A stretch of DNA of 64,000 bases from contig CM075991.1 of assembly GCA_038087875.1 (NCBI GenBank), positions 1,178,001 through 1,242,000 on the forward strand, given 5' to 3'. How positions within the stretch are numbered: position 1 is the stretch's first letter; every line of letters starts with the position of its first letter. The DNA is from Malacoraja senta. Taxonomy: Eukaryota. The position numbers and the translations under genes are program-made. This document shows positions 1 to 64,000 of this stretch, piece after piece. Below the pieces are notes generated by a model. That model had not been told where the DNA came from and ran no database searches. It saw only the letters and a program-made list of their open reading frames with translations.

Positions 1-1139
1 GGATAGGAAAATTTAAAGAGACGTGGGCCAAATGCAGCCAAATATATAAAATGTAAATGTTTAGGTAGGCATCATGACAGCACGAACGAGTTGTGCCGAA
101 GGGCGTTTACTCGCTGCTTAACTCTATGAACCTCCAGCTTCACATATCCCTGAAAACAGAGTTCCATGCTTTGTTCTTTCTATATCCATGTAATTATCCA
201 GCCATTTACTTCTGTTTGTGATGTTATTGTTTTAGGTTGGGAAATTATCTGCACTTTGATATAGTTCTTAATTTTGTCTTTTTTATCACCTTTCCTGACA
301 TTCCTGACCCAAAATGCTGCATGAGCTGCTGAGCTACGGCAGAAATTTGCGTTTTGCTTAACTTTATCCAGTCAGTTTATTGTGGCTTCTTTTGCTTCTT
401 GCTCTTTTTTTCCACCCTTCCTCTTTATCGTTCATCCCTTGTTTCCCTTTCTTTTAACTCCCTGCTGTTACCTGTTACACTAATTTAAACCCATCTCAAC
501 AAAACTGCTAAATACCCCACGTGAAGATTGGTCCTGGTCCTGCCTTAATGTACAGATTCCACCTTCCCCCAAACCTGTCCCAATGCCTTAAGAATCTAAA
601 TATCACCTTCCTCCGACGTTGCTCCAATTATGCAGATGCTGGAGGTTTAATAAACATATGTAATGATGAACGTTTAACTCATTTTCTGGGAAAGAAATGG
701 GCATGTACCTAGGAACTGAGGAATGATGGTAATGGCATTGGGATTCTTAATATACAGCGGCAGTAAATTTCTGTTTACCTCCTGTTAGATGTAAGCATTG
801 TGTCAAATTAAAGAATATGCAGGGGTTAGGAGCAATGATGGTGGTAGCATTTTTTTGGCATCAATAAAAAATACTTTAGCGAATTTTTCTGGAGTAAAAG
901 CTAAATAAGAATGAGGAATGATCGAAGGCTTGATACCAGCAGGGTCAGAGGCAATAGTGCAGAAGTCATCCATAACTAGATTGATCAGAATGGAAAAGGA
1001 TCAGTAGGAGAATATGAGAACATAAGAAATAGGAGCAGGTGTAGGTTGTTTGGACCTTTAGCATGCTCCACCATTTAACAAGATCGTGTCCACATTTCTA
1101 CCTGAAACATACTTTGTCTACCCCATCATATCTTTTTAT

Positions 1140-2130
1140 TTGTAGGAAGGAACTACAGATGCTGGTTTAAATCGTAGGTAGACACAAAATGGTGGAGTAA
1201 CTCAGCGGGACAGGCAGCATCTCTGGAGAGAAGGAATGGGTGACATTTTGGGTCGAGACCCTACTGCAGACCGATGTCAGGGGAGTGGGCGGGACAGAGA
1301 TAGAATTAAGTCGGAGACAGTAAGACTGGTGGGAAAACTGGGAGGGGGGATGGGATGGAGAGAGAAGGAAAGCAAGGGCTATTTGAAGTTAGAGAAGTCA
1401 ATGTTCATACCCCTGGGATGTAAGCTGCCCAAGCGAAATATGAGGTGCTGTTCCTCCAATTTGCGCTGGGCCTCACTCTGACAATGGAGGAGGCCCAGGA
1501 CAGAAAGGTCAGATTGGGAATGGGAGGGGGAGTTAAAGTGCTGAGCAACCAGGCAATCAGGTCAGTTAAGGCAGACTGTGCGGAGGTGTTCAGCGAAACA
1601 ATCGCCGAGCCTGCACTTGGTCTGACACCTGGAGCAGCGGATACAGTAGATGAGGTTGGAGGAGGTGCAAGTGAACTTCTGCCTCGCCTTAAAAGATTGT
1701 CAAAGTCCTTGGATGGAGTCGAGGGGGGAGATAAAATGACAGGTGTTGCATCTCTTGCGGTTGCAGGGGAAAGTACCTGGAGAGGGGGTGGTTTGGGTGG
1801 GAATGGATGAGTTGACCAGATAGCTGCCGAGGGAACGGCCTCTACCGAAAGCAGAAAGAGGTGGCGATGGGACGATGTGGCCAGTATTGGAATCCCATTG
1901 GAGGTGGCGAAAATGTCGGAGAATTATATGTTATATGCGACGGCTGATGGGGTGGAAGGTGAGAACAAGGGGGACTCTGTCCTTGTTACGAAAGGGGGGA
2001 GCTGCGGGATATCCAGGAGATCCATAGTGAGAGCCTCATCTATAATGGACGAGGGGAACCCCTTTTCCCTAAAGAATGAGGACATCTCCGATGACCTGGT
2101 ATGGAAAATCTCATCTTGGGCGCAGATGTA
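1140..2130 (-). mobile_element. Penelope-like element 3' fragment (GIY-YIG endonuclease region plus pseudo-LTR with degenerate hammerhead motif)
   Basis: The minus strand resembles the GIY-YIG region of the copies at 7085-7915 and 35854-36285 (e.g. QDEIFHTRSSEMSSFFREKGFPSSIIDEAL). The terminal repeat is shared with many short copies in the window. Confidence 0.8.
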
Positions 2131-2226
2131 ATATCTTTTTATTTCTTTGATATCCAGAAAGCTATCAATCCGCTTTGAATGCAATCAATGACTGAGTCTG
2201 ATTAGGCCTCCTACATAGAGAATTAC

Positions 2227-2527
2227 GGCCACGGTGGCGCAACGACAGAGTTGCTGCCTTACAGCGAACGAGACCCGGGATCGATCCCGACTATGGGTGC
2301 TGCCTCTACGGAGTTTTACGTTCTCCACGTGAACGCGTGGGTTTTGGCCGAGATGTTCGGTTTCCTCCCATACTCCAAAGACGTACAGGTATGCAGGTTG
2401 ATTGGCATGGTGTATGTGTAAATTGTCCCTAGTGTGTGTAGGATAGTGTTAATATGTGGGGATCGCTAGTCGGTGCGGACTCAGTGGGCTAAAGGGCCTG
2501 TTTCTGCGCTGTATCTCTAAACTAAAC
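2227..2527 (+). mobile_element. tRNA-derived SINE (HE1/V-SINE-like) with CR1-like 3' tail
   Basis: A-box-like GGTGGCGCAACG, B-box-like GGGATCGATCCC, central GGTTTCCTCCCATACTCCAAAGACGT domain, tail GGGCCTGTTTCTGCGCTGTATCTCTAAACTAAAC. Confidence 0.8.
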
Positions 2528-2802
2528 AAAAAAATTCCAAACATTTACTATTTTATGAATGAATAAATTTCTCCTAATTTCAGTAATAAATGGCCTACCC
2601 ATTAATTGGAGTCTGTGACCGGTGGTTCTAGATTCCTCAGCCATGAGAACATCTTTCCCATGACTAGGCTATTTCTATTCCCCAGTGAGGTCACATCCAT
2701 AAACTCCCGGCAGCAGTGGCCTAGTCCACTTACTTATCTCTCAATTGACAGACCCACCACCCCAGAAAACAGCCAGGCAAATTTTCACTCTACTCCCCAT
2801 TT

Positions 2803-5800
2803 CTGCAACTGCAACTTTATTTATATAGCACATTTCATACACGAGGCAGACTCAAAGTGCTTCACATAAAAACATGTCATACAATAAAATGAAATAATAA
2901 AATGAAATAAAAGAGAAGAATTAAAATAAAAGAAAAGCAAAGTTAAAAATGCATTATAGAAAAGTGCAAAAGTTAAAAGTGCAATGTAGTTAAGATTTAG
3001 CTGAAAGCTAAAGTAAACATAAAAGTTTTCAGTCTTGTTTTAAAAGTGGTGAAAGTAGGGGCAAGTCTTAAATCTTCAGGAAGTTTATTCCAGCTATTTG
3101 TTGCATAGTAACTAAATCCTGCTTTCCCATGTTTTGTATTTACTCTGGGAATCACTAACAGATTGGTCTCAGAAGATCTAGAAGGCTTATATAGTGGAAG
3201 CATGCCAGTGATATACTTTGGCCCTAAACCATGTAGTGATTTATAGGTGCGCAGCAGGATTTTGAAATCAATTCTCTGACATACAGGGAGCCAATGTAAG
3301 GATTTAAGAATTGGTGTAACGTGTTCACATTTTTTGGTCTTTGTTAGAACTCTATCAACAGCGTTCTGAACAAGCTGTAGCTGCCTGACAGTTTTTTTCG
3401 GAAGACCTGCAAGGAGACCGTTACAATAATCTAGCCTACTAGTAATAAAGGCATGTACAAGTTTTTCTAAGTCTTGAGCTGACATGAGTCCTCTTAGTCT
3501 TGCTACGTTTTTGAGGTGATAGTAGGCCGATTTTGTTACTGATTTGATGTGACTGTCGAAATGTAAATCTGAATCCATAATAACCCCGAGATTTCTGGCT
3601 TTGTTTGAAGTTTTCAGGGACAGAGAGTGAAGGTTTTGGGTTACTTTAAGCCTTTCTTTTTTAGCACCAGAAACAATTATCTCTATTTTGTCCTTATTTA
3701 GTTGGAGGACATTTTGGCACATCCAGCCTTTGACTTGCTCAATGCACTGGCACAGCAGATCTATGGGTCGATAGTCATTTGGTGATAGCGCTACATAGAT
3801 TTGAGTGTCATCGGCATAGCAGTGGTGGTCAATATTATTATTTTGCATGATTTGCCCTAGTGGGAGCATGTAGATGTTGAATAAAGAGGGCCCTAAGATC
3901 GAACCTTGGTTGGTTGGTTCTGATACAAAGTCGCCAATGGAAACAAAATAGTTCCTATCTTGTAGATATGACCTGAACCAACTTAAGACTGTGCCTGAGA
4001 GCCCCACCCATTTTTCCAACCTGTCCAAAAGTATTGAGTGATCAACAGTGTCGAATGCAGCACTGAGGTCTAATAGCATCAATATTGAAACTTTGCCAGA
4101 GTGTGTCGTAGCAGCCAGTTGAAGCCAGGAAGTGATTAAGTTGCTGGAGGACAACTTTCTCAATGATTTTACTTATGAAAGGTAGGTTTGATATTGGTCT
4201 ATAGTTGTTAATAATAGAGTCATCTAGGCTCCGCTTTTTTAAAAGGGGTTTAATAACTGCAGTTTTCAAGGCTTTTGGGAAATTGCCTGATTGAAGAGAG
4301 CTGTTAACTATTTGCAGTATGTCTATTGCTAGGCAGTCAAAAACATTCTTAAAGTAGTTGGTAGGTAAAGCATCAAGGCAGCAGGTGCCTTAGTTGTGTC
4401 ACCATTTCCACAAGAGTTTTAGAGTCTATGACATTAAAGCATGTCATCATTGCCACGTTACTTTTGCCTAATCAGGGTGGTGATCCAACATTTTTGTTTG
4501 AAGCAGAGATATTGATGGCACGTCTGATGCCTTCAATTTTATCAGTATAAAAGAACGCAAACTCATTGCATTTCTGCGTGGAATGGAGTTCAGGTGGTAT
4601 TTGTGTTGGGGGGTTGGTCAGTCTGTCAACAGTTGCAAATAGGGTTTTTGCCTTGTTAGTGTTGTTGTTAATGATATTGGAGAAAATGTTTCTCTTGCAC
4701 TTTTTAAGTCCAAATTGTAGGCACGGAGGCTCTCTTTATAGATGTCATGGTGAATATGAAGTTTTGTTTTCCGCCAGATGTGTTCAGCTTTCCGGCATTC
4801 TCTTTTCTGGGCTGTTACAAAAGCAGCTTTTCTCCAGGGTGCCTTTTGCTTACCAGAAATCGTTTTAACCATAATGGGTGCAATGACATCTATAACTTTC
4901 ACAATTTTGGAATTAAAGTTATCTACAAGATCATCAGCAGAACATGGTGGTAACAAGGAGATGGCATTTTTAAAGAGTACATTAGAATGTTCATTTATAT
5001 ACCGTTTTTTGACAGTATTTGATTTTGTCTGTATCTCGGGAATAAAAGATATATTAAAGAAAACACAGAAGTGGTCAGACAATGAAGGATCAGTCACAAA
5101 AATATCAGAAACATTGAGACCGTTTGTGATAATCAAGTCCAGGGTATGCCCCTTACAATGAGTAGCCTCTTTCACATGTTGAGACAGTTCAAATGTGTCT
5201 AAAATAGTAAAAAGTTCTTTTGCACCCTTGTCATTCAAATTATCAGGATGAAAATTAAAATCACCAGTTATAACTGGACAGTCAAAGTCAGTTGAGATGC
5301 TAGACAATAATTCTGTAAAGTCATCGAAAAAATGTGCATAATATTTGGGTGGCCTGTAAATAATTAAAAGGAGAACTCTGGGGGAACATTTCAATGCAGC
5401 ACAAAGGTATTCGAATGATGGGAAATCACCAAGTGACATCTGTTTCCCCTGAAATACATTTTTAAATATAGCAGCAACCCCTCCACCTCTTTTTCCAGAT
5501 CTACATACATCAAAAAAGTTATAGTTGGGAGCTGTCTCGATCAGAATGGGTGCACTGTTATTTTGTTCTAGCCATGTTTCAGTTAAAAACATAAAATCCA
5601 GTTTAGAGGTGGACTAAAAATGATTTGTTATTAAGAGACCTAACATAAAGCAGACCCATCCTGATGGTATTATTGATAGGCTTTATGGTTGGGTTTGGTT
5701 TGGAGGGAATAGGTATTAGATTTGTTAGGTTAGCAGTGTGTCTAAGTTTCCCTTTGTTTACTCTCTTAGTATTCACAACAGGAATGCAGAAGGTGCGATA

Positions 5801-6630
5801 CTTTGACGTAGGCGACCTTGGGTTCAGCTGATTATGCGGAACTTCCTTCGTAATGTGTCTACGGCTGAACCCTTTCTTGTCTCAGTAATATTCAGGACTG
5901 CTATCAATACAGGGGGGGGGGGCTGTGGCGCCCTCCGCTTGGTTGTTATCTCCCTGCGGCCGTGACGTGGCGATGGTACTGATGTAGGGCGTGGGCTGGG
6001 CATCATAGACACAGATGCAAGTTTAATGCCACCTTTTTCCTGTTTCTTCAATTCATGTGGAAAATCATAATGGGAGGAGACAGTGGAGCTGGTGTTGTTG
6101 TGGCTATGGGAGAGATGAGGGTGGAGGTCATCGTCGATGGGGGAGTGCAGAGGAGGGTGGTGGCCGTTCCTCTCCAAGCCAGCATCAGCGGTGGGGGATG
6201 GTAGGGGGGGTAAGGGCGCGTCGATGGGGCTGGGTGGGTGGGGGGGGGGGGGGGGGCTGTTGTCTCTCCTCAAGGTCTGTGGTCTGACTGCGGCCTGTGT
6301 GTCAGACAGTGGCAGGGTAGATGTGTGGGGGGGCTGTTGCCTCGCTTCTCTACCTGTGGTCTGACTGCGGCCTGTGTGTCAGACCGTGGCAGGGTAGATT
6401 TGTGGGAGAGCGAGAAGAGAAGATTGTCCCTTAACAGTCTTGAGCCGAACCTGTTTGGGTGTAGACCATCTGCTCTGAAAAGATATTTGCGCCCCCAAAA
6501 CAAGTTAAAGTTGTCAATAAAGCTCCTTCCTCTTTCATTGCAGACTCTGGAAAGCCATGTATTCAGTGCAAGTAGCCGACTGAATGTGTTTATTCCCCTG
6601 TCAACTGCTGGTATGGGACCACTGATGAAT
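2803..6630 (-). mobile_element. L2-clade LINE, 5'-truncated: C-terminus of ORF1 SGNH esterase plus frameshifted ORF2 (APE endonuclease and RT)
   Basis: RT motifs LLDLSAAFDTVDH, QGSILGP and YADDTQ (2997-4163); endonuclease motifs LTETW, GDFN and SDH (4618-5592); esterase FISGP..FIDNFNLFW..DGLHP (about 6406-6630); L2 tail AAGCACTTTG..AATAAA(GTTGCA)n. Confidence 0.9.
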
Positions 6631-6849
6631 TACTCATTAACAAGCTTACTATTAACATACTATTTTCCAAAATTGTATCAATACTCCAAATGTGGTCTCA
6701 TCATGGACCGATATAATTATTTTGTTCCTTTTCTATGTCCTCCTGAATTTTCTTTGCATCTTAATACTGCTCACATTTTCTGTCATCAGCAAACCTGTAA
6801 ATATAACATTTGATCTCCTCAGCCAAATCACATACAGACGGTGACAGAC

Positions 6850-8130
6850 ATAGACACAAAATGCTGGAGTAAACTCAGCGGGACAGGCAGCATCTCTGGA
6901 GAGAAGGAATGGGTGATGTTTCGATTCGAGACCCTTCTTCAGACTGAAAGTCACGGGAACGTGTAATTCGAGATATAGGAGATGTAGAGAGATATAGAAC
7001 AAATGAATGAAAGATGTGCAAAAAAGCAACAATGATTAAGGAAACAGGAAAGTTCTCACCTAACGAAAAGTTGGTGTACCTTGGTTAGGGAAGGGATGGA
7101 GAGAGAGGGAATGCAGGGGTTGTGATGTTAGATAAATCAATATTCATACCACTGGGTTGTAAGCTGCCCAAGTAAAATATGAAATGTTGTTCCTCCAATT
7201 TGCATTTAGCCTCACTCTGACAATGGAGGAAACCTTGGACAGAAAGATCAGCATGGGAATGGGAAGGGGAATTAAAGTGTTTAGCAACCAGGAAATCAGG
7301 TAGGTCCAGGTGGACTGAGCGAAGGTATTCAGCGAAACGATCGCCCAGTCTACGTTTGGTCTCGCCGATGTATAGGAGTCCACACCTTGAACAACGGATA
7401 CAGTTGATGAGGTTGTTGGAGGTGCAAGTGAACCTCTGCCTAACCTGAAAGGACTGTCTGGGTCCATGGAGGAGGTATAGGGAGGAGTCGAGGGAGGAGG
7501 TATAGGGACAGGTGTTGCTTCTCCTGCGGTTGCAGGAGAAGGTACCTGGGGAGGGGGTGGTTTGGGTGGGAAGGGATGAGTTAACCAGGGAGTTGCAGAG
7601 GAAACGGTCTCTGCGGAAGGCAGAAAGGGGTGGCAATGGGAAGATGTGACTAGTGGTGGGATTCCGTTGGAGGTGGTAAAAATGTTGAAGAATTATGTGT
7701 TGTATGCAACGGCTGATGGGAGGAAAGGTAAGGACTAGGGGACTCTGTCCCTGTTGCGACTCGGGGGGGGGGGGGGGGGTGGGTGGGGGAAGCAAGGCCG
7801 GAGCTGCGGGGTACTGAGCAGACACGTGTGTGGACCTCATCTGTGATGGAAGACAGGAAACCCCGTTCCCTAAAGAATGAGGACATCTCGGATGTCCTGG
7901 GATGGAACACCTCATCTTGGGCGCAGTTGCGGCGTAGAGGGAGAAATTGGGACTAGGGGAAGCAGGGTGGGAAGAAGAGAAGTTGAGATAGTTGTGGGAA
8001 TCAGTGGGTTTGTAATAGACGTCAGTTGATAGTCTATCTCCTGTGAAGGAGACAGTGAGATCAAGAAAGGGGAGCGAGGTGTCGGAGATGAATTTGAGTG
8101 CAGGATGTAAATTGGTAGTGAAGTTAATAG
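6850..8130 (-). mobile_element. Penelope-like element 3' fragment (GIY-YIG) with pseudo-LTR
   Basis: ORF 7085-7915 contains FTCTSNNLINCIRCSRCGLLYIGETKRRLGDRFAEY..VAKHFN. A hammerhead-like motif with a damaged stem lies at about 6915-6942. Confidence 0.85.
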
Positions 8131-9374
8131 AGATGACAGATGCACAGATCTTAGTGGCACATCACTTTTCATAGCCTGCCAATTCGAGAAGGGCCTGTTC
8201 ATTTCTAGTCCTTGTTTCTATCAGTTCACCCACACTGTTATATTACCTCCACTCCCCCACATCCAAATCTTGTTCTCCAACTTCCTGCCAACATCTTAGC
8301 CTTTGGAAACTGGTTCTGCCTTATATAATTGAAACATTCTCACGAACTCCAATAGATTAATCAAACACAATTTCCCTTTCTTGAGTTGAATCATATTATT
8401 TTCATAGGATTCTGACAACACACCGGTATTATAGATCTCCACCTTTCCCTACCACCGACAGCAGTGTGGAACAAGTCTGTGGTTCCATGCCTTTTCGCTC
8501 CTTCCTTTATTGAGTTGATGAGTCACTTTTACAACTCCCAGAAACCATTTCAAGATCGATGTAATGTCAGAAGATGTTAACTAGACCATCTCCTATCACC
8601 ATGGCCACCTCTGCTAAAATGTGTAAGGACATTGTTCAGCATTCCTTGACAATTCTGGCTTATTAACTTCTTTTAACAATTTTGTTACAAATGCTAAAGA
8701 TGTGACTCAGTTATAGTGACACAAAATATGGACATTCAACCCATTGATTTCATGTTGATTTCAAGCAGCACAGTGAAGAATGCTATAGCTATATAGCATG
8801 GTAAAAGGCCCTTCGGTCCACCTTGTCCTTGCTGGACAAATTGGCATACGAGTCAGTTCCATTTGCCGGCATTTGGTCCTTCGCGCTCTCCCTTCTCAGC
8901 CTGAGCAGATGGCCTCTAGTTTTGGAATCCTCTACCCTGGGAAAAAGACTGTGAGCGTTCACGTTATCCATGCTCCACATGATGTTGTACACATATAATG
9001 CCAGGTCCCAAAGAGAAATGTTCCAGCCTATCCCTACAACTCAAACCCACGTCCATGTCAAGAGTGCTTTATTGTTATATGTCCCAGATAGAACAATGGA
9101 ATTCTTACTTGCAACAGCACAAGAGAATATATAAGCATAGCACTCTGTAAACAATATAATAAATGAGAAAAAAAGTTCAGTGTAACACTCTGGTGAATAT
9201 CTTCTGCATCCTTTCCAACTTCCTAAAGATCAGCAACCAGAACTGAATACAGAACTCCAATATGCTTCCATCAATGACTTGTATATCATAATGTCCCAAC
9301 TTTTGTACTAATTACTCTTCCCAATAAAAACAAGCACGCCAAACACCTGACTCACCACCTTCAGCTGTACTCCC

Positions 9375-9607
9375 AGGCAGACAAAAATGCTGGAGGAACT
9401 CAGCGGGTGAGGCAGCATCTATGGAGCAAAGGAAATAGGCAACGTTTCGGGTCGAAACCCTTCTTCAGACTGATGTGAGGGGGGAGCGGGAAGATGAAAT
9501 GAAGAGGTGGAGCCAGTGGGCCGAGAGAGAGCTGAGAAGGGGAGGAGAAAGGAGGGACTACCTGAAATTAGAGAAGTCAATGTTCATACCGCTGGGGTGC
9601 AAACTGT
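9375..9607 (-). mobile_element. Short Penelope pLTR-derived element with intact minimal hammerhead core (9441-9468)
   Basis: The reverse complement reads CTGAAGAAGGGTTTCGACCCGAAACGTT, with the same flanks as the GIY-YIG elements. Confidence 0.75.
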
Positions 9608-9734
9608 CAGATCTCTCTCATTCTACAACACTCTTCAGATCTCTACCAGTTGCTTGGTAAGCCCTACCCTAGTTTGACACACCTCACAAATGTCAGTGTT
9701 GGGCAGATGAGAAATGCACCCTCACAGTTCCCAC

Positions 9735-12520
9735 AGACAATAGGTGCAGGAGTAGGCCATTCGGCCCTTTGAGACGGCACCACCATTCACTGTGATCATG
9801 GCTGATCATCCACATTCAGTATCCCGTTCCTGCCTTCTCGCCATATTTCCTGACTCCGCTATCTTTAAGAGCTCTATCTAACTCTCTCTTGAAAGCATCC
9901 AGAGAATTGGCCTCCACTGCCTTCTCAGGTAGAGAATTTCATAGATTCACAACTCTCTGGGTAAAAAAGTTTTTCCTCATCTCTGTACCAAATGGCCTAC
10001 CTCTTATTCTTAAACTGAGGCCCCTGGTTCTGGACTCCCCTAACATTGGGAAAATGTTTCCTGCCTCTAGCGTGTCAATCCCTTAATAACCTTATATGTT
10101 TCAATAGGATTCCCTCTCATCCTTCTAAATTCCAGAGTATACAAGCCCAGCCGCTCCATTCTAAAACATATACCAGTCCCGCCATCCCAGGGATTAACCT
10201 CGTGAACCTACGCTGCACTCCCTCAATAGCAAGAATGTCCTTCCTCAAATTTGGAGACCAAAGCTGCACACAATACTCCAGGTGTGGTCTCACTAGGGCC
10301 CTGTACAACTGCAGAAGGACCTCTTTGCTCCTATACTCAACTACTCTTGTTATGAAGGCCAACATGCCATTAGCTTTCTTCACTGCCTGCTGTACCTGCA
10401 TGCTTACTTTCAGTGAGTGATGAACAAGGACCCCCAGATCTCTTTGTACTCCCCCTTTTCCCAACTTGACACCATTCAGATAATAATCTGCCTTCCTGTT
10501 TTTGCCGCCAGTGGATAAGCTCACATTTATCCACATTAAACTGCATCTGCCATATATCTGCCCACTTACCCAACCTCTCCAAGTCACCCTGCATCCTCCT
10601 CACAGTTCACACTGCCACCCAGCTTTGTGTCATCTGCAAATTTGCTGATGTCACTTTGAATCCCTTCATCTAAATCATTGATGTGTATTGTAAATAGCTG
10701 CGGTCCCAGCACCGAGCCTTGCGGTACCCCACTAGTCACAGCCTGCTATTCTGAAAGGGACCCGTTAATACCTATTCTCTGTTTCCTGTCTGTCATCCAA
10801 TTTTCTATCCATGTCAGCACTCTACCCCCAATACCATGTGCTCTAATTTTGCCCAGTAATCTCCTATTTGGGACCTTATCAAATGCTTTCTGAAAGTCCA
10901 GGTACACTACACCCACTGGCTTTCCCTTGTCCATTTTTCTAGTTGAATCCTCAAAAACTTCAGATTAGTCAAGCATGATTTCCCCTTTGTAAATCCATGC
11001 TGACTCGGACCGATCCTGTTGTTGCTTTCCAAATGTCCCGTTATTTCATCTTTTATAATTGACTCCGGCATCTTCCCCACCACCGACGTCAGGCTAACTG
11101 GTCTATAATTCCATGTTTTCTCTCTCCTGCCTTTCTTAAAAAGTGGGATAAGATTAGCTACAATCCACAGGAACTGATCCTGAATCTATAGAACATTGGC
11201 AAATGATCACCAATGCATCCACGATTTCTAGAGCCATTTCCTTAAGTACCCTGGGATGCAGACCATCAGGCCCTGGGGATTTATCAGCCTTCAGTCCCAT
11301 CAGTCTACCTAACACTATTTCCTGCCTAATGAGAATTTCCTTCAGTTCCTCCACACCCTAGTGTACTGGCCACTAGTACATCAGGGAGATTGTTTGTGTC
11401 TTCCTTAGTGAAGACGGATCCAAAGTACCTGTTCAACTCGTCTGCCATTTCCTTGTTCCCATAATAAATTCACCTGTTTCAGTCTTCAAGGGTCCAACTT
11501 TGGTCTTAACTAATTTTTTCCTCTTCACATACCTAAAGAAGCTTTTACTATCCTCCTTTAAATTCTTGGCTAGCCTACCTTCGTACCTCATCTTTTCTCC
11601 CCGTATTGCCTTTTTAGTTATCTTCTGTTGCTCTTAAACGTTACCCAATCCTCTGGCTTTCCGCTCATCTTTGCTATGTTATACTTCTCTTTTATTTTTA
11701 TACTGTCCGTGACTTCCCTTGTCAGCCATGGTCACCCCTTACTCCCCTTGGAATCTTTCTTCCTCTTTGGAATGAACTGATCCTGCACCTTCTGTATTAT
11801 TCCCAGAAATGCCTGCCATTGTTGTTCCACTGTCATCCCTGCTATGGGTAATTTTCCAGTCAACTTTGGCCAGCTCCTCCCTCATGGCTCCATAGTCCCC
11901 TTTGTACACCTGTAATACTGACTCTTCCGATTTTCCCTTCTCCCTCTCAAATTGTAGATTAAAACATCATATTATGGTCACCACCTCCTAATGGTTCCTT
12001 TACCTCGAGTTCGCTTATCAAATCCGGTTCATTACACAACACTAAATCCAGAATTGTCTTCTCCCTGGTTGTCTCCAGTAAAAGCTGCTCTAAGAATCCA
12101 TCACAGAGGCACTCCACAAACTCTCTTTCTTGGGGTCCAACACCAACCTGATGTTCCCATTCTACCTGCATGTTGAAATCTCCCATAACAACCATAGCAT
12201 TACCTTTGCAACATGCCAATTTTAACTCTTGATTCAACTTGCACTCTATGTCCAGGCTACTGTTTGGGGGCCTGTAGATAACTCCTATTAGGGTCTTTCT
12301 ATCCATACTGACTACATCTCCTGATTCCATGTCCCCCCTCGCAAGGGACTGAATTGCATTCCTCACCAACAGAGCTACCCCACCCCCTCTGCCTTTTCGA
12401 TAGGACGTATACCCTTGAATTTTCAGTTCCCAGCCCTGGTCCTCTTGCAGCCACGTCTCTGTAATTCCCACATCATACTTGCCAATTTCTAACTGAGCCT
12501 CAAGCTCATCCACTTTATTT
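9735..12520 (-). mobile_element. CR1-clade LINE, degenerate ORF2 (endonuclease and RT)
   Basis: GITETWL..YRPPN..GDFN (11959-12513), KSPGPDGLHPRVLKE, YLDFQKAFDKVP, LVRPHLEYCVQLW, and a CR1-type 3' end GCCTACTCCTGCACCTATTGTC. Confidence 0.9.
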
Positions 12521-12946
12521 CTTTCTTTTTTTAAATTTCATATATCTTTATTTCATATATACTTTTAATCCATTACACCCCTCACCCTTCACATCAATTC
12601 CTTTTTCACTTGGCCTCACTCTTCTATCCTTTCCTGAGCTTTCTGCCCTGTTAATTCTGGTGTATTTCTTAACTTTTCTTATATTCTCTTTCCCTTTAAC
12701 TCCATCCATAGTTTGTCTCAGGTTCAACCACAAGGATGGGTACTGTCCATCTTATGTTTACCTCCAAAACTAAATGCTGGAAGAACTCAGTGGGCCAGGC
12801 AGTATCTCAGTCCTCCAGAGATGTTGTACTTTGAGGGGATTTAACCCATAGTCTTCTCAACCCGTCCTCTCCATATATCCTGGGACAACATTTAAAGGAA
12901 TTTGGACAAGTAAATGGAGAGGAAAGATATGATAGGTTAAACCTTT

Positions 12947-13078
12947 GTGTAGGAAGGAACTGCAAAGAAATGGATGACGTTTCAGTCTGAAGAAGGGTCT
13001 CGACCCGAAACGTCACCCATTCCTTATCCCCAGAGATGCTGCCTGGAGCGCTGTTACTCCAGCAATTTGTGTCTATCT
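12947..13078 (+). mobile_element. Hammerhead-bearing Penelope-derived mini-element with 14-bp TSD
   Basis: TAGGTTAAACCTTT at 12933-12946 and 13079-13092; intact core CTGAAGAAGGGTCTCGACCCGAAACGTC at 12987-13014. Confidence 0.8.
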
Positions 13079-13279
13079 TAGGTTAAACCTTTCCTGTCCA
13101 TGTGGGACTAGTGTAGATGGGGCATCTTGGTCGGCTTGGGAAGTTGTATCGAAGGGCCCGTCTCCATGTATGACTCTACTGTAATTAAGTGGGTAAACAA
13201 TTGAAAGGACATTGATTGCATTGCCGTGTACTTCAGATAGACACAAGGAACAGCAGATGCTGCTTTGGATGCAGCAGTC

Positions 13280-13960
13280 CTGCCGTGGAAGCTCGACACC
13301 CAGTCTCTCCTCCTGCCCCCGCCCCGCCCGCCCCGCCTGCGTAAGGCGCAGCGCCGAGCCGAGCCGAGCCGAGCCACCGCTGCGTCAGCCCCGCTATAAG
13401 AGGCAGCGAGGCGGGGCCGCGCTGTAGATGGCGGACTGTTAGCCAACGGAGGTTACCTTTTGTACGGAGAGCTGCAGTCGACGCCGTTAGACGGAATCGC
13501 TCGCAGGATCGCCGGGGCCCAGCGGCCGTTGCTGATCACCGACCACGACCTACGCTTAGCGCGCTACTTGACGGAGAGAGCGGGGCCGTGAGTGTGTCCG
13601 GCCCGTCCCGTCCCGCTGCGTCCGAGCCGCCCTCGCTCTGTGCTCGCACCGTCCGAGCTGCGCCATTAATTGGTGAGCGGGTCTGTCCGGGTTGTCGTGC
13701 TTCGCCCCGCACCCTGGGCAGGAGGAGGGGGTGGGGGGGGGATAGGGAGGATTGGGCTGAGGCTGATGGCGCCCGGCTCCGCGGCATCAGCCCCAGTCTG
13801 ATCCAGCGTGTTCCGGAACCATCCGGCCGCCGGCCTCATTCATTCGCAGCGTCTGCCCGCCCGCCCGGCGACCCCGGCTCGCGGCACCAGGGGGAGCTCG
13901 AGGACGGGCGGGCAGGCGCGGCGCCAGGGCGGGGGTCCAGACGCGCGCGGGGGGAGGGGG
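13280..13960 (+). promoter_or_regulatory. slc20a1: CpG-island promoter and putative non-coding exon 1 of SLC20A1
   Basis: GC boxes at 13316-13337, CRE/AP-1-like TGCGTCA at 13381-13387, TATAAG at 13395-13400 and YY1-like AGATGGCGG near 13426. Candidate donors are GTGAGT at 13588 and GTGAGC at 13673. Confidence 0.7.
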
Positions 13961-13964
13961 GGGG

Positions 13965-14392
13965 GGGGGAAGAGACTCCCTCATAGGGATGGGGGCGAGA
14001 AGCAGGCAGTTCTTGATATTGGGGGGGGGGGGGGAAGAGGAGCCCCCCCCCCCCCCAGGTGGGGGAAAAGCAACTCTTGATTGCGGGCGGGGGGTGCAGC
14101 AAAGAGGAGGCTGTTCTTGATTGCGGGGGAGGGGAGATGGAGGCCGCTCCTGATATGAGGAGAGGGAGAGAGCGAGGTAGTTAGATATATTGGGGGGGGG
14201 GGGGAAGAAAAGAGAAGAAAAGGAAGCTGCTCTTGACATTTGGGGGGGTGGGGGTGGACGTGGACAGAAGGAGGCTACTCTTAATACGGGGGTAGAAGGA
14301 GGCTGTTGTCCTTGATGGGGATAGGGAGAGCTGCCCTTGTTTTGTTTGTGGTGGGGTGGGGGGGGAGAAGAGGAGGCTGCCCTTAATTGGGA
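13965..14392 (+). repeat. Degenerate G-rich minisatellite (core approx. GAGGCTGYTCTTGAT separated by G-runs)
   Basis: About 10 diverged units, e.g. AGGAGGCTGTTCTTGAT, AGGAAGCTGCTCTTGAC, AGGAGGCTACTCTTAAT and AGGAGGCTGCCCTTAAT. Confidence 0.6.
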
Positions 14393-14469
14393 CGCAGTAT
14401 TGACCGGTTCCGAGGGCCGAGTGTGCAGCCTCGGAGCCCCAGTTGAAGGGAAGATAGGTGAGGGTAAGA

Positions 14470-14635
14470 ATAGGTGACGTTTCGGGTCGATACCCTTCTT
14501 CAAACTGAAGAAGAACGGCCCCGAACCGAAACGGCACCTATTTCTTCCTTCCAGAGATGCTGCCTGTCCCGCTGAGTGACTCCAGCTTTCTGTCTTCTCT
14601 TCGGTTTAAACCAGCATCTGCCGTTCATTCCCACA
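14470..14635 (+). mobile_element. Head-to-head Penelope pLTR mini-element (two mutated hammerhead cores)
   Basis: TAGGTGACGTTTCGGGTCGATACCCTTCTTCAAA followed by CTGAAGAAGAACGG..CCGAAACGGCACCTA and the standard pLTR flank. Confidence 0.7.
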
Positions 14636-15479
14636 CCAGTTTTAGGGTTAGCGGAGCCGGTCGCTTTTGTTGTTGGCGGGAATACGTTTCCTGTTTGATG
14701 TTTTCAAACGTTGCGAAGAGGCGCGAAAAGAATGGCGCTTTGAATTTGTTGGAAGTATCTGCCTTGCCGAATCTGTAGAGATTTGATTAAAATGGTTGAA
14801 AACCGATTGTTGAACTGCAGTGTCCTTTTTAAATGAAGTTGTGGACTCGATGCGCGACTGATTTGGTTTACTTTGCTTGGATGATAAAAATCGCCAAATG
14901 CTTGAACCTTTTAAATCGTTGCGAAAAAAGGATTATGGACTTGTCATTCAAATCATTTGGGTGTTTTTCTGACCAATCCTTTAATCTGACTTTCTACTTT
15001 GGCTGGGCATTGTTTTGTAATGTGTTTAGAAATTCAATTTTGCATGCATTTCTAATTTCATTGAACTACAAGGCTCCTGTTTTCCCACCGTTCATTTAAC
15101 TCGGGACCCATGTTAATAATAGAAAAATATTAAGATTCTTCAGGCGATTGACTTTTAAATTTCGTTGTACCATAGTGCAATGACAATAAAGAGATTACTT
15201 ACTTATTACTTACTTAGTTGGTGACACCAGAATTGGGGGCAGGTGAAGTTCAAAAGTTTGTTTGCTTTCACTGACTTTGTTGTATAAACATGTGGATCAC
15301 TAGTTTGGACTGTCATCCTGTCAGCCCTGTTGCAGGGTATTGTACATTCATGGATTCTTAATGCACCTCAGCAGTTATCTAAACATTCACTGCCACAAAC
15401 TGGCAGCGATCAAAATTGCAATAGCCCCATGACTATATGATTTGGCTTGGTTAATTTGAATATTCCGACAACTGATTTC

Positions 15480-16140
15480 TGCTTCTTTACGATAGCTAAA
15501 GTAAAACAATTCCTCCAGTTTGATGACCTGGAAAAGATCATCCACACATTCATCTCCTCCCGCCTAGATTACTACAACTCCCTTTACACTGGCATCAGCC
15601 AATCTTCCCTGTCCCGCCTGCAACTGGTCCAAAACGCCGCAGCGAGACTCCCCGAAAAAGGGACCACATCACCCTGATCCTGGCCTCTCTCTACTGGCTC
15701 CCTGTGCGGTTCCGTATAAACTTCAAGATCCTCCTCCATGTCTACAAAGCCCTCAATGGGCTTGCCCCCACCTACATAAAAAGTCTTCTCACCCACCACT
15801 CCACCTCCAGGCCCCTCAGATCGGCCGACTTGGGGTTGCTGAATATCCCACGGTCTAGGCATAAGCTCAGGGGCGACCGCGCCTTTGCGGTTGCAGCCCC
15901 AAGACTGTGGAACAGCATCCCCTTTCCCCATCAGAACTGCCCCCTCCATCGACTCTTTTAAGTCAAGACTAAAGACTTATCTATACTCCCAAGCCTTTCC
16001 TGATGTCCTCTGAATGAGGGCTACATGTATATATGTATGTAGTTTGTTTTGTTGTGCTATTCTTATAACAAATGTAAAGCACTTTGGCCAACGAGAGTTG
16101 TTTTTTTAAATGTGCTATATAAATAAATGTGACTTGACTT
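15480..16140 (+). mobile_element. L2 LINE 3' fragment
   Basis: HTFISSRLDYYNSL..LQLVQNAAAR, RINFKILL..APRLWNS and tail AAAGCACTTTGG..AATAAATGTGACTTGACTT. Confidence 0.85.
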
Positions 16141-16426
16141 CTGGAGCATTTTTGTGACTAAAGTTCAAATCTTTGACCAAAATGTGTTGGTTAATACAAA
16201 TTGAATCTGGATTTAGTATTTGCACTTGTTTTTAAAATGTTTTTGTTGGAGATCACGGTTTGTAAACTACGGTGAATTATCAATGTGGTACTTTTAACTT
16301 ATTATTTCTGCTTAAGTGTTTATCCAATCCTTGCGATTGAAAGGTTTTATTGAACACTTATGGGAAGAGATATGAATACTGAAATATTGCAGTATGTTTA
16401 CAATGTGTCCTTTACTTTCCCCCCAG

Positions 16427-16708
16427 GATGAAGAACGGTCCACATCTATTGCTGTGTCAACAATGGATTTCATTTCAATCCCTCTAACTGCTGGCTGTTG
16501 TAAAGACTGTAAAAGACAGACTATCAAACACAGTGGATAGCAAATACTGCTGCACAATACCTGTGTGGTGCACATTAGTCGTCATTTTAATTAATCAATT
16601 TATTTATTACATATCAAGATATTTTGTTACCTCATTTTGTATATTTAAGTCAATAGTATTTTTTTTAAGAAGATCCATACCTCTAAAGCATTACAAACTC
16701 GAGCAATC
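16427..16708 (+). other. slc20a1: SLC20A1 exon 2 5'UTR with two uORFs (16428-16487, 19 aa; 16463-16540, 25 aa)
   Basis: Acceptor TTTACTTTCCCCCCAG|G at 16426/16427; two upstream ATGs, the second in a strong Kozak context (ACAATGG). Confidence 0.65.
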
Positions 16709-16997
16709 ATGGCGTTGGAGGAGTATGTGTGGTTGGTTGTGGTTGGTTTCATCATTGCATTTGTTCTGGCGTTCTCGGTGGGAGCCAATGATGTTGCCAA
16801 TTCATTTGGGACAGCAGTTGGTTCAGGAGTGCTGACACTCAGAAAAGCCTGCATCTTGGCAACAATCTTTGAGACGTTGGGTTCTGTGCTGCTGGGTGCC
16901 AAAGTCAGTGAAACCATCCGTAAAGGAATAATTGATGTGAACATGTTTAACTCGACTCCAGAAGTGCTAATGGCTGGGTCGGTCAGTGCCATGTTTG
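16709..16997 (+). CDS. slc20a1: SLC20A1 (PiT-1) coding exon 1
   Basis: [28 protein letters not shown] (PiT signature GANDVAN)..AGSVSAMF; donor G|GTAAGT. Confidence 0.95.
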
Positions 16998-17179
16998 GTA
17001 AGTAACAAGTGATGCTCTTAGATTCTATATTTATCGTATACCAGTAAATGCAAGTGCCATGAACTTTTTACTTTAAAAAAAATACAATAGTAACAAATCT
17101 AGACATTGTTAATATTGTAAATTATATAATTTTCAATGTCACAAGCACTTTGCAAATTAGTATTCTTTGCCTTGTACAG

Positions 17180-17320
17180 GTTCTGCTGTCTGGCAGTTAT
17201 TGGCTTCATTTTTGAAGCTCCCCATATCTGGTACCCACTGCATTGTGGGTGCAACCATTGGTTTTTGTTTAGTGGCTCAAGGAGCTCATGGTGTGAAGTG
17301 GATGAAGTTGCTGAAGATTG
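17180..17320 (+). CDS. slc20a1: SLC20A1 coding exon 2
   Basis: (G)[32 protein letters not shown] acceptor, GTGAGT donor, phase consistent. Confidence 0.95.
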
Positions 17321-18444
17321 GTGAGTTGTAACTTGTTGCTGAATGTTCAGTATTTGTAAATGTACGATGTCACAATGTGTTCATGGGGGGGGGGGGGAAA
17401 TAATGTTAACACAGTTGCAAAACTAGAGACCCGGCATCCATTGGCCCAAATATTTTTTCAGTGTTTTTGTCCTACAAATAATAACAGAATGTTCCTTGCA
17501 AACAATAACTCTTTTGCTGGAAGAATTAGATGTTATTGGTCAGCATAGTTGAAACTGTGTGCTTGTTTAAAATATTATGGCTAATTAATATTTCTTCACT
17601 GTAGATTCTAATTTTTTTGATTAAATTTAAATACCCATGCTCAAAAGGATTTTTATTTTGTAATCATTTAGAATTGCGGGCATCACCCACAATATGCAAG
17701 TTCGGTATTCCGACTGCACATCCCTAGGTCATAGGTCACTCGCTATAAACATTCTCGGCAACTGTGGTGCTGCGTTATGTGCAGGCCTGTGTCGGGCCTG
17801 GGTCTCGGGCGCTGTTGAGTTGCTGCTGGGCCTTCCCAGTACCCTCCCGGGTGTCCCATCCCTGTCCAGGGGCGGTCGGACGTGCCCGTCCCTGTCCGGT
17901 GGCAGCTCCGGATTTGCAGCCGGGGGGGGGGGGGGGCTGGCTCTGCTTCGGATCCCAGGGGGGGCCTGTGACCGTCGGCTGCGCCTCTCGCCTTTTCCAG
18001 TTGAGAACTTGCATTCTCACAATGGGAAAGATGCCACCGCCCCTTGTCCCCTCCAGCCTTTTACACTAGGGTACAACAGCTCCCACAAACCCGGAGGGGA
18101 GGGTGACACCCTATGGGAGACGCCACCCAGCCACAGCTTGGGAGAGGCGACGCCCTGATTCACTTCTCCTCCACTTATACTCACTATCTACAGCGCTTTG
18201 TTTGATTTTTCTTTGACCTCTGACAAATCCCATGATTCCTTGTGTTTTTCAGAATACCAAACTCGCTCATTGTATTCATTTATATACTTGTAATTTGATC
18301 CTATCTCAATCTCAAACGTGTAGCCAGCATTGTAAATTTGCAATGTGATACTTAATCTGCTGACTACAAATCTGAACCACTTTCACTCTGCCTTCAGGTA
18401 AAGTTGTTTGCCTGTGCTGATATTCATTTCTCTAATTTGTACAG

Positions 18445-18530
18445 TTGCTTCTTGGTTCATCTCACCACTGCTGTCTGGAATCATGTCTGCTGCTGTCTTT
18501 TATTTGGTCCGCTGTTTTATTTTGCGCAAG
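18445..18530 (+). CDS. slc20a1: SLC20A1 coding exon 3
   Basis: (V)ASWFISPLLSGIMSAAVFYLVRCFILRK; GTAAGT donor. Confidence 0.95.
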
Positions 18531-19239
18531 GTAAGTTATTCATCATGGGATGTGGGTGCCTTGGTGTTTGGTGCTGATGGGGAGTTCCAGGATTGCTCTA
18601 TGGAAAGAATGGCAGTGTACCAGGGATGTGACTTGGAAGTTCCTATGTGCCCATTGCAGCCTTTTCTTTCATAGTAGCTGTAATTGGTTTTGGGAGGTGT
18701 TGCTGAAGCAGCTTTCGTGATTTCTGCAATGGAATTTGTACATGGCACCCCCTGTGTTGCAAAGCCCAGGTGGAAAATTCTTCCTTTGGAATATATTTGA
18801 AAAATATGGTCTCCACATACCAAGGTTATGATGAAAGAAAAATCCATGATGATGAAACTTAGCCTTGGATTTTTCTAGTCGTTACCATGGCTTCAAACCT
18901 CTTTGTCATAGAGTGATACAGCTTGGAAACGGGCCCTTCGGCCCAACTTGCCCACCCTGGTCAACATGTCCCAGCTAAATTAGTCCCATCTGCCCCCGTT
19001 TGGTCTATATCCCTCCATACCTGTCCTTGTCTAACTTCTCCTTAAGGAGGCCTATGGGAGGCCACATTCAGCCCACTGCAGTGAGCTACAGATGAGATTT
19101 AGCCATCTTGCCTTCTTGCAGACTGGTACACAACCAACTAATACTTTATGGTAGGATGTGGACCATGACATGAAGTTTGGTTGCTAACATAATCTATAAA
19201 TGTGAGGTTATCCACATTAATAGTGCGGCACCACGGCAA

Positions 19240-20925
19240 TAACAGGGGGGGGCAGATTATTATATCAATGGGGTTAGGTTGGGTGGGGGGGTACAGGGAG
19301 ACCTGGGCGTCCGTGTACACCAGTCACTAAAAGTTGGCGTGCAGGTACAGCAGGCAGTGAAGAAAGCTAATGGAATGTTGGCCTTCGTGACAAGAGGGTT
19401 TCAGTATAGGAGTAAAGAGGTTCTTCTGCAGTTGTATAGGGCTCTGGTAAGACCACATCTGGAGTATTGTGTACAGTTTTGGTCTCCTAATTTGAGGAAG
19501 GACATCCTTGTGATTGAGGCAGTGCAGCGCAGGTTCACGAGATTGATCCCTGGGATGGCGGGACTGTCATATGAGGAAAGATTGAAAAGACTAGGCTTGT
19601 ATTCACTGGAGTTTAGAAGGATGAGGGGGGATCTTATAGAAACATATAAAATTATAAAAGGACTGGTCAAGCTAGTTGCAGGAAAAATGTTCCCAATGTT
19701 GGGCAAGTCCAGAACCAGGGGCCACAGTCTTAGAATAAAGGGGAGGCCATTTAAGACTGAGGTACGCTCTGATACAATTCAAGGTGGTTCACAGAGCTCA
19801 TATGTCAAAAGATAAGTTAGCTCGTTTTTATGGTCATATAAATCCTACCTGTGACAGATGTAACTCTGAAGTGGCCTCACTGACCCATATGTTTTGGTCC
19901 TGCCCACTTTTGGAAAAATATTGGAAATAGATTTTTGATACTATTTCTGTAGTTTTAGGTATTGTTTTACAACCTCATCCTATTACTGCAATTTTTGGGC
20001 TGCCAATGTTAGATTCTGTTCATTTGTCCCATTCCGCCCATCGGCTGATTGCTTTTACTACATTAATTGCCAGAAGATCTATTTTATTTAAATGGAAAGA
20101 CTCTAACCCTCCGACCACACTCCATTGGTACTCTGAAATGATATTATGTTTAAATTTAGAAAAAATGAGGAGTGACATTGTTGAACCCTTGGTTAAATTT
20201 GATAGGACTGGGGTAAGATTTATTCAACATTTTCACACAGCATAAATTGTCCCCTCTCCTACTGTTATAATAATTATTTTACCTTTATATGGTGGAACGG
20301 ACTTGACAACAAACAGGGACTTAAATTGTTGAAATTCTTTGCAGCTCAGATTCTGTTTTGCTTTTTTTTTCTCTTTAGTTTAGGGGGGTTTTGTTTTTTC
20401 CTTTCTTGTTTTTATCTTTTTTTTCTTTTTATCTTTTTGTTTTTTTAATGTATGTTTTCTTTTAAATATTTAACTATATTTACATAGAGGTCTATACTCA
20501 ATGTGTATTTTGACACTGGACTCACATTTAGGTTATACTTGTTATTAATGTAATCCTGATCCCTATGTATCAGTATCATTTTATGTTTATCATTATATAT
20601 TTTTTTGTTTTTTGATTTTGTGTTTGAAAAAAAAGCGAATAAAAAGATTTAAAAAGAAAAGACTGAGGCGAGAAAACACTTTTTCACCCAGAGAGTTGTG
20701 AATTTGTGGAATTTCCTGCCACAGAGGGCAGTGGAGGCCAAATCACTGGATGGATTTAAGAGAGAGTTAGATAGAGCTGCAGGGGCTAGTGAAATCAAGG
20801 GATATGGGGAGAAGGCAGGCAAGGGTTATTGATTGGGGACGATCAGCCATGATCACAATGAATGGCGGTGCTGGCTCGAAGGGCCGAATGGCCTCCTCCT
20901 GCACCTATTTTCTATGTTTCTATTG
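19240..20925 (+). mobile_element. CR1 3' fragment interrupted by an L1 fragment
   Basis: ORF 19279-19815 is the CR1 RT C-terminus; the CR1 resumes at 20659 and ends in CTATTTTCTATGTTTCTAT. Confidence 0.85.
19763..20658 (+). mobile_element. L1-clade 3' fragment with 10-bp TSD
   Basis: TSD AAGACTGAGG at 19753-19762 and 20659-20668; CDRC..THMFWSCP CCHC knuckle; ARRSILFKWKDSNPP; T-rich 3'UTR, AATAAA and A-rich tail. Confidence 0.85.
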
Positions 20926-21339
20926 CTCTGGGTTACGGACATGCATTCTGAGCCAGTGTTGATCGGTATCATGGATGCCTGCATTCCACCGAAACTAGGG
21001 TGATGTGTGACCATACTTTAATTCCTCTGGAGGGGAATCTGCCAACGATATCCATTTCCTTGTACGGTTTTGTAGAAAAATTACAAATGGACTTCCGATC
21101 AAGTGAATATTGAATAAGCTTATTATGCACGTATCACTCCTTCCAAAGTGATTGAAGCAAGTTGGGGTTATCCTTGGAGATAAGTTCCGTGAAGAATTTG
21201 CATCACAATTTTCTGTAATTCAAAGCCCCATCTGTGAAGATATGAGTGTTGATAAAAAATATTTTCATAAGTTCCATGAGTGGAATATTTCAGATTTTAG
21301 GGCAGTGAGTTGTGAATTCTGTACTAGCATATTTGTTGA

Positions 21340-22065
21340 TGGTAGCAAACTTTTGGATTTTTTGGGGGGATGTAACAAGTGGAAAGGGTAATGGAATGCC
21401 AGTGGATGTGGTGTACTTTCAAAAAGCCTTTGACAAGGTCCCACACAAGAGATTAATGTGTAGAATTAGAGCACATGATATTGGGGGTAGGGTAGAGGAT
21501 AGAGAGCTGGTTGGCAGACAGGAAGCAAAATGTAGGAATTAACTGGTCCTTTTCAGAATGGCAGGCAGTGACTCGGGCTTGCCACAAGGCTCGGTGTTGG
21601 GACCAGATTTATTTACAACATATATTAACGATTTAGACAGGGTCATTAAATGTGGCATCTCTAAGTTTGTGGGTGACACAAAGCTGGGTGGCAATGGAGC
21701 TGCGATGAGGATGCTAGGAGGCTGCAGGGTGACTTGGATAGGTTGGGTGAGTGGGCAGATGCAGTATAATGTGGATAAATGTGAGGTTATCCACTTTGGT
21801 GGCAAGAACAGGAAGGCAGATTATTATCTGAATGGTAGGTGGACACAAAATGCTGGAGTAACAGGCAGCATCTCTGGAGAAAAGGGATGGGTGACGTTTC
21901 GGGTCGAGACCCTTCTTTAGACCCTATTATCTGAATGGTGTCGGATTAGGAAAAGGGGGGGTGCAACAATATCTGCATGTGCTTGTACATCAGTCACTGA
22001 AAGTAAGCATGCAGGTGCAGTAGGCAGTAAAGAAAGCTAATGGCATGTTGGCCTTCATTGCAGAG
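21340..22065 (+). mobile_element. CR1 RT fragment carrying a pLTR mini-element (21837-21924, TSD TATTATCTGAATGGT)
   Basis: FQKAFDKVPH and PQGSVLGP motifs; the 15-bp duplication lies at 21822-21836 and 21925-21939. Confidence 0.8.
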
Positions 22066-22910
22066 ATTATGGAAGGGTAAGGTGTGAAAACAGACATCAA
22101 AGGGGACGATGAACAAGGAAAATATGGAATAGATCATTGTTAGCTAGGGGAAGGTGACAACAAAGCATACAAAAGTAAAATTTAATCAGGAGAACACTCA
22201 GATTGGTTGGAGAACTAAGATGGGGAGGGATGGAGAGAGGGAAAGAAACGGTTATCGTATTTCCCGGCAATGAAGACACTATTTTTAATCCTAAAATAAG
22301 CCCCGAAAATTTACCTGCATCTTGGAGGTCGAAGGTTAAATTGTTAGCCAAGAAAGATAGACTTGGCTATCCCTCAGTACAGCAGCTGTAAAAGGACAGC
22401 GCTTCTGGGGGGGGGGGGGGCCTTTACGCAGCGTGTGGGGAGTCTGGCCTGGGTCAGCACGGCAAAGTAGAAAAACTTGGGCCACCAGGGGAGGGCAGGA
22501 GCGTTGAGAAGGAAGGGGTCGGGGATCATGGCAGCAACTCGCTCAGTAGCTCGGCTCTCGCTCTCTCTGTGTGCTCCCCTAGTATATCTGATGTCTTGCA
22601 ATCCGCTACTCAGTATGTAATGGTAGTTATGTGGACAGATTATCATTTAAATATGATAGACCGGGGTAGACATTTGCAGTTAGCACAGCCTTGCCCATCT
22701 ATCTAACGATAATCTAGAACAGGCATTTGCTACGTGTCACACGTGTACATTTAATGACAGATTTGGGCGTCCGTTTTCATTCTGGTAGTTCCTCCCACGT
22801 TGAAAACACTGGTGTTCCTCCTCTCTCATTTTGTCCATTTGGTAGTCACAACTGGGGCATGTTCCTACATCAAGGCTGACCAGGCTTGCAACAACAATGA
22901 AGCAGAACGT

Positions 22911-23047
22911 ACACAAAAATGCTGGAGAAACTCCGCGGGCGAGGCAGCATCTATGGAGCTCTCTTGATGCTGCCTCACCCGCTGAGTTTCTCCAGCATTT
23001 TTGTCTACCTTCGATTTTCCAGCATCTGCAGTTCCTTCTTAAACATG
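22911..23047. mobile_element. Palindromic pLTR mini-element with centre deleted
   Basis: Inverted arms 22913-23004; degenerate TSD ATGAAGCAGAACGT (22897-22910) and ATGAAGTAGAATGT (23048-23061). Confidence 0.75.
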
Positions 23048-23147
23048 ATGAAGTAGAATGTGCTTCTTGAGTAGACTTCTGAAAATTAAATATTGGATTA
23101 AGTGGAATTACTAGGAAAGGATTTTGAATTCATCTTTTGTGTTGCAG

Positions 23148-23244
23148 GCTGACCCTGTGCCAAATGGACTCCGAGCTCTACCCGTCTTCTATGCCTGCAC
23201 AATTGCAATTAATCTTTTCTCTATTATGTACGATGGAACACCTT
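23148..23244 (+). CDS. slc20a1: SLC20A1 coding exon 4
   Basis: [35 protein letters not shown] acceptor and GTAAGT donor. Not in the ORF track; found by reading. Confidence 0.95.
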
Positions 23245-24362
23245 GTAAGTACCAGCTAGCTTAGAATTTGAATAGATTATTTTTTTGTTTCTTGAAAGCC
23301 TTGAAGTAATATTTCAATAGAATTGTACAACAGAGGAATTGACCCTTCAGCCCACCAGGTTCATGCTGACAATTCAACCATCTTTTCCAGTGCACTTACC
23401 AGCACTTGGACCATGGCCAAGTATACACAGTGCTACTCAAGAGACTTTGTCTCTGCTCACCCTCGAGCAGTGCCTTCAGATTTCAACCATCCTCTTGGTG
23501 AAAAAAGTTGTTATGAGTTCTAAACCAACTACTTGCCTTAAACCTATGCCCTTTGGTTTTAGATACCTCAACCAAGGGGAAAAGATTTGCTCTCCTGTCC
23601 TGTATTCCTTTCCATTTTGTACATTTCAATTGAGTTTTTCTCCCACCCCTCTTGTGTCTAATGCATCCAAGGAAATCACCTTTCATATCAAAGCATATTC
23701 AGCCCAGAGAACACAACTTCTGTGCTTAAATGAAACTGGTGCATGGTCACTATCTGCTAAGTTCTTTTTAAATGGCTAGTTGTGATGCATCAAGAACCCA
23801 GGATGCTCTGTGTGGGAGCAGTGATTTAATGTGACTGCCAGCTGGTGAATATGTGAAAACTGCAGAAATTAGACACAAGCAGGAATGGGTGACCTTTCGG
23901 GTCGAGACCCTTCTGACTGATGTCATGGGAGTGGGCGGTACAGAGATAAAATGTAGTCTGAGATAGTAAGACTGGTGGGAGAACTGGGAAGGGGGAGGGG
24001 ATGGAGAGAGGGAAAGCAAGGGCTACTAAAGTATGCAGAAACTACTTTCTTAATCACTTCTATAACAAGATTTTTTTTCAATAGCCTTTGTTTTATCCCT
24101 ACATTGATTTATACTGCTGCATTTTAATAAAGATAAAAACTAGATCGTGTCTTCTGCTATTCTAATAATAGAGACATTTGTGGACCATGTATCCGTAAAG
24201 CCAGTTTTCTGAGACTTGCATCTTGAGTTTAATTATATTGGTTTGTGGTATTCAGTCTTTTTTGTCTCATCTTTTCAGTTGATGTTTAATTTGGGAAGGG
24301 TAGAAATTACGATATGTTAGATTAGTTCTTGTGATTCTGAAGTAATCAATTTCATTTCCTAG

Positions 24363-24482
24363 TACTGGGATTTGACCGGATTCCACTCTGGGGTACAATT
24401 TTGATTACATTGGGAAGTGGTGTGATCTGTGCACTCATCGTCTGGTTCATCGTCTGTCCCAGAATGAAGAGAAAAATCGAAA
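24363..24482 (+). CDS. slc20a1: SLC20A1 coding exon 5
   Basis: (L)LGFDRIPLWGTILITLGSGVICALIVWFIVCPRMKRKIE; TAG acceptor, GTAAGT donor. Confidence 0.95.
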
Positions 24483-25553
24483 GTAAGTGAAATTTAGAGA
24501 CTTCCATGGTCGAAATGCCACGGTGAGCTTTCAGGTGAGTGAAAGGAGATTGGATGTGTTGGGTGATGGGGTATGTTTTGTGAATGTTAACACTTCGACT
24601 TAACTAAAAAAAAGTCCCATAAACTCATGATAAACAACATCTTTCCCTTTATAATGAATTGAGTGCAATTTGCTGTGACTCGTATTTGTTTAGAGAAAAA
24701 TATCAACAGGCTAAAGGTAGGCTGGGACCTTAATGTAAACTGTCCATGCCTCACTTCCAATGGCCACCCTTGTTCCAGGATGCTGGGAAATATTACATAT
24801 TTTCTGGAATAAAACACAAAATGCTGGGAACACTCAGCTGGTCAGGCAGCATTCATGGAAAAAAAGATTAACATTTCAGCATCAAGACCCTAAGGCGGAT
24901 TTATAAAGTTGGTCTTTGATTCCTTTTCAGGCACCTAGGTATGCTAAAATCTGTAAGTATACTGTGTAGGAAGCAACTCTAGATAATTGTACCTCTGCTT
25001 CTGTTACTGATCTGGAGTTTGGAGTGGTATTTTTGTTGTTTTATTTGCCATTAATTTATACACTGGTTTTACTGATTTGCTGTAAATTGTTGTTGGGCTG
25101 AACGTATAACCTATGGTGGAGTAAATACTGGGCACTGCCACCAGTTGAAACTACTGTAATCTACTGAATTAAAGCTGCAGATTGTGAAATCAGATGCAAT
25201 CATTTGAGTATCGGGAATTCTTGAGTCAATGGAATGATGCATGGGATGTCTTAGTTGAGGAAGCCATAAGTATATTCCATCAAACTGTCACGCTAGTAAT
25301 CTGTAATTGGATGCAGAATGCTGTAAGCTTTGCATCACCTTGCTATTTTAACATGCTATGTACTTTTGGTGTTTGACTATGTAGAAGTTGTTGCCTTTAG
25401 GGGTTGGTGGGGGAAGTACTTAGTAATGCTAAGTGACTCACTAAAATTAATAGAATTTTATTTTAATTCTGAATGGATGTAAAAATTTCAATTGTGTATT
25501 TTATGTTCAGAGACTAGAATTTGCTAATTTATTTTGGTATTTGTGCTCAACAG

Positions 25554-25832
25554 GAGAAAGAAAAGCTAATGTAGATAACAATGTAATGGATAAGAAAAGT
25601 GAGGATTACTATTCGGTATCCAAGGATGTCGTGGAAGAGACCTGTTTTAAACTTCCTTTGGCTGATTCAGCATCTGATGTCAAGACCCCTGTGGCCGATG
25701 CAGTTTCTGCTGTTTTGCCCATGAAGCAGAGTGGAAGAATTGCTTTTGTAGGGGATTCAGCAGAAGATGTTGGAAAGGATGGTGTTTCTAGTGGAGAGAT
25801 AAAGGAAAGTAATATTGATCGCGTGATGAATG
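25554..25832 (+). CDS. slc20a1: SLC20A1 coding exon 6 (variable cytoplasmic loop)
   Basis: (R)ERKANVD..EIKESNIDRVMN; CAG acceptor, G|GTAAGA donor; phase 1-1 fits both neighbours. Confidence 0.85.
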
Positions 25833-26104
25833 GTAAGAGATTAAATTGTGGAATATATAAATGATAACTTTCAGTCTTTTTCTTTCTGTTCCTTGCTGGT
25901 AGTCATCTCAGCTGGATTCTGATGGTCATCTTGGAGCCAACAGATTTGGAGGGAAATACAAACAATTTAGTTTGAATATTTGTAGATGCTTTAAATCTTC
26001 TGCTGTCTGAAGTGGATCAATATGATGATACTTTTTGTATTTGAACTGACATTTTGCTATAGAGCATATAGCTCTTTACCAAGTAGTGAGTTCTTGAAGT
26101 TGTG

Positions 26105-27200
26105 TAAGTAAGTTTATTGGCCAAGTAATCACATACAAGGAATTTGCCTTGGTGTCCGCCCACAAGTAACAACATGACGTACAGTGACAGTTACGGATGA
26201 CTCAGAAAACACTAAACATTAATAATAATAAAACGCCATTGATCAAGCATGCGAACCAACAAAATACCAGATCAAAGGGAGGCTACAGATTTTTGGCTGT
26301 TGAGTAGAGCAACTACTCGTGGTTAAAAACAGTTTTTATGTCTGGCTGTGGCAGCTTTGACAGTGCGGAGTCGCCTTCCAGAGGGAAGTGATTCAAAGAG
26401 TTAGTGGCCAGGGTGAGAGGGTTCAGAGATCTTGCCTGCTCGCTTCCTCGCCCTTGCAGTGTACAGTTCATCAATGGAGGGAAGGTTGCAACCAATAACC
26501 TCTACTGATCGGACGATTCGCTGCAGCCTCCAGGTGTCATGCTTGGTGGCTGAGCCAAACCAGACCATGATGGAGAAGGTGAGAACAGACTCTACAATGG
26601 CCGTGTAGAATTGGACCATCATTGCCTGTGGCGGATTGTGCTTCCTCAGCTGCCGTAGGAAGTACATCCTCTGTTGCGCTTTTTTGACTGGAGTCGATGG
26701 TAGCCCCCCACTTAAGGTCCTTGGAGATGATGGTTCCCAGGAACTTAAAAGTCTCCACAGATGTGACTGGTGTTGTTGATGGTGAGTGGGGTGAGAGGAG
26801 GGGGAGCTCTCCTAAAGTCTACAATTAATTCCACTGTCTTAAGAGCATTGAGCTCCAGGTTGTTGTGATGGCACTAGGACGCCAGCTGTGACACTTCCTG
26901 TCTGTAGGCAGATTCTTCCCCATCCTGGATCAGTCCAATCAGGGTTGTGTTGTCCACAAACTTGAGAAGCTTGACAGAGGTGTCTGGAGGTGCAGTCGTT
27001 GGTGTAGAGGAGAGAGTACACAGCCTTGCAGTGCTCCTATGCTGAGCGTTTGAGGTTCCAAGTTGTGTTTTCCCAGCCTCACATGCTGCTTCCTGTCTGT
27101 CAGGAAGCTGGTGATCCACCGACAGAGGGGTTCAGGCACAGTCAACTTGGAAAGTTTGGAGTGTAGTAGCTCTGGCACAATGGTTTGAATGCAGAGTTAA
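26105..27200 (-). mobile_element. Rex1/Babar-like LINE 3' fragment
   Basis: CRWITSFLTDRKQHV..QGCVLSPL, KLLKFVDNTTLIGLI and RMYFLRQLRK..IVESVLTFSIMVWFG; tail CAAATTCCTTGTATGTG..GGCCAATAAA(CTTA)n. Confidence 0.85.
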
Positions 27201-27844
27201 ACTTGACCTTGAATTCCAAATTCTAAAATTGTTGATTATCTGGTGATAGCCTGACCTTGAAAGAGGCATGGATTTTCATTGGGTAAATGTGATTTATTTA
27301 TTCTGGATGTAAAACTTGAGATTTAAGTAATGTTTAAAATTTATATATTTTTAGAAAGGCTGATTATTTTCTTCCTGGTAAGATTTATTTTAAATTTCAC
27401 TCCAGTAAATTGCTGGTCTTTTTCCACATGGAGCTGATTAAAAGCTTGCCTATACTCCCAGTTGTCACTATCTTTTGAAGCTGGTAAAATGTAACCTTGC
27501 AAGAGATTTGAGTGGCAACATGCTTTTACGAATCGCTTCATGCTCTGAGACTAGTCTCTTCTAATGTGGTAAGCAAATTAAATATAATTGCAGATATTGA
27601 AAATCTGGAATAAAAGCAGGAAACACGGAGTTATGCAGAAATTGGTTATTTGGCGCAACCTGTCCTTGCTGACGAAGATATGTCCCTGAGCTAGTCCCAT
27701 TTGCTTGTGTTTGCCCCATATCCCTTTATCTTTATCACACACACTAAAGTCGCCTAAGTGGGACAGGCCCATTACTACCTAATGGCAGACTACTTGGGCT
27801 AATGACTTATTAGTTTTCCTAGTTGAGATAAATTTAAGTTGGGT

Positions 27845-28770
27845 GTTTTATTTTGTTCTCTTCCTCTTCTGTTGCCCCTTTGCCACTAACCTCTGCCCAC
27901 CCCATCTTAATCTGGCTCATCAGGTGACAAACTTGTTTATTGCCACTTGCAACAACTACCCTGACTACACCTCCCACTCTCTTGTAAGAGCATCCACCGT
28001 CCATTTCTTTATTTCTCTCTGTTGCGTGTTTGAGAGACAAGGTTTTCCACTGTAGGACATACGAGATGTCCTCCATTGTCAGGAAATGGGGCTTACCCCA
28101 CCACCCTTGGTTGATGGAGCCCTTGCCCGCTTCTCTATTTTGTGCATTTCTGTTCTTGCTTGTCTTTTCCAACACAGCTGGGGTAGTCTCTTGCTTCATT
28201 CCTTTTCACCCCACCAGCTGCTACATCCAGCCCAATATTCTTTGACACTTCCACCAGCTACCACATACCGCCAACAGCCATATCCCCCAATCCACCCCTT
28301 GCAGGAATTTCTGTTGCTCCCTATTTACTCATCCGTCGACTTCCCCAGACACTTTTCCCTGAAACCCTAGGAGATATTCATCATGTCTCTTGATGCCATC
28401 CAGGGACCTCAACAATCCTCTGGAGAGGCAGAGATTCAGCTGCACCTCTTACAACTTTGTCTGTATTTGGTGCTCTCTGTTGCCTGTACATCAGTGAGAC
28501 TAGGTGACCATTTTACTGAGCACCTGTACTCTGTTTGCCATGGTCATCTGGAGCTCCCTGTTGCAGGCCATTTTAGTTTTTCTTCCCATTCCCACACCAA
28601 TCTCTGTCATGTCTCCTCTACTGCAAGGGCGAGGCCAAATGAAACTACAGAATAGGCACGTGTCCCTTTTCTGTCCTGAGCTACCCAGATACCCCGCACC
28701 GTTTCCAAACCCAGCCCCTGTCAATCCCTTTCCCTCCTGCACTGTCTGTCCATTCCCCATCTGAATTAAA
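27845..28770 (+). mobile_element. Degenerate Penelope-like fragment
   Basis: TYEMSSIVRKWGLP, IQGPQQS and LGDHFTEHL..PVAGHF..SHSHTNL resemble the other GIY-YIG copies. Confidence 0.7.
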
Positions 28771-29010
28771 AAAAACATTAAGGAAGCAGGCTGAGGATGT
28801 GTTGCTTTGGGTATCTGTGTTATAGATGGACTGCATTCTTAGCTATTGACAGCAAAAAAGGGAACAATTGGAGATGGGCTATATGAAAATGAATGTAAAG
28901 GAAATTGGCAACAAAGGTAATAAAACTTGAAAGCAGGAAGTAGGAAATTTTGAACTGTTGTGTAACCAGCGGTAATAGTTGCCATTGTTTCTGTTTGTGA
29001 TTTCTTGTAG

Positions 29011-29572
29011 GTACTGTGCAGTTTGGAAGTAATCATATGCAGTTCAACCAGGTTATCAATAACCAAACATGTACAGGCAGCTACAGTGGTCACTATCACA
29101 CTGTGCACAAAGATTCAGGATTGTACAAAGAATTACTTCACAAGTTGCACTTGGCAAAAATGATAGATTGTGCTGGAGACTCGGGTGAACCAGGAAGCAG
29201 GCCACTACGTCGCAACAACAGCTATACCTGTTACACCATGGCAATCTGCGGCATGCCTCTTGATTCCTTCAAACCCAAGGAAGCAGAAGCAAAGGCAGAG
29301 GAAATGGAAAAACTGACATCTGGCTTGGAATCGAAGAAACGCATCCGGCAGGACAGTTACAGTAGTTACTGTAATGCAATGGCAGATTCAAATAAACCAT
29401 CTGAGGAGAGAAGTGTGAAACTTGAAATTGAACAGACGGACCGCAAGTGCAGTGATGGGTCTATGGATGAATGGCGTGAGCAGGAGAAGCCTGAAGTTTC
29501 ATTATTGTTCCAATTCTTGCAGATCCTAACAGCCTGCTTTGGCTCATTTGCTCATGGTGGCAATGATGTCAG
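29011..29572 (+). CDS. slc20a1: SLC20A1 coding exon 7
   Basis: HTVHKDSGLYKELLHKLHLAK..LRRNNSYTCYTMAICGMPLDSF..PEVSLLFQFLQILTACFGSFAHGGNDV; TAG acceptor, GTAAGT donor. Confidence 0.97.
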
Positions 29573-30275
29573 GTAAGTAACATTGCTTTTCTTTAATCCC
29601 TTGACAGAAATTAACGATTAATTTGGTTTTGCCTGGCTATGTTTCTATCAGGAAGCCGACAATTATGGAAAATAAAAGCTGTTTAGCATGAGGAATAAAA
29701 CATTGAATTTATACAAGTTTATATTATGGACGGGAAAGGAATGGAGGGTTATGGTCTGAGCGCAGGTATATGGGACTAGGGGAGAATACGTGTTCGGCAC
29801 GGACTAGAAGGGTCGAGATGGCCTGTTTGTGCTGTAATTGTTATATGGTTATACAAGATTTGCTTTTAGACTGATGGTCGGAAGGCGTTTACATGGAAGT
29901 GTATAGAGGTTCCACAGCCATCTCTGGAAATGTTATGTTTAACATTCAAAGTAATACAACTGAAAAGAACCAGTAATTTGAAAAACAATTGTTTTTGCTA
30001 CAAGTATTAGAAAGGAACTTAAACTTTTTGTATATGGACAAAAGACAAACATGTTGGTGAAGCACAAAGGGGACTGGAGGAATATTTAACGGATGAATAC
30101 AAAGAAAAGGGATTAAACCAGTTATAGAACTAGTATTGGCAGGCATTCTGTCCCAGGTTGGCAGGCTTCCTAGGCAGATATTCAGATATTTGTTTACATC
30201 AAAACGAAATTGTTGAGACATGTCAGCTTGCCTTTATTCCATGACATTAACTAAATTCTCCTTTTCTTTGTTTAG

Positions 30276-30461
30276 CAATGCAATTGGTCCTTTGGTTGCT
30301 TTATGGGTTGTATACTATACAGGAAATGTTAATTCAAACAGTGACACTCCAATCTGGCTTCTGCTCTATGGAGGTGTGGGCATCTGCCTTGGTTTGTGGG
30401 TCTGGGGTCGTAGAGTTATTCAGACCATGGGCAAGGATCTGACACCAATTACTCCCTCAAG
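30276..30461 (+). CDS. slc20a1: SLC20A1 coding exon 8
   Basis: (S)[35 protein letters not shown] acceptor, GTAAGC donor. Confidence 0.97.
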
Positions 30462-30699
30462 GTAAGCAATCTTCCTTTTAAAGAAAAGACTTAATGGGAT
30501 ATTCTTAGGCTAAATGTAACATTATGTATCTTGTTAATATTCTGTGTAATTACTAAAACCCTTTAAATTTGGAATAGCAAAGTGTTTAAACTGTGCTTGA
30601 AATAAAGAATGTTGACTCCAGTAAAGTGGGAAACTCACATTTCTGAAATGGAATCAAGCAATCCCATCAGACTGAGTATAATTACAAGCTTTGCAGTAG

Positions 30700-31040
30700 G
30701 AGTCATGAAGCGTAGGAACAGGTCCTTTGGACTACACCAACCAACATGTCCCATCTACCTGCCTGCGTTTAGCCCATATCCTCTCACTATTTTGTACACC
30801 TTTAGAAGATCACCCCTCATCCCCGTACACTCCAAGGAATAGAGTCCTAGCCTGCTCAACCTCCTACAACCCAGGCCCTCAAGTCCTGGCAACATCCTTG
30901 TAAATCTTCTCTGCACCCTTTCCAGCTTGACAACATCTTTCTTATAACATGGTGCCCAAAGCAGAACACAATATTCTAAATGTGGCCTCACCAACATCTT
31001 TTATAACTGCAACATGACCTCCCAACTTCTATACTCTGTC
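30700..31040 (-). mobile_element. CR1 3' fragment
   Basis: LVRPHLEYCVLLWAP..LERVQRRFTRMLPG. Confidence 0.8.
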
Positions 31041-31329
31041 TATAGTTTTCCAAAGGTTTCCTGCAGACTTGAATCATATCATTTTACATTTTAAGAATGG
31101 CCACCCCTTGTGGATCCCTTAACCCTGAATGAGTTTAAAGCAGTATACTGTTACTCAGCCTAAAAACTTTGGGAATAGTGGCTCTTTTATTTTATCAGCA
31201 GAATTCGCCTATGGGAAGTGATCGGTTTGGGCCATTGGATTTACATTTGTGATTTGTAAATTAGCTAGAAATTGCATTCCAGCACACTAGCCAATGGAGT
31301 GGACTGATGTTATCTATATTCTTTTATAG

Positions 31330-31414
31330 TGGCTTCAGCATTGAATTGGCCTCTGCTCTTACAGTAGTTATCGCTTCAAATATTGGTCTTCCTGTTAGTA
31401 CAACACATTGTAAG
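31330..31414 (+). CDS. slc20a1: SLC20A1 coding exon 9
   Basis: (S)[31 protein letters not shown] acceptor, GTAAGT donor. Confidence 0.95.
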
Positions 31415-31663
31415 GTAAGTGCCAATTGGGATCAAGTAATCAAGAGTTTGTGTAAATATAAAGAGCTAATTTTCTTGATGTAGTGTAATGTTCATGGCTG
31501 GTCAGTTTCAATGCCTTTGGGCATGAGACTTGCAGTTTAAATTTTTGTTCAGTCTATGATTGTCAAGGTATTGTTCAGCATATTACTGACATAATTTGCA
31601 AAAACATGCTTCCTTTTTATTAAAACTGACAAATTGCCTTTTCATTGTATTTTGTTTCTGCAG

Positions 31664-31819
31664 GTTGGGTCAGTTGTTGCTGTTGGCTGGATGCGTGCAA
31701 AAAAAGCTGTTGACTGGCGCCTCTTTAGAAACATCTTCATGGCGTGGTTTGTTACAGTCCCAATCTCTGGTCTTATTAGTGCTGCCATCATGGCTTTATT
31801 CAAATATGCTATCTTGTAA
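31664..31819 (+). CDS. slc20a1: SLC20A1 final coding exon (stop TAA 31817-31819)
   Basis: [51 protein letters not shown]; the exon lengths sum to 2001 nt. Confidence 0.97.
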
Positions 31820-32311
31820 ATGTGCTGAGTACCACCTATCTTCAGGAGAGTGTTGCTATGGTTGTAACCCTGTGCTACTGTAGACCTGTTTATTCAGATT
31901 AATGTGAAACCTGTTCAATGGCATTCAAAGCTTTAACTTGAGTCTTTTAACATCAATGTTTTAAGGGAGTCCAATCTTGACTAAATATGCTGTTTATTTT
32001 CTTTCACTTTTTGACTTTTAATTTGAAGGCCATTGTCTTTTTTTTTGTAGAGTTTATTACCGCATGTTTTAATCAAGGTGTATTGTTATTTAAAACTGTG
32101 AACTGAGCTTTTTGACATTTAACGCAAATGTATGCCTGAAGCACTACATTAAGATCGAGCCACATGGTAAGCAACTTGTATGTCCATTTAAAGCCATGTT
32201 GAGGTACCAAAGAGCGGAGCATTCAAATGTGCAGTTGTTTTACAAAGTCTTCCATTTAAATCTACCTATAATAGAAAGTCACATATTTGTAATTGAATCT
32301 GTCAAATGTTC

Positions 32312-32317
32312 ATTAAA
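32312..32317 (+). terminator. Candidate polyadenylation signal (ATTAAA) of SLC20A1
   Basis: TGTA upstream and a U/GU-rich tract downstream (TTTATTCTCTTTTGTTAACATTTGTGG). Confidence 0.45.
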
Positions 32318-32509
32318 GATTAGCACACCTTGATTTATTCTCTTTTGTTAACATTTGTGGTAGTAAAACTACATGAGTGTTAAGTGCTCGTTGAAAATTG
32401 GAGAATAATGGCATCCATGGACACTCCATTTGATTAATGCACTATACAAATTTGATGGTTTAGGTCAATATTCTGGTTTAATTTACAGTTGCATTTGGCA
32501 GGACTAAAT

Positions 32510-32842
32510 GTGCCCTCCATAATGTTTGGGACAAAGACCCATCATTTATTTATTTGCCTCTACTCCACAATTTGAGATTTGTAATAGAAAAAAAATCACA
32601 TGTGGTTAAAGTGCACATTGTCAAATTTTAATAAAGGCCATTCCTATACATTTTGGTTTCACCATGTAGAAATTACAGCAGTGTTTATACATAGTCCCCC
32701 ATTTCAGGGCACCATAATGTTTGGGACAGCAATGTCATGAAAATGAAAGTAGTCATGTTTAGTATTTTGTTGCATATTCTTTGCATGCAATGACTGCTTG
32801 AAGTCTGCGGTTCATGGACATCGCCAGTTGCTGGATGTCTTC
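32510..32842. mobile_element. Tc1-like IR/DR terminal repeat fragment
   Basis: Direct repeat CCATAATGTTTGGGACA at 32517-32533 and 32712-32728, about 200 bp apart, as in IR/DR-type Tc1 ends. Confidence 0.6.
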
Positions 32843-32859
32843 AAGATCCTCTTTTCTGC

Positions 32860-33250
32860 CAATTATACCTTCCCCATGCATGAGCACCACTTTATGCAGC
32901 TACGTTAAACAGGATGATCCAGTACTACATGTTCCCAGTGATGTGCCTCAATGTTGAAACACTTCAGATTATCAAGATCTGTAAATCTTTGTCCACCACA
33001 TGATCATTTGTCTCAGTCAGCCCTCCATAAAATTTGGTATTCTGCCTTTGCTGACATGTCCTGCCCAGCTAGTCCATTATTCTTTTAACGGTGTAAATGC
33101 TGGGACAGAATCTGGGTCTGGAAATTTGTATTGCTGCATCAGACAAGCCATGTGGAAGTGTTATCCTGTCTGGAATGTCTGTTATGTCTGTTGTACACTG
33201 TTCATATTCTGCAAGTATAGGGCAAGGTAGTCATAATGAAATCCTTCTAA
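32860..33250 (-). mobile_element. Ancient RTE-like LINE fragment
   Basis: The minus strand gives remnants WAGHV, RIP..YGGL, GGQ and NLKCFNI..HWE, typical of the RTE C-terminus; many indels. Confidence 0.5.
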
Positions 33251-33329
33251 CTTAGTCTTTAGGCTGATACCTCATAATTCTACAGGACGGTGAAAAAAGA
33301 CTGCAAAAAAAAAAGACATTAGCACAAAA

Positions 33330-33975
33330 ATATGCAATTACAAAACCATGGTAGTGCAAGAGGTGGGCTGAGATGTTCTGTTCACAAGTTAGGATCAGGG
33401 TTGTGCAGGTTGGTTCAAGAATCAGTAGGAAGTAGCTCTTCCTGAGCATGGTAATGGGACAAGGACTTCAGCCTTCTGCCCATAGTCCCTGATGGTAGAA
33501 GTAGATGGTATAGCCCATATGGGTGGGATCCTTGATAGATATCACATCCTTGATGCAGTGACTAGTGTAGATGTTTCCAATGGTGAGGAGAGCTGTGCCT
33601 GTGATGAACCACTTCCTGCAGCCTCTTGCATTCCTGTGCATTGGAATTGCCATACCTGGCCATAGTACAATCAGTACTTTCAAACAATACTTTCTACAGT
33701 GCATTTGTAGAAGTTGGTTGGAATATTCAGTGACATCTCATCTCTGAATTTCTTTAAACTTCTAAAAGTAGAGGCACTGGTGTCCCTCCTTTCTGATAAT
33801 ATCAATGCGCATAGCTCAGGACAGGTAGTCTGCAATGTTAACACCCATGAATTTGAAGCTGCCATCCACACTGTCAACCTACCAATGAAAACTGGTACAT
33901 AGTCTCCAAGTTAACAATTGCATTTCTTGGTTTACTTGACATTGAGCAAGAGGTTGCTTCACCACTCAATCACCT
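33330..33975 (-). mobile_element. Degenerate Rex1/Babar-like fragment
   Basis: TNFYKCTVESI, YGNSNAQECKRLQEV and GVNI..LS motifs. Confidence 0.6.
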
Positions 33976-34369
33976 GTTCTATCTCTGAAGAAGGGTCTTG
34001 ACTCAAAACATCACCCATTCCATCTCTCCAGAGATGCTGCCTGTCCCGCTGAATTACTCGAGCCTTTTGAGTCCTCTTGTTCTATCGTTTGATGTTGACC
34101 GTGGTGTAATCTGTGAATTTATCAAGTAGTAGAAACCAGGAACTGCAGATGCTGGTTTACAAAAAAGGACAAATTTCTGGAGTAGCTCAATGGGTCAGGC
34201 AGCATCTTAGTAGAATAGGATTAGGTGTGGTTTTGTTCCAGGACCCTTCAGGTGAATCTATCGATGCGACTGCCAATACTGCGGACTGATTATCAGACAG
34301 TGCTGACAAGGTAAAGGAACTTGTTGACTCTGATACAAGTTTGTTTCTCTTGACGGTTCTCTCTGAAGA

Positions 34370-34582
34370 TCAGACTTCTCCAATTTCTGGTAGTCCCTAC
34401 TTTCTCCCCCCCTTCTCAGCTCTCCCTCAGCCCACTGTCTCCACCTCTTCCTTTCTTCTTCCCGCCCCCCCCCCCCCCCTCACATCAGTCTGAAGAAGGG
34501 TCTCGACCCGAAACGTTGCCTATTTCCTTCGTTCCATAGATGCTGCCTCACCCCCTGAGTTTCTCCAGCATTTTTGTCTACC
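34370..34582 (+). mobile_element. pLTR mini-element with intact hammerhead core (34490-34517)
   Basis: CTGAAGAAGGGTCTCGACCCGAAACGTT. Confidence 0.75.
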
Positions 34583-35691
34583 ACCAGTCATCAGAGCATT
34601 CTCTCTTTACTGGGTTAAAGTAAATATTAATTGTTTTGTTTAAGTCTATTAATTTAACTGGAAGTACAAAAAAAAATCAACAAACCAATTTCAAAAAGAT
34701 AAAGGTGACATGAGAAACTGCAGATGCTGAAATCTTGAGCAAATTAAGGTTGAGAGACAGCAGGTCAGGGAACATTTAGGATGAGGATGGGAAGATATTT
34801 CAGGTTGGGCCCTTCAGATTGATGTCAGCAAAGATAAGTGCTGAGGAAAGACACATAGTAGTGAATCTGGGCTAAAGCAAGGTTAAAAGCAGGAGAGCAG
34901 CAGGAATCACAGGAGCAGTGCGAGAGTCTCAGTACTCCAGATGAAAAGAAATAACTTCAAAATCTCTAGATTTTGCAATGAAGCTGTAAAATGAAGACAC
35001 AAGAAACTGCAGATGCTTAAATCTTGAGCAAAAATCAAAGTACTGGATGAACTCACCAGGTCAGGCAGCATCTGCAAAGGAATGGACAAGTACTCTTGAG
35101 TTGGGATCCTTTAAACAGCTGAATAACAAGTTGACAGTATCTATTACACAATCAACTCAAGTAAATGGGAGATCTTCCTCATTGGATTTCAGTGGTTGTC
35201 TTTGAAAAATGTGGGTTAATTAATCCAGTTCCTTATAGATTTCAATAACAATTTTCAATAAAGTCAGATTGGAGATCTGACCTCCAATGCTGTGTAGATT
35301 GTACCGATATGCAGGTTCAAATACTTCAAATGTCTAGAACATAGGGGAGTAGTAGAGTGAAGAATGCCAATGGCTATGTGGGAGAATAAAATGGGATTGG
35401 TGTAGGATTAGTTAAAAATAAATGCATGATGATGGACTTGGATCAAATGACTTATTTTTTGCCTTCTGATCAGATAGGCAGCTCTAAAGAAAAGAGCACC
35501 AACGGCAGGCTGTTGGATTGAACATGCCACTGTTAGTGAAGGCAGGTGAGGGGAATTTTCTCAAGTAGCTTGCACTAAGACATATTTCAGGAAAGTTAGT
35601 AAGGCCTGTGTTTTAAGAGTTCCAGGTTGTGTGTGATTGTATGCTTTCAACTGGTCAACCACAAATAGTAAAGATAAGACAATGGATTGTC

Positions 35692-36265
35692 AGGTAGAGA
35701 AAAATGCTGGAGAAACTCAGCGGGTGAGGCAGCATCTATGGAGCGAAGGAAATAGAAGGGGGGGGCGGGAAGAAGAAAGGAAGAGGAGGAGCCAGTGGGC
35801 TGAGGGAGAGCTGACAAGGGGAGGAGAAAGTAGGGACTATCTGAAATCAGAGGTCAATTCATACCGCCGGGGTGCAGACTGCCCAAGCGAAATATGAGGT
35901 GCTGCTCCTCCAATTTACCGTGGTCCTCACTCTGGCCATGGAGGAGGCCCAGGACAGAAAGGTCGGATTCGGAATGGGAGGGGGAGTTGAAGTGCTGAGC
36001 CACCGGGAGATCAGGTTGGTTATTGCGAACCGAGCTGAGGTGTTCGGCGAAGCGATCGCCAAGCCTACGCTTGGTCTCACCAATGTAGAGCAGCTGACAT
36101 CTAGAGCAGTAGATGCAATAGATGAGGTTGGAGGAGGTGCAGGTGAACCTCTGCCGCACCTGGAACGACTGCTTGGGTCCTTGAATGGAGTCAAGGGGGG
36201 AGGTAAAGCGACAAGTGTAGCATTTATTGCGGTTGCAAGGGAAAGTGCCCGGAGAGGAGGGGAAA
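35692..36265 (-). mobile_element. Penelope-like GIY-YIG fragment
   Basis: CNRNKCYTC..FTCTSSNLIYCIYCSRCQLLYIGETKRRLGDRFAEH..VAQHFN..GGMN. Confidence 0.9.
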
Positions 36266-36339
36266 AACTTGCTAAAAAAGTGCATTCAATCATTAAAGTG
36301 ATAGTGCAAAGCAAGTAGCCCACAGTAAAAGATGTACAA

Positions 36340-36451
36340 GGTACACAAAAATGCTGGAGAAACTCAGCGGGTGCAGCAGCATCTATGGAGCGAAGGAACT
36401 AGGTAACGTTTCGGGCCGAAACCCTTCTTCAGACTGATAGGGGGTGGGGAG
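36340..36451 (-). mobile_element. pLTR mini-element with intact hammerhead core (36405-36432) and 11-bp TSD
   Basis: TSD AAGATGTACAA at 36329-36339 and 36452-36462. Confidence 0.8.
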
Positions 36452-37059
36452 AAGATGTACAATTGGCCAGGCTGACATTAATTTTGCAACACAAGAGGGC
36501 GCCGAGGAAATAAGAGGCTACGCGCTTCTTTGAAGCAAACAGTTTTATCAATGGACAGATACAAAATGCTGGAGTAACTCAGCGGGTCAGACAGCATCTC
36601 TGGAGAAAAGGAATAGCTGATGTTTCTGGTCGGAATCCTTCAGATAAATCAATAAACTACAGACGCCCATTTTCACATCCGTAGCATAACTGGGGGTCCA
36701 GGATGGAGAAGCACGGTACTATCAATAAAGTTTGCGCGCAAAAACAAAACAGTGCAGATTATACTACAACTGCTACACGGTTCTAATGTCCACCTGACCA
36801 ACGCCCTCACAAGATTATCTGCAGCCGGACGATCTCATGGAGGGCCATGCCGACCACACGCAACGGCGGAGCAGGGGGAAGTCTGTGGCTAAAATGGCGG
36901 CCGAGTGAACCGACTCACCCGACACCAAAGATACTACTTTGCCCGACACTGACAAACTCTCAACACGCACTAACAGCCCACTCGATAGCGCCAATGTGAA
37001 TACACCCCGTGGCGAGTGCAACCCACAACAAATAACACGAAAGTGACCGTCCAAGAACC

Positions 37060-37655
37060 TTGTGTAGAAAGGAACTGCAGATGCTCGTTTACACCGAAGC
37101 CACAAACTGCTGGAGTAACTCAGCGGGACAGGCAGCATCTTTGGAGAGAAGGAATGGGTGACGTTTTGGGTCGAGACCCTTCTTTAGACCGAGTCAGGGG
37201 AGAGGGACACTACTGATATGGAGGGATAAGGTGTGAAAACAACATATCAAAGCGACAATCACTGTCCTGATTAATTTTACCGATTGTGTGTCCCGGCGTC
37301 ACCTTCCCCTCAGTTCTACATGTCCTAGAGAGACAGAATGCTGGAGTAACACAGCGGGACAGGCAGCATCTCTGGAGAGAAGAAATGGGTGATGTTTCGG
37401 GTCCAGACCCTTCAGACTGAGAGTCAGGGGAGGGGGAGATACAGAGATATGGAAGTGTTGAGTGTGAGTGCGAGACATCAAGGAGGATGGAGATCAACGA
37501 GGGGGTGGAGAGGTCGTTCTCAAACCTTGCACATCCTTATCTCTGTATCTCCCCCTCCCCGACACTCAGTCTGAAGAAGGGTCTCGACCCGAAACAGAAT
37601 CCATTCCTTCTGTCCAGAGATGCTGCCTGTCCCGCTGATCTATGTCTGTCTTCGC
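37060..37655. mobile_element. Composite of three pLTR units inserted in the SNRNP200 promoter region
   Basis: Two minus-strand and one plus-strand pLTR unit; imperfect flanking duplication CCAAGAACC and CCATGAACC. Confidence 0.7.
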
Positions 37656-37664
37656 CCATGAACC

Positions 37665-37793
37665 CCGTCTGCCCCGAGAGGGCACAGAGGCCGCGGGTAG
37701 TAACCATGGAGACCGCGCGGCCGGCCCTGACCCGGTTCCGGAAGTGGGGTGGGACGGTGGTGGCTGTGCTCGGCGAGTGGAGCGGCGGCAGTC
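37665..37793 (+). promoter_or_regulatory. snrnp200: SNRNP200 proximal promoter / 5'UTR (ETS site, X-box-like site)
   Basis: CpG-rich; CCGGAAGTG at 37738-37746; GTAACCATGGAGAC at 37700-37713. Confidence 0.6.
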
Positions 37794-37838
37794 ATGGCGG
37801 ACGTAACCGCTCGCAGTCTGCAATATGAGTACAAAGCG
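37794..37838 (+). CDS. snrnp200: SNRNP200 (BRR2) exon 1
   Basis: MADVTARSLQYEYKA followed by donor GTAAGT; matches the vertebrate SNRNP200 N-terminus. Confidence 0.97.
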
Positions 37839-40374
37839 GTAAGTCGGGCTTGCCTCACCCCGTCCAGAGGCCGAGGGGGGCTGCTCCAAGGTGCGGCTTG
37901 CTTGTGTTAAATTGCCGACTGGGGTTAGACCCGCCCGGGCGGATCGATGAGGCACTAAGGCTGCGTGAGGCCTGCTACGGCGATGAGCCCAGATGGTGGT
38001 GATGGCGGATCAGGGTAGTACACAGCCAAATAAGCAGCAGTGTACACCAAAGAAACATTGGTTAACGAAGTCTGGGACTTGAAACAGACTCTCACGTGTC
38101 TCCGTTTAAATACCCCGCTAAATGGTTCGCGCGGCTTCGGATAGTACGATGACTAATTACAATAAATTGTGCAATTTGGAAGGATTTCTATTTATAAGAA
38201 TCGTACAACAATATTTACGTACAGAGGGAGGTATTTCTAACTGTTGTGTCGGCACCAGTCAAAAAAGAATTACGCAACCGAATTCTGCCTTATTTCACTG
38301 AGTGTCTAGTCATGCAGCTCCATAAGTACGCATTCGGGTTCTATTTAATTGTGGCGAGTTCATGTGCGTGGAGAGTCAGAGTGATACAGTGTGGAAACGG
38401 GTCCTTTGGCACAACTCGCCCACACCGGCCAACAATGTCCCAACTACACTAGTCCCACTTACCTGCGCTTGGTCCATATCCCTACAAACCTGTCCTATCC
38501 ATGTACCTGTCTAACTGTTTCTTAAACGATGGGATAGTCCCAGCCTCAACTACCTCCTCTGGCAGCTTGTTCCATACACCCACCACCCTTTGTATGAAAA
38601 AATGACCCCTCGGATTCCTATTAAATCTTTTCCCTTTCACCTTGAACCCATGTCCTCTGGTCCTCAATTCCCCTACTCTGGGTAAATGTCTCTGTGCCGA
38701 TCTATACCTCTCATGATTTTATATACCTCTATAAGATCACTCTTCATCCTCCTGCACTCCATGGAATAGAGACCCAACCTACTCGACCTCTAAGAAAAGC
38801 TCACACCCTCTAGCCCGGGCAACATCCTCGTAAATCTTTTCTGAACCCTTTCAAGCTTGACAATATCTTTCCTATAACATGGTGCCCAGACTGGACACAA
38901 TATTCTAAATGCGGTCTCACCAACATCTTGTACAACTGCAACATAACCTCCCAACTTCTATACTCAATACTCTGACTGTTGAAGGCCAAAGTGCCAAAAG
39001 CCTTTTTGACCACCATATCTACCTGCGACTCGACCTTCAAGGAACCATGCACCTGTGCTCCATCCTCCAAGATCCCTCTGCTCTAGAACACTACCCAGCG
39101 CCCACCATTTACTGTGCAGGTCCTGCCCTTTATCAACATCCCAAAATGCAACACCTCACACTTCTCTGTATTAAATTCCATCAACCATTCCTCCGCCCAC
39201 CTGGCCAATCGATCCAGACCCTGCTGCAATCAATCACAACTATCTTCACTATCTGCAAAACCACCCAATTTTGTATCATCAGCAAACTTGCTAACCTTGC
39301 TATGTATGTTCTGATCCAAATCATGGATGTAGATGACAAACAGTAACGGGCACAGCAACGAACCCTGAGGCACACACTAGTCACAGGCATCCAGTCCAAG
39401 AAGCAACCTTCCACCATCACCCTCTGCTTCCTTCCATGGTTCCAATTTGCTATCCATTCAGCTATCTCTTCTTGGATCCCATGCGATCTAACCTTCCAGC
39501 GCAGACTACCATGCGGAACCTTGTCGAAGGCCTTACTGAAGTCCATGTACCCAACATCTACAGCTCTGCCCTCATCAACCTTTTTGGTCACGTCTTCAAA
39601 AATATCAATCACATTTGTGAGACACGACCTCCCAAGTACAAAACCATGCTGACTATCCCTAATCAGTCCTTGCCCATCGAAATGCCTGTATATACTATCC
39701 ATATAACCATTACAGCACGGAAACAGGCCATCTCGGCCCTTCAAGTCCGTGCCGAACATTTTTTTTTTTTTTAAATAAATACTACCCCTAGTCCCATCTA
39801 CCCGCACTCAGACCATAACCCTCCATTCCTTTCCCGTCCATATACCCATCCAATCTATTTTTAAAGGATAAAATCGAACCAGCCTCCACCACTTCCACTG
39901 GAAGCTCATTCCACACAGCTACCACTCTCTGAGTAAAGAAGTTCCCCCTAATGTTACCCCTAAACTTCTGTCCCTTAATTCTCAAGTCATGTCCCCTTGT
40001 TTGAATCTTCCCTACTCTCAATGGAAAAAGCTTATCCACGTCAACTCTGTCTAACCCGCTCAAAATTTTAAAGACCTCTATCAAGTCCCCTCTTAACCTG
40101 CGCTCCAAAGAATAAAGACCTAACTTGTTCAACCTTTCTCTGTAACTTAGTTGCTGAAACCCAGGCCTGATTTATAAAGGCCAGCACCCCAAAAGCTTTC
40201 TTTACCACCCTATCTACATGAGATTCCACCTTTAGGGAACTATGCACAGTTATTCCTAGATCCCTCCGTTCAACTGCATTCCTCAATTCTCTACCGTTTA
40301 CCATGTACGTCCTATTTTGATTTGTCCTGCCGAGATGTAGTACCTCACATTTATCAGCATTAAACTCCATCTGC

Positions 40375-42531
40375 GATGCTCATTATCACCACAGCTGTTT
40401 GCTCTCATTATTGAACCGCTAGCAGAAAAAATTAGAATACACCCTGATATCCATGGATATAATACTAAAGACTCATATAATAAAATATCTTTATATGCGG
40501 ATGATATATTACTGTACATTACAAAACCTCAAATCACTCTACCAAATATATTAAATTTAATTGAAGACTTTGGATCTTTTTCTGGATATAGAATAAATTG
40601 GAATAAAAGTGAAATTATGTCAATAAAACCGAAAGATTCAACACATCTTTTAAAATTCCCTTTTAAAATAGTTACAGAAAAATTTAAATACTTGGGAATC
40701 GAAATTACCAGAACATATCAAGGTATGTTTAGGGCAAATTTTGACCCCCTACTTAATAAATTAAACACACTAATTAAATTCTGGAAAACGCTCCCGATGT
40801 CTTTAATAGGCCGAATAAACGCAATAAAAATGAACTTTCTACCACAAATTTTATACCTATTTCAATCGATTCCTATATACTTACCAAAGAAGTTTTTTTA
40901 AAAACTCGACTCAGATATCACTAATTTTATATGGGACTATAAATCACATAGAATACAAAAAACTCATCTGAATAAACCTAAAGTATTAGGGGGTTTAGCA
41001 CTACCTAACTTTATGTATTATTATTGGTCAGTAAATATTAAAAATATGATTCAACTGATGGATAACTCCGCCCAGCAAGTGGACTAGATTGTAATGGAGA
41101 AAGAGGATTGCTCCTCTGGAAACATTGGAGCGATCCTCCTTTCTCCAATGAAATTGAATAACATAAATTATAATAAGAACCCAATTATTCATAGTACAAT
41201 CCGAATTTGGAAACAAATAAAACAAAATTTAAAATTAAGAAATTTATCACTTTTATTACCTATAGTTAATAACCCTTCGTTTAATCCCTCTATTATAGAT
41301 AAAGCTTTTACACATTGGGATAGACTAGGAATTAAAACGCTTGGTGACTTGTATGAAACTGGAAAATTACTTTCATTTCAACAATTACAAATAAAATATA
41401 AACTCGGAAATAATCAATATTTTAAATATTTTCAAATATGCGACTATTTGAAAAAATATACAAAAGATCATTATAATAACCCAGTAGATGTATTGGATGA
41501 GGCAATGCAGATAAAAGCTGCATCAGCAAACTTAATATCATATTTGTATAATATTATCTTAAATGTACAAATACCATCTACGGAGGGTATCAGAAGAGAC
41601 TGGGAACAAGAGTTAGCTATTAAAATTTCAAAGGAAAGTTGGAATAAACACTTATTAAACGTGCATAAATGTTCGATTAATGTAAGACACACTTTAATAC
41701 AATTTAAAATTTTACATATATTATATTATTCGAAAACTAAAATTCATAAAATTTTCCCAAATGTATCATCTATTTGTGATAAATGTCAATCCCAAGAAGC
41801 TACTATAGCGCACTCATTCGTTTTCTGTACAAAAATTCAAAAATTTTGGAATGACATTTTTGAAATCTTTACAAAGTTATTTAAAATAAGACTGATACCC
41901 AAAGCAGAATGGATTATCTTCGGAATAACGGAAGATGGCCCAGAACTAAATGTGTTTCAAAAGAAACTAATGGACTATGGGTTATTAACTGGAAAAAAGC
42001 GAATTCTAAAATTTTGGAAGAAGGCTCCAATACCAACTATAAATATGTGGACTTCAAATATGTTCGAAACATTACACCTAGAAGAGATAAGACACCTGAC
42101 GTGGTCTGCATTTATAGAATTATTACAAATATAGGGTGCAAAAGTACTTTAAAAAAAATTGAGGTCAGGTAAGGGGGGATGCTAGTTGAAGAGTTGGTAT
42201 GTCCCATTTACGTAATGCTCATAAAAATATTTGTTTCTCTCTTTTTCCTCTTTCTCTTTCTCTTTCTTTTCTAGGGTCTATTTCTTAACTCTTTTCCTTT
42301 TGTTTTTAATTTTGCTCTTATAGGGTCTTTGTCCTTTTTTGTTGTCACATTTTCTACACTTTCACTTTTTCCTTCACCTTCTTTCTTTCAATCTTTTATT
42401 TTTCTAGTGTAAAAAATAAATGGAGTACATTAATTGTAAGAAGACATAAGTGACGAGTACTAATGTATGTGGTTGTAAGGTAATGTACTTCTAATAAATA
42501 AATATTTAAATTTAAAAAAAAATTTTTTTTT
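40375..42531 (+). mobile_element. L1-clade LINE, 5'-truncated, with 15-bp TSD
   Basis: LSPQLFALIIEPLA, SLYADDILLY, GGLALPNF and CDKC..HSFVFC; TSD TTAAACTCCATCTGC at 40360-40374 and 42532-42546; AATAAA and A-tail. Confidence 0.92.
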
Positions 42532-45500
42532 TTAAACTCCATCTGCCATCTTTCAGCCCACTCTTCCAAATAGCCTAAATCTCTCTGTAGACTTTGAAAA
42601 TCTACTTCATTATCCACCACACCACCTATCTTAGTATCATCTGCATACTTACTAATCCAATTTTCCACACCATCATCCAGATCATTGATGTACATGACAA
42701 ACAGTGGACCCAACACAGACCCCTGAGGCACCCCACTAGTCACCGGCCTCCAACCTGACAAACAGCCATCCACCATTACTCTCTGGCATCTCCCATTCAG
42801 CCACTGTTGAATCCATCTTGCTACTCCACCATTAATACCCAACAATTTAATCTTCTTAACCAACCTTCCATGAGGAACCTTGTCAAAGGCCTAACTGAAG
42901 TCCATATAGACAACATCCACTGCTTTACCTTCATCAATTTCCCTAGTAACCTCTTCGAAAAATTCTAGAAGATTAGTCAAACATGACCTTCCAGGCACAA
43001 ATCCATGTTGACTGTTCCTAATCAGACCCTGCTTATCCAGATGCTTATATATATTATCTTTAAGTATCCTTTCCATTAATTTGCCCACCACTGACCGTCA
43101 AACTAACAGGTCTATAATTGCTAGGTTTACTCTTAGAACCCTTTTTAAACAACGGAACAACATGCGCAGTACGCCAATCCTCCGGCACTATTCCCATTTC
43201 TAATGACATTTGAAATATTTCTGTCATAGCCCCTGCTATTTCTACACTAACTTCCCTCAATGTCCTCGGGAATATCCTGTCAGGACCTGGAGACTTATCC
43301 GTTTTCATATTTTTCAAAAGTGTCCGCACCTCCTCTTCTTTGAATCTCATAGTTTCCATTGCTACTCTGCTTGTTTGCCTTACCTCACCTAATTCCATAT
43401 CCTTCTCCTTGGTGAATACCGAAGAAAATAAATTGTTCAATATCTCCCCCATCTCTTTTGGCTCTGCAGATAGCTGTCCACTCTGACTCTCTAATGGACC
43501 AATTTTATTCCTTGTTATCCTTTTGCTTTTAATATAGCTGTAGAAACCCTTTGGATTTACTTTCACCTTACTTGCCAAAGCAACCTCATATCTTCTTTTA
43601 GCTTTTCTAATTTCTTTCTTAATATTCTTTTTATATTCTTTATACTCTTCAAGCACCTCATTTACTCCATGCTGCCTATAATTATTATAGATCTCTCTCT
43701 TTTTCCGAACCAAGTGTCCAATTTCCCTTGAAAACCATGGCTCTTTCCAATTTTTACTATTTCCTTTCAACCGAACAGGGACATAAAGATTCTGTACTCT
43801 TAAAATTTCACCTTTAAATGTCCTCCATTTCTCTTCTACATCCTTCCCATAAAACAACATGTCTCCTTTTAAATCCTTTCGCATCTCCTCAAAGTTAGCC
43901 TTTCTCCAATCAAAAATCTCAACCCTAGGTCCAGTTCTGACCCTCTCCATAATTATATTGAAACTAATGGTATTGTGATCACTGGACCCCAAGTGCTCCC
44001 CGACGCTTACCTCCGCCACCTGCCCTGTCTCATTTCCTAACAGGAGGTCCAGCACTGCCCCTTCTCTAGTAGGTACCTCTATGTATTGCTGCAAAAAACT
44101 ATCCTGCACACATTTTACAAACTCCAAACCATCCAGCCCTTTTACAGAATGTGTTTCCCAGGCTATGTGTGGAAAATTGAAAACTCCCACAATCACTACC
44201 TTGTGCTTACTACTAATATCTGCTATCTCCTTACATATTTGCTCTTCCAATTCTCGCTCCCCATTTGGCGGTCTATAATACACCCCTATAAGTGTTGCTA
44301 CACCTTTCCCATTTCTCAGCTCCACCCAAATAGCCTCCCTAGACGAGCCGTCTAATCTATCCTGCCAAAGCACTGCTGTAATATCTTCCTTGACAAGCAA
44401 TGCAACACCCCCACCTCTTGCCCCTCCAATTCTATCACCCCTGAAGCAACGAAATCCTGGAATATTTAATTTCCAATCACAGCCCTCCTGCAACCATGTT
44501 TCACTGATCGCCACAACATCATGCTTCCAGGTGTCAATCCAGACTCTAAGCTCATCCACCTTTCTTACAATGCTCCTAGCATTAAAATATACACATTTAA
44601 GAAACCCACCACCACTTATTCTCTGTTTATTAACTTTTTCTTCTTTCTCCCCTACATTTTGGGTCCGAGTGCTTCCCTTCTCTGCCTCCTGCCTCCCACA
44701 ATTTCTACTATCTTTCTCTATTTGAGTCCCTCCTCCCAACCATTCTAGTTTAAAGTCTCCCCAGTAGCCTTTGCAAATCTCCCCGCCAGGATATTGGTTC
44801 CCGTTGGTTTCAAGTGCAACCCGTCCTTTCTGTACAGGTCACACCTTCCCCAAAAGAAGTCCCAATGATCCAGAAATTTGAATCCCTGCCCGCTGCACCA
44901 GTTCCTCAGCCACGCATTTATCCTCCACCTCATTTCATTCCTACTCTCACTGTCGCGTGGCACAGGTAGTAATCCTGAGATTGTTACCTTTGCAGACCTA
45001 CTCCTTAACTCTTCTCCCAACTCCCTACATTCTCCTTTCAGGACCTCTTCTCTTTTCTGCCTATGTCATTGGTACCTATATGTACCACAACCTCAGGTTC
45101 CTCTCCCTCCGATATCAGGATATCTTGGACGCGTTCAGACACATCCCTGACCCTGGCACCAGGGAGGCAAACTACCATCCGGGTCTCCTGACTGCGTCCA
45201 CAGAATCGCCTATCCGACCCCCTAACCATAGAGTCCCCTATTACTATTGCCCTCCTCTTCTTTTCCCTACCCTTCTGAGCAACAGGGCCGGTCTCTGTGC
45301 CGGAGGCCCGGCCGCTGTTGCTACCCCCAGGAAGGCTGTCCCCCCCAACAGTACTCAAACAGGAGTACTTATTTTCAAGGTGTACAGCCATAGGGGTACT
45401 CACTAGTCCCTGCCTCTGCCCCTTGCCCTTCCTAACCGTGACCCACTTGTCTGCCTCCCGTGGTCTTGGAGTGGCTACCTCCCTATAACTCCTTTCTATG

Positions 45501-45686
45501 ACCTCCTCACTCTCCCAGATCAGACAGAGGTCATCGAGCTGCTGCTCCAGGTTCCTAACACGGTCCCGTAGGAACCCCATCTCTGCGCACCTGACACAGA
45601 TGTGGACGTCTGGAGGGGTATCAGACTCCATGACCTCCCACATCTGACATCCAGAACAGTAAACTGCCCTGGCCCTCATTCTCCCC

Positions 45687-45853
45687 CCTTACCCTGGATA
45701 CAATACCAAGCCTTACCCTGGATGCAATATAAAGCCTTACCCTGGATATAATACAAAGCCTTACCCTGGATGCAATATAAAGCCTTACCCTGGATATAAT
45801 ACAAAGCCTTACCCAGGATACAATATAAAGCCTTACCCTGGATATAATACAAA
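45687..45853. repeat. 24-bp tandem repeat, 7 copies, in the CR1 5'UTR
   Basis: Units CCTTACCCTGGATRYAATAYAAAG, contiguous with no spacers. Confidence 0.95.
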
Positions 45854-46221
45854 CTAGTGGAGGAAATCAGCAGGGATCTGACTCCCAATCAGCTGCTTCC
45901 TCTTAGTCCTCTTCCACCAATCAGCGACTTCCTCACTTATAGGAAACTTGAATGGAACGTTGTAGTTTTTGGCTCCTCCTCCTGCAACGGTCCCTGGGCG
46001 TCTGGAAAGCAAAGCCCCGCGCTGTTTAACTACTCACTACCCGGACGCTGCTCCTCCTCCTGCAACGTATCCCTCAGAATACTCTCCAGTAACTAACCAA
46101 CTACCGATGTTAAGCTCACCGGCCAATAGTTACCAGCATTTTCCCTGCAGCCCTTCTTGAAAAGTGGTACAATATTTGCCACCCTCCAGTCTTCCGGCAC
46201 CTCTCCTGTATTTAAGGACTC

Positions 46222-46428
46222 TGCCTCAGAGGGCGGTGGAGGCCGGTTCTCTGGATACTTTCAAGAGAGAGCTAGACAGGGCTCTTAAAGATAGTGCAGT
46301 CAGGGGATATGGGGAGAAGGCAGGAACGGGGTACTGATTGTGGATGATCAGCCATGATCACATTGAATGGTGGTGCTGGCTTGAAGGGCCGAATGGCCTA
46401 CTCCTGCACCTATTATCTATTGTCTATT
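46222..46428 (+). mobile_element. CR1 3'-end fragment inserted in the older CR1
   Basis: Tail CCTGCACCTATTATCTATTGTCTATT; flanking GACTC duplication. Confidence 0.7.
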
Positions 46429-47685
46429 GACTCGTAAATATCAACCAGGGCTCCCGCAATTTCCTCTGTAGTTTCCCTCAATGTCCTCGGATATATGAGA
46501 TCAGGCCTTGGAGATTTGTCTACCTTCAAACACGACAGTACCTTCAGTACTCCTTCGACAGTAACTCTGACTGCTCTCAAGACAGTTCAATTGACTGCTC
46601 CAATTTCTTCCATCCTACTATCTTTCTCCTCGGTAAATACAGATTCATGAGAGGTCCCATTCTCTCTCTAGTTACCCTTTTCTCCCTTAAATATTTATAA
46701 AATCTTTTAGGATTGTCCCTTAATGCTACCAGTCAGAGCTACCTCCTGGCCCCTTTTTGCCCTTCTGATTTCCTTTTTTAGTTTACTCCTTAGTTCCAGA
46801 AACTCCTTCAGGGATGTACTTGATCTCAGCTGCCCATACCTGTCCCATGAATCCTTCTTGTTTTTGACTAACGTCTCAATTTCCCTCGTCCGCCAAGCTT
46901 CCTTACGTTTGCCTGCTTTGCTCGTCACTCTAACAGGGACATACACATCCTGAGCTTTCTTCAGTACACTTTTAAAAACATCCCACTTGGCCGATGTCCT
47001 TCCTCCTCTAATAACCTGCTCCAGTCAACTTGAGCGAGACCTTCTCTCATACCCTCAAAGTTGTCCTTACCCCAGTTGTGCATTTTAACTTGTGGACCCT
47101 CTACGTCCCTATCCATAACTATCTTAAACCTCATCGAACTGTGGTCACTGGTCCCAAAAGGCTCCTCCACACACACCTCATTAACTTGCACGTCCCAACT
47201 TCCCAATACTAGATCCATTGTTGCCCTCTTACATGTGGGGGCCTCCACATACTGCTTAAGAAAACTCTCCTGAACACTTTTGAGGAATTGCACCCTGTAG
47301 TATACCCCCAACAAAGTGATCATCCCTTTCTTGTTCCTCAGCTCCACCCATATAGCCTCACTAGACGAACCGTGCGGTGAATCTGATCTGGGCGGAGGAG
47401 AGCGTCCAGCACCCGCTGTGGGTCCCAAACGCACCGCCATCGCAACGCTCCGCACCTCCAGCCCCGTCCCCTCTGGTCCCCCTCGCTGGCTCCTGCCCCC
47501 TCCTCCGTGATACCCCCCCTCTCCCCATGGATCTTCCCCCGTCTTTTCTCCGAGCTCGCCCACACGCCAGCATGGACGTAGCTTCTGGTGCTTCCTGGCT
47601 GATCCGAGGCCTGGCTCTGAGGGCGGTGACGGCTGCTGCTCCGGGGAACGCAGGAAGGGAGTGGAGCGGCAACCTCAAGATCCTG

Positions 47686-48150
47686 GGGAGGGAGAGTGGG
47701 GGAGGAGAGGGGATAGAGGGAGGGAAGTAGGGAGGGGAGAGGAGTTATAGAGGGAGGGACTGAGGGTACGGGGAAAGGAGAAGAGGGGATTGGGGAGGGT
47801 AGGAGGAGAGGGAGGTGAGGAGGGAGAGTGGAGGAGGAGGGGGAATAGAGGGAGAGGATGGAGGGAGAGGATGGAGGGAGTGGGGGTGGTAGGGATTGGG
47901 GAATAGAGGGGGAGGAGGGCAGTGGGGGAGGTGAGGAGAGATAGTGGGGGGGTAGGGGGAGGTGAGGAGTGGGGGATAGAGGGATAGGAGGGGGGTAAGG
48001 GACGGGTGAGGAGCGAGGGAGGGAGTGACTGAGGTTAGGGGAAAGGAGAGGGAGAGAGGTAAGGGAGGGATGGGGGGGGGAGGGGAGGAGGAGAGGGGAA
48101 AGAAGAAAGAGGGTGAAGAGGAGGGGGAGAGTGCTAGGGATAAGGGGAAA
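47686..48150 (+). repeat. Purine/G-rich low-complexity tract
   Basis: About 460 nt of GGGGAG/GGAGG runs, almost free of C. Confidence 0.85.
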
Positions 48151-48278
48151 TGAGCTGCGCCTGTCCAGTTGGGGGCTATGGGTGAGTGGTGAAATATTGC
48201 GTTGGGGTTCCAAGCCTCCTGTGTGACAGGGACCCAACGGGTCCCACTTAGTTTAGTTGATTCTAAAATGTCAAATGA

Positions 48279-48590
<312 letters not shown>

Positions 48591-49816
48591 TAAGTAATGC
48601 CTAAAGAGCTGGAGTAGCTCAGTGGATCAGGCAGCATTTATGGAGGACATGGTAGTCTGAAGAAGGTTCCTGACCCGAAATGTCACCAATCCATTAAAGA
48701 TGCTGCCTGACCGCTAAAATACTTCAGTGACAGTGTTTTATTTTTGTAAACCAGCATCTACAGTTCTTTGTGTCTATGTAAAGCCTATATTCTCAACATT
48801 TAAGATTGCAGTTGAATTGTAATTAAAGACATTTATTTGCCACTTAGTCATGGTGTACCAATTTTCCATGTGTGTGTTTATTTTGAATGGTAAAATAGTT
48901 TAAGTAGCATGTCTGGAATAATTGAGAAATCAGAACATAGAAACATAGAAAATAGGTGCAGGAGTAGGCCATTCGGCCCTTCGAGCCTGCACCGCCATTC
49001 AATATGATCATGGCTGATCATCCAACTCAGTATCCTGGTTAAATATTTATGTTCAATATTTTTATTAATGTATTTAAACATACAGAGCTTTCCAAATGAT
49101 AGGACTAAACTTGAATTTGAATGTATATTAAGTCACTTAGAACAATTTATTCCTTACATTTAATCAGCTTGCAAAGGACATTGAAATATATGAAAGGAAA
49201 TATTTATCTTCTATGCACCACAAGAAATTATATCAGGGCCATCCACTGGCATTTATATCCCTGCAGCTGTTAAAATAATTATACATTCAGCTTTCCCGTT
49301 CATATGAATAGAGACTCATTTTTTCTACATTGGACAACAGTTTTAATTTTTCTATGGATGTACGGAAACTTAATTATATCTTCTATGTAAAGCACTTTGG
49401 TTTCAACGCGAGTTGATTTAAACGTGCTATATAAATAAAATGTACTTACTTACTTGTGAGAGTACAGGAGAGAAGAAGCTGGTTATCTGGTGATATTTGT
49501 TTGTGCATTTAAAAAAATTTCTTCTGTTTTCATTAAAAAATGAAGACATTCAGAAAGTCACATGACAGAGGGACTGATCTCTGGTACTTTCGAGGTGATG
49601 TGCTAAGATGCTGTGTAAATGTAATTCTGTATTCGGGATTATGGTTGATACATGAATAAATGTGTGCCAGTCAGTTATGACAAGTCTTTGCAGGTCTTTT
49701 ATTTTTGTTGCCTGGGAGTTTACTAGAATATTTCTGGTAAGACTTCTAGACCATGTTTCCTATTCTGTGAGCTGGTTATGTTTTTCCCACATAATATATT
49801 GCTGTATTCAAATTAA

Positions 49817-50152
<336 letters not shown>

Positions 50153-51393
50153 TAAAATACGCTGAAGCTTAATTTCAACGCTGAAGGAACATTGTTTTGT
50201 CAAGGATTGCTGCCTTCCCAATCAGACTTTGATTTACCTGCCTGCAAGAAATTACATGCCACTGTCCCACAGCAGTGGGGAAACCATGTTCACTAAAGAA
50301 CAAGGACATTTGTATGGCCTAGAATGCAGTGCAGACGGAGAATTTGAAGGCGTCTGTGCAAGTGGCGGAGGAGGAGGTGTGGTCCACATAACTGATTTGA
50401 GAGAATAGCTGATTGTTCAACACAGATGGATAGCCAGCAACACAGAACTGTAATCTATGTATATAAGAGTGCTAGTTGAAGAATTTATAAGAAAAGAAAG
50501 AAAGAATATTTAGAATTTCTTTGCTGATTGTTTTCAAAATGAATGTTTTTAGCCATGGTAAACCAATAGGGTAGCAAATGGTTTTGTTTTGTTCCAAAAC
50601 GCTACTGTGCACTGGCGTTTAAAGCCAACATACAATCATCTCTCTGCATTGAAACCATAAGCAAACAGTGAATCTTGGTGTTGTAAAGATGTTTAGGAAT
50701 TAATCGATTTCCATTTGTATAACCTGGAACGTACTATTTTCAGGACAGTGATTGGTCTTGCACAATGTAACACATTTTGAGCAAAACCATTGATTATTCA
50801 ACACTTTGTACAATCCGAATAATTTGGTAATAATCGCATACTGATTTGACGTCATAAAATTAATTCTGCCCGATAAAGATTGTTCACTAGTAATGGAAAA
50901 CAAATAAAATTGCAAAACTAAAATAGAAAGGCTGGAAGAAGTCATCCAGTCAAGCGGTATCAAGATTATTCACCAAATACTGATAAGATAATGTTTTGCC
51001 TTTTAATTGATTACGTTTTGACAGGTTAATATTTGAATAATTTTTTCACTTATTTTCATTGTTTTTTATTTGTTATTTTAGTTTTCAAATATAATGCACT
51101 TCCTTTCTTACTGTTTATTCCGACCCTGTTCTGTCATAGTTGAGCGTTTCTTATCTCGTGTGCCTTATGTACTTGCGTCACTGCTGAAGGTACATGTGGA
51201 ATAGATAGGACAAATATATTGCTCGCTGTATTTCCTCTTTGCAGTTACATCTGAAATACATACAATGAGTGAGTTAACATGGGAAAAGCAACGGGGTAAA
51301 TTTAGCACTCTGAGTGCTGCATTGTTTATATTTATAATAAGACTAGCTTTCCTTTACACGTGCAGCAGGGAGATTATCTTGTTTCTTTTCTAG

Positions 51394-51586
51394 CCCCGTG
51401 ATATCCTCTGTGGAGCAGCAGATGAGGTCCTGGCTGTGCTGAAAAATGATAAACTGCGTGACAAGGAGCGGCGAAAGGAGATAGAAATGCTACTGGGGCA
51501 ATTGGAAGATACTCGTTACCATGTGCTTGTAAATCTGGGAAAGAAAATTAGTGACTATGGAGGAGACAAAGAGGTGCAGAATATGG
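51394..51586 (+). CDS. snrnp200: SNRNP200 exon 4
   Basis: [42 protein letters not shown] acceptor, GTAAGC donor. Confidence 0.97.
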
Positions 51587-51639
51587 GTAAGCAGGATCAA
51601 TACTTCCCAGTTAATAAAGATGCTGAAACTCTTCACAAT

Positions 51640-52225
51640 CACCTGTTCTAGGTGTGGACTCCCATATATCGGCGAGACCAAGCGCAGACTGGGCGATTGT
51701 TTCGCTTAACACCTTTTCTCAGTCCGCCTTGGCCTTCGCAATCTTCCGGTTGCCAAACACTTTAATTCTCCTTCCCCTTCCCATACTGACTTTTCTGTCC
51801 TGGGACTCCTCCACTGTCAGAGTGAGGCCAAATGCAAATTGGAGGAATATTTTGCTTGAGCAGCTTACAACACAGTGGCATGAAAATTGATTTCTCTAAC
51901 TTCAAGTAACCCTTGCTTTCCCTCTCTCTCCGTCCCTCCTCCACCTTTGTCATCCTACTAGTTTCACGGTTGTCCTGCTTAGTTTCACACTTTGTATCCA
52001 CTCATTATCACCTTCTCCACAGCCAACAATGGACCATTGTGGGCTCCACCTTTCCTTGATCATCGTTGCTGACGTTGATTTGCATACTATTCATTCTTTT
52101 ATTCTTTGTACTTTTTCATATCTCTATAATTTCCCTCCGTGTGAGGAAGGATCTCGACCCGAAACGTCACCTATTCCTTTTTTCTCAGATGTAACTCCCC
52201 GAGTTACTCCAACATTTGTGTCTAT
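51640..52225 (+). mobile_element. Penelope-like 3' fragment with pLTR
   Basis: YIGETKRRLGDCFA..PVAKHFNS; degenerate hammerhead at 52141-52168. Confidence 0.8.
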
Positions 52226-53515
52226 TTTCACAGTAAATAATCTGCTGTATGACTAGGTCAGATTAGGTTTATTATTGTAACAATAAAATAATTTTGTAAG
52301 CTATCAGATCAGATAATACCATACATAAATACAATCAAATCAAACTCATGTACAACAAAGGGAAGGATAAAGAATGCAGAACATAGTTCTCAGCATTGTG
52401 GCAGGTCAGATATCACTGGTTTAGCATTTGGCTAACCAGGTAATGCTTGCAGTGTTTTGGGGCCCCACTTCCCATTCTCCCTACCAGCTTACTGGGCCTA
52501 GTTTCTGCGTTACCATGGAACTTACCGTGTTGACTGGAACACTTATCATTCTATCGTGTAACATATATTTTTTAAAGATGCTGAGCTAAAAGAGTGCTGA
52601 AGTATGAATAGGAATAGCATCCAATGGTCTCAGCATCTACACTCAATCATTCCACTGCAACTTTGTTTCAGCTATTGATTGAAATTGGATTTTAACATTA
52701 GTTTCTAATTGCCCATGAGTCTGCTACTGTGAGGAATACACACGAGCATTTCACTTACCGATGTCAACTTATTAATCCATTTATCTTAAGTGCTCATGCA
52801 GTCGCAATAAAGATTTCATAAATAAGGAGGCAGTACTTTCCTCAAGTCCACAGCTTCTTTAAACATGAATTGATTTGCTTAGATTTTGGCAACCAGACTG
52901 CACCTGTGTATCTCTACTGTTCCCTACCCAGCTGCAGCTAGAAAGGCGATTCCTCGCGGTAACAGACCTGTGTGTAATTAGAAGCTAATGTTAAGATTCA
53001 ATTTCAATTAATAGCTGTAACCAAGTTGCAATGGAATGATTAGTTGAATGAAAATACTGAGACTATTGGATGCTATTCCTATTCCTACTCCAACATACTT
53101 TTAACAGCAAGAAAACAGCAGCACCAAAATATAATACTTCATTGGTAATGAACGAGAATGAAACCTCATGAACAAATTACATTCTTTTGATCTGTATCTG
53201 GCAAAAAGGGCTATCTTTTAAATGTCAACTTCCACTTTTGCCTAAATCCCCTTCTCTTTTCATGAACTCTCTTTTTCAACCTGCCTACTGTGTCACTAGG
53301 GTGCTTTAATAAAAAACAAGAATGAGCAGGGGCACACTTCTGGGTAATGAGATACAAGGTGCTGGGGTAACTCAGTGGGTCAGGCATCATCTATGGCAGA
53401 CATGGATAGTGACGTTTCTGGTCTCTTTTGGTAGCACAGTATCCGCAGTTTCTTGTTTCAGTACATCTTGGTTTCGAGAACTGGTTAGAACTAATGTTCC
53501 ATTTTCCTCTTCCAG

Positions 53516-53571
53516 ACGACAACATTGATGAGACATATGGAGTGAATGTGCAGTTTGAATCTGACGAGGAG
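53516..53571 (+). CDS. snrnp200: SNRNP200 exon 5
   Basis: (D)DNIDETYGVNVQFESDEE; CAG acceptor, GTGAGT donor. Confidence 0.96.
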
Positions 53572-53621
53572 GTGAGTGAAGTAGCTTTACAAATCAATTA
53601 CCCGTTACACTTTTGTCTCTA

Positions 53622-54520
53622 AGAGTCATAGTGATACAGTGTGGAAACAGTCTCAACCCAACTTGCCCAACATGTCCCAGCTACACTAGTCCCTCTACCC
53701 GCGTTTGGTCCATATCCCTCCAAACCTGTCCAATCCATGTACCTGTCTAACTGTTTCTTAAATGTTGGGATAGTTCCTGCCTCAACTACCTCCTCTGGCA
53801 GTTTGTTCCATACACCCACCACCCTTTGTGTGAAAAAGTTACCTCTCTGATTCCTATCAAATCTTTTCCCCTTCACCTTAAACCTATGTCCTCTGGTCCT
53901 CGATTCACCTACTCTGGGCAAGAGACTCTGTGCATCTACTCGATCTATTCTCCCCATGATTTTATACATCTCAATAAGATCACCCCTCATCTTCCTGCGC
54001 TCCAAGGAATAGTCCCAGCCTACTCAACCTCTCCCTATAGCTCAGACCCTCTAGCCCTAGCAGCATCTTTGTAAATCTTCTCTGTACCCTTTCTAGCTTG
54101 ACAACATATTTCCTATAACTTGGTGCCCAGAATTGAACACAATACTCTAAATGTGGAGTAAATGGCCTCACCAACATCTTATCAACTGTAACATGACCTC
54201 CCAACATATACTCAATACTCTGGGTGATGAAGGCCAATGTGCCAAATGCCTTTTTGAGCACCCTATCTACCAGCGACACCACCTTCAAGGAACCATGCAC
54301 CTGCGCTCCTAGATCCCTCTGCTCTACAACCCTCCCCAGAGCCTACCATTCACTGTATAGGTCCTGTCCATGTTAGACTTCCCAAAATGCATCACTTCAA
54401 ATTTCTCTGTATTAAATTCCATCAACCATTCCTCAGCCCAGCTGGCCAATCGATCAAGATCCCGCTGCAATTTTTGACAACCATCTTCACTATCTGCAAA
54501 ACCACCCAGTTTTGTATAAT
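53622..54520 (-). mobile_element. CR1 3' fragment
   Basis: PHLEYCVQFWAP, RGDLIEMYKI and FFTQRVVGVWNKLP. Confidence 0.85.
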
Positions 54521-55043
54521 CTCTTAGGTCAGGAAATTTGCTCAATGGAAAAATGGTGGGCAGGGAGAGCTAATCCATCCCATTCAATATTTGGAGGCTG
54601 AGAAATAAGGCATAATGGGATAATGCTGCTATTACAATGCTGAGTGTCTATGATTTGTGAGGTGGATGCAGCAAGGTTTCATGGGAAATAGACAGACCCA
54701 CTGAATCCTGGGGACATGGCAGATAAACTGTGAGAAAACAGTGTTGGTGTTCAAGAGACACTGAAAGTTAACCTGCATCTCTGATTCGGGCTGTGTCAGT
54801 AAGTACTCATCAGCTGTTCATTCCTGCTGCAATCGGAGATTGTATTCTATGATGCATCTAGACACCGCACATTGGCATAGCTGGTAGATTTGCTGCCTCA
54901 AGCCTATCCTAACCTGGATTCAATGCTGACCTCTGATTCTATATGTGTGGAGAGGAAACATGGGTTTCCTCCAGGTGCTCTGGTTTCTGTCCTCATCCCA
55001 AAGTCGTGTCAACTGGTACGTTAAATGGACACTAAAAATTGCC

Positions 55044-55170
55044 GTAGACACAACTCAGCGGGACCGGCAGCATCTCTGGAGAGAAGGAATGGGTGACGTT
55101 TCGGGTCAAGACCCTTCTTCAGCATTTTGTGTCTACCTTCGATTTAAACCAGCATATGCAGTTCTTTCCT
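55044..55170 (-). mobile_element. pLTR mini-element with intact hammerhead core (55095-55122) and 13-bp TSD
   Basis: TSD ACTAAAAATTGCC at 55031-55043 and 55171-55183. Confidence 0.8.
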
Positions 55171-55774
55171 ACTAAAAATTGCCATCTTGATTTACGAGGA
55201 TATTGAAGGTTTTAGCTATAAGAAGAGGTTGAGTGGGCTCGGACTTTATTCATTGCAGCACAGGAGGCTGAGGGTAATCTTATAGAGGTATATAAGATCA
55301 TGATGGGAATAGATAGGGTAGATGCACACTGTTTTAGTAGGGGAATGAAGAACAAGAGGCCATTGGATTAAGGTGAGAAGGGGAAGTTAATTGGAAATTG
55401 TGGGCAATTTGCAACTTTTTCACAACGGGTGTATGGTACGAGGTCACAGAGGGGGTAGTAAAGGCCAGTTCTATAACAACATTTAAAGGACATTTGGACA
55501 GGTACATGGATAGGAAAGGTTCAGAGGGATATGGGTTAAACACGGGCAGGTGGGACTAGTATAGATAGGACATCTTGGTTGGCATGGGCAAGTTGGTCTG
55601 AATGGCCTGTTTACATGCTGTATATCTCTGTGCAGGTGAGTGGTACAGACTAGGTGGGAGCAGTTGATTGGAATGTATGGAGAATAAAATGGGATAGGTG
55701 AAAATTGGTGGCCCAGTCTCAGTGAGCCAAATGCCGATTTCTGTACCCTGGCTCTGAAATGGGAACAACTGCAC

Positions 55775-56050
55775 TGTTTAGTTTAGAGATACAGTGTGGA
55801 AACAGGCCCTTCAGCCCACTGAGTCCACGCCGATCACCCATATACTAGTTCTATCCTACACACTCTAGGAACAATTTACAGAAGCCAATTAACCTACAAA
55901 CCGGCATATCTTTGGAATGTGGAGAAAATCAGAGTACCGTGAGAAAATTCACACGGTCATAGGGAGAATATACTCATTTCTACAGAGAGCACCTGCAGTC
56001 AGGATGAAACCCTGGTCTTTGGCGTTGTAAGTCAGCAACTCTACCGCGAC
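55775..56050 (-). mobile_element. tRNA-derived SINE (same family as 2227-2527)
   Basis: The reverse complement has GGTAGAGTTGCTGACTTACAACGCC and the tail CTGTATCTCTAAACTAAAC. A partial copy lies at about 62190-62375. Confidence 0.75.
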
Positions 56051-56167
56051 ACTACTGTCAGATTCTATGAAGATACATTTTGTAATGGTGGGTTTCTGAA
56101 ATGGGAAACCTTCTACAGATTGTTTAATTTGGCCCTTTTTCTGTTTTTTGTTCAATTTCTATTTCAG

Positions 56168-56266
56168 GAGGGTGATGAGGATGCATTTGGTGAAGTGCGG
56201 GAAGAAGCATCGGATGAGGACACAGAAGGCGAGGAAGCAGACATCAGCTGTACACTTTCTGCTAAT
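56168..56266 (+). CDS. snrnp200: SNRNP200 exon 6
   Basis: [36 protein letters not shown] acceptor, GTGAGT donor. Confidence 0.95.
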
Positions 56267-56585
56267 GTGAGTGTTGGCATAAATATTGTGTGGTGTGAGC
56301 ATGGGAAGAATGACCGGAGTAGTGGGGTCCTGAGAGGGAAGGTAGCTGTTTGGGATAATATTGTTTCCTTGCCCGATTCTGTTTTATTTATAAACGATGA
56401 CACGGTGTCAGGTTGAAGCAAAATCCCCACTGCACTTGAAGAGCAGCATTAATAAGAATGGCCATTCCAAACAAAAGTTGAGACTGGGGTTTGTGGTAAT
56501 TTGTATATAGTGCCTGTAATGAGTTGAGTCGAACATTGCCAATCTACAGTGCCATTGTTTAGTGAGCTGCCTTTGCTTTTCTCAG

Positions 56586-56738
56586 CTGGGTGCTGCTGGA
56601 GATGTGCTGAGTGCTAAGAAGAAAGACCTCCATCCCAGGGACATTGATGCTTTCTGGCTCCAGAGACAGCTCAGCCGCTTCTACGATGATGCCATCATGT
56701 CGCAAAAGAAAGCTGACGAAGTGCTGGATATCCTGAAG
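56586..56738 (+). CDS. snrnp200: SNRNP200 exon 7 (start of PWI-like domain)
   Basis: [44 protein letters not shown] acceptor, GTGAGC donor. Confidence 0.97.
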
Positions 56739-56790
56739 GTGAGCTCCAAACTGCTGGTAGAGTGCCCAGAAATGGGCATTGTATTCTATA

Positions 56791-57013
56791 GGTAGACAAA
56801 GTGCTGAAGAAACTCAGCGAGTGCAGCAGCATCTATAGAGCGAAGGAAATAGGCAACGTTTCGGGCCGAAACCCTTCTTCAGTCTGAAGAAGGGTTTCGG
56901 CCCGAAACGTTGCCTATTTCCTTCGCACCATAGATGCTGCTGCACCCGCTGAGTTTCTTCAGCACTTTTGTCTACCTTCGATTTTCCAGCATCTGCAGTT
57001 CCTTGTTAAACAG
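56791..57013. mobile_element. Palindromic double-hammerhead pLTR element with 11-bp TSD
   Basis: Arms 56790-56882 and 56884-56977; TSD TGTATTCTATA at 56780-56790 and 57014-57024. Confidence 0.88.
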
Positions 57014-57232
57014 TGTATTCTATATGTGGGCTTTTCTTTAGTTACAAGTGTCATCATTTTTAATTTTTGTATAGCATTTCCAAACTCATACATAAAATGA
57101 TCACTTAATGATATAGCTCACGTTGAATTTAATAGGTCTATTCATTTTATTCATGTTTCTTCATGGACATGCTGGGCTAAATGGCCATAACAAATTATTT
57201 TCCATCTTAGATATCTTGTGCTTCTGTTTCAG

Positions 57233-57332
57233 ACAGCCGGAGATGACAGAGAGTGTGAGAACCAGCTTGTGTTGCTTCTTGGTTTTAACACTTTTGACTT
57301 TATCAAAGTCTTGCGGCAGCATCGCATGATGA
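57233..57332 (+). CDS. snrnp200: SNRNP200 exon 8
   Basis: [36 protein letters not shown] acceptor, GTGAGT donor. Confidence 0.97.
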
Positions 57333-57531
57333 GTGAGTATTAAGATCTATGTTTGCATAATCTAAAATATACTTTAATCGTCTGTCTGCAGAAAACGTGA
57401 AGTCAGTTAATTCTTCTGTCACTTTAGTACAGCTTCGACCTGATACTCAGAAGCACACTAGCTTTCCTAGCTTCCAGTCATCAACTTAAACTAGAAGATA
57501 CAGCAGTACAACACAGGAACATGCCCTCCAG

Positions 57532-58501
57532 TGGCTTGTGCAGTGGCGGCGCCTAACGGCAGCGGCTCAACTACAGTCGTCCGTCTTTTTTTAAAATTTT
57601 TTGTCTTGTTAAATGTATGTCTTGAGCTTAGTTTTTTATTACTTTTAGCTGTGTATTTGTGGGGGGTGGAGGGGGGGGGTGTGGGGGAAACCGTTAGTCT
57701 CTTCCCTGTGCGGGGACCCGAGATTTTCCCTATCGGATCTCCAGTGTCGTTGGGCCTAACATCGTGGAGCCGGCGGGCCTGACATCGTGGGACCAACCTG
57801 AGCGCTCCAGTCGCGGAGCCTGCGGACCTGACATCGCGGAGCTGGTCGTCTTTGGAGCGGGAAGAGCTGTGGTGGCGCTCGGCTGCGACCCGACTTTGGA
57901 GCTTCGGAAGCTCCGGCTGCTGGCCCGGTGGACAGGAACATCGGGAGCTCCAGGTCTCTGGTGGGAGACGGCTTTCAGAGCTTCCGCAACGGCAACTTCT
58001 CCCGCTGGACGCGCGGGGTTTAAAGAACACGGAGCGAGGCCTAACATCGCCCGGTGCGGGTTAGCGGCCACGGGACTTACCGTCGCCCGCTGTGGGCTCT
58101 AACATCGGAGCCCCAGTTCGCCTAGACGCTGCAGGTGGACTGCTGCACCACGGGTTGGACTGCTTGAACCGCGGGGTTTAAAGGACACGGAGCCGGGGCC
58201 TAACATCACCCGGCGTGGCTAAATGGCCACAGGAGTTACCATCGTCCGCCGGGGGCTTTAACATCGGAGCCCCAGTTCGCCTCGACGCTGCAGTTGGACT
58301 GCTGGACTGCGGGAGAAGAACAAAGGGAAGAGATAAGACTTTGCCTTCCATCACAGTGAGGAGGTGTTGGAGATTCACTGTGATGGATGTTTATGTAAAT
58401 TGTGTTAAGTGTGGGTCTTGGTTTTTTTTGTAATGTAAAAAACTGTAGTAAATGATATTTCGTTCAAACCTAGGTTTGAATGACAATAAATAGCATTCCA
58501 T
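57532..58501 (+). mobile_element. Non-coding GC-rich non-autonomous retroelement with internal repeats and LINE-like tail
   Basis: Inserted into a CR1 tail with a TCCAG duplication; ends in TTCAAACCTAGGTTTGAA-TGACAATAAA-(CATTC)n. Confidence 0.65.
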
Positions 58502-58506
58502 TCCAG

Positions 58507-60635
58507 ACCACCATGTCTGCACCGAATATGATGCCAAGTTAAACTAATCTTCTCTACCTGCATGTATTTCATATCCCTCCATTCCCTGCGCCGTCTCAAA
58601 GCCTCCTTTGTGCCACTTTCATATCTGTTTCTATCACCACCCCTGGCAGCGTTTTCCAGGCACCCACCACTCTCTATAAACAAAAACATCGTCTTGAACA
58701 TCTCCTTTAAACATTCCCCCTCTGACCTTAACGCTATGTCCTCTAGTTTTTGACATTTCCACTTTGGGAATGAAGTTCTGACTCTCTAACCTGTCTATGC
58801 TTATAATTTTATTTCCTTCTGTCGGGTCTCCACTTAATCTCTGATATTCCAGAGAAAACAATCCTAGTTAATTCAACCTTTCCTTATAGCTAATAGCCCC
58901 TAATCCAAGCATCATTGTGGTAAACCTGCACCCTCTCCAAAGCCTCCAACACCTCTGTATTGGAAGACCAGAACTGCACACAGTACTCCAAATACAGCCT
59001 AACCAAGGTTCTACAAAGCTGCTTCATGACTTTCTGACTCTTGTACTTAATACCAGGACCGATTAATGCAAACATCCAGTGCATTTTCTATTCCATCCTA
59101 TCAACTTGTGGTGACACTTGCATATGGGAGCTATGGACTTGGACCCAAAGATTTCTCTGTACATCAATTTTGTTAAAGGTCTTGCCATAAACGTTCCCCT
59201 TACATTCAACTTTCTAATGTGCAACACCTCACACATGCTTGGATTAATCATCACCTGCAATTTCTCTGCCTGTTTCTGTAACTGACCTATATCCTGCTGC
59301 ACAAGTTCACACAAGTTATAGGAGTGGAATTAGGCCATTTGGCCCATGGAGTCTACTCTACCATTCAATCATGGCTGATCTCTGCCTTCTCCCCATAACC
59401 CTTGGCACCCATTCTAACCAAGAACTCATGAATGAGAAGCTCAGAATATTTATGAATGCAGAAGGGAAGAGCGAAGAACCCAGAACCCCTTGACATCGGT
59501 TCTAATCAAGAATTTGTCTGTCCCTCCCGTAAAAATATCCACTGACTTGGCCTCCACAGCGCTCTGTGACAAGGAGTTCCACAGATTAACTACCCTTTGA
59601 CTAAAGATGTTCCTCCTCACCTCCTTTCTAACAGAGCACCCTTTAATTCTGAGGCTATGACCTCTGGTCCTAGACTCTCCCACCTGTGGAAACATCCGTT
59701 CCACATCCACTCTATGCCTCTCATTATTCTGTAAGTTTCAATGAGGTCCGTCCTCAATCTTCTAAACTACAGTGCGTACAGTCCCAGTGCTGTCTAGTGC
59801 TCATCATATGCTCACCCACTCATTCCTGCATCCTTTGTCAGCCTTCCTCATCATCCGCATCTCCACCAATTTTGGTGTAATCTAGAAACCAATTCATCTA
59901 CATTTATGTCCAACCCCTCCCTATAGCTCACACCCACTGGTCCTGGCAACATCCTCGTAAATCTTTTCTGAACCCTTTCAAGCTTGGCAATATCTTTCCT
60001 ATAACATTGTGCCCAGCACTGAACACAATACTCTAAATACAGTCTCACTAACGTCTTATACAACTGCTACATGACCTCCCAACTTCTATACAATACTCTG
60101 ACTGATGAAGGCCAATGTGCCAAAAGCCTTTTTGACCAACTTATCTACCTGCGACTCGACCTTCAAGGAACCATGCACCTGCACTCCTAGATCCCTCTGC
60201 TCTGCAACACTCCCCAGAGGCCTACCATTCATTGTGTAGGTCCTGCCCTTGTTAGACTTTCCAAAATGCAACACCTCACATTTCTCTGTATTAAATTCCA
60301 TCAACCATTCCTCCGTCCACCTGGCCAATCGATCAAGATCCTACTGCAAACTTTCACAACCATCTTCACTGTCTGCAAATCCACCCACTATTGTATCATC
60401 AGTAAACTTGCTAATCTTGCCCTGTATGTTCTTATCCAAACCATTGATGCAGATGACAAACAGTAACGGGCCCAGCACCGAACCCCGAGGCACACACTAG
60501 ACACAGGCCTCCAGTCCGAGAAGCAACCTTCCACCATCACCATCTGCTTCCTTCCATGAAGCCAATTTCCAATCCATTCAGCTATCCTTGGATCCCATGC
60601 GATCTAACCTTCCAGAGCAGCCGACCTTGCAGAAC
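58507..60635 (-). mobile_element. Cluster of CR1 fragments
   Basis: LVRLYLEYCVQFWS, MEFNTEKCEVLHFG and FSQRVVNLWNSL. Confidence 0.8.
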
Positions 60636-61833
60636 CCATTCTTCTCTGCAGATCCTCTCAAGCTCTGTCAGGTTGGATGGGAAGTGTCAATTCACAGCTA
60701 TTTTCAGGTCCTTCCAGAGATGTTCGATCGGGTTCAAGTCCGGGCTCTGGCTGGCCCACTCAACGACATTCACAGACTTGTCACAAAGCCACTCCTGCGT
60801 TGTCTTGGCTGTGTGCTTAGGGTCGTGGTCCTGTTTGGAAGGTGAACCTCCACCCCAGTCTGAGGTCCTGAATGCTCTGGAGCAGGTTTTCATCAAGGAT
60901 CTCTCTGTACTTTGCTCCGTTCATCTTTCCCTCGATCCTGACTAGTCTCCCAGTTCCTGCCGCTGAAAAACATCCCCACAGCACGCTGCCGCCACCATGC
61001 TTCACACCACCATGGTATTGGCCAGATTGTCCAGACGTGATGTATGGCATTCAGGCCAAAGAGTTCAATCTTGGTTTCATCAGACCAGAGAATCTTGTTT
61101 CTCATGGTCTGAGAGTCCTTTAGGTGCCTTTTGGCAAATTCCAAGCAGGCTGTCATGTGCCTTTTAGTGAGGAGTGGCTTCTGTCTGACCACTCTACCAT
61201 AAAGGCCTAATTGGTGGAGTGCTGCAGATATAATTGTCTTTCTGGAAGGTTCTCCCATCTCCACAGAGGAACTCTGGAGCTCTGTCAAAGTGACCATTGG
61301 GTTCTTGGTCACCTCCCTGACCAAGGCCCTTCTCCCCCGATTGCTCAGTTTGGCCAGGCAGCCAGCTCTATGAAGAGCCGTGGTGGTACCAACGTTCTTC
61401 CATTTAAGAATGACGGAGGCTACTGTGCTCTTCGGGACTTGCATTGCTGCAGAAATTGTTCTATACCCTTCACCAGATCTGTGTCTCGACACAATCCTGT
61501 CAGAGGTCTAGGGACAATTCCTTCGTCTTTATGGCTTGGTTTTTGCTCTGACATGCACTGTCAACTGTGGGACCTTATATAGACAGGTGTGCGCCTTTCC
61601 AAATCATGTCCAATCAATTTAATTTACCACTGCTGGACTCCAATCAAGTTGTAGAAACATCTCAAGGATAATTAATGGAAACAGGCTGAACTAAGCTCAA
61701 TTTTGGGTGTCATAGCAAAGGATCTGAATACTTATGTAAATGTGATATTTCTGTTATGTGTTAATTACTTTGCAAAAATTTCTAGCACCTTTTTTCGCTT
61801 TTTCATTCTGGGGTATTGTGTGTATATTGATGA
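60636..61833 (-). mobile_element. Tc1-like (DD34E-type) DNA transposon, truncated pseudogenised transposase
   Basis: HTH region GEGYRTISAAMQVPKSTV; WSDETKIELFG, QDHDPKH and [11 protein letters not shown] motifs; frameshifts; start codon reads ATA; partial left terminal repeat at 61700-61833. Confidence 0.92.
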
Positions 61834-62594
61834 CCTGCGTGATGTTTCTGTTTTCTCAATTATTTAATTCAATGATTCAATAATGCTTTATTGTCACCTA
61901 TGTACAGTGAAATGCTTTGTTTTGCATACAACCCAGTTAAGGACCAATAACTTTTTCTAAGTCATAAAAGAAAATAAATATAAAAGATATGTAAATAGTT
62001 GATGTCGCTATCCATACCATTACATACTCTTTCTCCTTAAAAAATTCACTGCCAGTTGCCTAATTTGACACTGACATGGAATGGTGACTGAAGGTTTTCG
62101 CTGGAAGACAATTGACTTTGTTTCTTGTGACTTGAATGCTGGATATTTCCACGGCGCAGTCTTATCTCTTATATCTTGTAGATTTTACACTTTAGAGATA
62201 CAGTGTGGACATTTTTTTCCCGACCCATCGAGTCTGCGCCGACCAGCGATCACCCTCTGTACACTAACACTATCCTACGCAATAGGGTGAATTTTAACTT
62301 TTTTTTTTAACCAAATCCAATTAACCTACAAACCTGTACATCTTTGGAGTGTGGCAGGAAACCGGAGAAAACTCATGTGGCATTCTTTGTTTCTTTGCTG
62401 AAAGACTGGATGCAGTAAAAACATGCATGAGATTGCTGTTTGTAATTTTGACAAGTTGAGTAGCATTTAATTGTGAGTTCAGAGTGGTAATATACATTTG
62501 TCCAAACCCTTAATCTTAAATACTTTTCTGACACTACCACAGCTGTCCTACCCACCTTACGACTCACTGCTTATTCTCTGCTTTGTCCTGGTAG

Positions 62595-62731
62595 TTCTAT
62601 ATTGTACTTTACTGGCTAGTGCTCAGAGTGAGGCCGAGAAGGAGAGGATCCAGAGTAAGATGGAGGCAGATGCAGAGCTTTCCAAGGTTCTCTACAAACT
62701 TCAAGAGACTGAAAAAGAGGACATAATTCGG
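62595..62731 (+). CDS. snrnp200: SNRNP200 exon 9
   Basis: (I)[48 protein letters not shown] acceptor, GTAAGT donor. Confidence 0.96.
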
Positions 62732-62834
62732 GTAAGTCGCAGTGTAATTCCGCTCAGTGCCATCATCCGTTTTACAAACTGGAAGCTAAAAGAGTTTTGA
62801 ATTGTATTTATCAAAATGATATGTCCCTTTGTAG

Positions 62835-62918
62835 GAAGAAAGATCTCGCAGAGAAAGAGTTCGTCAGTCTCGTGTGGATACAGACCTTGAAGCAATGGAT
62901 CTTGATAGGGAAGGGGAG
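62835..62918 (+). CDS. snrnp200: SNRNP200 exon 10 (gene continues beyond window)
   Basis: [31 protein letters not shown] acceptor, GTGAGT donor; cumulative CDS is 1203 nt. Confidence 0.95.
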
Positions 62919-63799
62919 GTGAGTCTAGTTTAAGTGCGAATTGAAAACAACAATTGTGAAATGTCGTAGAAAATCAATTGAAGGAAAATGATTAAAAAAA
63001 TGCTAGTTAATTGAAAAAAAATTGTCTTACCCTAATGCAGGGGTAAGAATGGTTCTGTCCCAAACTAGTTAGGAAGAATATACAATTAGCCAGAGTTCCT
63101 GCTCGTAATTGCTATTGTGTGATTGTACTGCTGAGGTCAAGATGTGCATGCTGACTGGAAGTGGGAGTTTTGTTAACAATAGCCAGGAAACCAAGAGAAT
63201 TCTCAGCATTAGAAAGAAGAAACTAGTTATTGTTGGATGATCTGCTGAAAGCAACCAAATTATTGAATAGGTTGAAGAGTGTAAGCATAAGGTAAGATTA
63301 AAGGAAATAAATCTCTATTGCAGGTCCTCCTAAGTTACAACAGTGTTCTTTACCTGAGACTGGAGACTGCAGATGTTGGAATCTAGAACAACACACAAAC
63401 TCAATGGGCCAGGCACAATCTGTGGAGGGAAATGGACATTGACATCTCGACGTTTGGCCCAAAACGTTGTCTCCCATAGTTGCTGCCTGGCTCATTCAGT
63501 TCCTCTAGCAGTTTGTTGCTTCTATTCCTGAGAACTATTCGTAAAATGTAGGTTGGCAATATATTAGAATTAAAACATAGGACAATCTAGAGATTATGAA
63601 GTTAGACTTGGAGATTTAACTCAATCATTCAGATATTATCTCGAACCAAATTCCCACATGGCAGGAGATGTTGGGATTTGGTTCTGCCTACAGCAGTGGG
63701 CAGATCCATCCCACCGATCTCCCAAACGCTCGCTCGTATATGTGGCTGTGCATGAGTCAGTGCGTTTATAACTTGGGGCAGCCCTGCTAGAGAAGGAGC

Positions 63800-64000
63800 A
63801 AAGTTTGACCTCTTGAGAAATAAAGCAGCGCAGCTGACTGAAATGACAATGGGAGAGCATTTTGGGACCACTGAACGTAGTCTTATTAATTTAAAACTGT
63901 CATGGAAACGGAATAGGGCTGGTCCGCAAGTTAAATTCCTAAATTGGGGAAAGGCTAACTTTGATGGTATTAGAAAGGAACTTGGGAGACTTTTATACGA
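63800..64000 (+). mobile_element. Degenerate CR1 endonuclease-linker fragment
   Basis: MGEHFGT..GPQVKFLNWGKANFDGIRKEL. Confidence 0.65.

What the first reader, a model, noticed from the sequence alone, without database searches (positions are those of the whole stretch)
9441..56911. Dispersed family of mobile minimal hammerhead-ribozyme mini-elements derived from Penelope pseudo-LTRs
Seen: a 28-nt motif CTGAAGA-A-GGGT-N4-RCCC-GAAACGT(C/T) is intact at 9441-9468(-), 12987-13014(+), 34490-34517(+), 36405-36432(-), 55095-55122(-), 56855-56882(-) and 56884-56911(+), with about 10 more damaged copies. It maps onto the hammerhead core: CUGANGA, stem II, GAAA, palindromic ACGU stem III and a GUH cleavage site. 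Among the intact copies, variation falls in the stem II loop (CTCG/TTCG/CTTG) or keeps pairing (U-A versus U-G). The same module terminates the GIY-YIG fragments. Several 90-220 bp copies without coding sequence have their own 9-15 bp TSDs, so they inserted as independent units. Known: Penelope-like elements carry minimal type I hammerheads with a palindromic stem III that cleave as dimers. Inference: this is an abundant retrozyme-like non-autonomous family mobilised by Penelope, placing potential self-cleaving RNA in introns and promoters of essential genes. Caveats: stem I is only about 2 bp in cis, and the short copies could be heavily 5'-truncated Penelope insertions.
Basis: partly seen in the sequence, partly recalled or inferred. 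Interest (0 to 1): 0.8.

Follow-up and report, generated by a model that had tools for sequence, protein, structure and literature searches.

The report
Penelope hammerhead scraps in a skate
The short repeats are real and are the end piece of a Penelope-type jumping gene carrying an already described minimal hammerhead-ribozyme motif; they are likely inert by-products of that element's copying rather than an independent family, and their shared start just before the motif likely marks where the copied RNA begins.

Summary
Observation confirmed: 7 exact motifs (6 insertions) at the stated places, none expected by chance, and about 26 units in all. Six units of 88-223 bp have exact 9-15 bp target duplications.

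The module is the 3' pseudo-LTR of a Neptune-type Penelope-like element (PLE) in a skate-like fish. The same core follows the endonuclease in 52 of 67 related loci, with covarying stems I and II, so it is a real minimal hammerhead of a published kind.

The retrozyme reading is not supported. There are no tandem units in the window. Copies span the cut site, end at the PLE's two 'tail' positions, and often form the textbook inverted pair. In subfamily A the core decays as fast as its flank, and the hammerhead fold is disfavoured in cis.

One non-trivial trait: 5' ends pile up 0-3 nt before the core (8 of 22 copies; also in contigs of five organisms). The best reading is run-off cDNA, started at the internal site of the upstream pseudo-LTR and ending at the RNA's 5' end; this is untested. 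This scan reported the same family and the same start point before on other DNA.

The parts
1141..2128 (-). 5'-truncated PLE: GIY-YIG end, 3' UTR, damaged hammerhead core (1242-1269), tail end
6851..8161 (-). 5'-truncated PLE (RT thumb to endonuclease), long 3' UTR, damaged core 6915-6942, short end
9377..9606 (-). pLTR copy, subfamily B, exact core 9441-9468, 138 nt of upstream sequence including the ORF end
12947..13078 (+). inverted tail piece plus module starting about 3 nt before exact core 12987-13014; 14-bp TSD 12933-12946/13079-13092; about 400 bp upstream of the SLC20A-like CpG island
14460..14635 (.). inverted pair in the first intron of the SLC20A-like gene; both cores damaged; junction at the core's 5' edge; tail end on the right
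21837..21924 (-). 88-bp single unit, core with a G5 change, starts 3-4 nt before the core, 15-bp TSD, inside a LINE RT fragment
22908..23045 (.). inverted pair with no hammerhead core at all; one short end, one tail end; degenerate TSD of about 14 bp
23872..24025 (-). pLTR copy, core with deletion, about 107 nt upstream
33984..34077 (+). 94-bp unit starting 1 nt before a damaged core; 9-bp TSD
34373..34582 (+). pLTR copy, exact core 34490-34517, 117 nt upstream; intergenic
35692..36290 (-). GIY-YIG fragment with CX4CxxC linker; pLTR with the hammerhead core deleted
36340..36451 (-). 112-bp unit, exact core 36405-36432, 19 nt upstream, 11-bp TSD
36557..37648 (.). four damaged copies (36557-36645-, 37061-37210-, 37329-37455-, 37538-37648+) upstream of the SNRNP200 start codon at 37794
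48600..48772 (.). older inverted pair; forward copy starts 3 nt before core 48657-48684; inverted copy begins just after the predicted cut site
51644..52225 (+). GIY-YIG fragment, long 3' UTR, damaged core 52141-52168
55044..55170 (.). inverted pair, exact core 55095-55122(-) lacking the stem I 5' strand; short end plus tail end; 13-bp TSD; SNRNP200 intron
56791..57013 (.). 223-bp fold-back insertion with two exact cores (56855-56882-, 56884-56911+); short end left, 38-nt tail right; 11-bp TSD; SNRNP200 intron
24814..63522 (.). older diverged copies at 24814-24893, 34129-34252, 34999-35100, 53350-53425, 63450-63522, plus a remnant at 12769-12808

Best explanation
These repeats are the hammerhead-bearing terminal repeat (pseudo-LTR) of a Neptune-type Penelope-like retrotransposon, and the short copies are likely dead-on-arrival by-products of that element's integration, likely copied from uncut RNA. 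Shown here: the module follows the GIY-YIG ORF, has two alternative 3' ends about 38 nt apart, forms inverted pairs with one short and one tail end, carries 9-15 bp TSDs, and has 5' ends clustered 0-3 nt before the core. Inferred: the RT starts internally at those two 3' sites, as shown for the Anolis PLE. A start in the downstream pLTR gives ordinary 5'-truncated copies. A start in the upstream pLTR would run off the RNA's 5' end after about 95-135 nt and give the mini copies. Priming on both target strands would give the fold-back pairs. The ribozyme matters for the master element, likely as a dimer or with protein help, and not for the inserted copies.
For: Link to the ORF. Neptune-type CX2-5CxxC linker in the window ORF and in 101 of 110 stored relatives with a YIGET motif (definition in PMC8557442). 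Core 105-175 nt after the endonuclease match (27 exact-core loci measured), present in 52 of 67 related loci against 1 of 67 on the reverse strand. Stems I and II are 92% paired, with 5 of 7 pairs changing on both sides; slid controls give 16-44%. All 4 complete TSD-flanked inverted pairs have one short and one tail end, the structure described by Craig et al.. One pair has no core and one ORF-linked copy has the core deleted, so the core is not needed for a piece to be present. 8 of 22 by-eye 5' ends fall in a 5-nt window (1 of 200,000 uniform simulations). Loose ends with long, AT-rich, low-agreement flanks lie at -2/-3 in contigs of 5 organisms. Depth does not fall from the downstream part into the core across the cut site. 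The core decays like its flank in subfamily A: 14/136 against 69/684. Stem II probability is 0.01-0.21 for the 7 exact cores in the -3..+100 context. In the Anolis PLE, hammerhead mutants still insert, unprocessed RNA is the main template, and the template must extend past the RT start (PMC11167929).
Against: No RNA 5' end was mapped: only contigs were available. In D. virilis Penelope the start site lies 46 nt plus a 75-nt intron upstream of helix I, so a start at -3 is not general. Loose ends at 9473-9475 are as numerous as at 9470-9471, and alignment clipping where subfamilies diverge could inflate the hot spot. Diverged old copies in the window have no matching ORF-bearing partner, which leaves room for non-autonomous masters. 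Subfamily B shows 0/55 core changes against 17/289 in the flank (p=0.09), though copies lacking the core were not in that count. One inverted copy (48608-48654) begins exactly after the predicted cut site. The Anolis data are from the Poseidon clade, not Neptune.
Confidence: 0.72

Rival explanations
1. Same PLE origin, but the 5' pile-up is an RT arrest or template-switch hot spot at the 5' edge of stem I (the TCAG-N-CTGA near-palindrome, or a protein-bound hammerhead) on long RNAs, not an RNA end.
For: All five opposite-strand joints listed have one side at 9470-9475. The junctions at 56883 and 14505 sit on the palindrome. Position -3 is also the first base of stem I. Invertebrate-like relatives without the TCAGT sequence also show starts near the core: 5 of 17 same-family non-ORF-linked copies begin at -10..+2 (3 cross-family matches left out of 20).
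Against: Non-inverted single copies also start there (21924, 33984; unique flanks). An RT would be expected to stall before a structure rather than after it (general knowledge). One group of relatives has a TATA box at -37..-39 (25 of 32 members of 3 related clusters; absent in the other 10 clusters).
Confidence: 0.3
2. A SINE-like non-autonomous family: 95-135 nt copies are themselves transcribed and re-mobilised in trans by the Neptune protein.
For: Defined 5' and 3' ends, own TSDs, high density (about 26 units in 64 kb), a conserved 8-bp helix joining the body to the tail. Non-autonomous PLE derivatives are known.
Against: Short copies share their sequence with ORF-linked pLTRs of the same subfamilies. 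A continuum of longer 5' ends exists (-19 to more than -1000). Copies end at the RT start sites, and the Anolis template needed sequence beyond the start.
Confidence: 0.15
3. A retrozyme: units released by double self-cleavage, circularised and reinserted, with active self-cleaving RNA in host introns.
For: The hammerhead core is real. Rare head-to-tail duplications of the core (33-46 nt) exist in contigs (table 5c; table 5, up to 13 contigs in one run). The 2026 preprint reports tandem retrozymes in its one chondrichthyan.
Against: No tandem module in the window. Copies span the cut site. The core is minimal, not canonical with loop 1-loop 2 contacts. The hammerhead dimer fold is 9-20 kcal/mol above the best dimer fold. 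The core decays neutrally. In the preprint 8 of 9 tested dimers did not cleave.
Confidence: 0.05
4. The boundary is a 3' splice site (pyrimidine tract plus CAG) as in D. virilis Penelope, and short copies come from spliced RNA.
For: A pyrimidine-rich tract followed by CAG lies just before the core. The D. virilis intron ends at helix I.
Against: This predicts starts at -1 joined to a common upstream exon. The listed loose ends are at -2/-3 with no common sequence. No listed joint has intron-type ends at that place (tables cut). Two window copies have GG instead of AG.
Confidence: 0.05

Closest known systems
Minimal hammerheads (min-HHR) in pLTRs of metazoan PLEs (Cervera and De la Pena 2014, PMC4209133; read parts 1-2 of 4: results, discussion, part of methods)
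   Same: [quoted passage not shown]
   Different: Stem II is 4 bp and stem I 2-3 bp here. Skates are not named in the parts read. A 5' start hot spot is not described in the parts read.
EN+ PLE insertion unit, Neptune clade (Craig et al. 2021, PMC8557442 and its preprint; passages read)
   Same: C-terminal GIY-YIG with CX2-5CxxC linker and CCHH motif, 5' truncation, adjacent inverted copy, 30-40 bp tail on one end.
   Different: Here the insertions shrink to the terminal 90-135 nt. Clade assigned by the linker motif only; no RT tree was built.
Poseidon PAc of Anolis (Frangieh et al. 2024, PMC11167929; read parts 1-2 of 4; supplement not seen)
   Same: Two adjacent internal RT start sites giving the tail; hammerhead upstream of them; uncut RNA as template; protein-assisted cleavage.
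   Different: Different clade. In PAc the ORF starts inside the hammerhead; here the ORF start is unknown. The run-off origin of mini copies is my inference.
Animal non-LTR retrozymes (Cervera and De la Pena 2020, PMC7229834, passages; bioRxiv 10.64898/2026.07.22.740005, parts 1-3 of 5; supplements not seen)
   Same: Type I hammerhead, PLE pLTR ancestry, no coding capacity; dispersed monomers are noted in the preprint.
   Different: Retrozymes are defined by tandem units with a hammerhead in each and, where tested, circular RNA. The window copies are solo or inverted and end at PLE tail sites.

Membership tests
Minimal type I hammerhead of PLEs | Core CUGANGA ... GAAA ... UH with an inserted nucleotide before stem II | tested here: met
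Minimal type I hammerhead of PLEs | Stems I and II supported by covariation | tested here: met
   92% paired, 5 of 7 pairs change on both sides; 16 hand-picked related sequences, skate stem I only 2-3 bp
Minimal type I hammerhead of PLEs | Palindromic 15.1-16.1 (ACGU) allowing an intermolecular stem III | tested here: met
   invariant in 16 of 16 rows, but the relatives were picked with a palindrome filter
Minimal type I hammerhead of PLEs | Self-cleavage as a dimer or with protein | not testable with these tools
   fold predicted disfavoured in cis and as a dimer
EN+ PLE, Neptune clade | C-terminal GIY-YIG after a PLE RT | tested here: met
   Pfam GIY-YIG; relatives with RVT_1 plus this endonuclease
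EN+ PLE, Neptune clade | CX2-5CxxC linker before the endonuclease (shared with Nematis) | tested here: met
EN+ PLE, Neptune clade | RT phylogeny places it in Neptune | not tested
   no labelled reference set in hand
EN+ PLE, Neptune clade | pLTR with inverted 5' copy and 30-40 bp tail at one end | tested here: met
   (38 nt; 4 of 4 complete pairs)
Non-LTR retrozyme | Head-to-tail tandem units each with a hammerhead | tested here: not met
   none in the window; only rare 33-46 nt core duplications in contigs
Non-LTR retrozyme | Unit-length RNA bounded by cleavage sites, circular RNA | not testable with these tools
   no raw RNA reads; DNA copies do not start at the cut site
Non-autonomous (SINE-like) PLE derivative | Own master sequences distinct from autonomous pLTRs | tested here: inconclusive
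   young short copies match ORF-linked pLTRs; no genome held

The most novel reading that the evidence does not exclude
The Neptune mRNA starts 3 nt before its hammerhead, and internal RT initiation in the upstream pseudo-LTR makes strong-stop-like cDNAs of 95-135 nt that integrate by themselves or as twin-primed fold-backs. Skate genomes would then hold a huge in vivo record of PLE transcription start, RT start sites and uncut template. The rare head-to-tail core duplications that restart at -3 would be double hammerheads, the seeds of retrozymes.
Probability: 0.4. Interest if true: 0.42.

Novelty: new member of a known kind. Interest (0 to 1): 0.2.

Why it matters
As a family it is ordinary: a published motif in a published element type. 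Its value is as a data set. The role of the hammerhead in endonuclease-bearing Penelope elements is still unclear (Craig 2021). Copies that span the cut site and start just before the core agree with the in vitro result that uncut RNA is the template, and they give a cheap test of where PLE RNA begins. There is no sign that the copies cut host transcripts.

Tried and rejected
Rfam scan: no hammerhead family reached E<=1; the 5 hits are below their gathering scores, the best two from the fold-back hairpin. Minimal cores are not modelled well, so this is no evidence either way.
Exact motif scans of metagenome and viral contigs: 0 hits. No genome is held for this window, so no genome-wide copy number or subfamily tree.
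Sequencing runs: no RNA holder listed; X19 and X21 are only guessed RNA, and contigs cannot show RNA ends. Contig depth was not used as a copy number.
ORF start inside the module: an ATG frame exists, but it had no meaningful match among 134 stored proteins, and no full-length chondrichthyan ORF was among the 120 listed of 422. Unresolved.
Orientation bias in introns: 2 sense and 5 antisense pieces in SLC20A-like, 5 and 4 in SNRNP200. Too few to read.
An extra untemplated G at the 5' junction: one window copy fits (21924), and first loose letters at 9471 were mixed. Not claimed.
A TATA box upstream in the skate copies: none in 7 checked.
Literature searches. None of the listings or passages read describes this skate family or a start hot spot before the core; most subscription papers and Repbase are not searched, and the supplements of the 2014, 2024 and 2026 papers were not seen.
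Full report
OBSERVATION. The 28-nt motif is present exactly at all seven stated places; 15 matches at <=3 mismatches stand against 0.00 expected, and 19 at <=6. With self-BLAST and reading by eye there are about 26 insertion units. Six of the 26 have exact flanking duplications of 9-15 bp abutting the unit, against 1.6% of 3000 random pairs (unit bounds set by eye); the inserts measure 88-223 bp. The two motifs at 56855 and 56884 belong to one insertion.

HOST CONTEXT. The GIY-YIG fragment at 35857-36285 has its best named relatives in Leucoraja erinacea (79%) and Rhinoraja longicauda (77%), then rays and sharks, so the host is a skate-like fish (inference). Two plus-strand genes are present. 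One is a PHO4-family phosphate transporter (CpG island about 13.4 kb, stop at 31820; the name SLC20A is recalled). The other is SNRNP200/Brr2 (E=5.6e-9; the first exon at 37794 is recognised from recall). Of the seven exact cores, 9441, 12987, 34490 and 36405 lie outside these genes, 55095 and 56855 are antisense in SNRNP200 introns, and only 56884 is sense. That one is half of a near-perfect fold-back of -170 kcal/mol.

WHAT THE MODULE IS. It ends four ORF-bearing fragments, after pyrimidine-rich 3' UTRs of about 90-330 nt that differ by subfamily. The ORF has the CX2-5CxxC linker that marks Neptune and Nematis (PMC8557442). Among 80 related loci from metagenome contigs (about 50% protein identity), 52 of the 67 with enough downstream DNA carry the core with <=2 substitutions, against 1 of 67 on the reverse strand. 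On 16 hand-picked sequences, stems I and II are 92% paired and 5 of 7 pairs change on both sides; slid controls give 16-44% (the sequences are related, so the shuffle figure is not a probability). This is the min-HHR of Cervera and De la Pena 2014, who report thousands per genome, mostly single and probably from truncated PLEs, with opposite-strand pairs, no activity as a monomer and low activity as a dimer.

3' ENDS AND INVERSIONS. Copies stop at one of two places 38 nt apart. The four complete inverted pairs with a TSD (12947, 22908, 55044, 56791) each have one short and one long end. Craig et al. describe this as the usual PLE unit: an inverted 5'-truncated copy and a 30-40 bp tail on one end. 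Frangieh et al. showed that the tail lies between two internal RT start sites, that hammerhead mutants still insert, and that cleavage needs the protein. The pair at 22908-23045 has no core and the ORF-linked copy at 35692 has lost it.

5' ENDS. Leaving out the four ORF-linked copies and the inverted partners, 8 of 22 by-eye 5' ends fall 0-3 nt before the core (1 of 200,000 simulations under a uniform null from -140 to +55); the rest spread from -138 to +50. In contigs, loose ends with long, low-agreement (0.32-0.39), mostly AT-rich flanks occur at 9470/9471, that is -2/-3. They were listed in 3 of 4 runs and 4 of 4 runs, five organisms in all; X1 and X2 may be the source sample. Loose ends at 9473-9475 are as many but purine-rich, as expected from other subfamilies' UTRs. 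All five listed opposite-strand joints have one side at 9470-9475. Depth does not drop on crossing the predicted cut site into the core, and no loose end at the cut site is among the listed rows (the table is cut). One inverted copy (48608-48654) does begin right after the cut site. In the distant relatives, 5 of 17 same-family copies not linked to the ORF start at -10..+2, and one group of three related clusters has a TATA box at -37..-39 (25 of 32 members; 0 in the other 10 clusters, a post hoc look). The skate sequence at -5..+2 resembles an initiator element (consensus recalled).

ACTIVITY OF THE COPIES. In subfamily A the 11 core positions carry 14 changes in 136 cells against 69 in 684 downstream (p=1.0). 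Subfamily B has 0/55 against 17/289 (p=0.09), with core-less copies not counted. In contigs, G12 and C11.1, a CpG, vary in roughly 4-11% of depth, as neutral decay would give. For the seven exact cores in the -3..+100 context, stem II has probability 0.01-0.21 and stem I about 0, mostly because the core's purine run pairs with a conserved pyrimidine run downstream. The hammerhead dimer lies 9-20 kcal/mol above the best dimer fold (nearest-neighbour energies ignore tertiary contacts and protein). So the core is conserved between master elements but not maintained in inserted copies.

MECHANISM. Shown: PLE origin, two 3' ends, inverted pairs, TSDs, 5' clustering, neutral decay. Inferred: transcription starts in the upstream pLTR (shown for D. 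virilis), here about 3 nt before the core. The RT starts internally about 95 or 135 nt further on. If it does so in the downstream pLTR it makes ordinary truncated copies; if in the upstream pLTR it runs off the RNA end and leaves a mini copy; priming from both target strands leaves a fold-back pair. Such copies lack the sequence beyond the RT start that the Anolis template needed, so they would not move again. The by-product reading holds at about 0.72 overall. Within it, run-off from an RNA end and arrest or switching at stem I are not separated by my data, and D. virilis starts transcription about 120 nt upstream of helix I, which argues against generality.

COMPARISON AND VERDICT. It works like, and meets the tested sequence criteria of, a PLE minimal hammerhead in a Neptune-type pLTR. 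[quoted passage not shown] The idea that animal retrozymes derive from PLE pLTRs is in a 2026 preprint that includes one chondrichthyan. My five literature searches showed no description of this skate family or of the start hot spot, within the limits of the library. This scan's index lists 27 similar findings in at least 6 genomes, 8 shown, several with the same start-point remark; these are unchecked notes and not independent support. New member of a known kind; interest 0.2.

Noticed in passing
contigs laid on window 9429-9474: Rare head-to-tail duplications of the hammerhead core, 33-46 nt period, several restarting at -3 (up to 13 contigs in one run); these could form a double hammerhead in cis.
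   Followed up: no
window 56931-56938 with 56990-56997 and equivalents: An 8-bp helix joining the module body to the tail is kept in 6 of 6 tail-bearing copies (47 of 48 cells), without compensatory changes; candidate RT-binding or initiation structure.
   Followed up: partly
P0009 C-terminus: A Stegostoma PLE protein model reads through its stop into a peptide like the translated skate core, suggesting the same hammerhead in sharks. Several ray and skate gene models appear to be host-PLE fusions.
   Followed up: no
L005, L008, L022 clusters: TATA box 37-39 nt upstream of the hammerhead core in one group of invertebrate-like Neptune pLTRs.
   Followed up: partly
window 36557-37648: Four damaged copies crowd the CpG-rich region upstream of SNRNP200. 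A minus-strand donor-like site near 36910-36920 hints at a divergent transcript.
   Followed up: no
window 2997-5613, 10117-12537, 19243-19815, 39181-45688, 53619-54342, 60893-61507: Many LINE fragments (RT, endonuclease) and a Tc1/Sleeping Beauty-type transposase remnant.
   Followed up: no
window 34717-34830 and 13240-13270: Further old, diverged pieces of the same module that BLAST did not list (seen).
   Followed up: no
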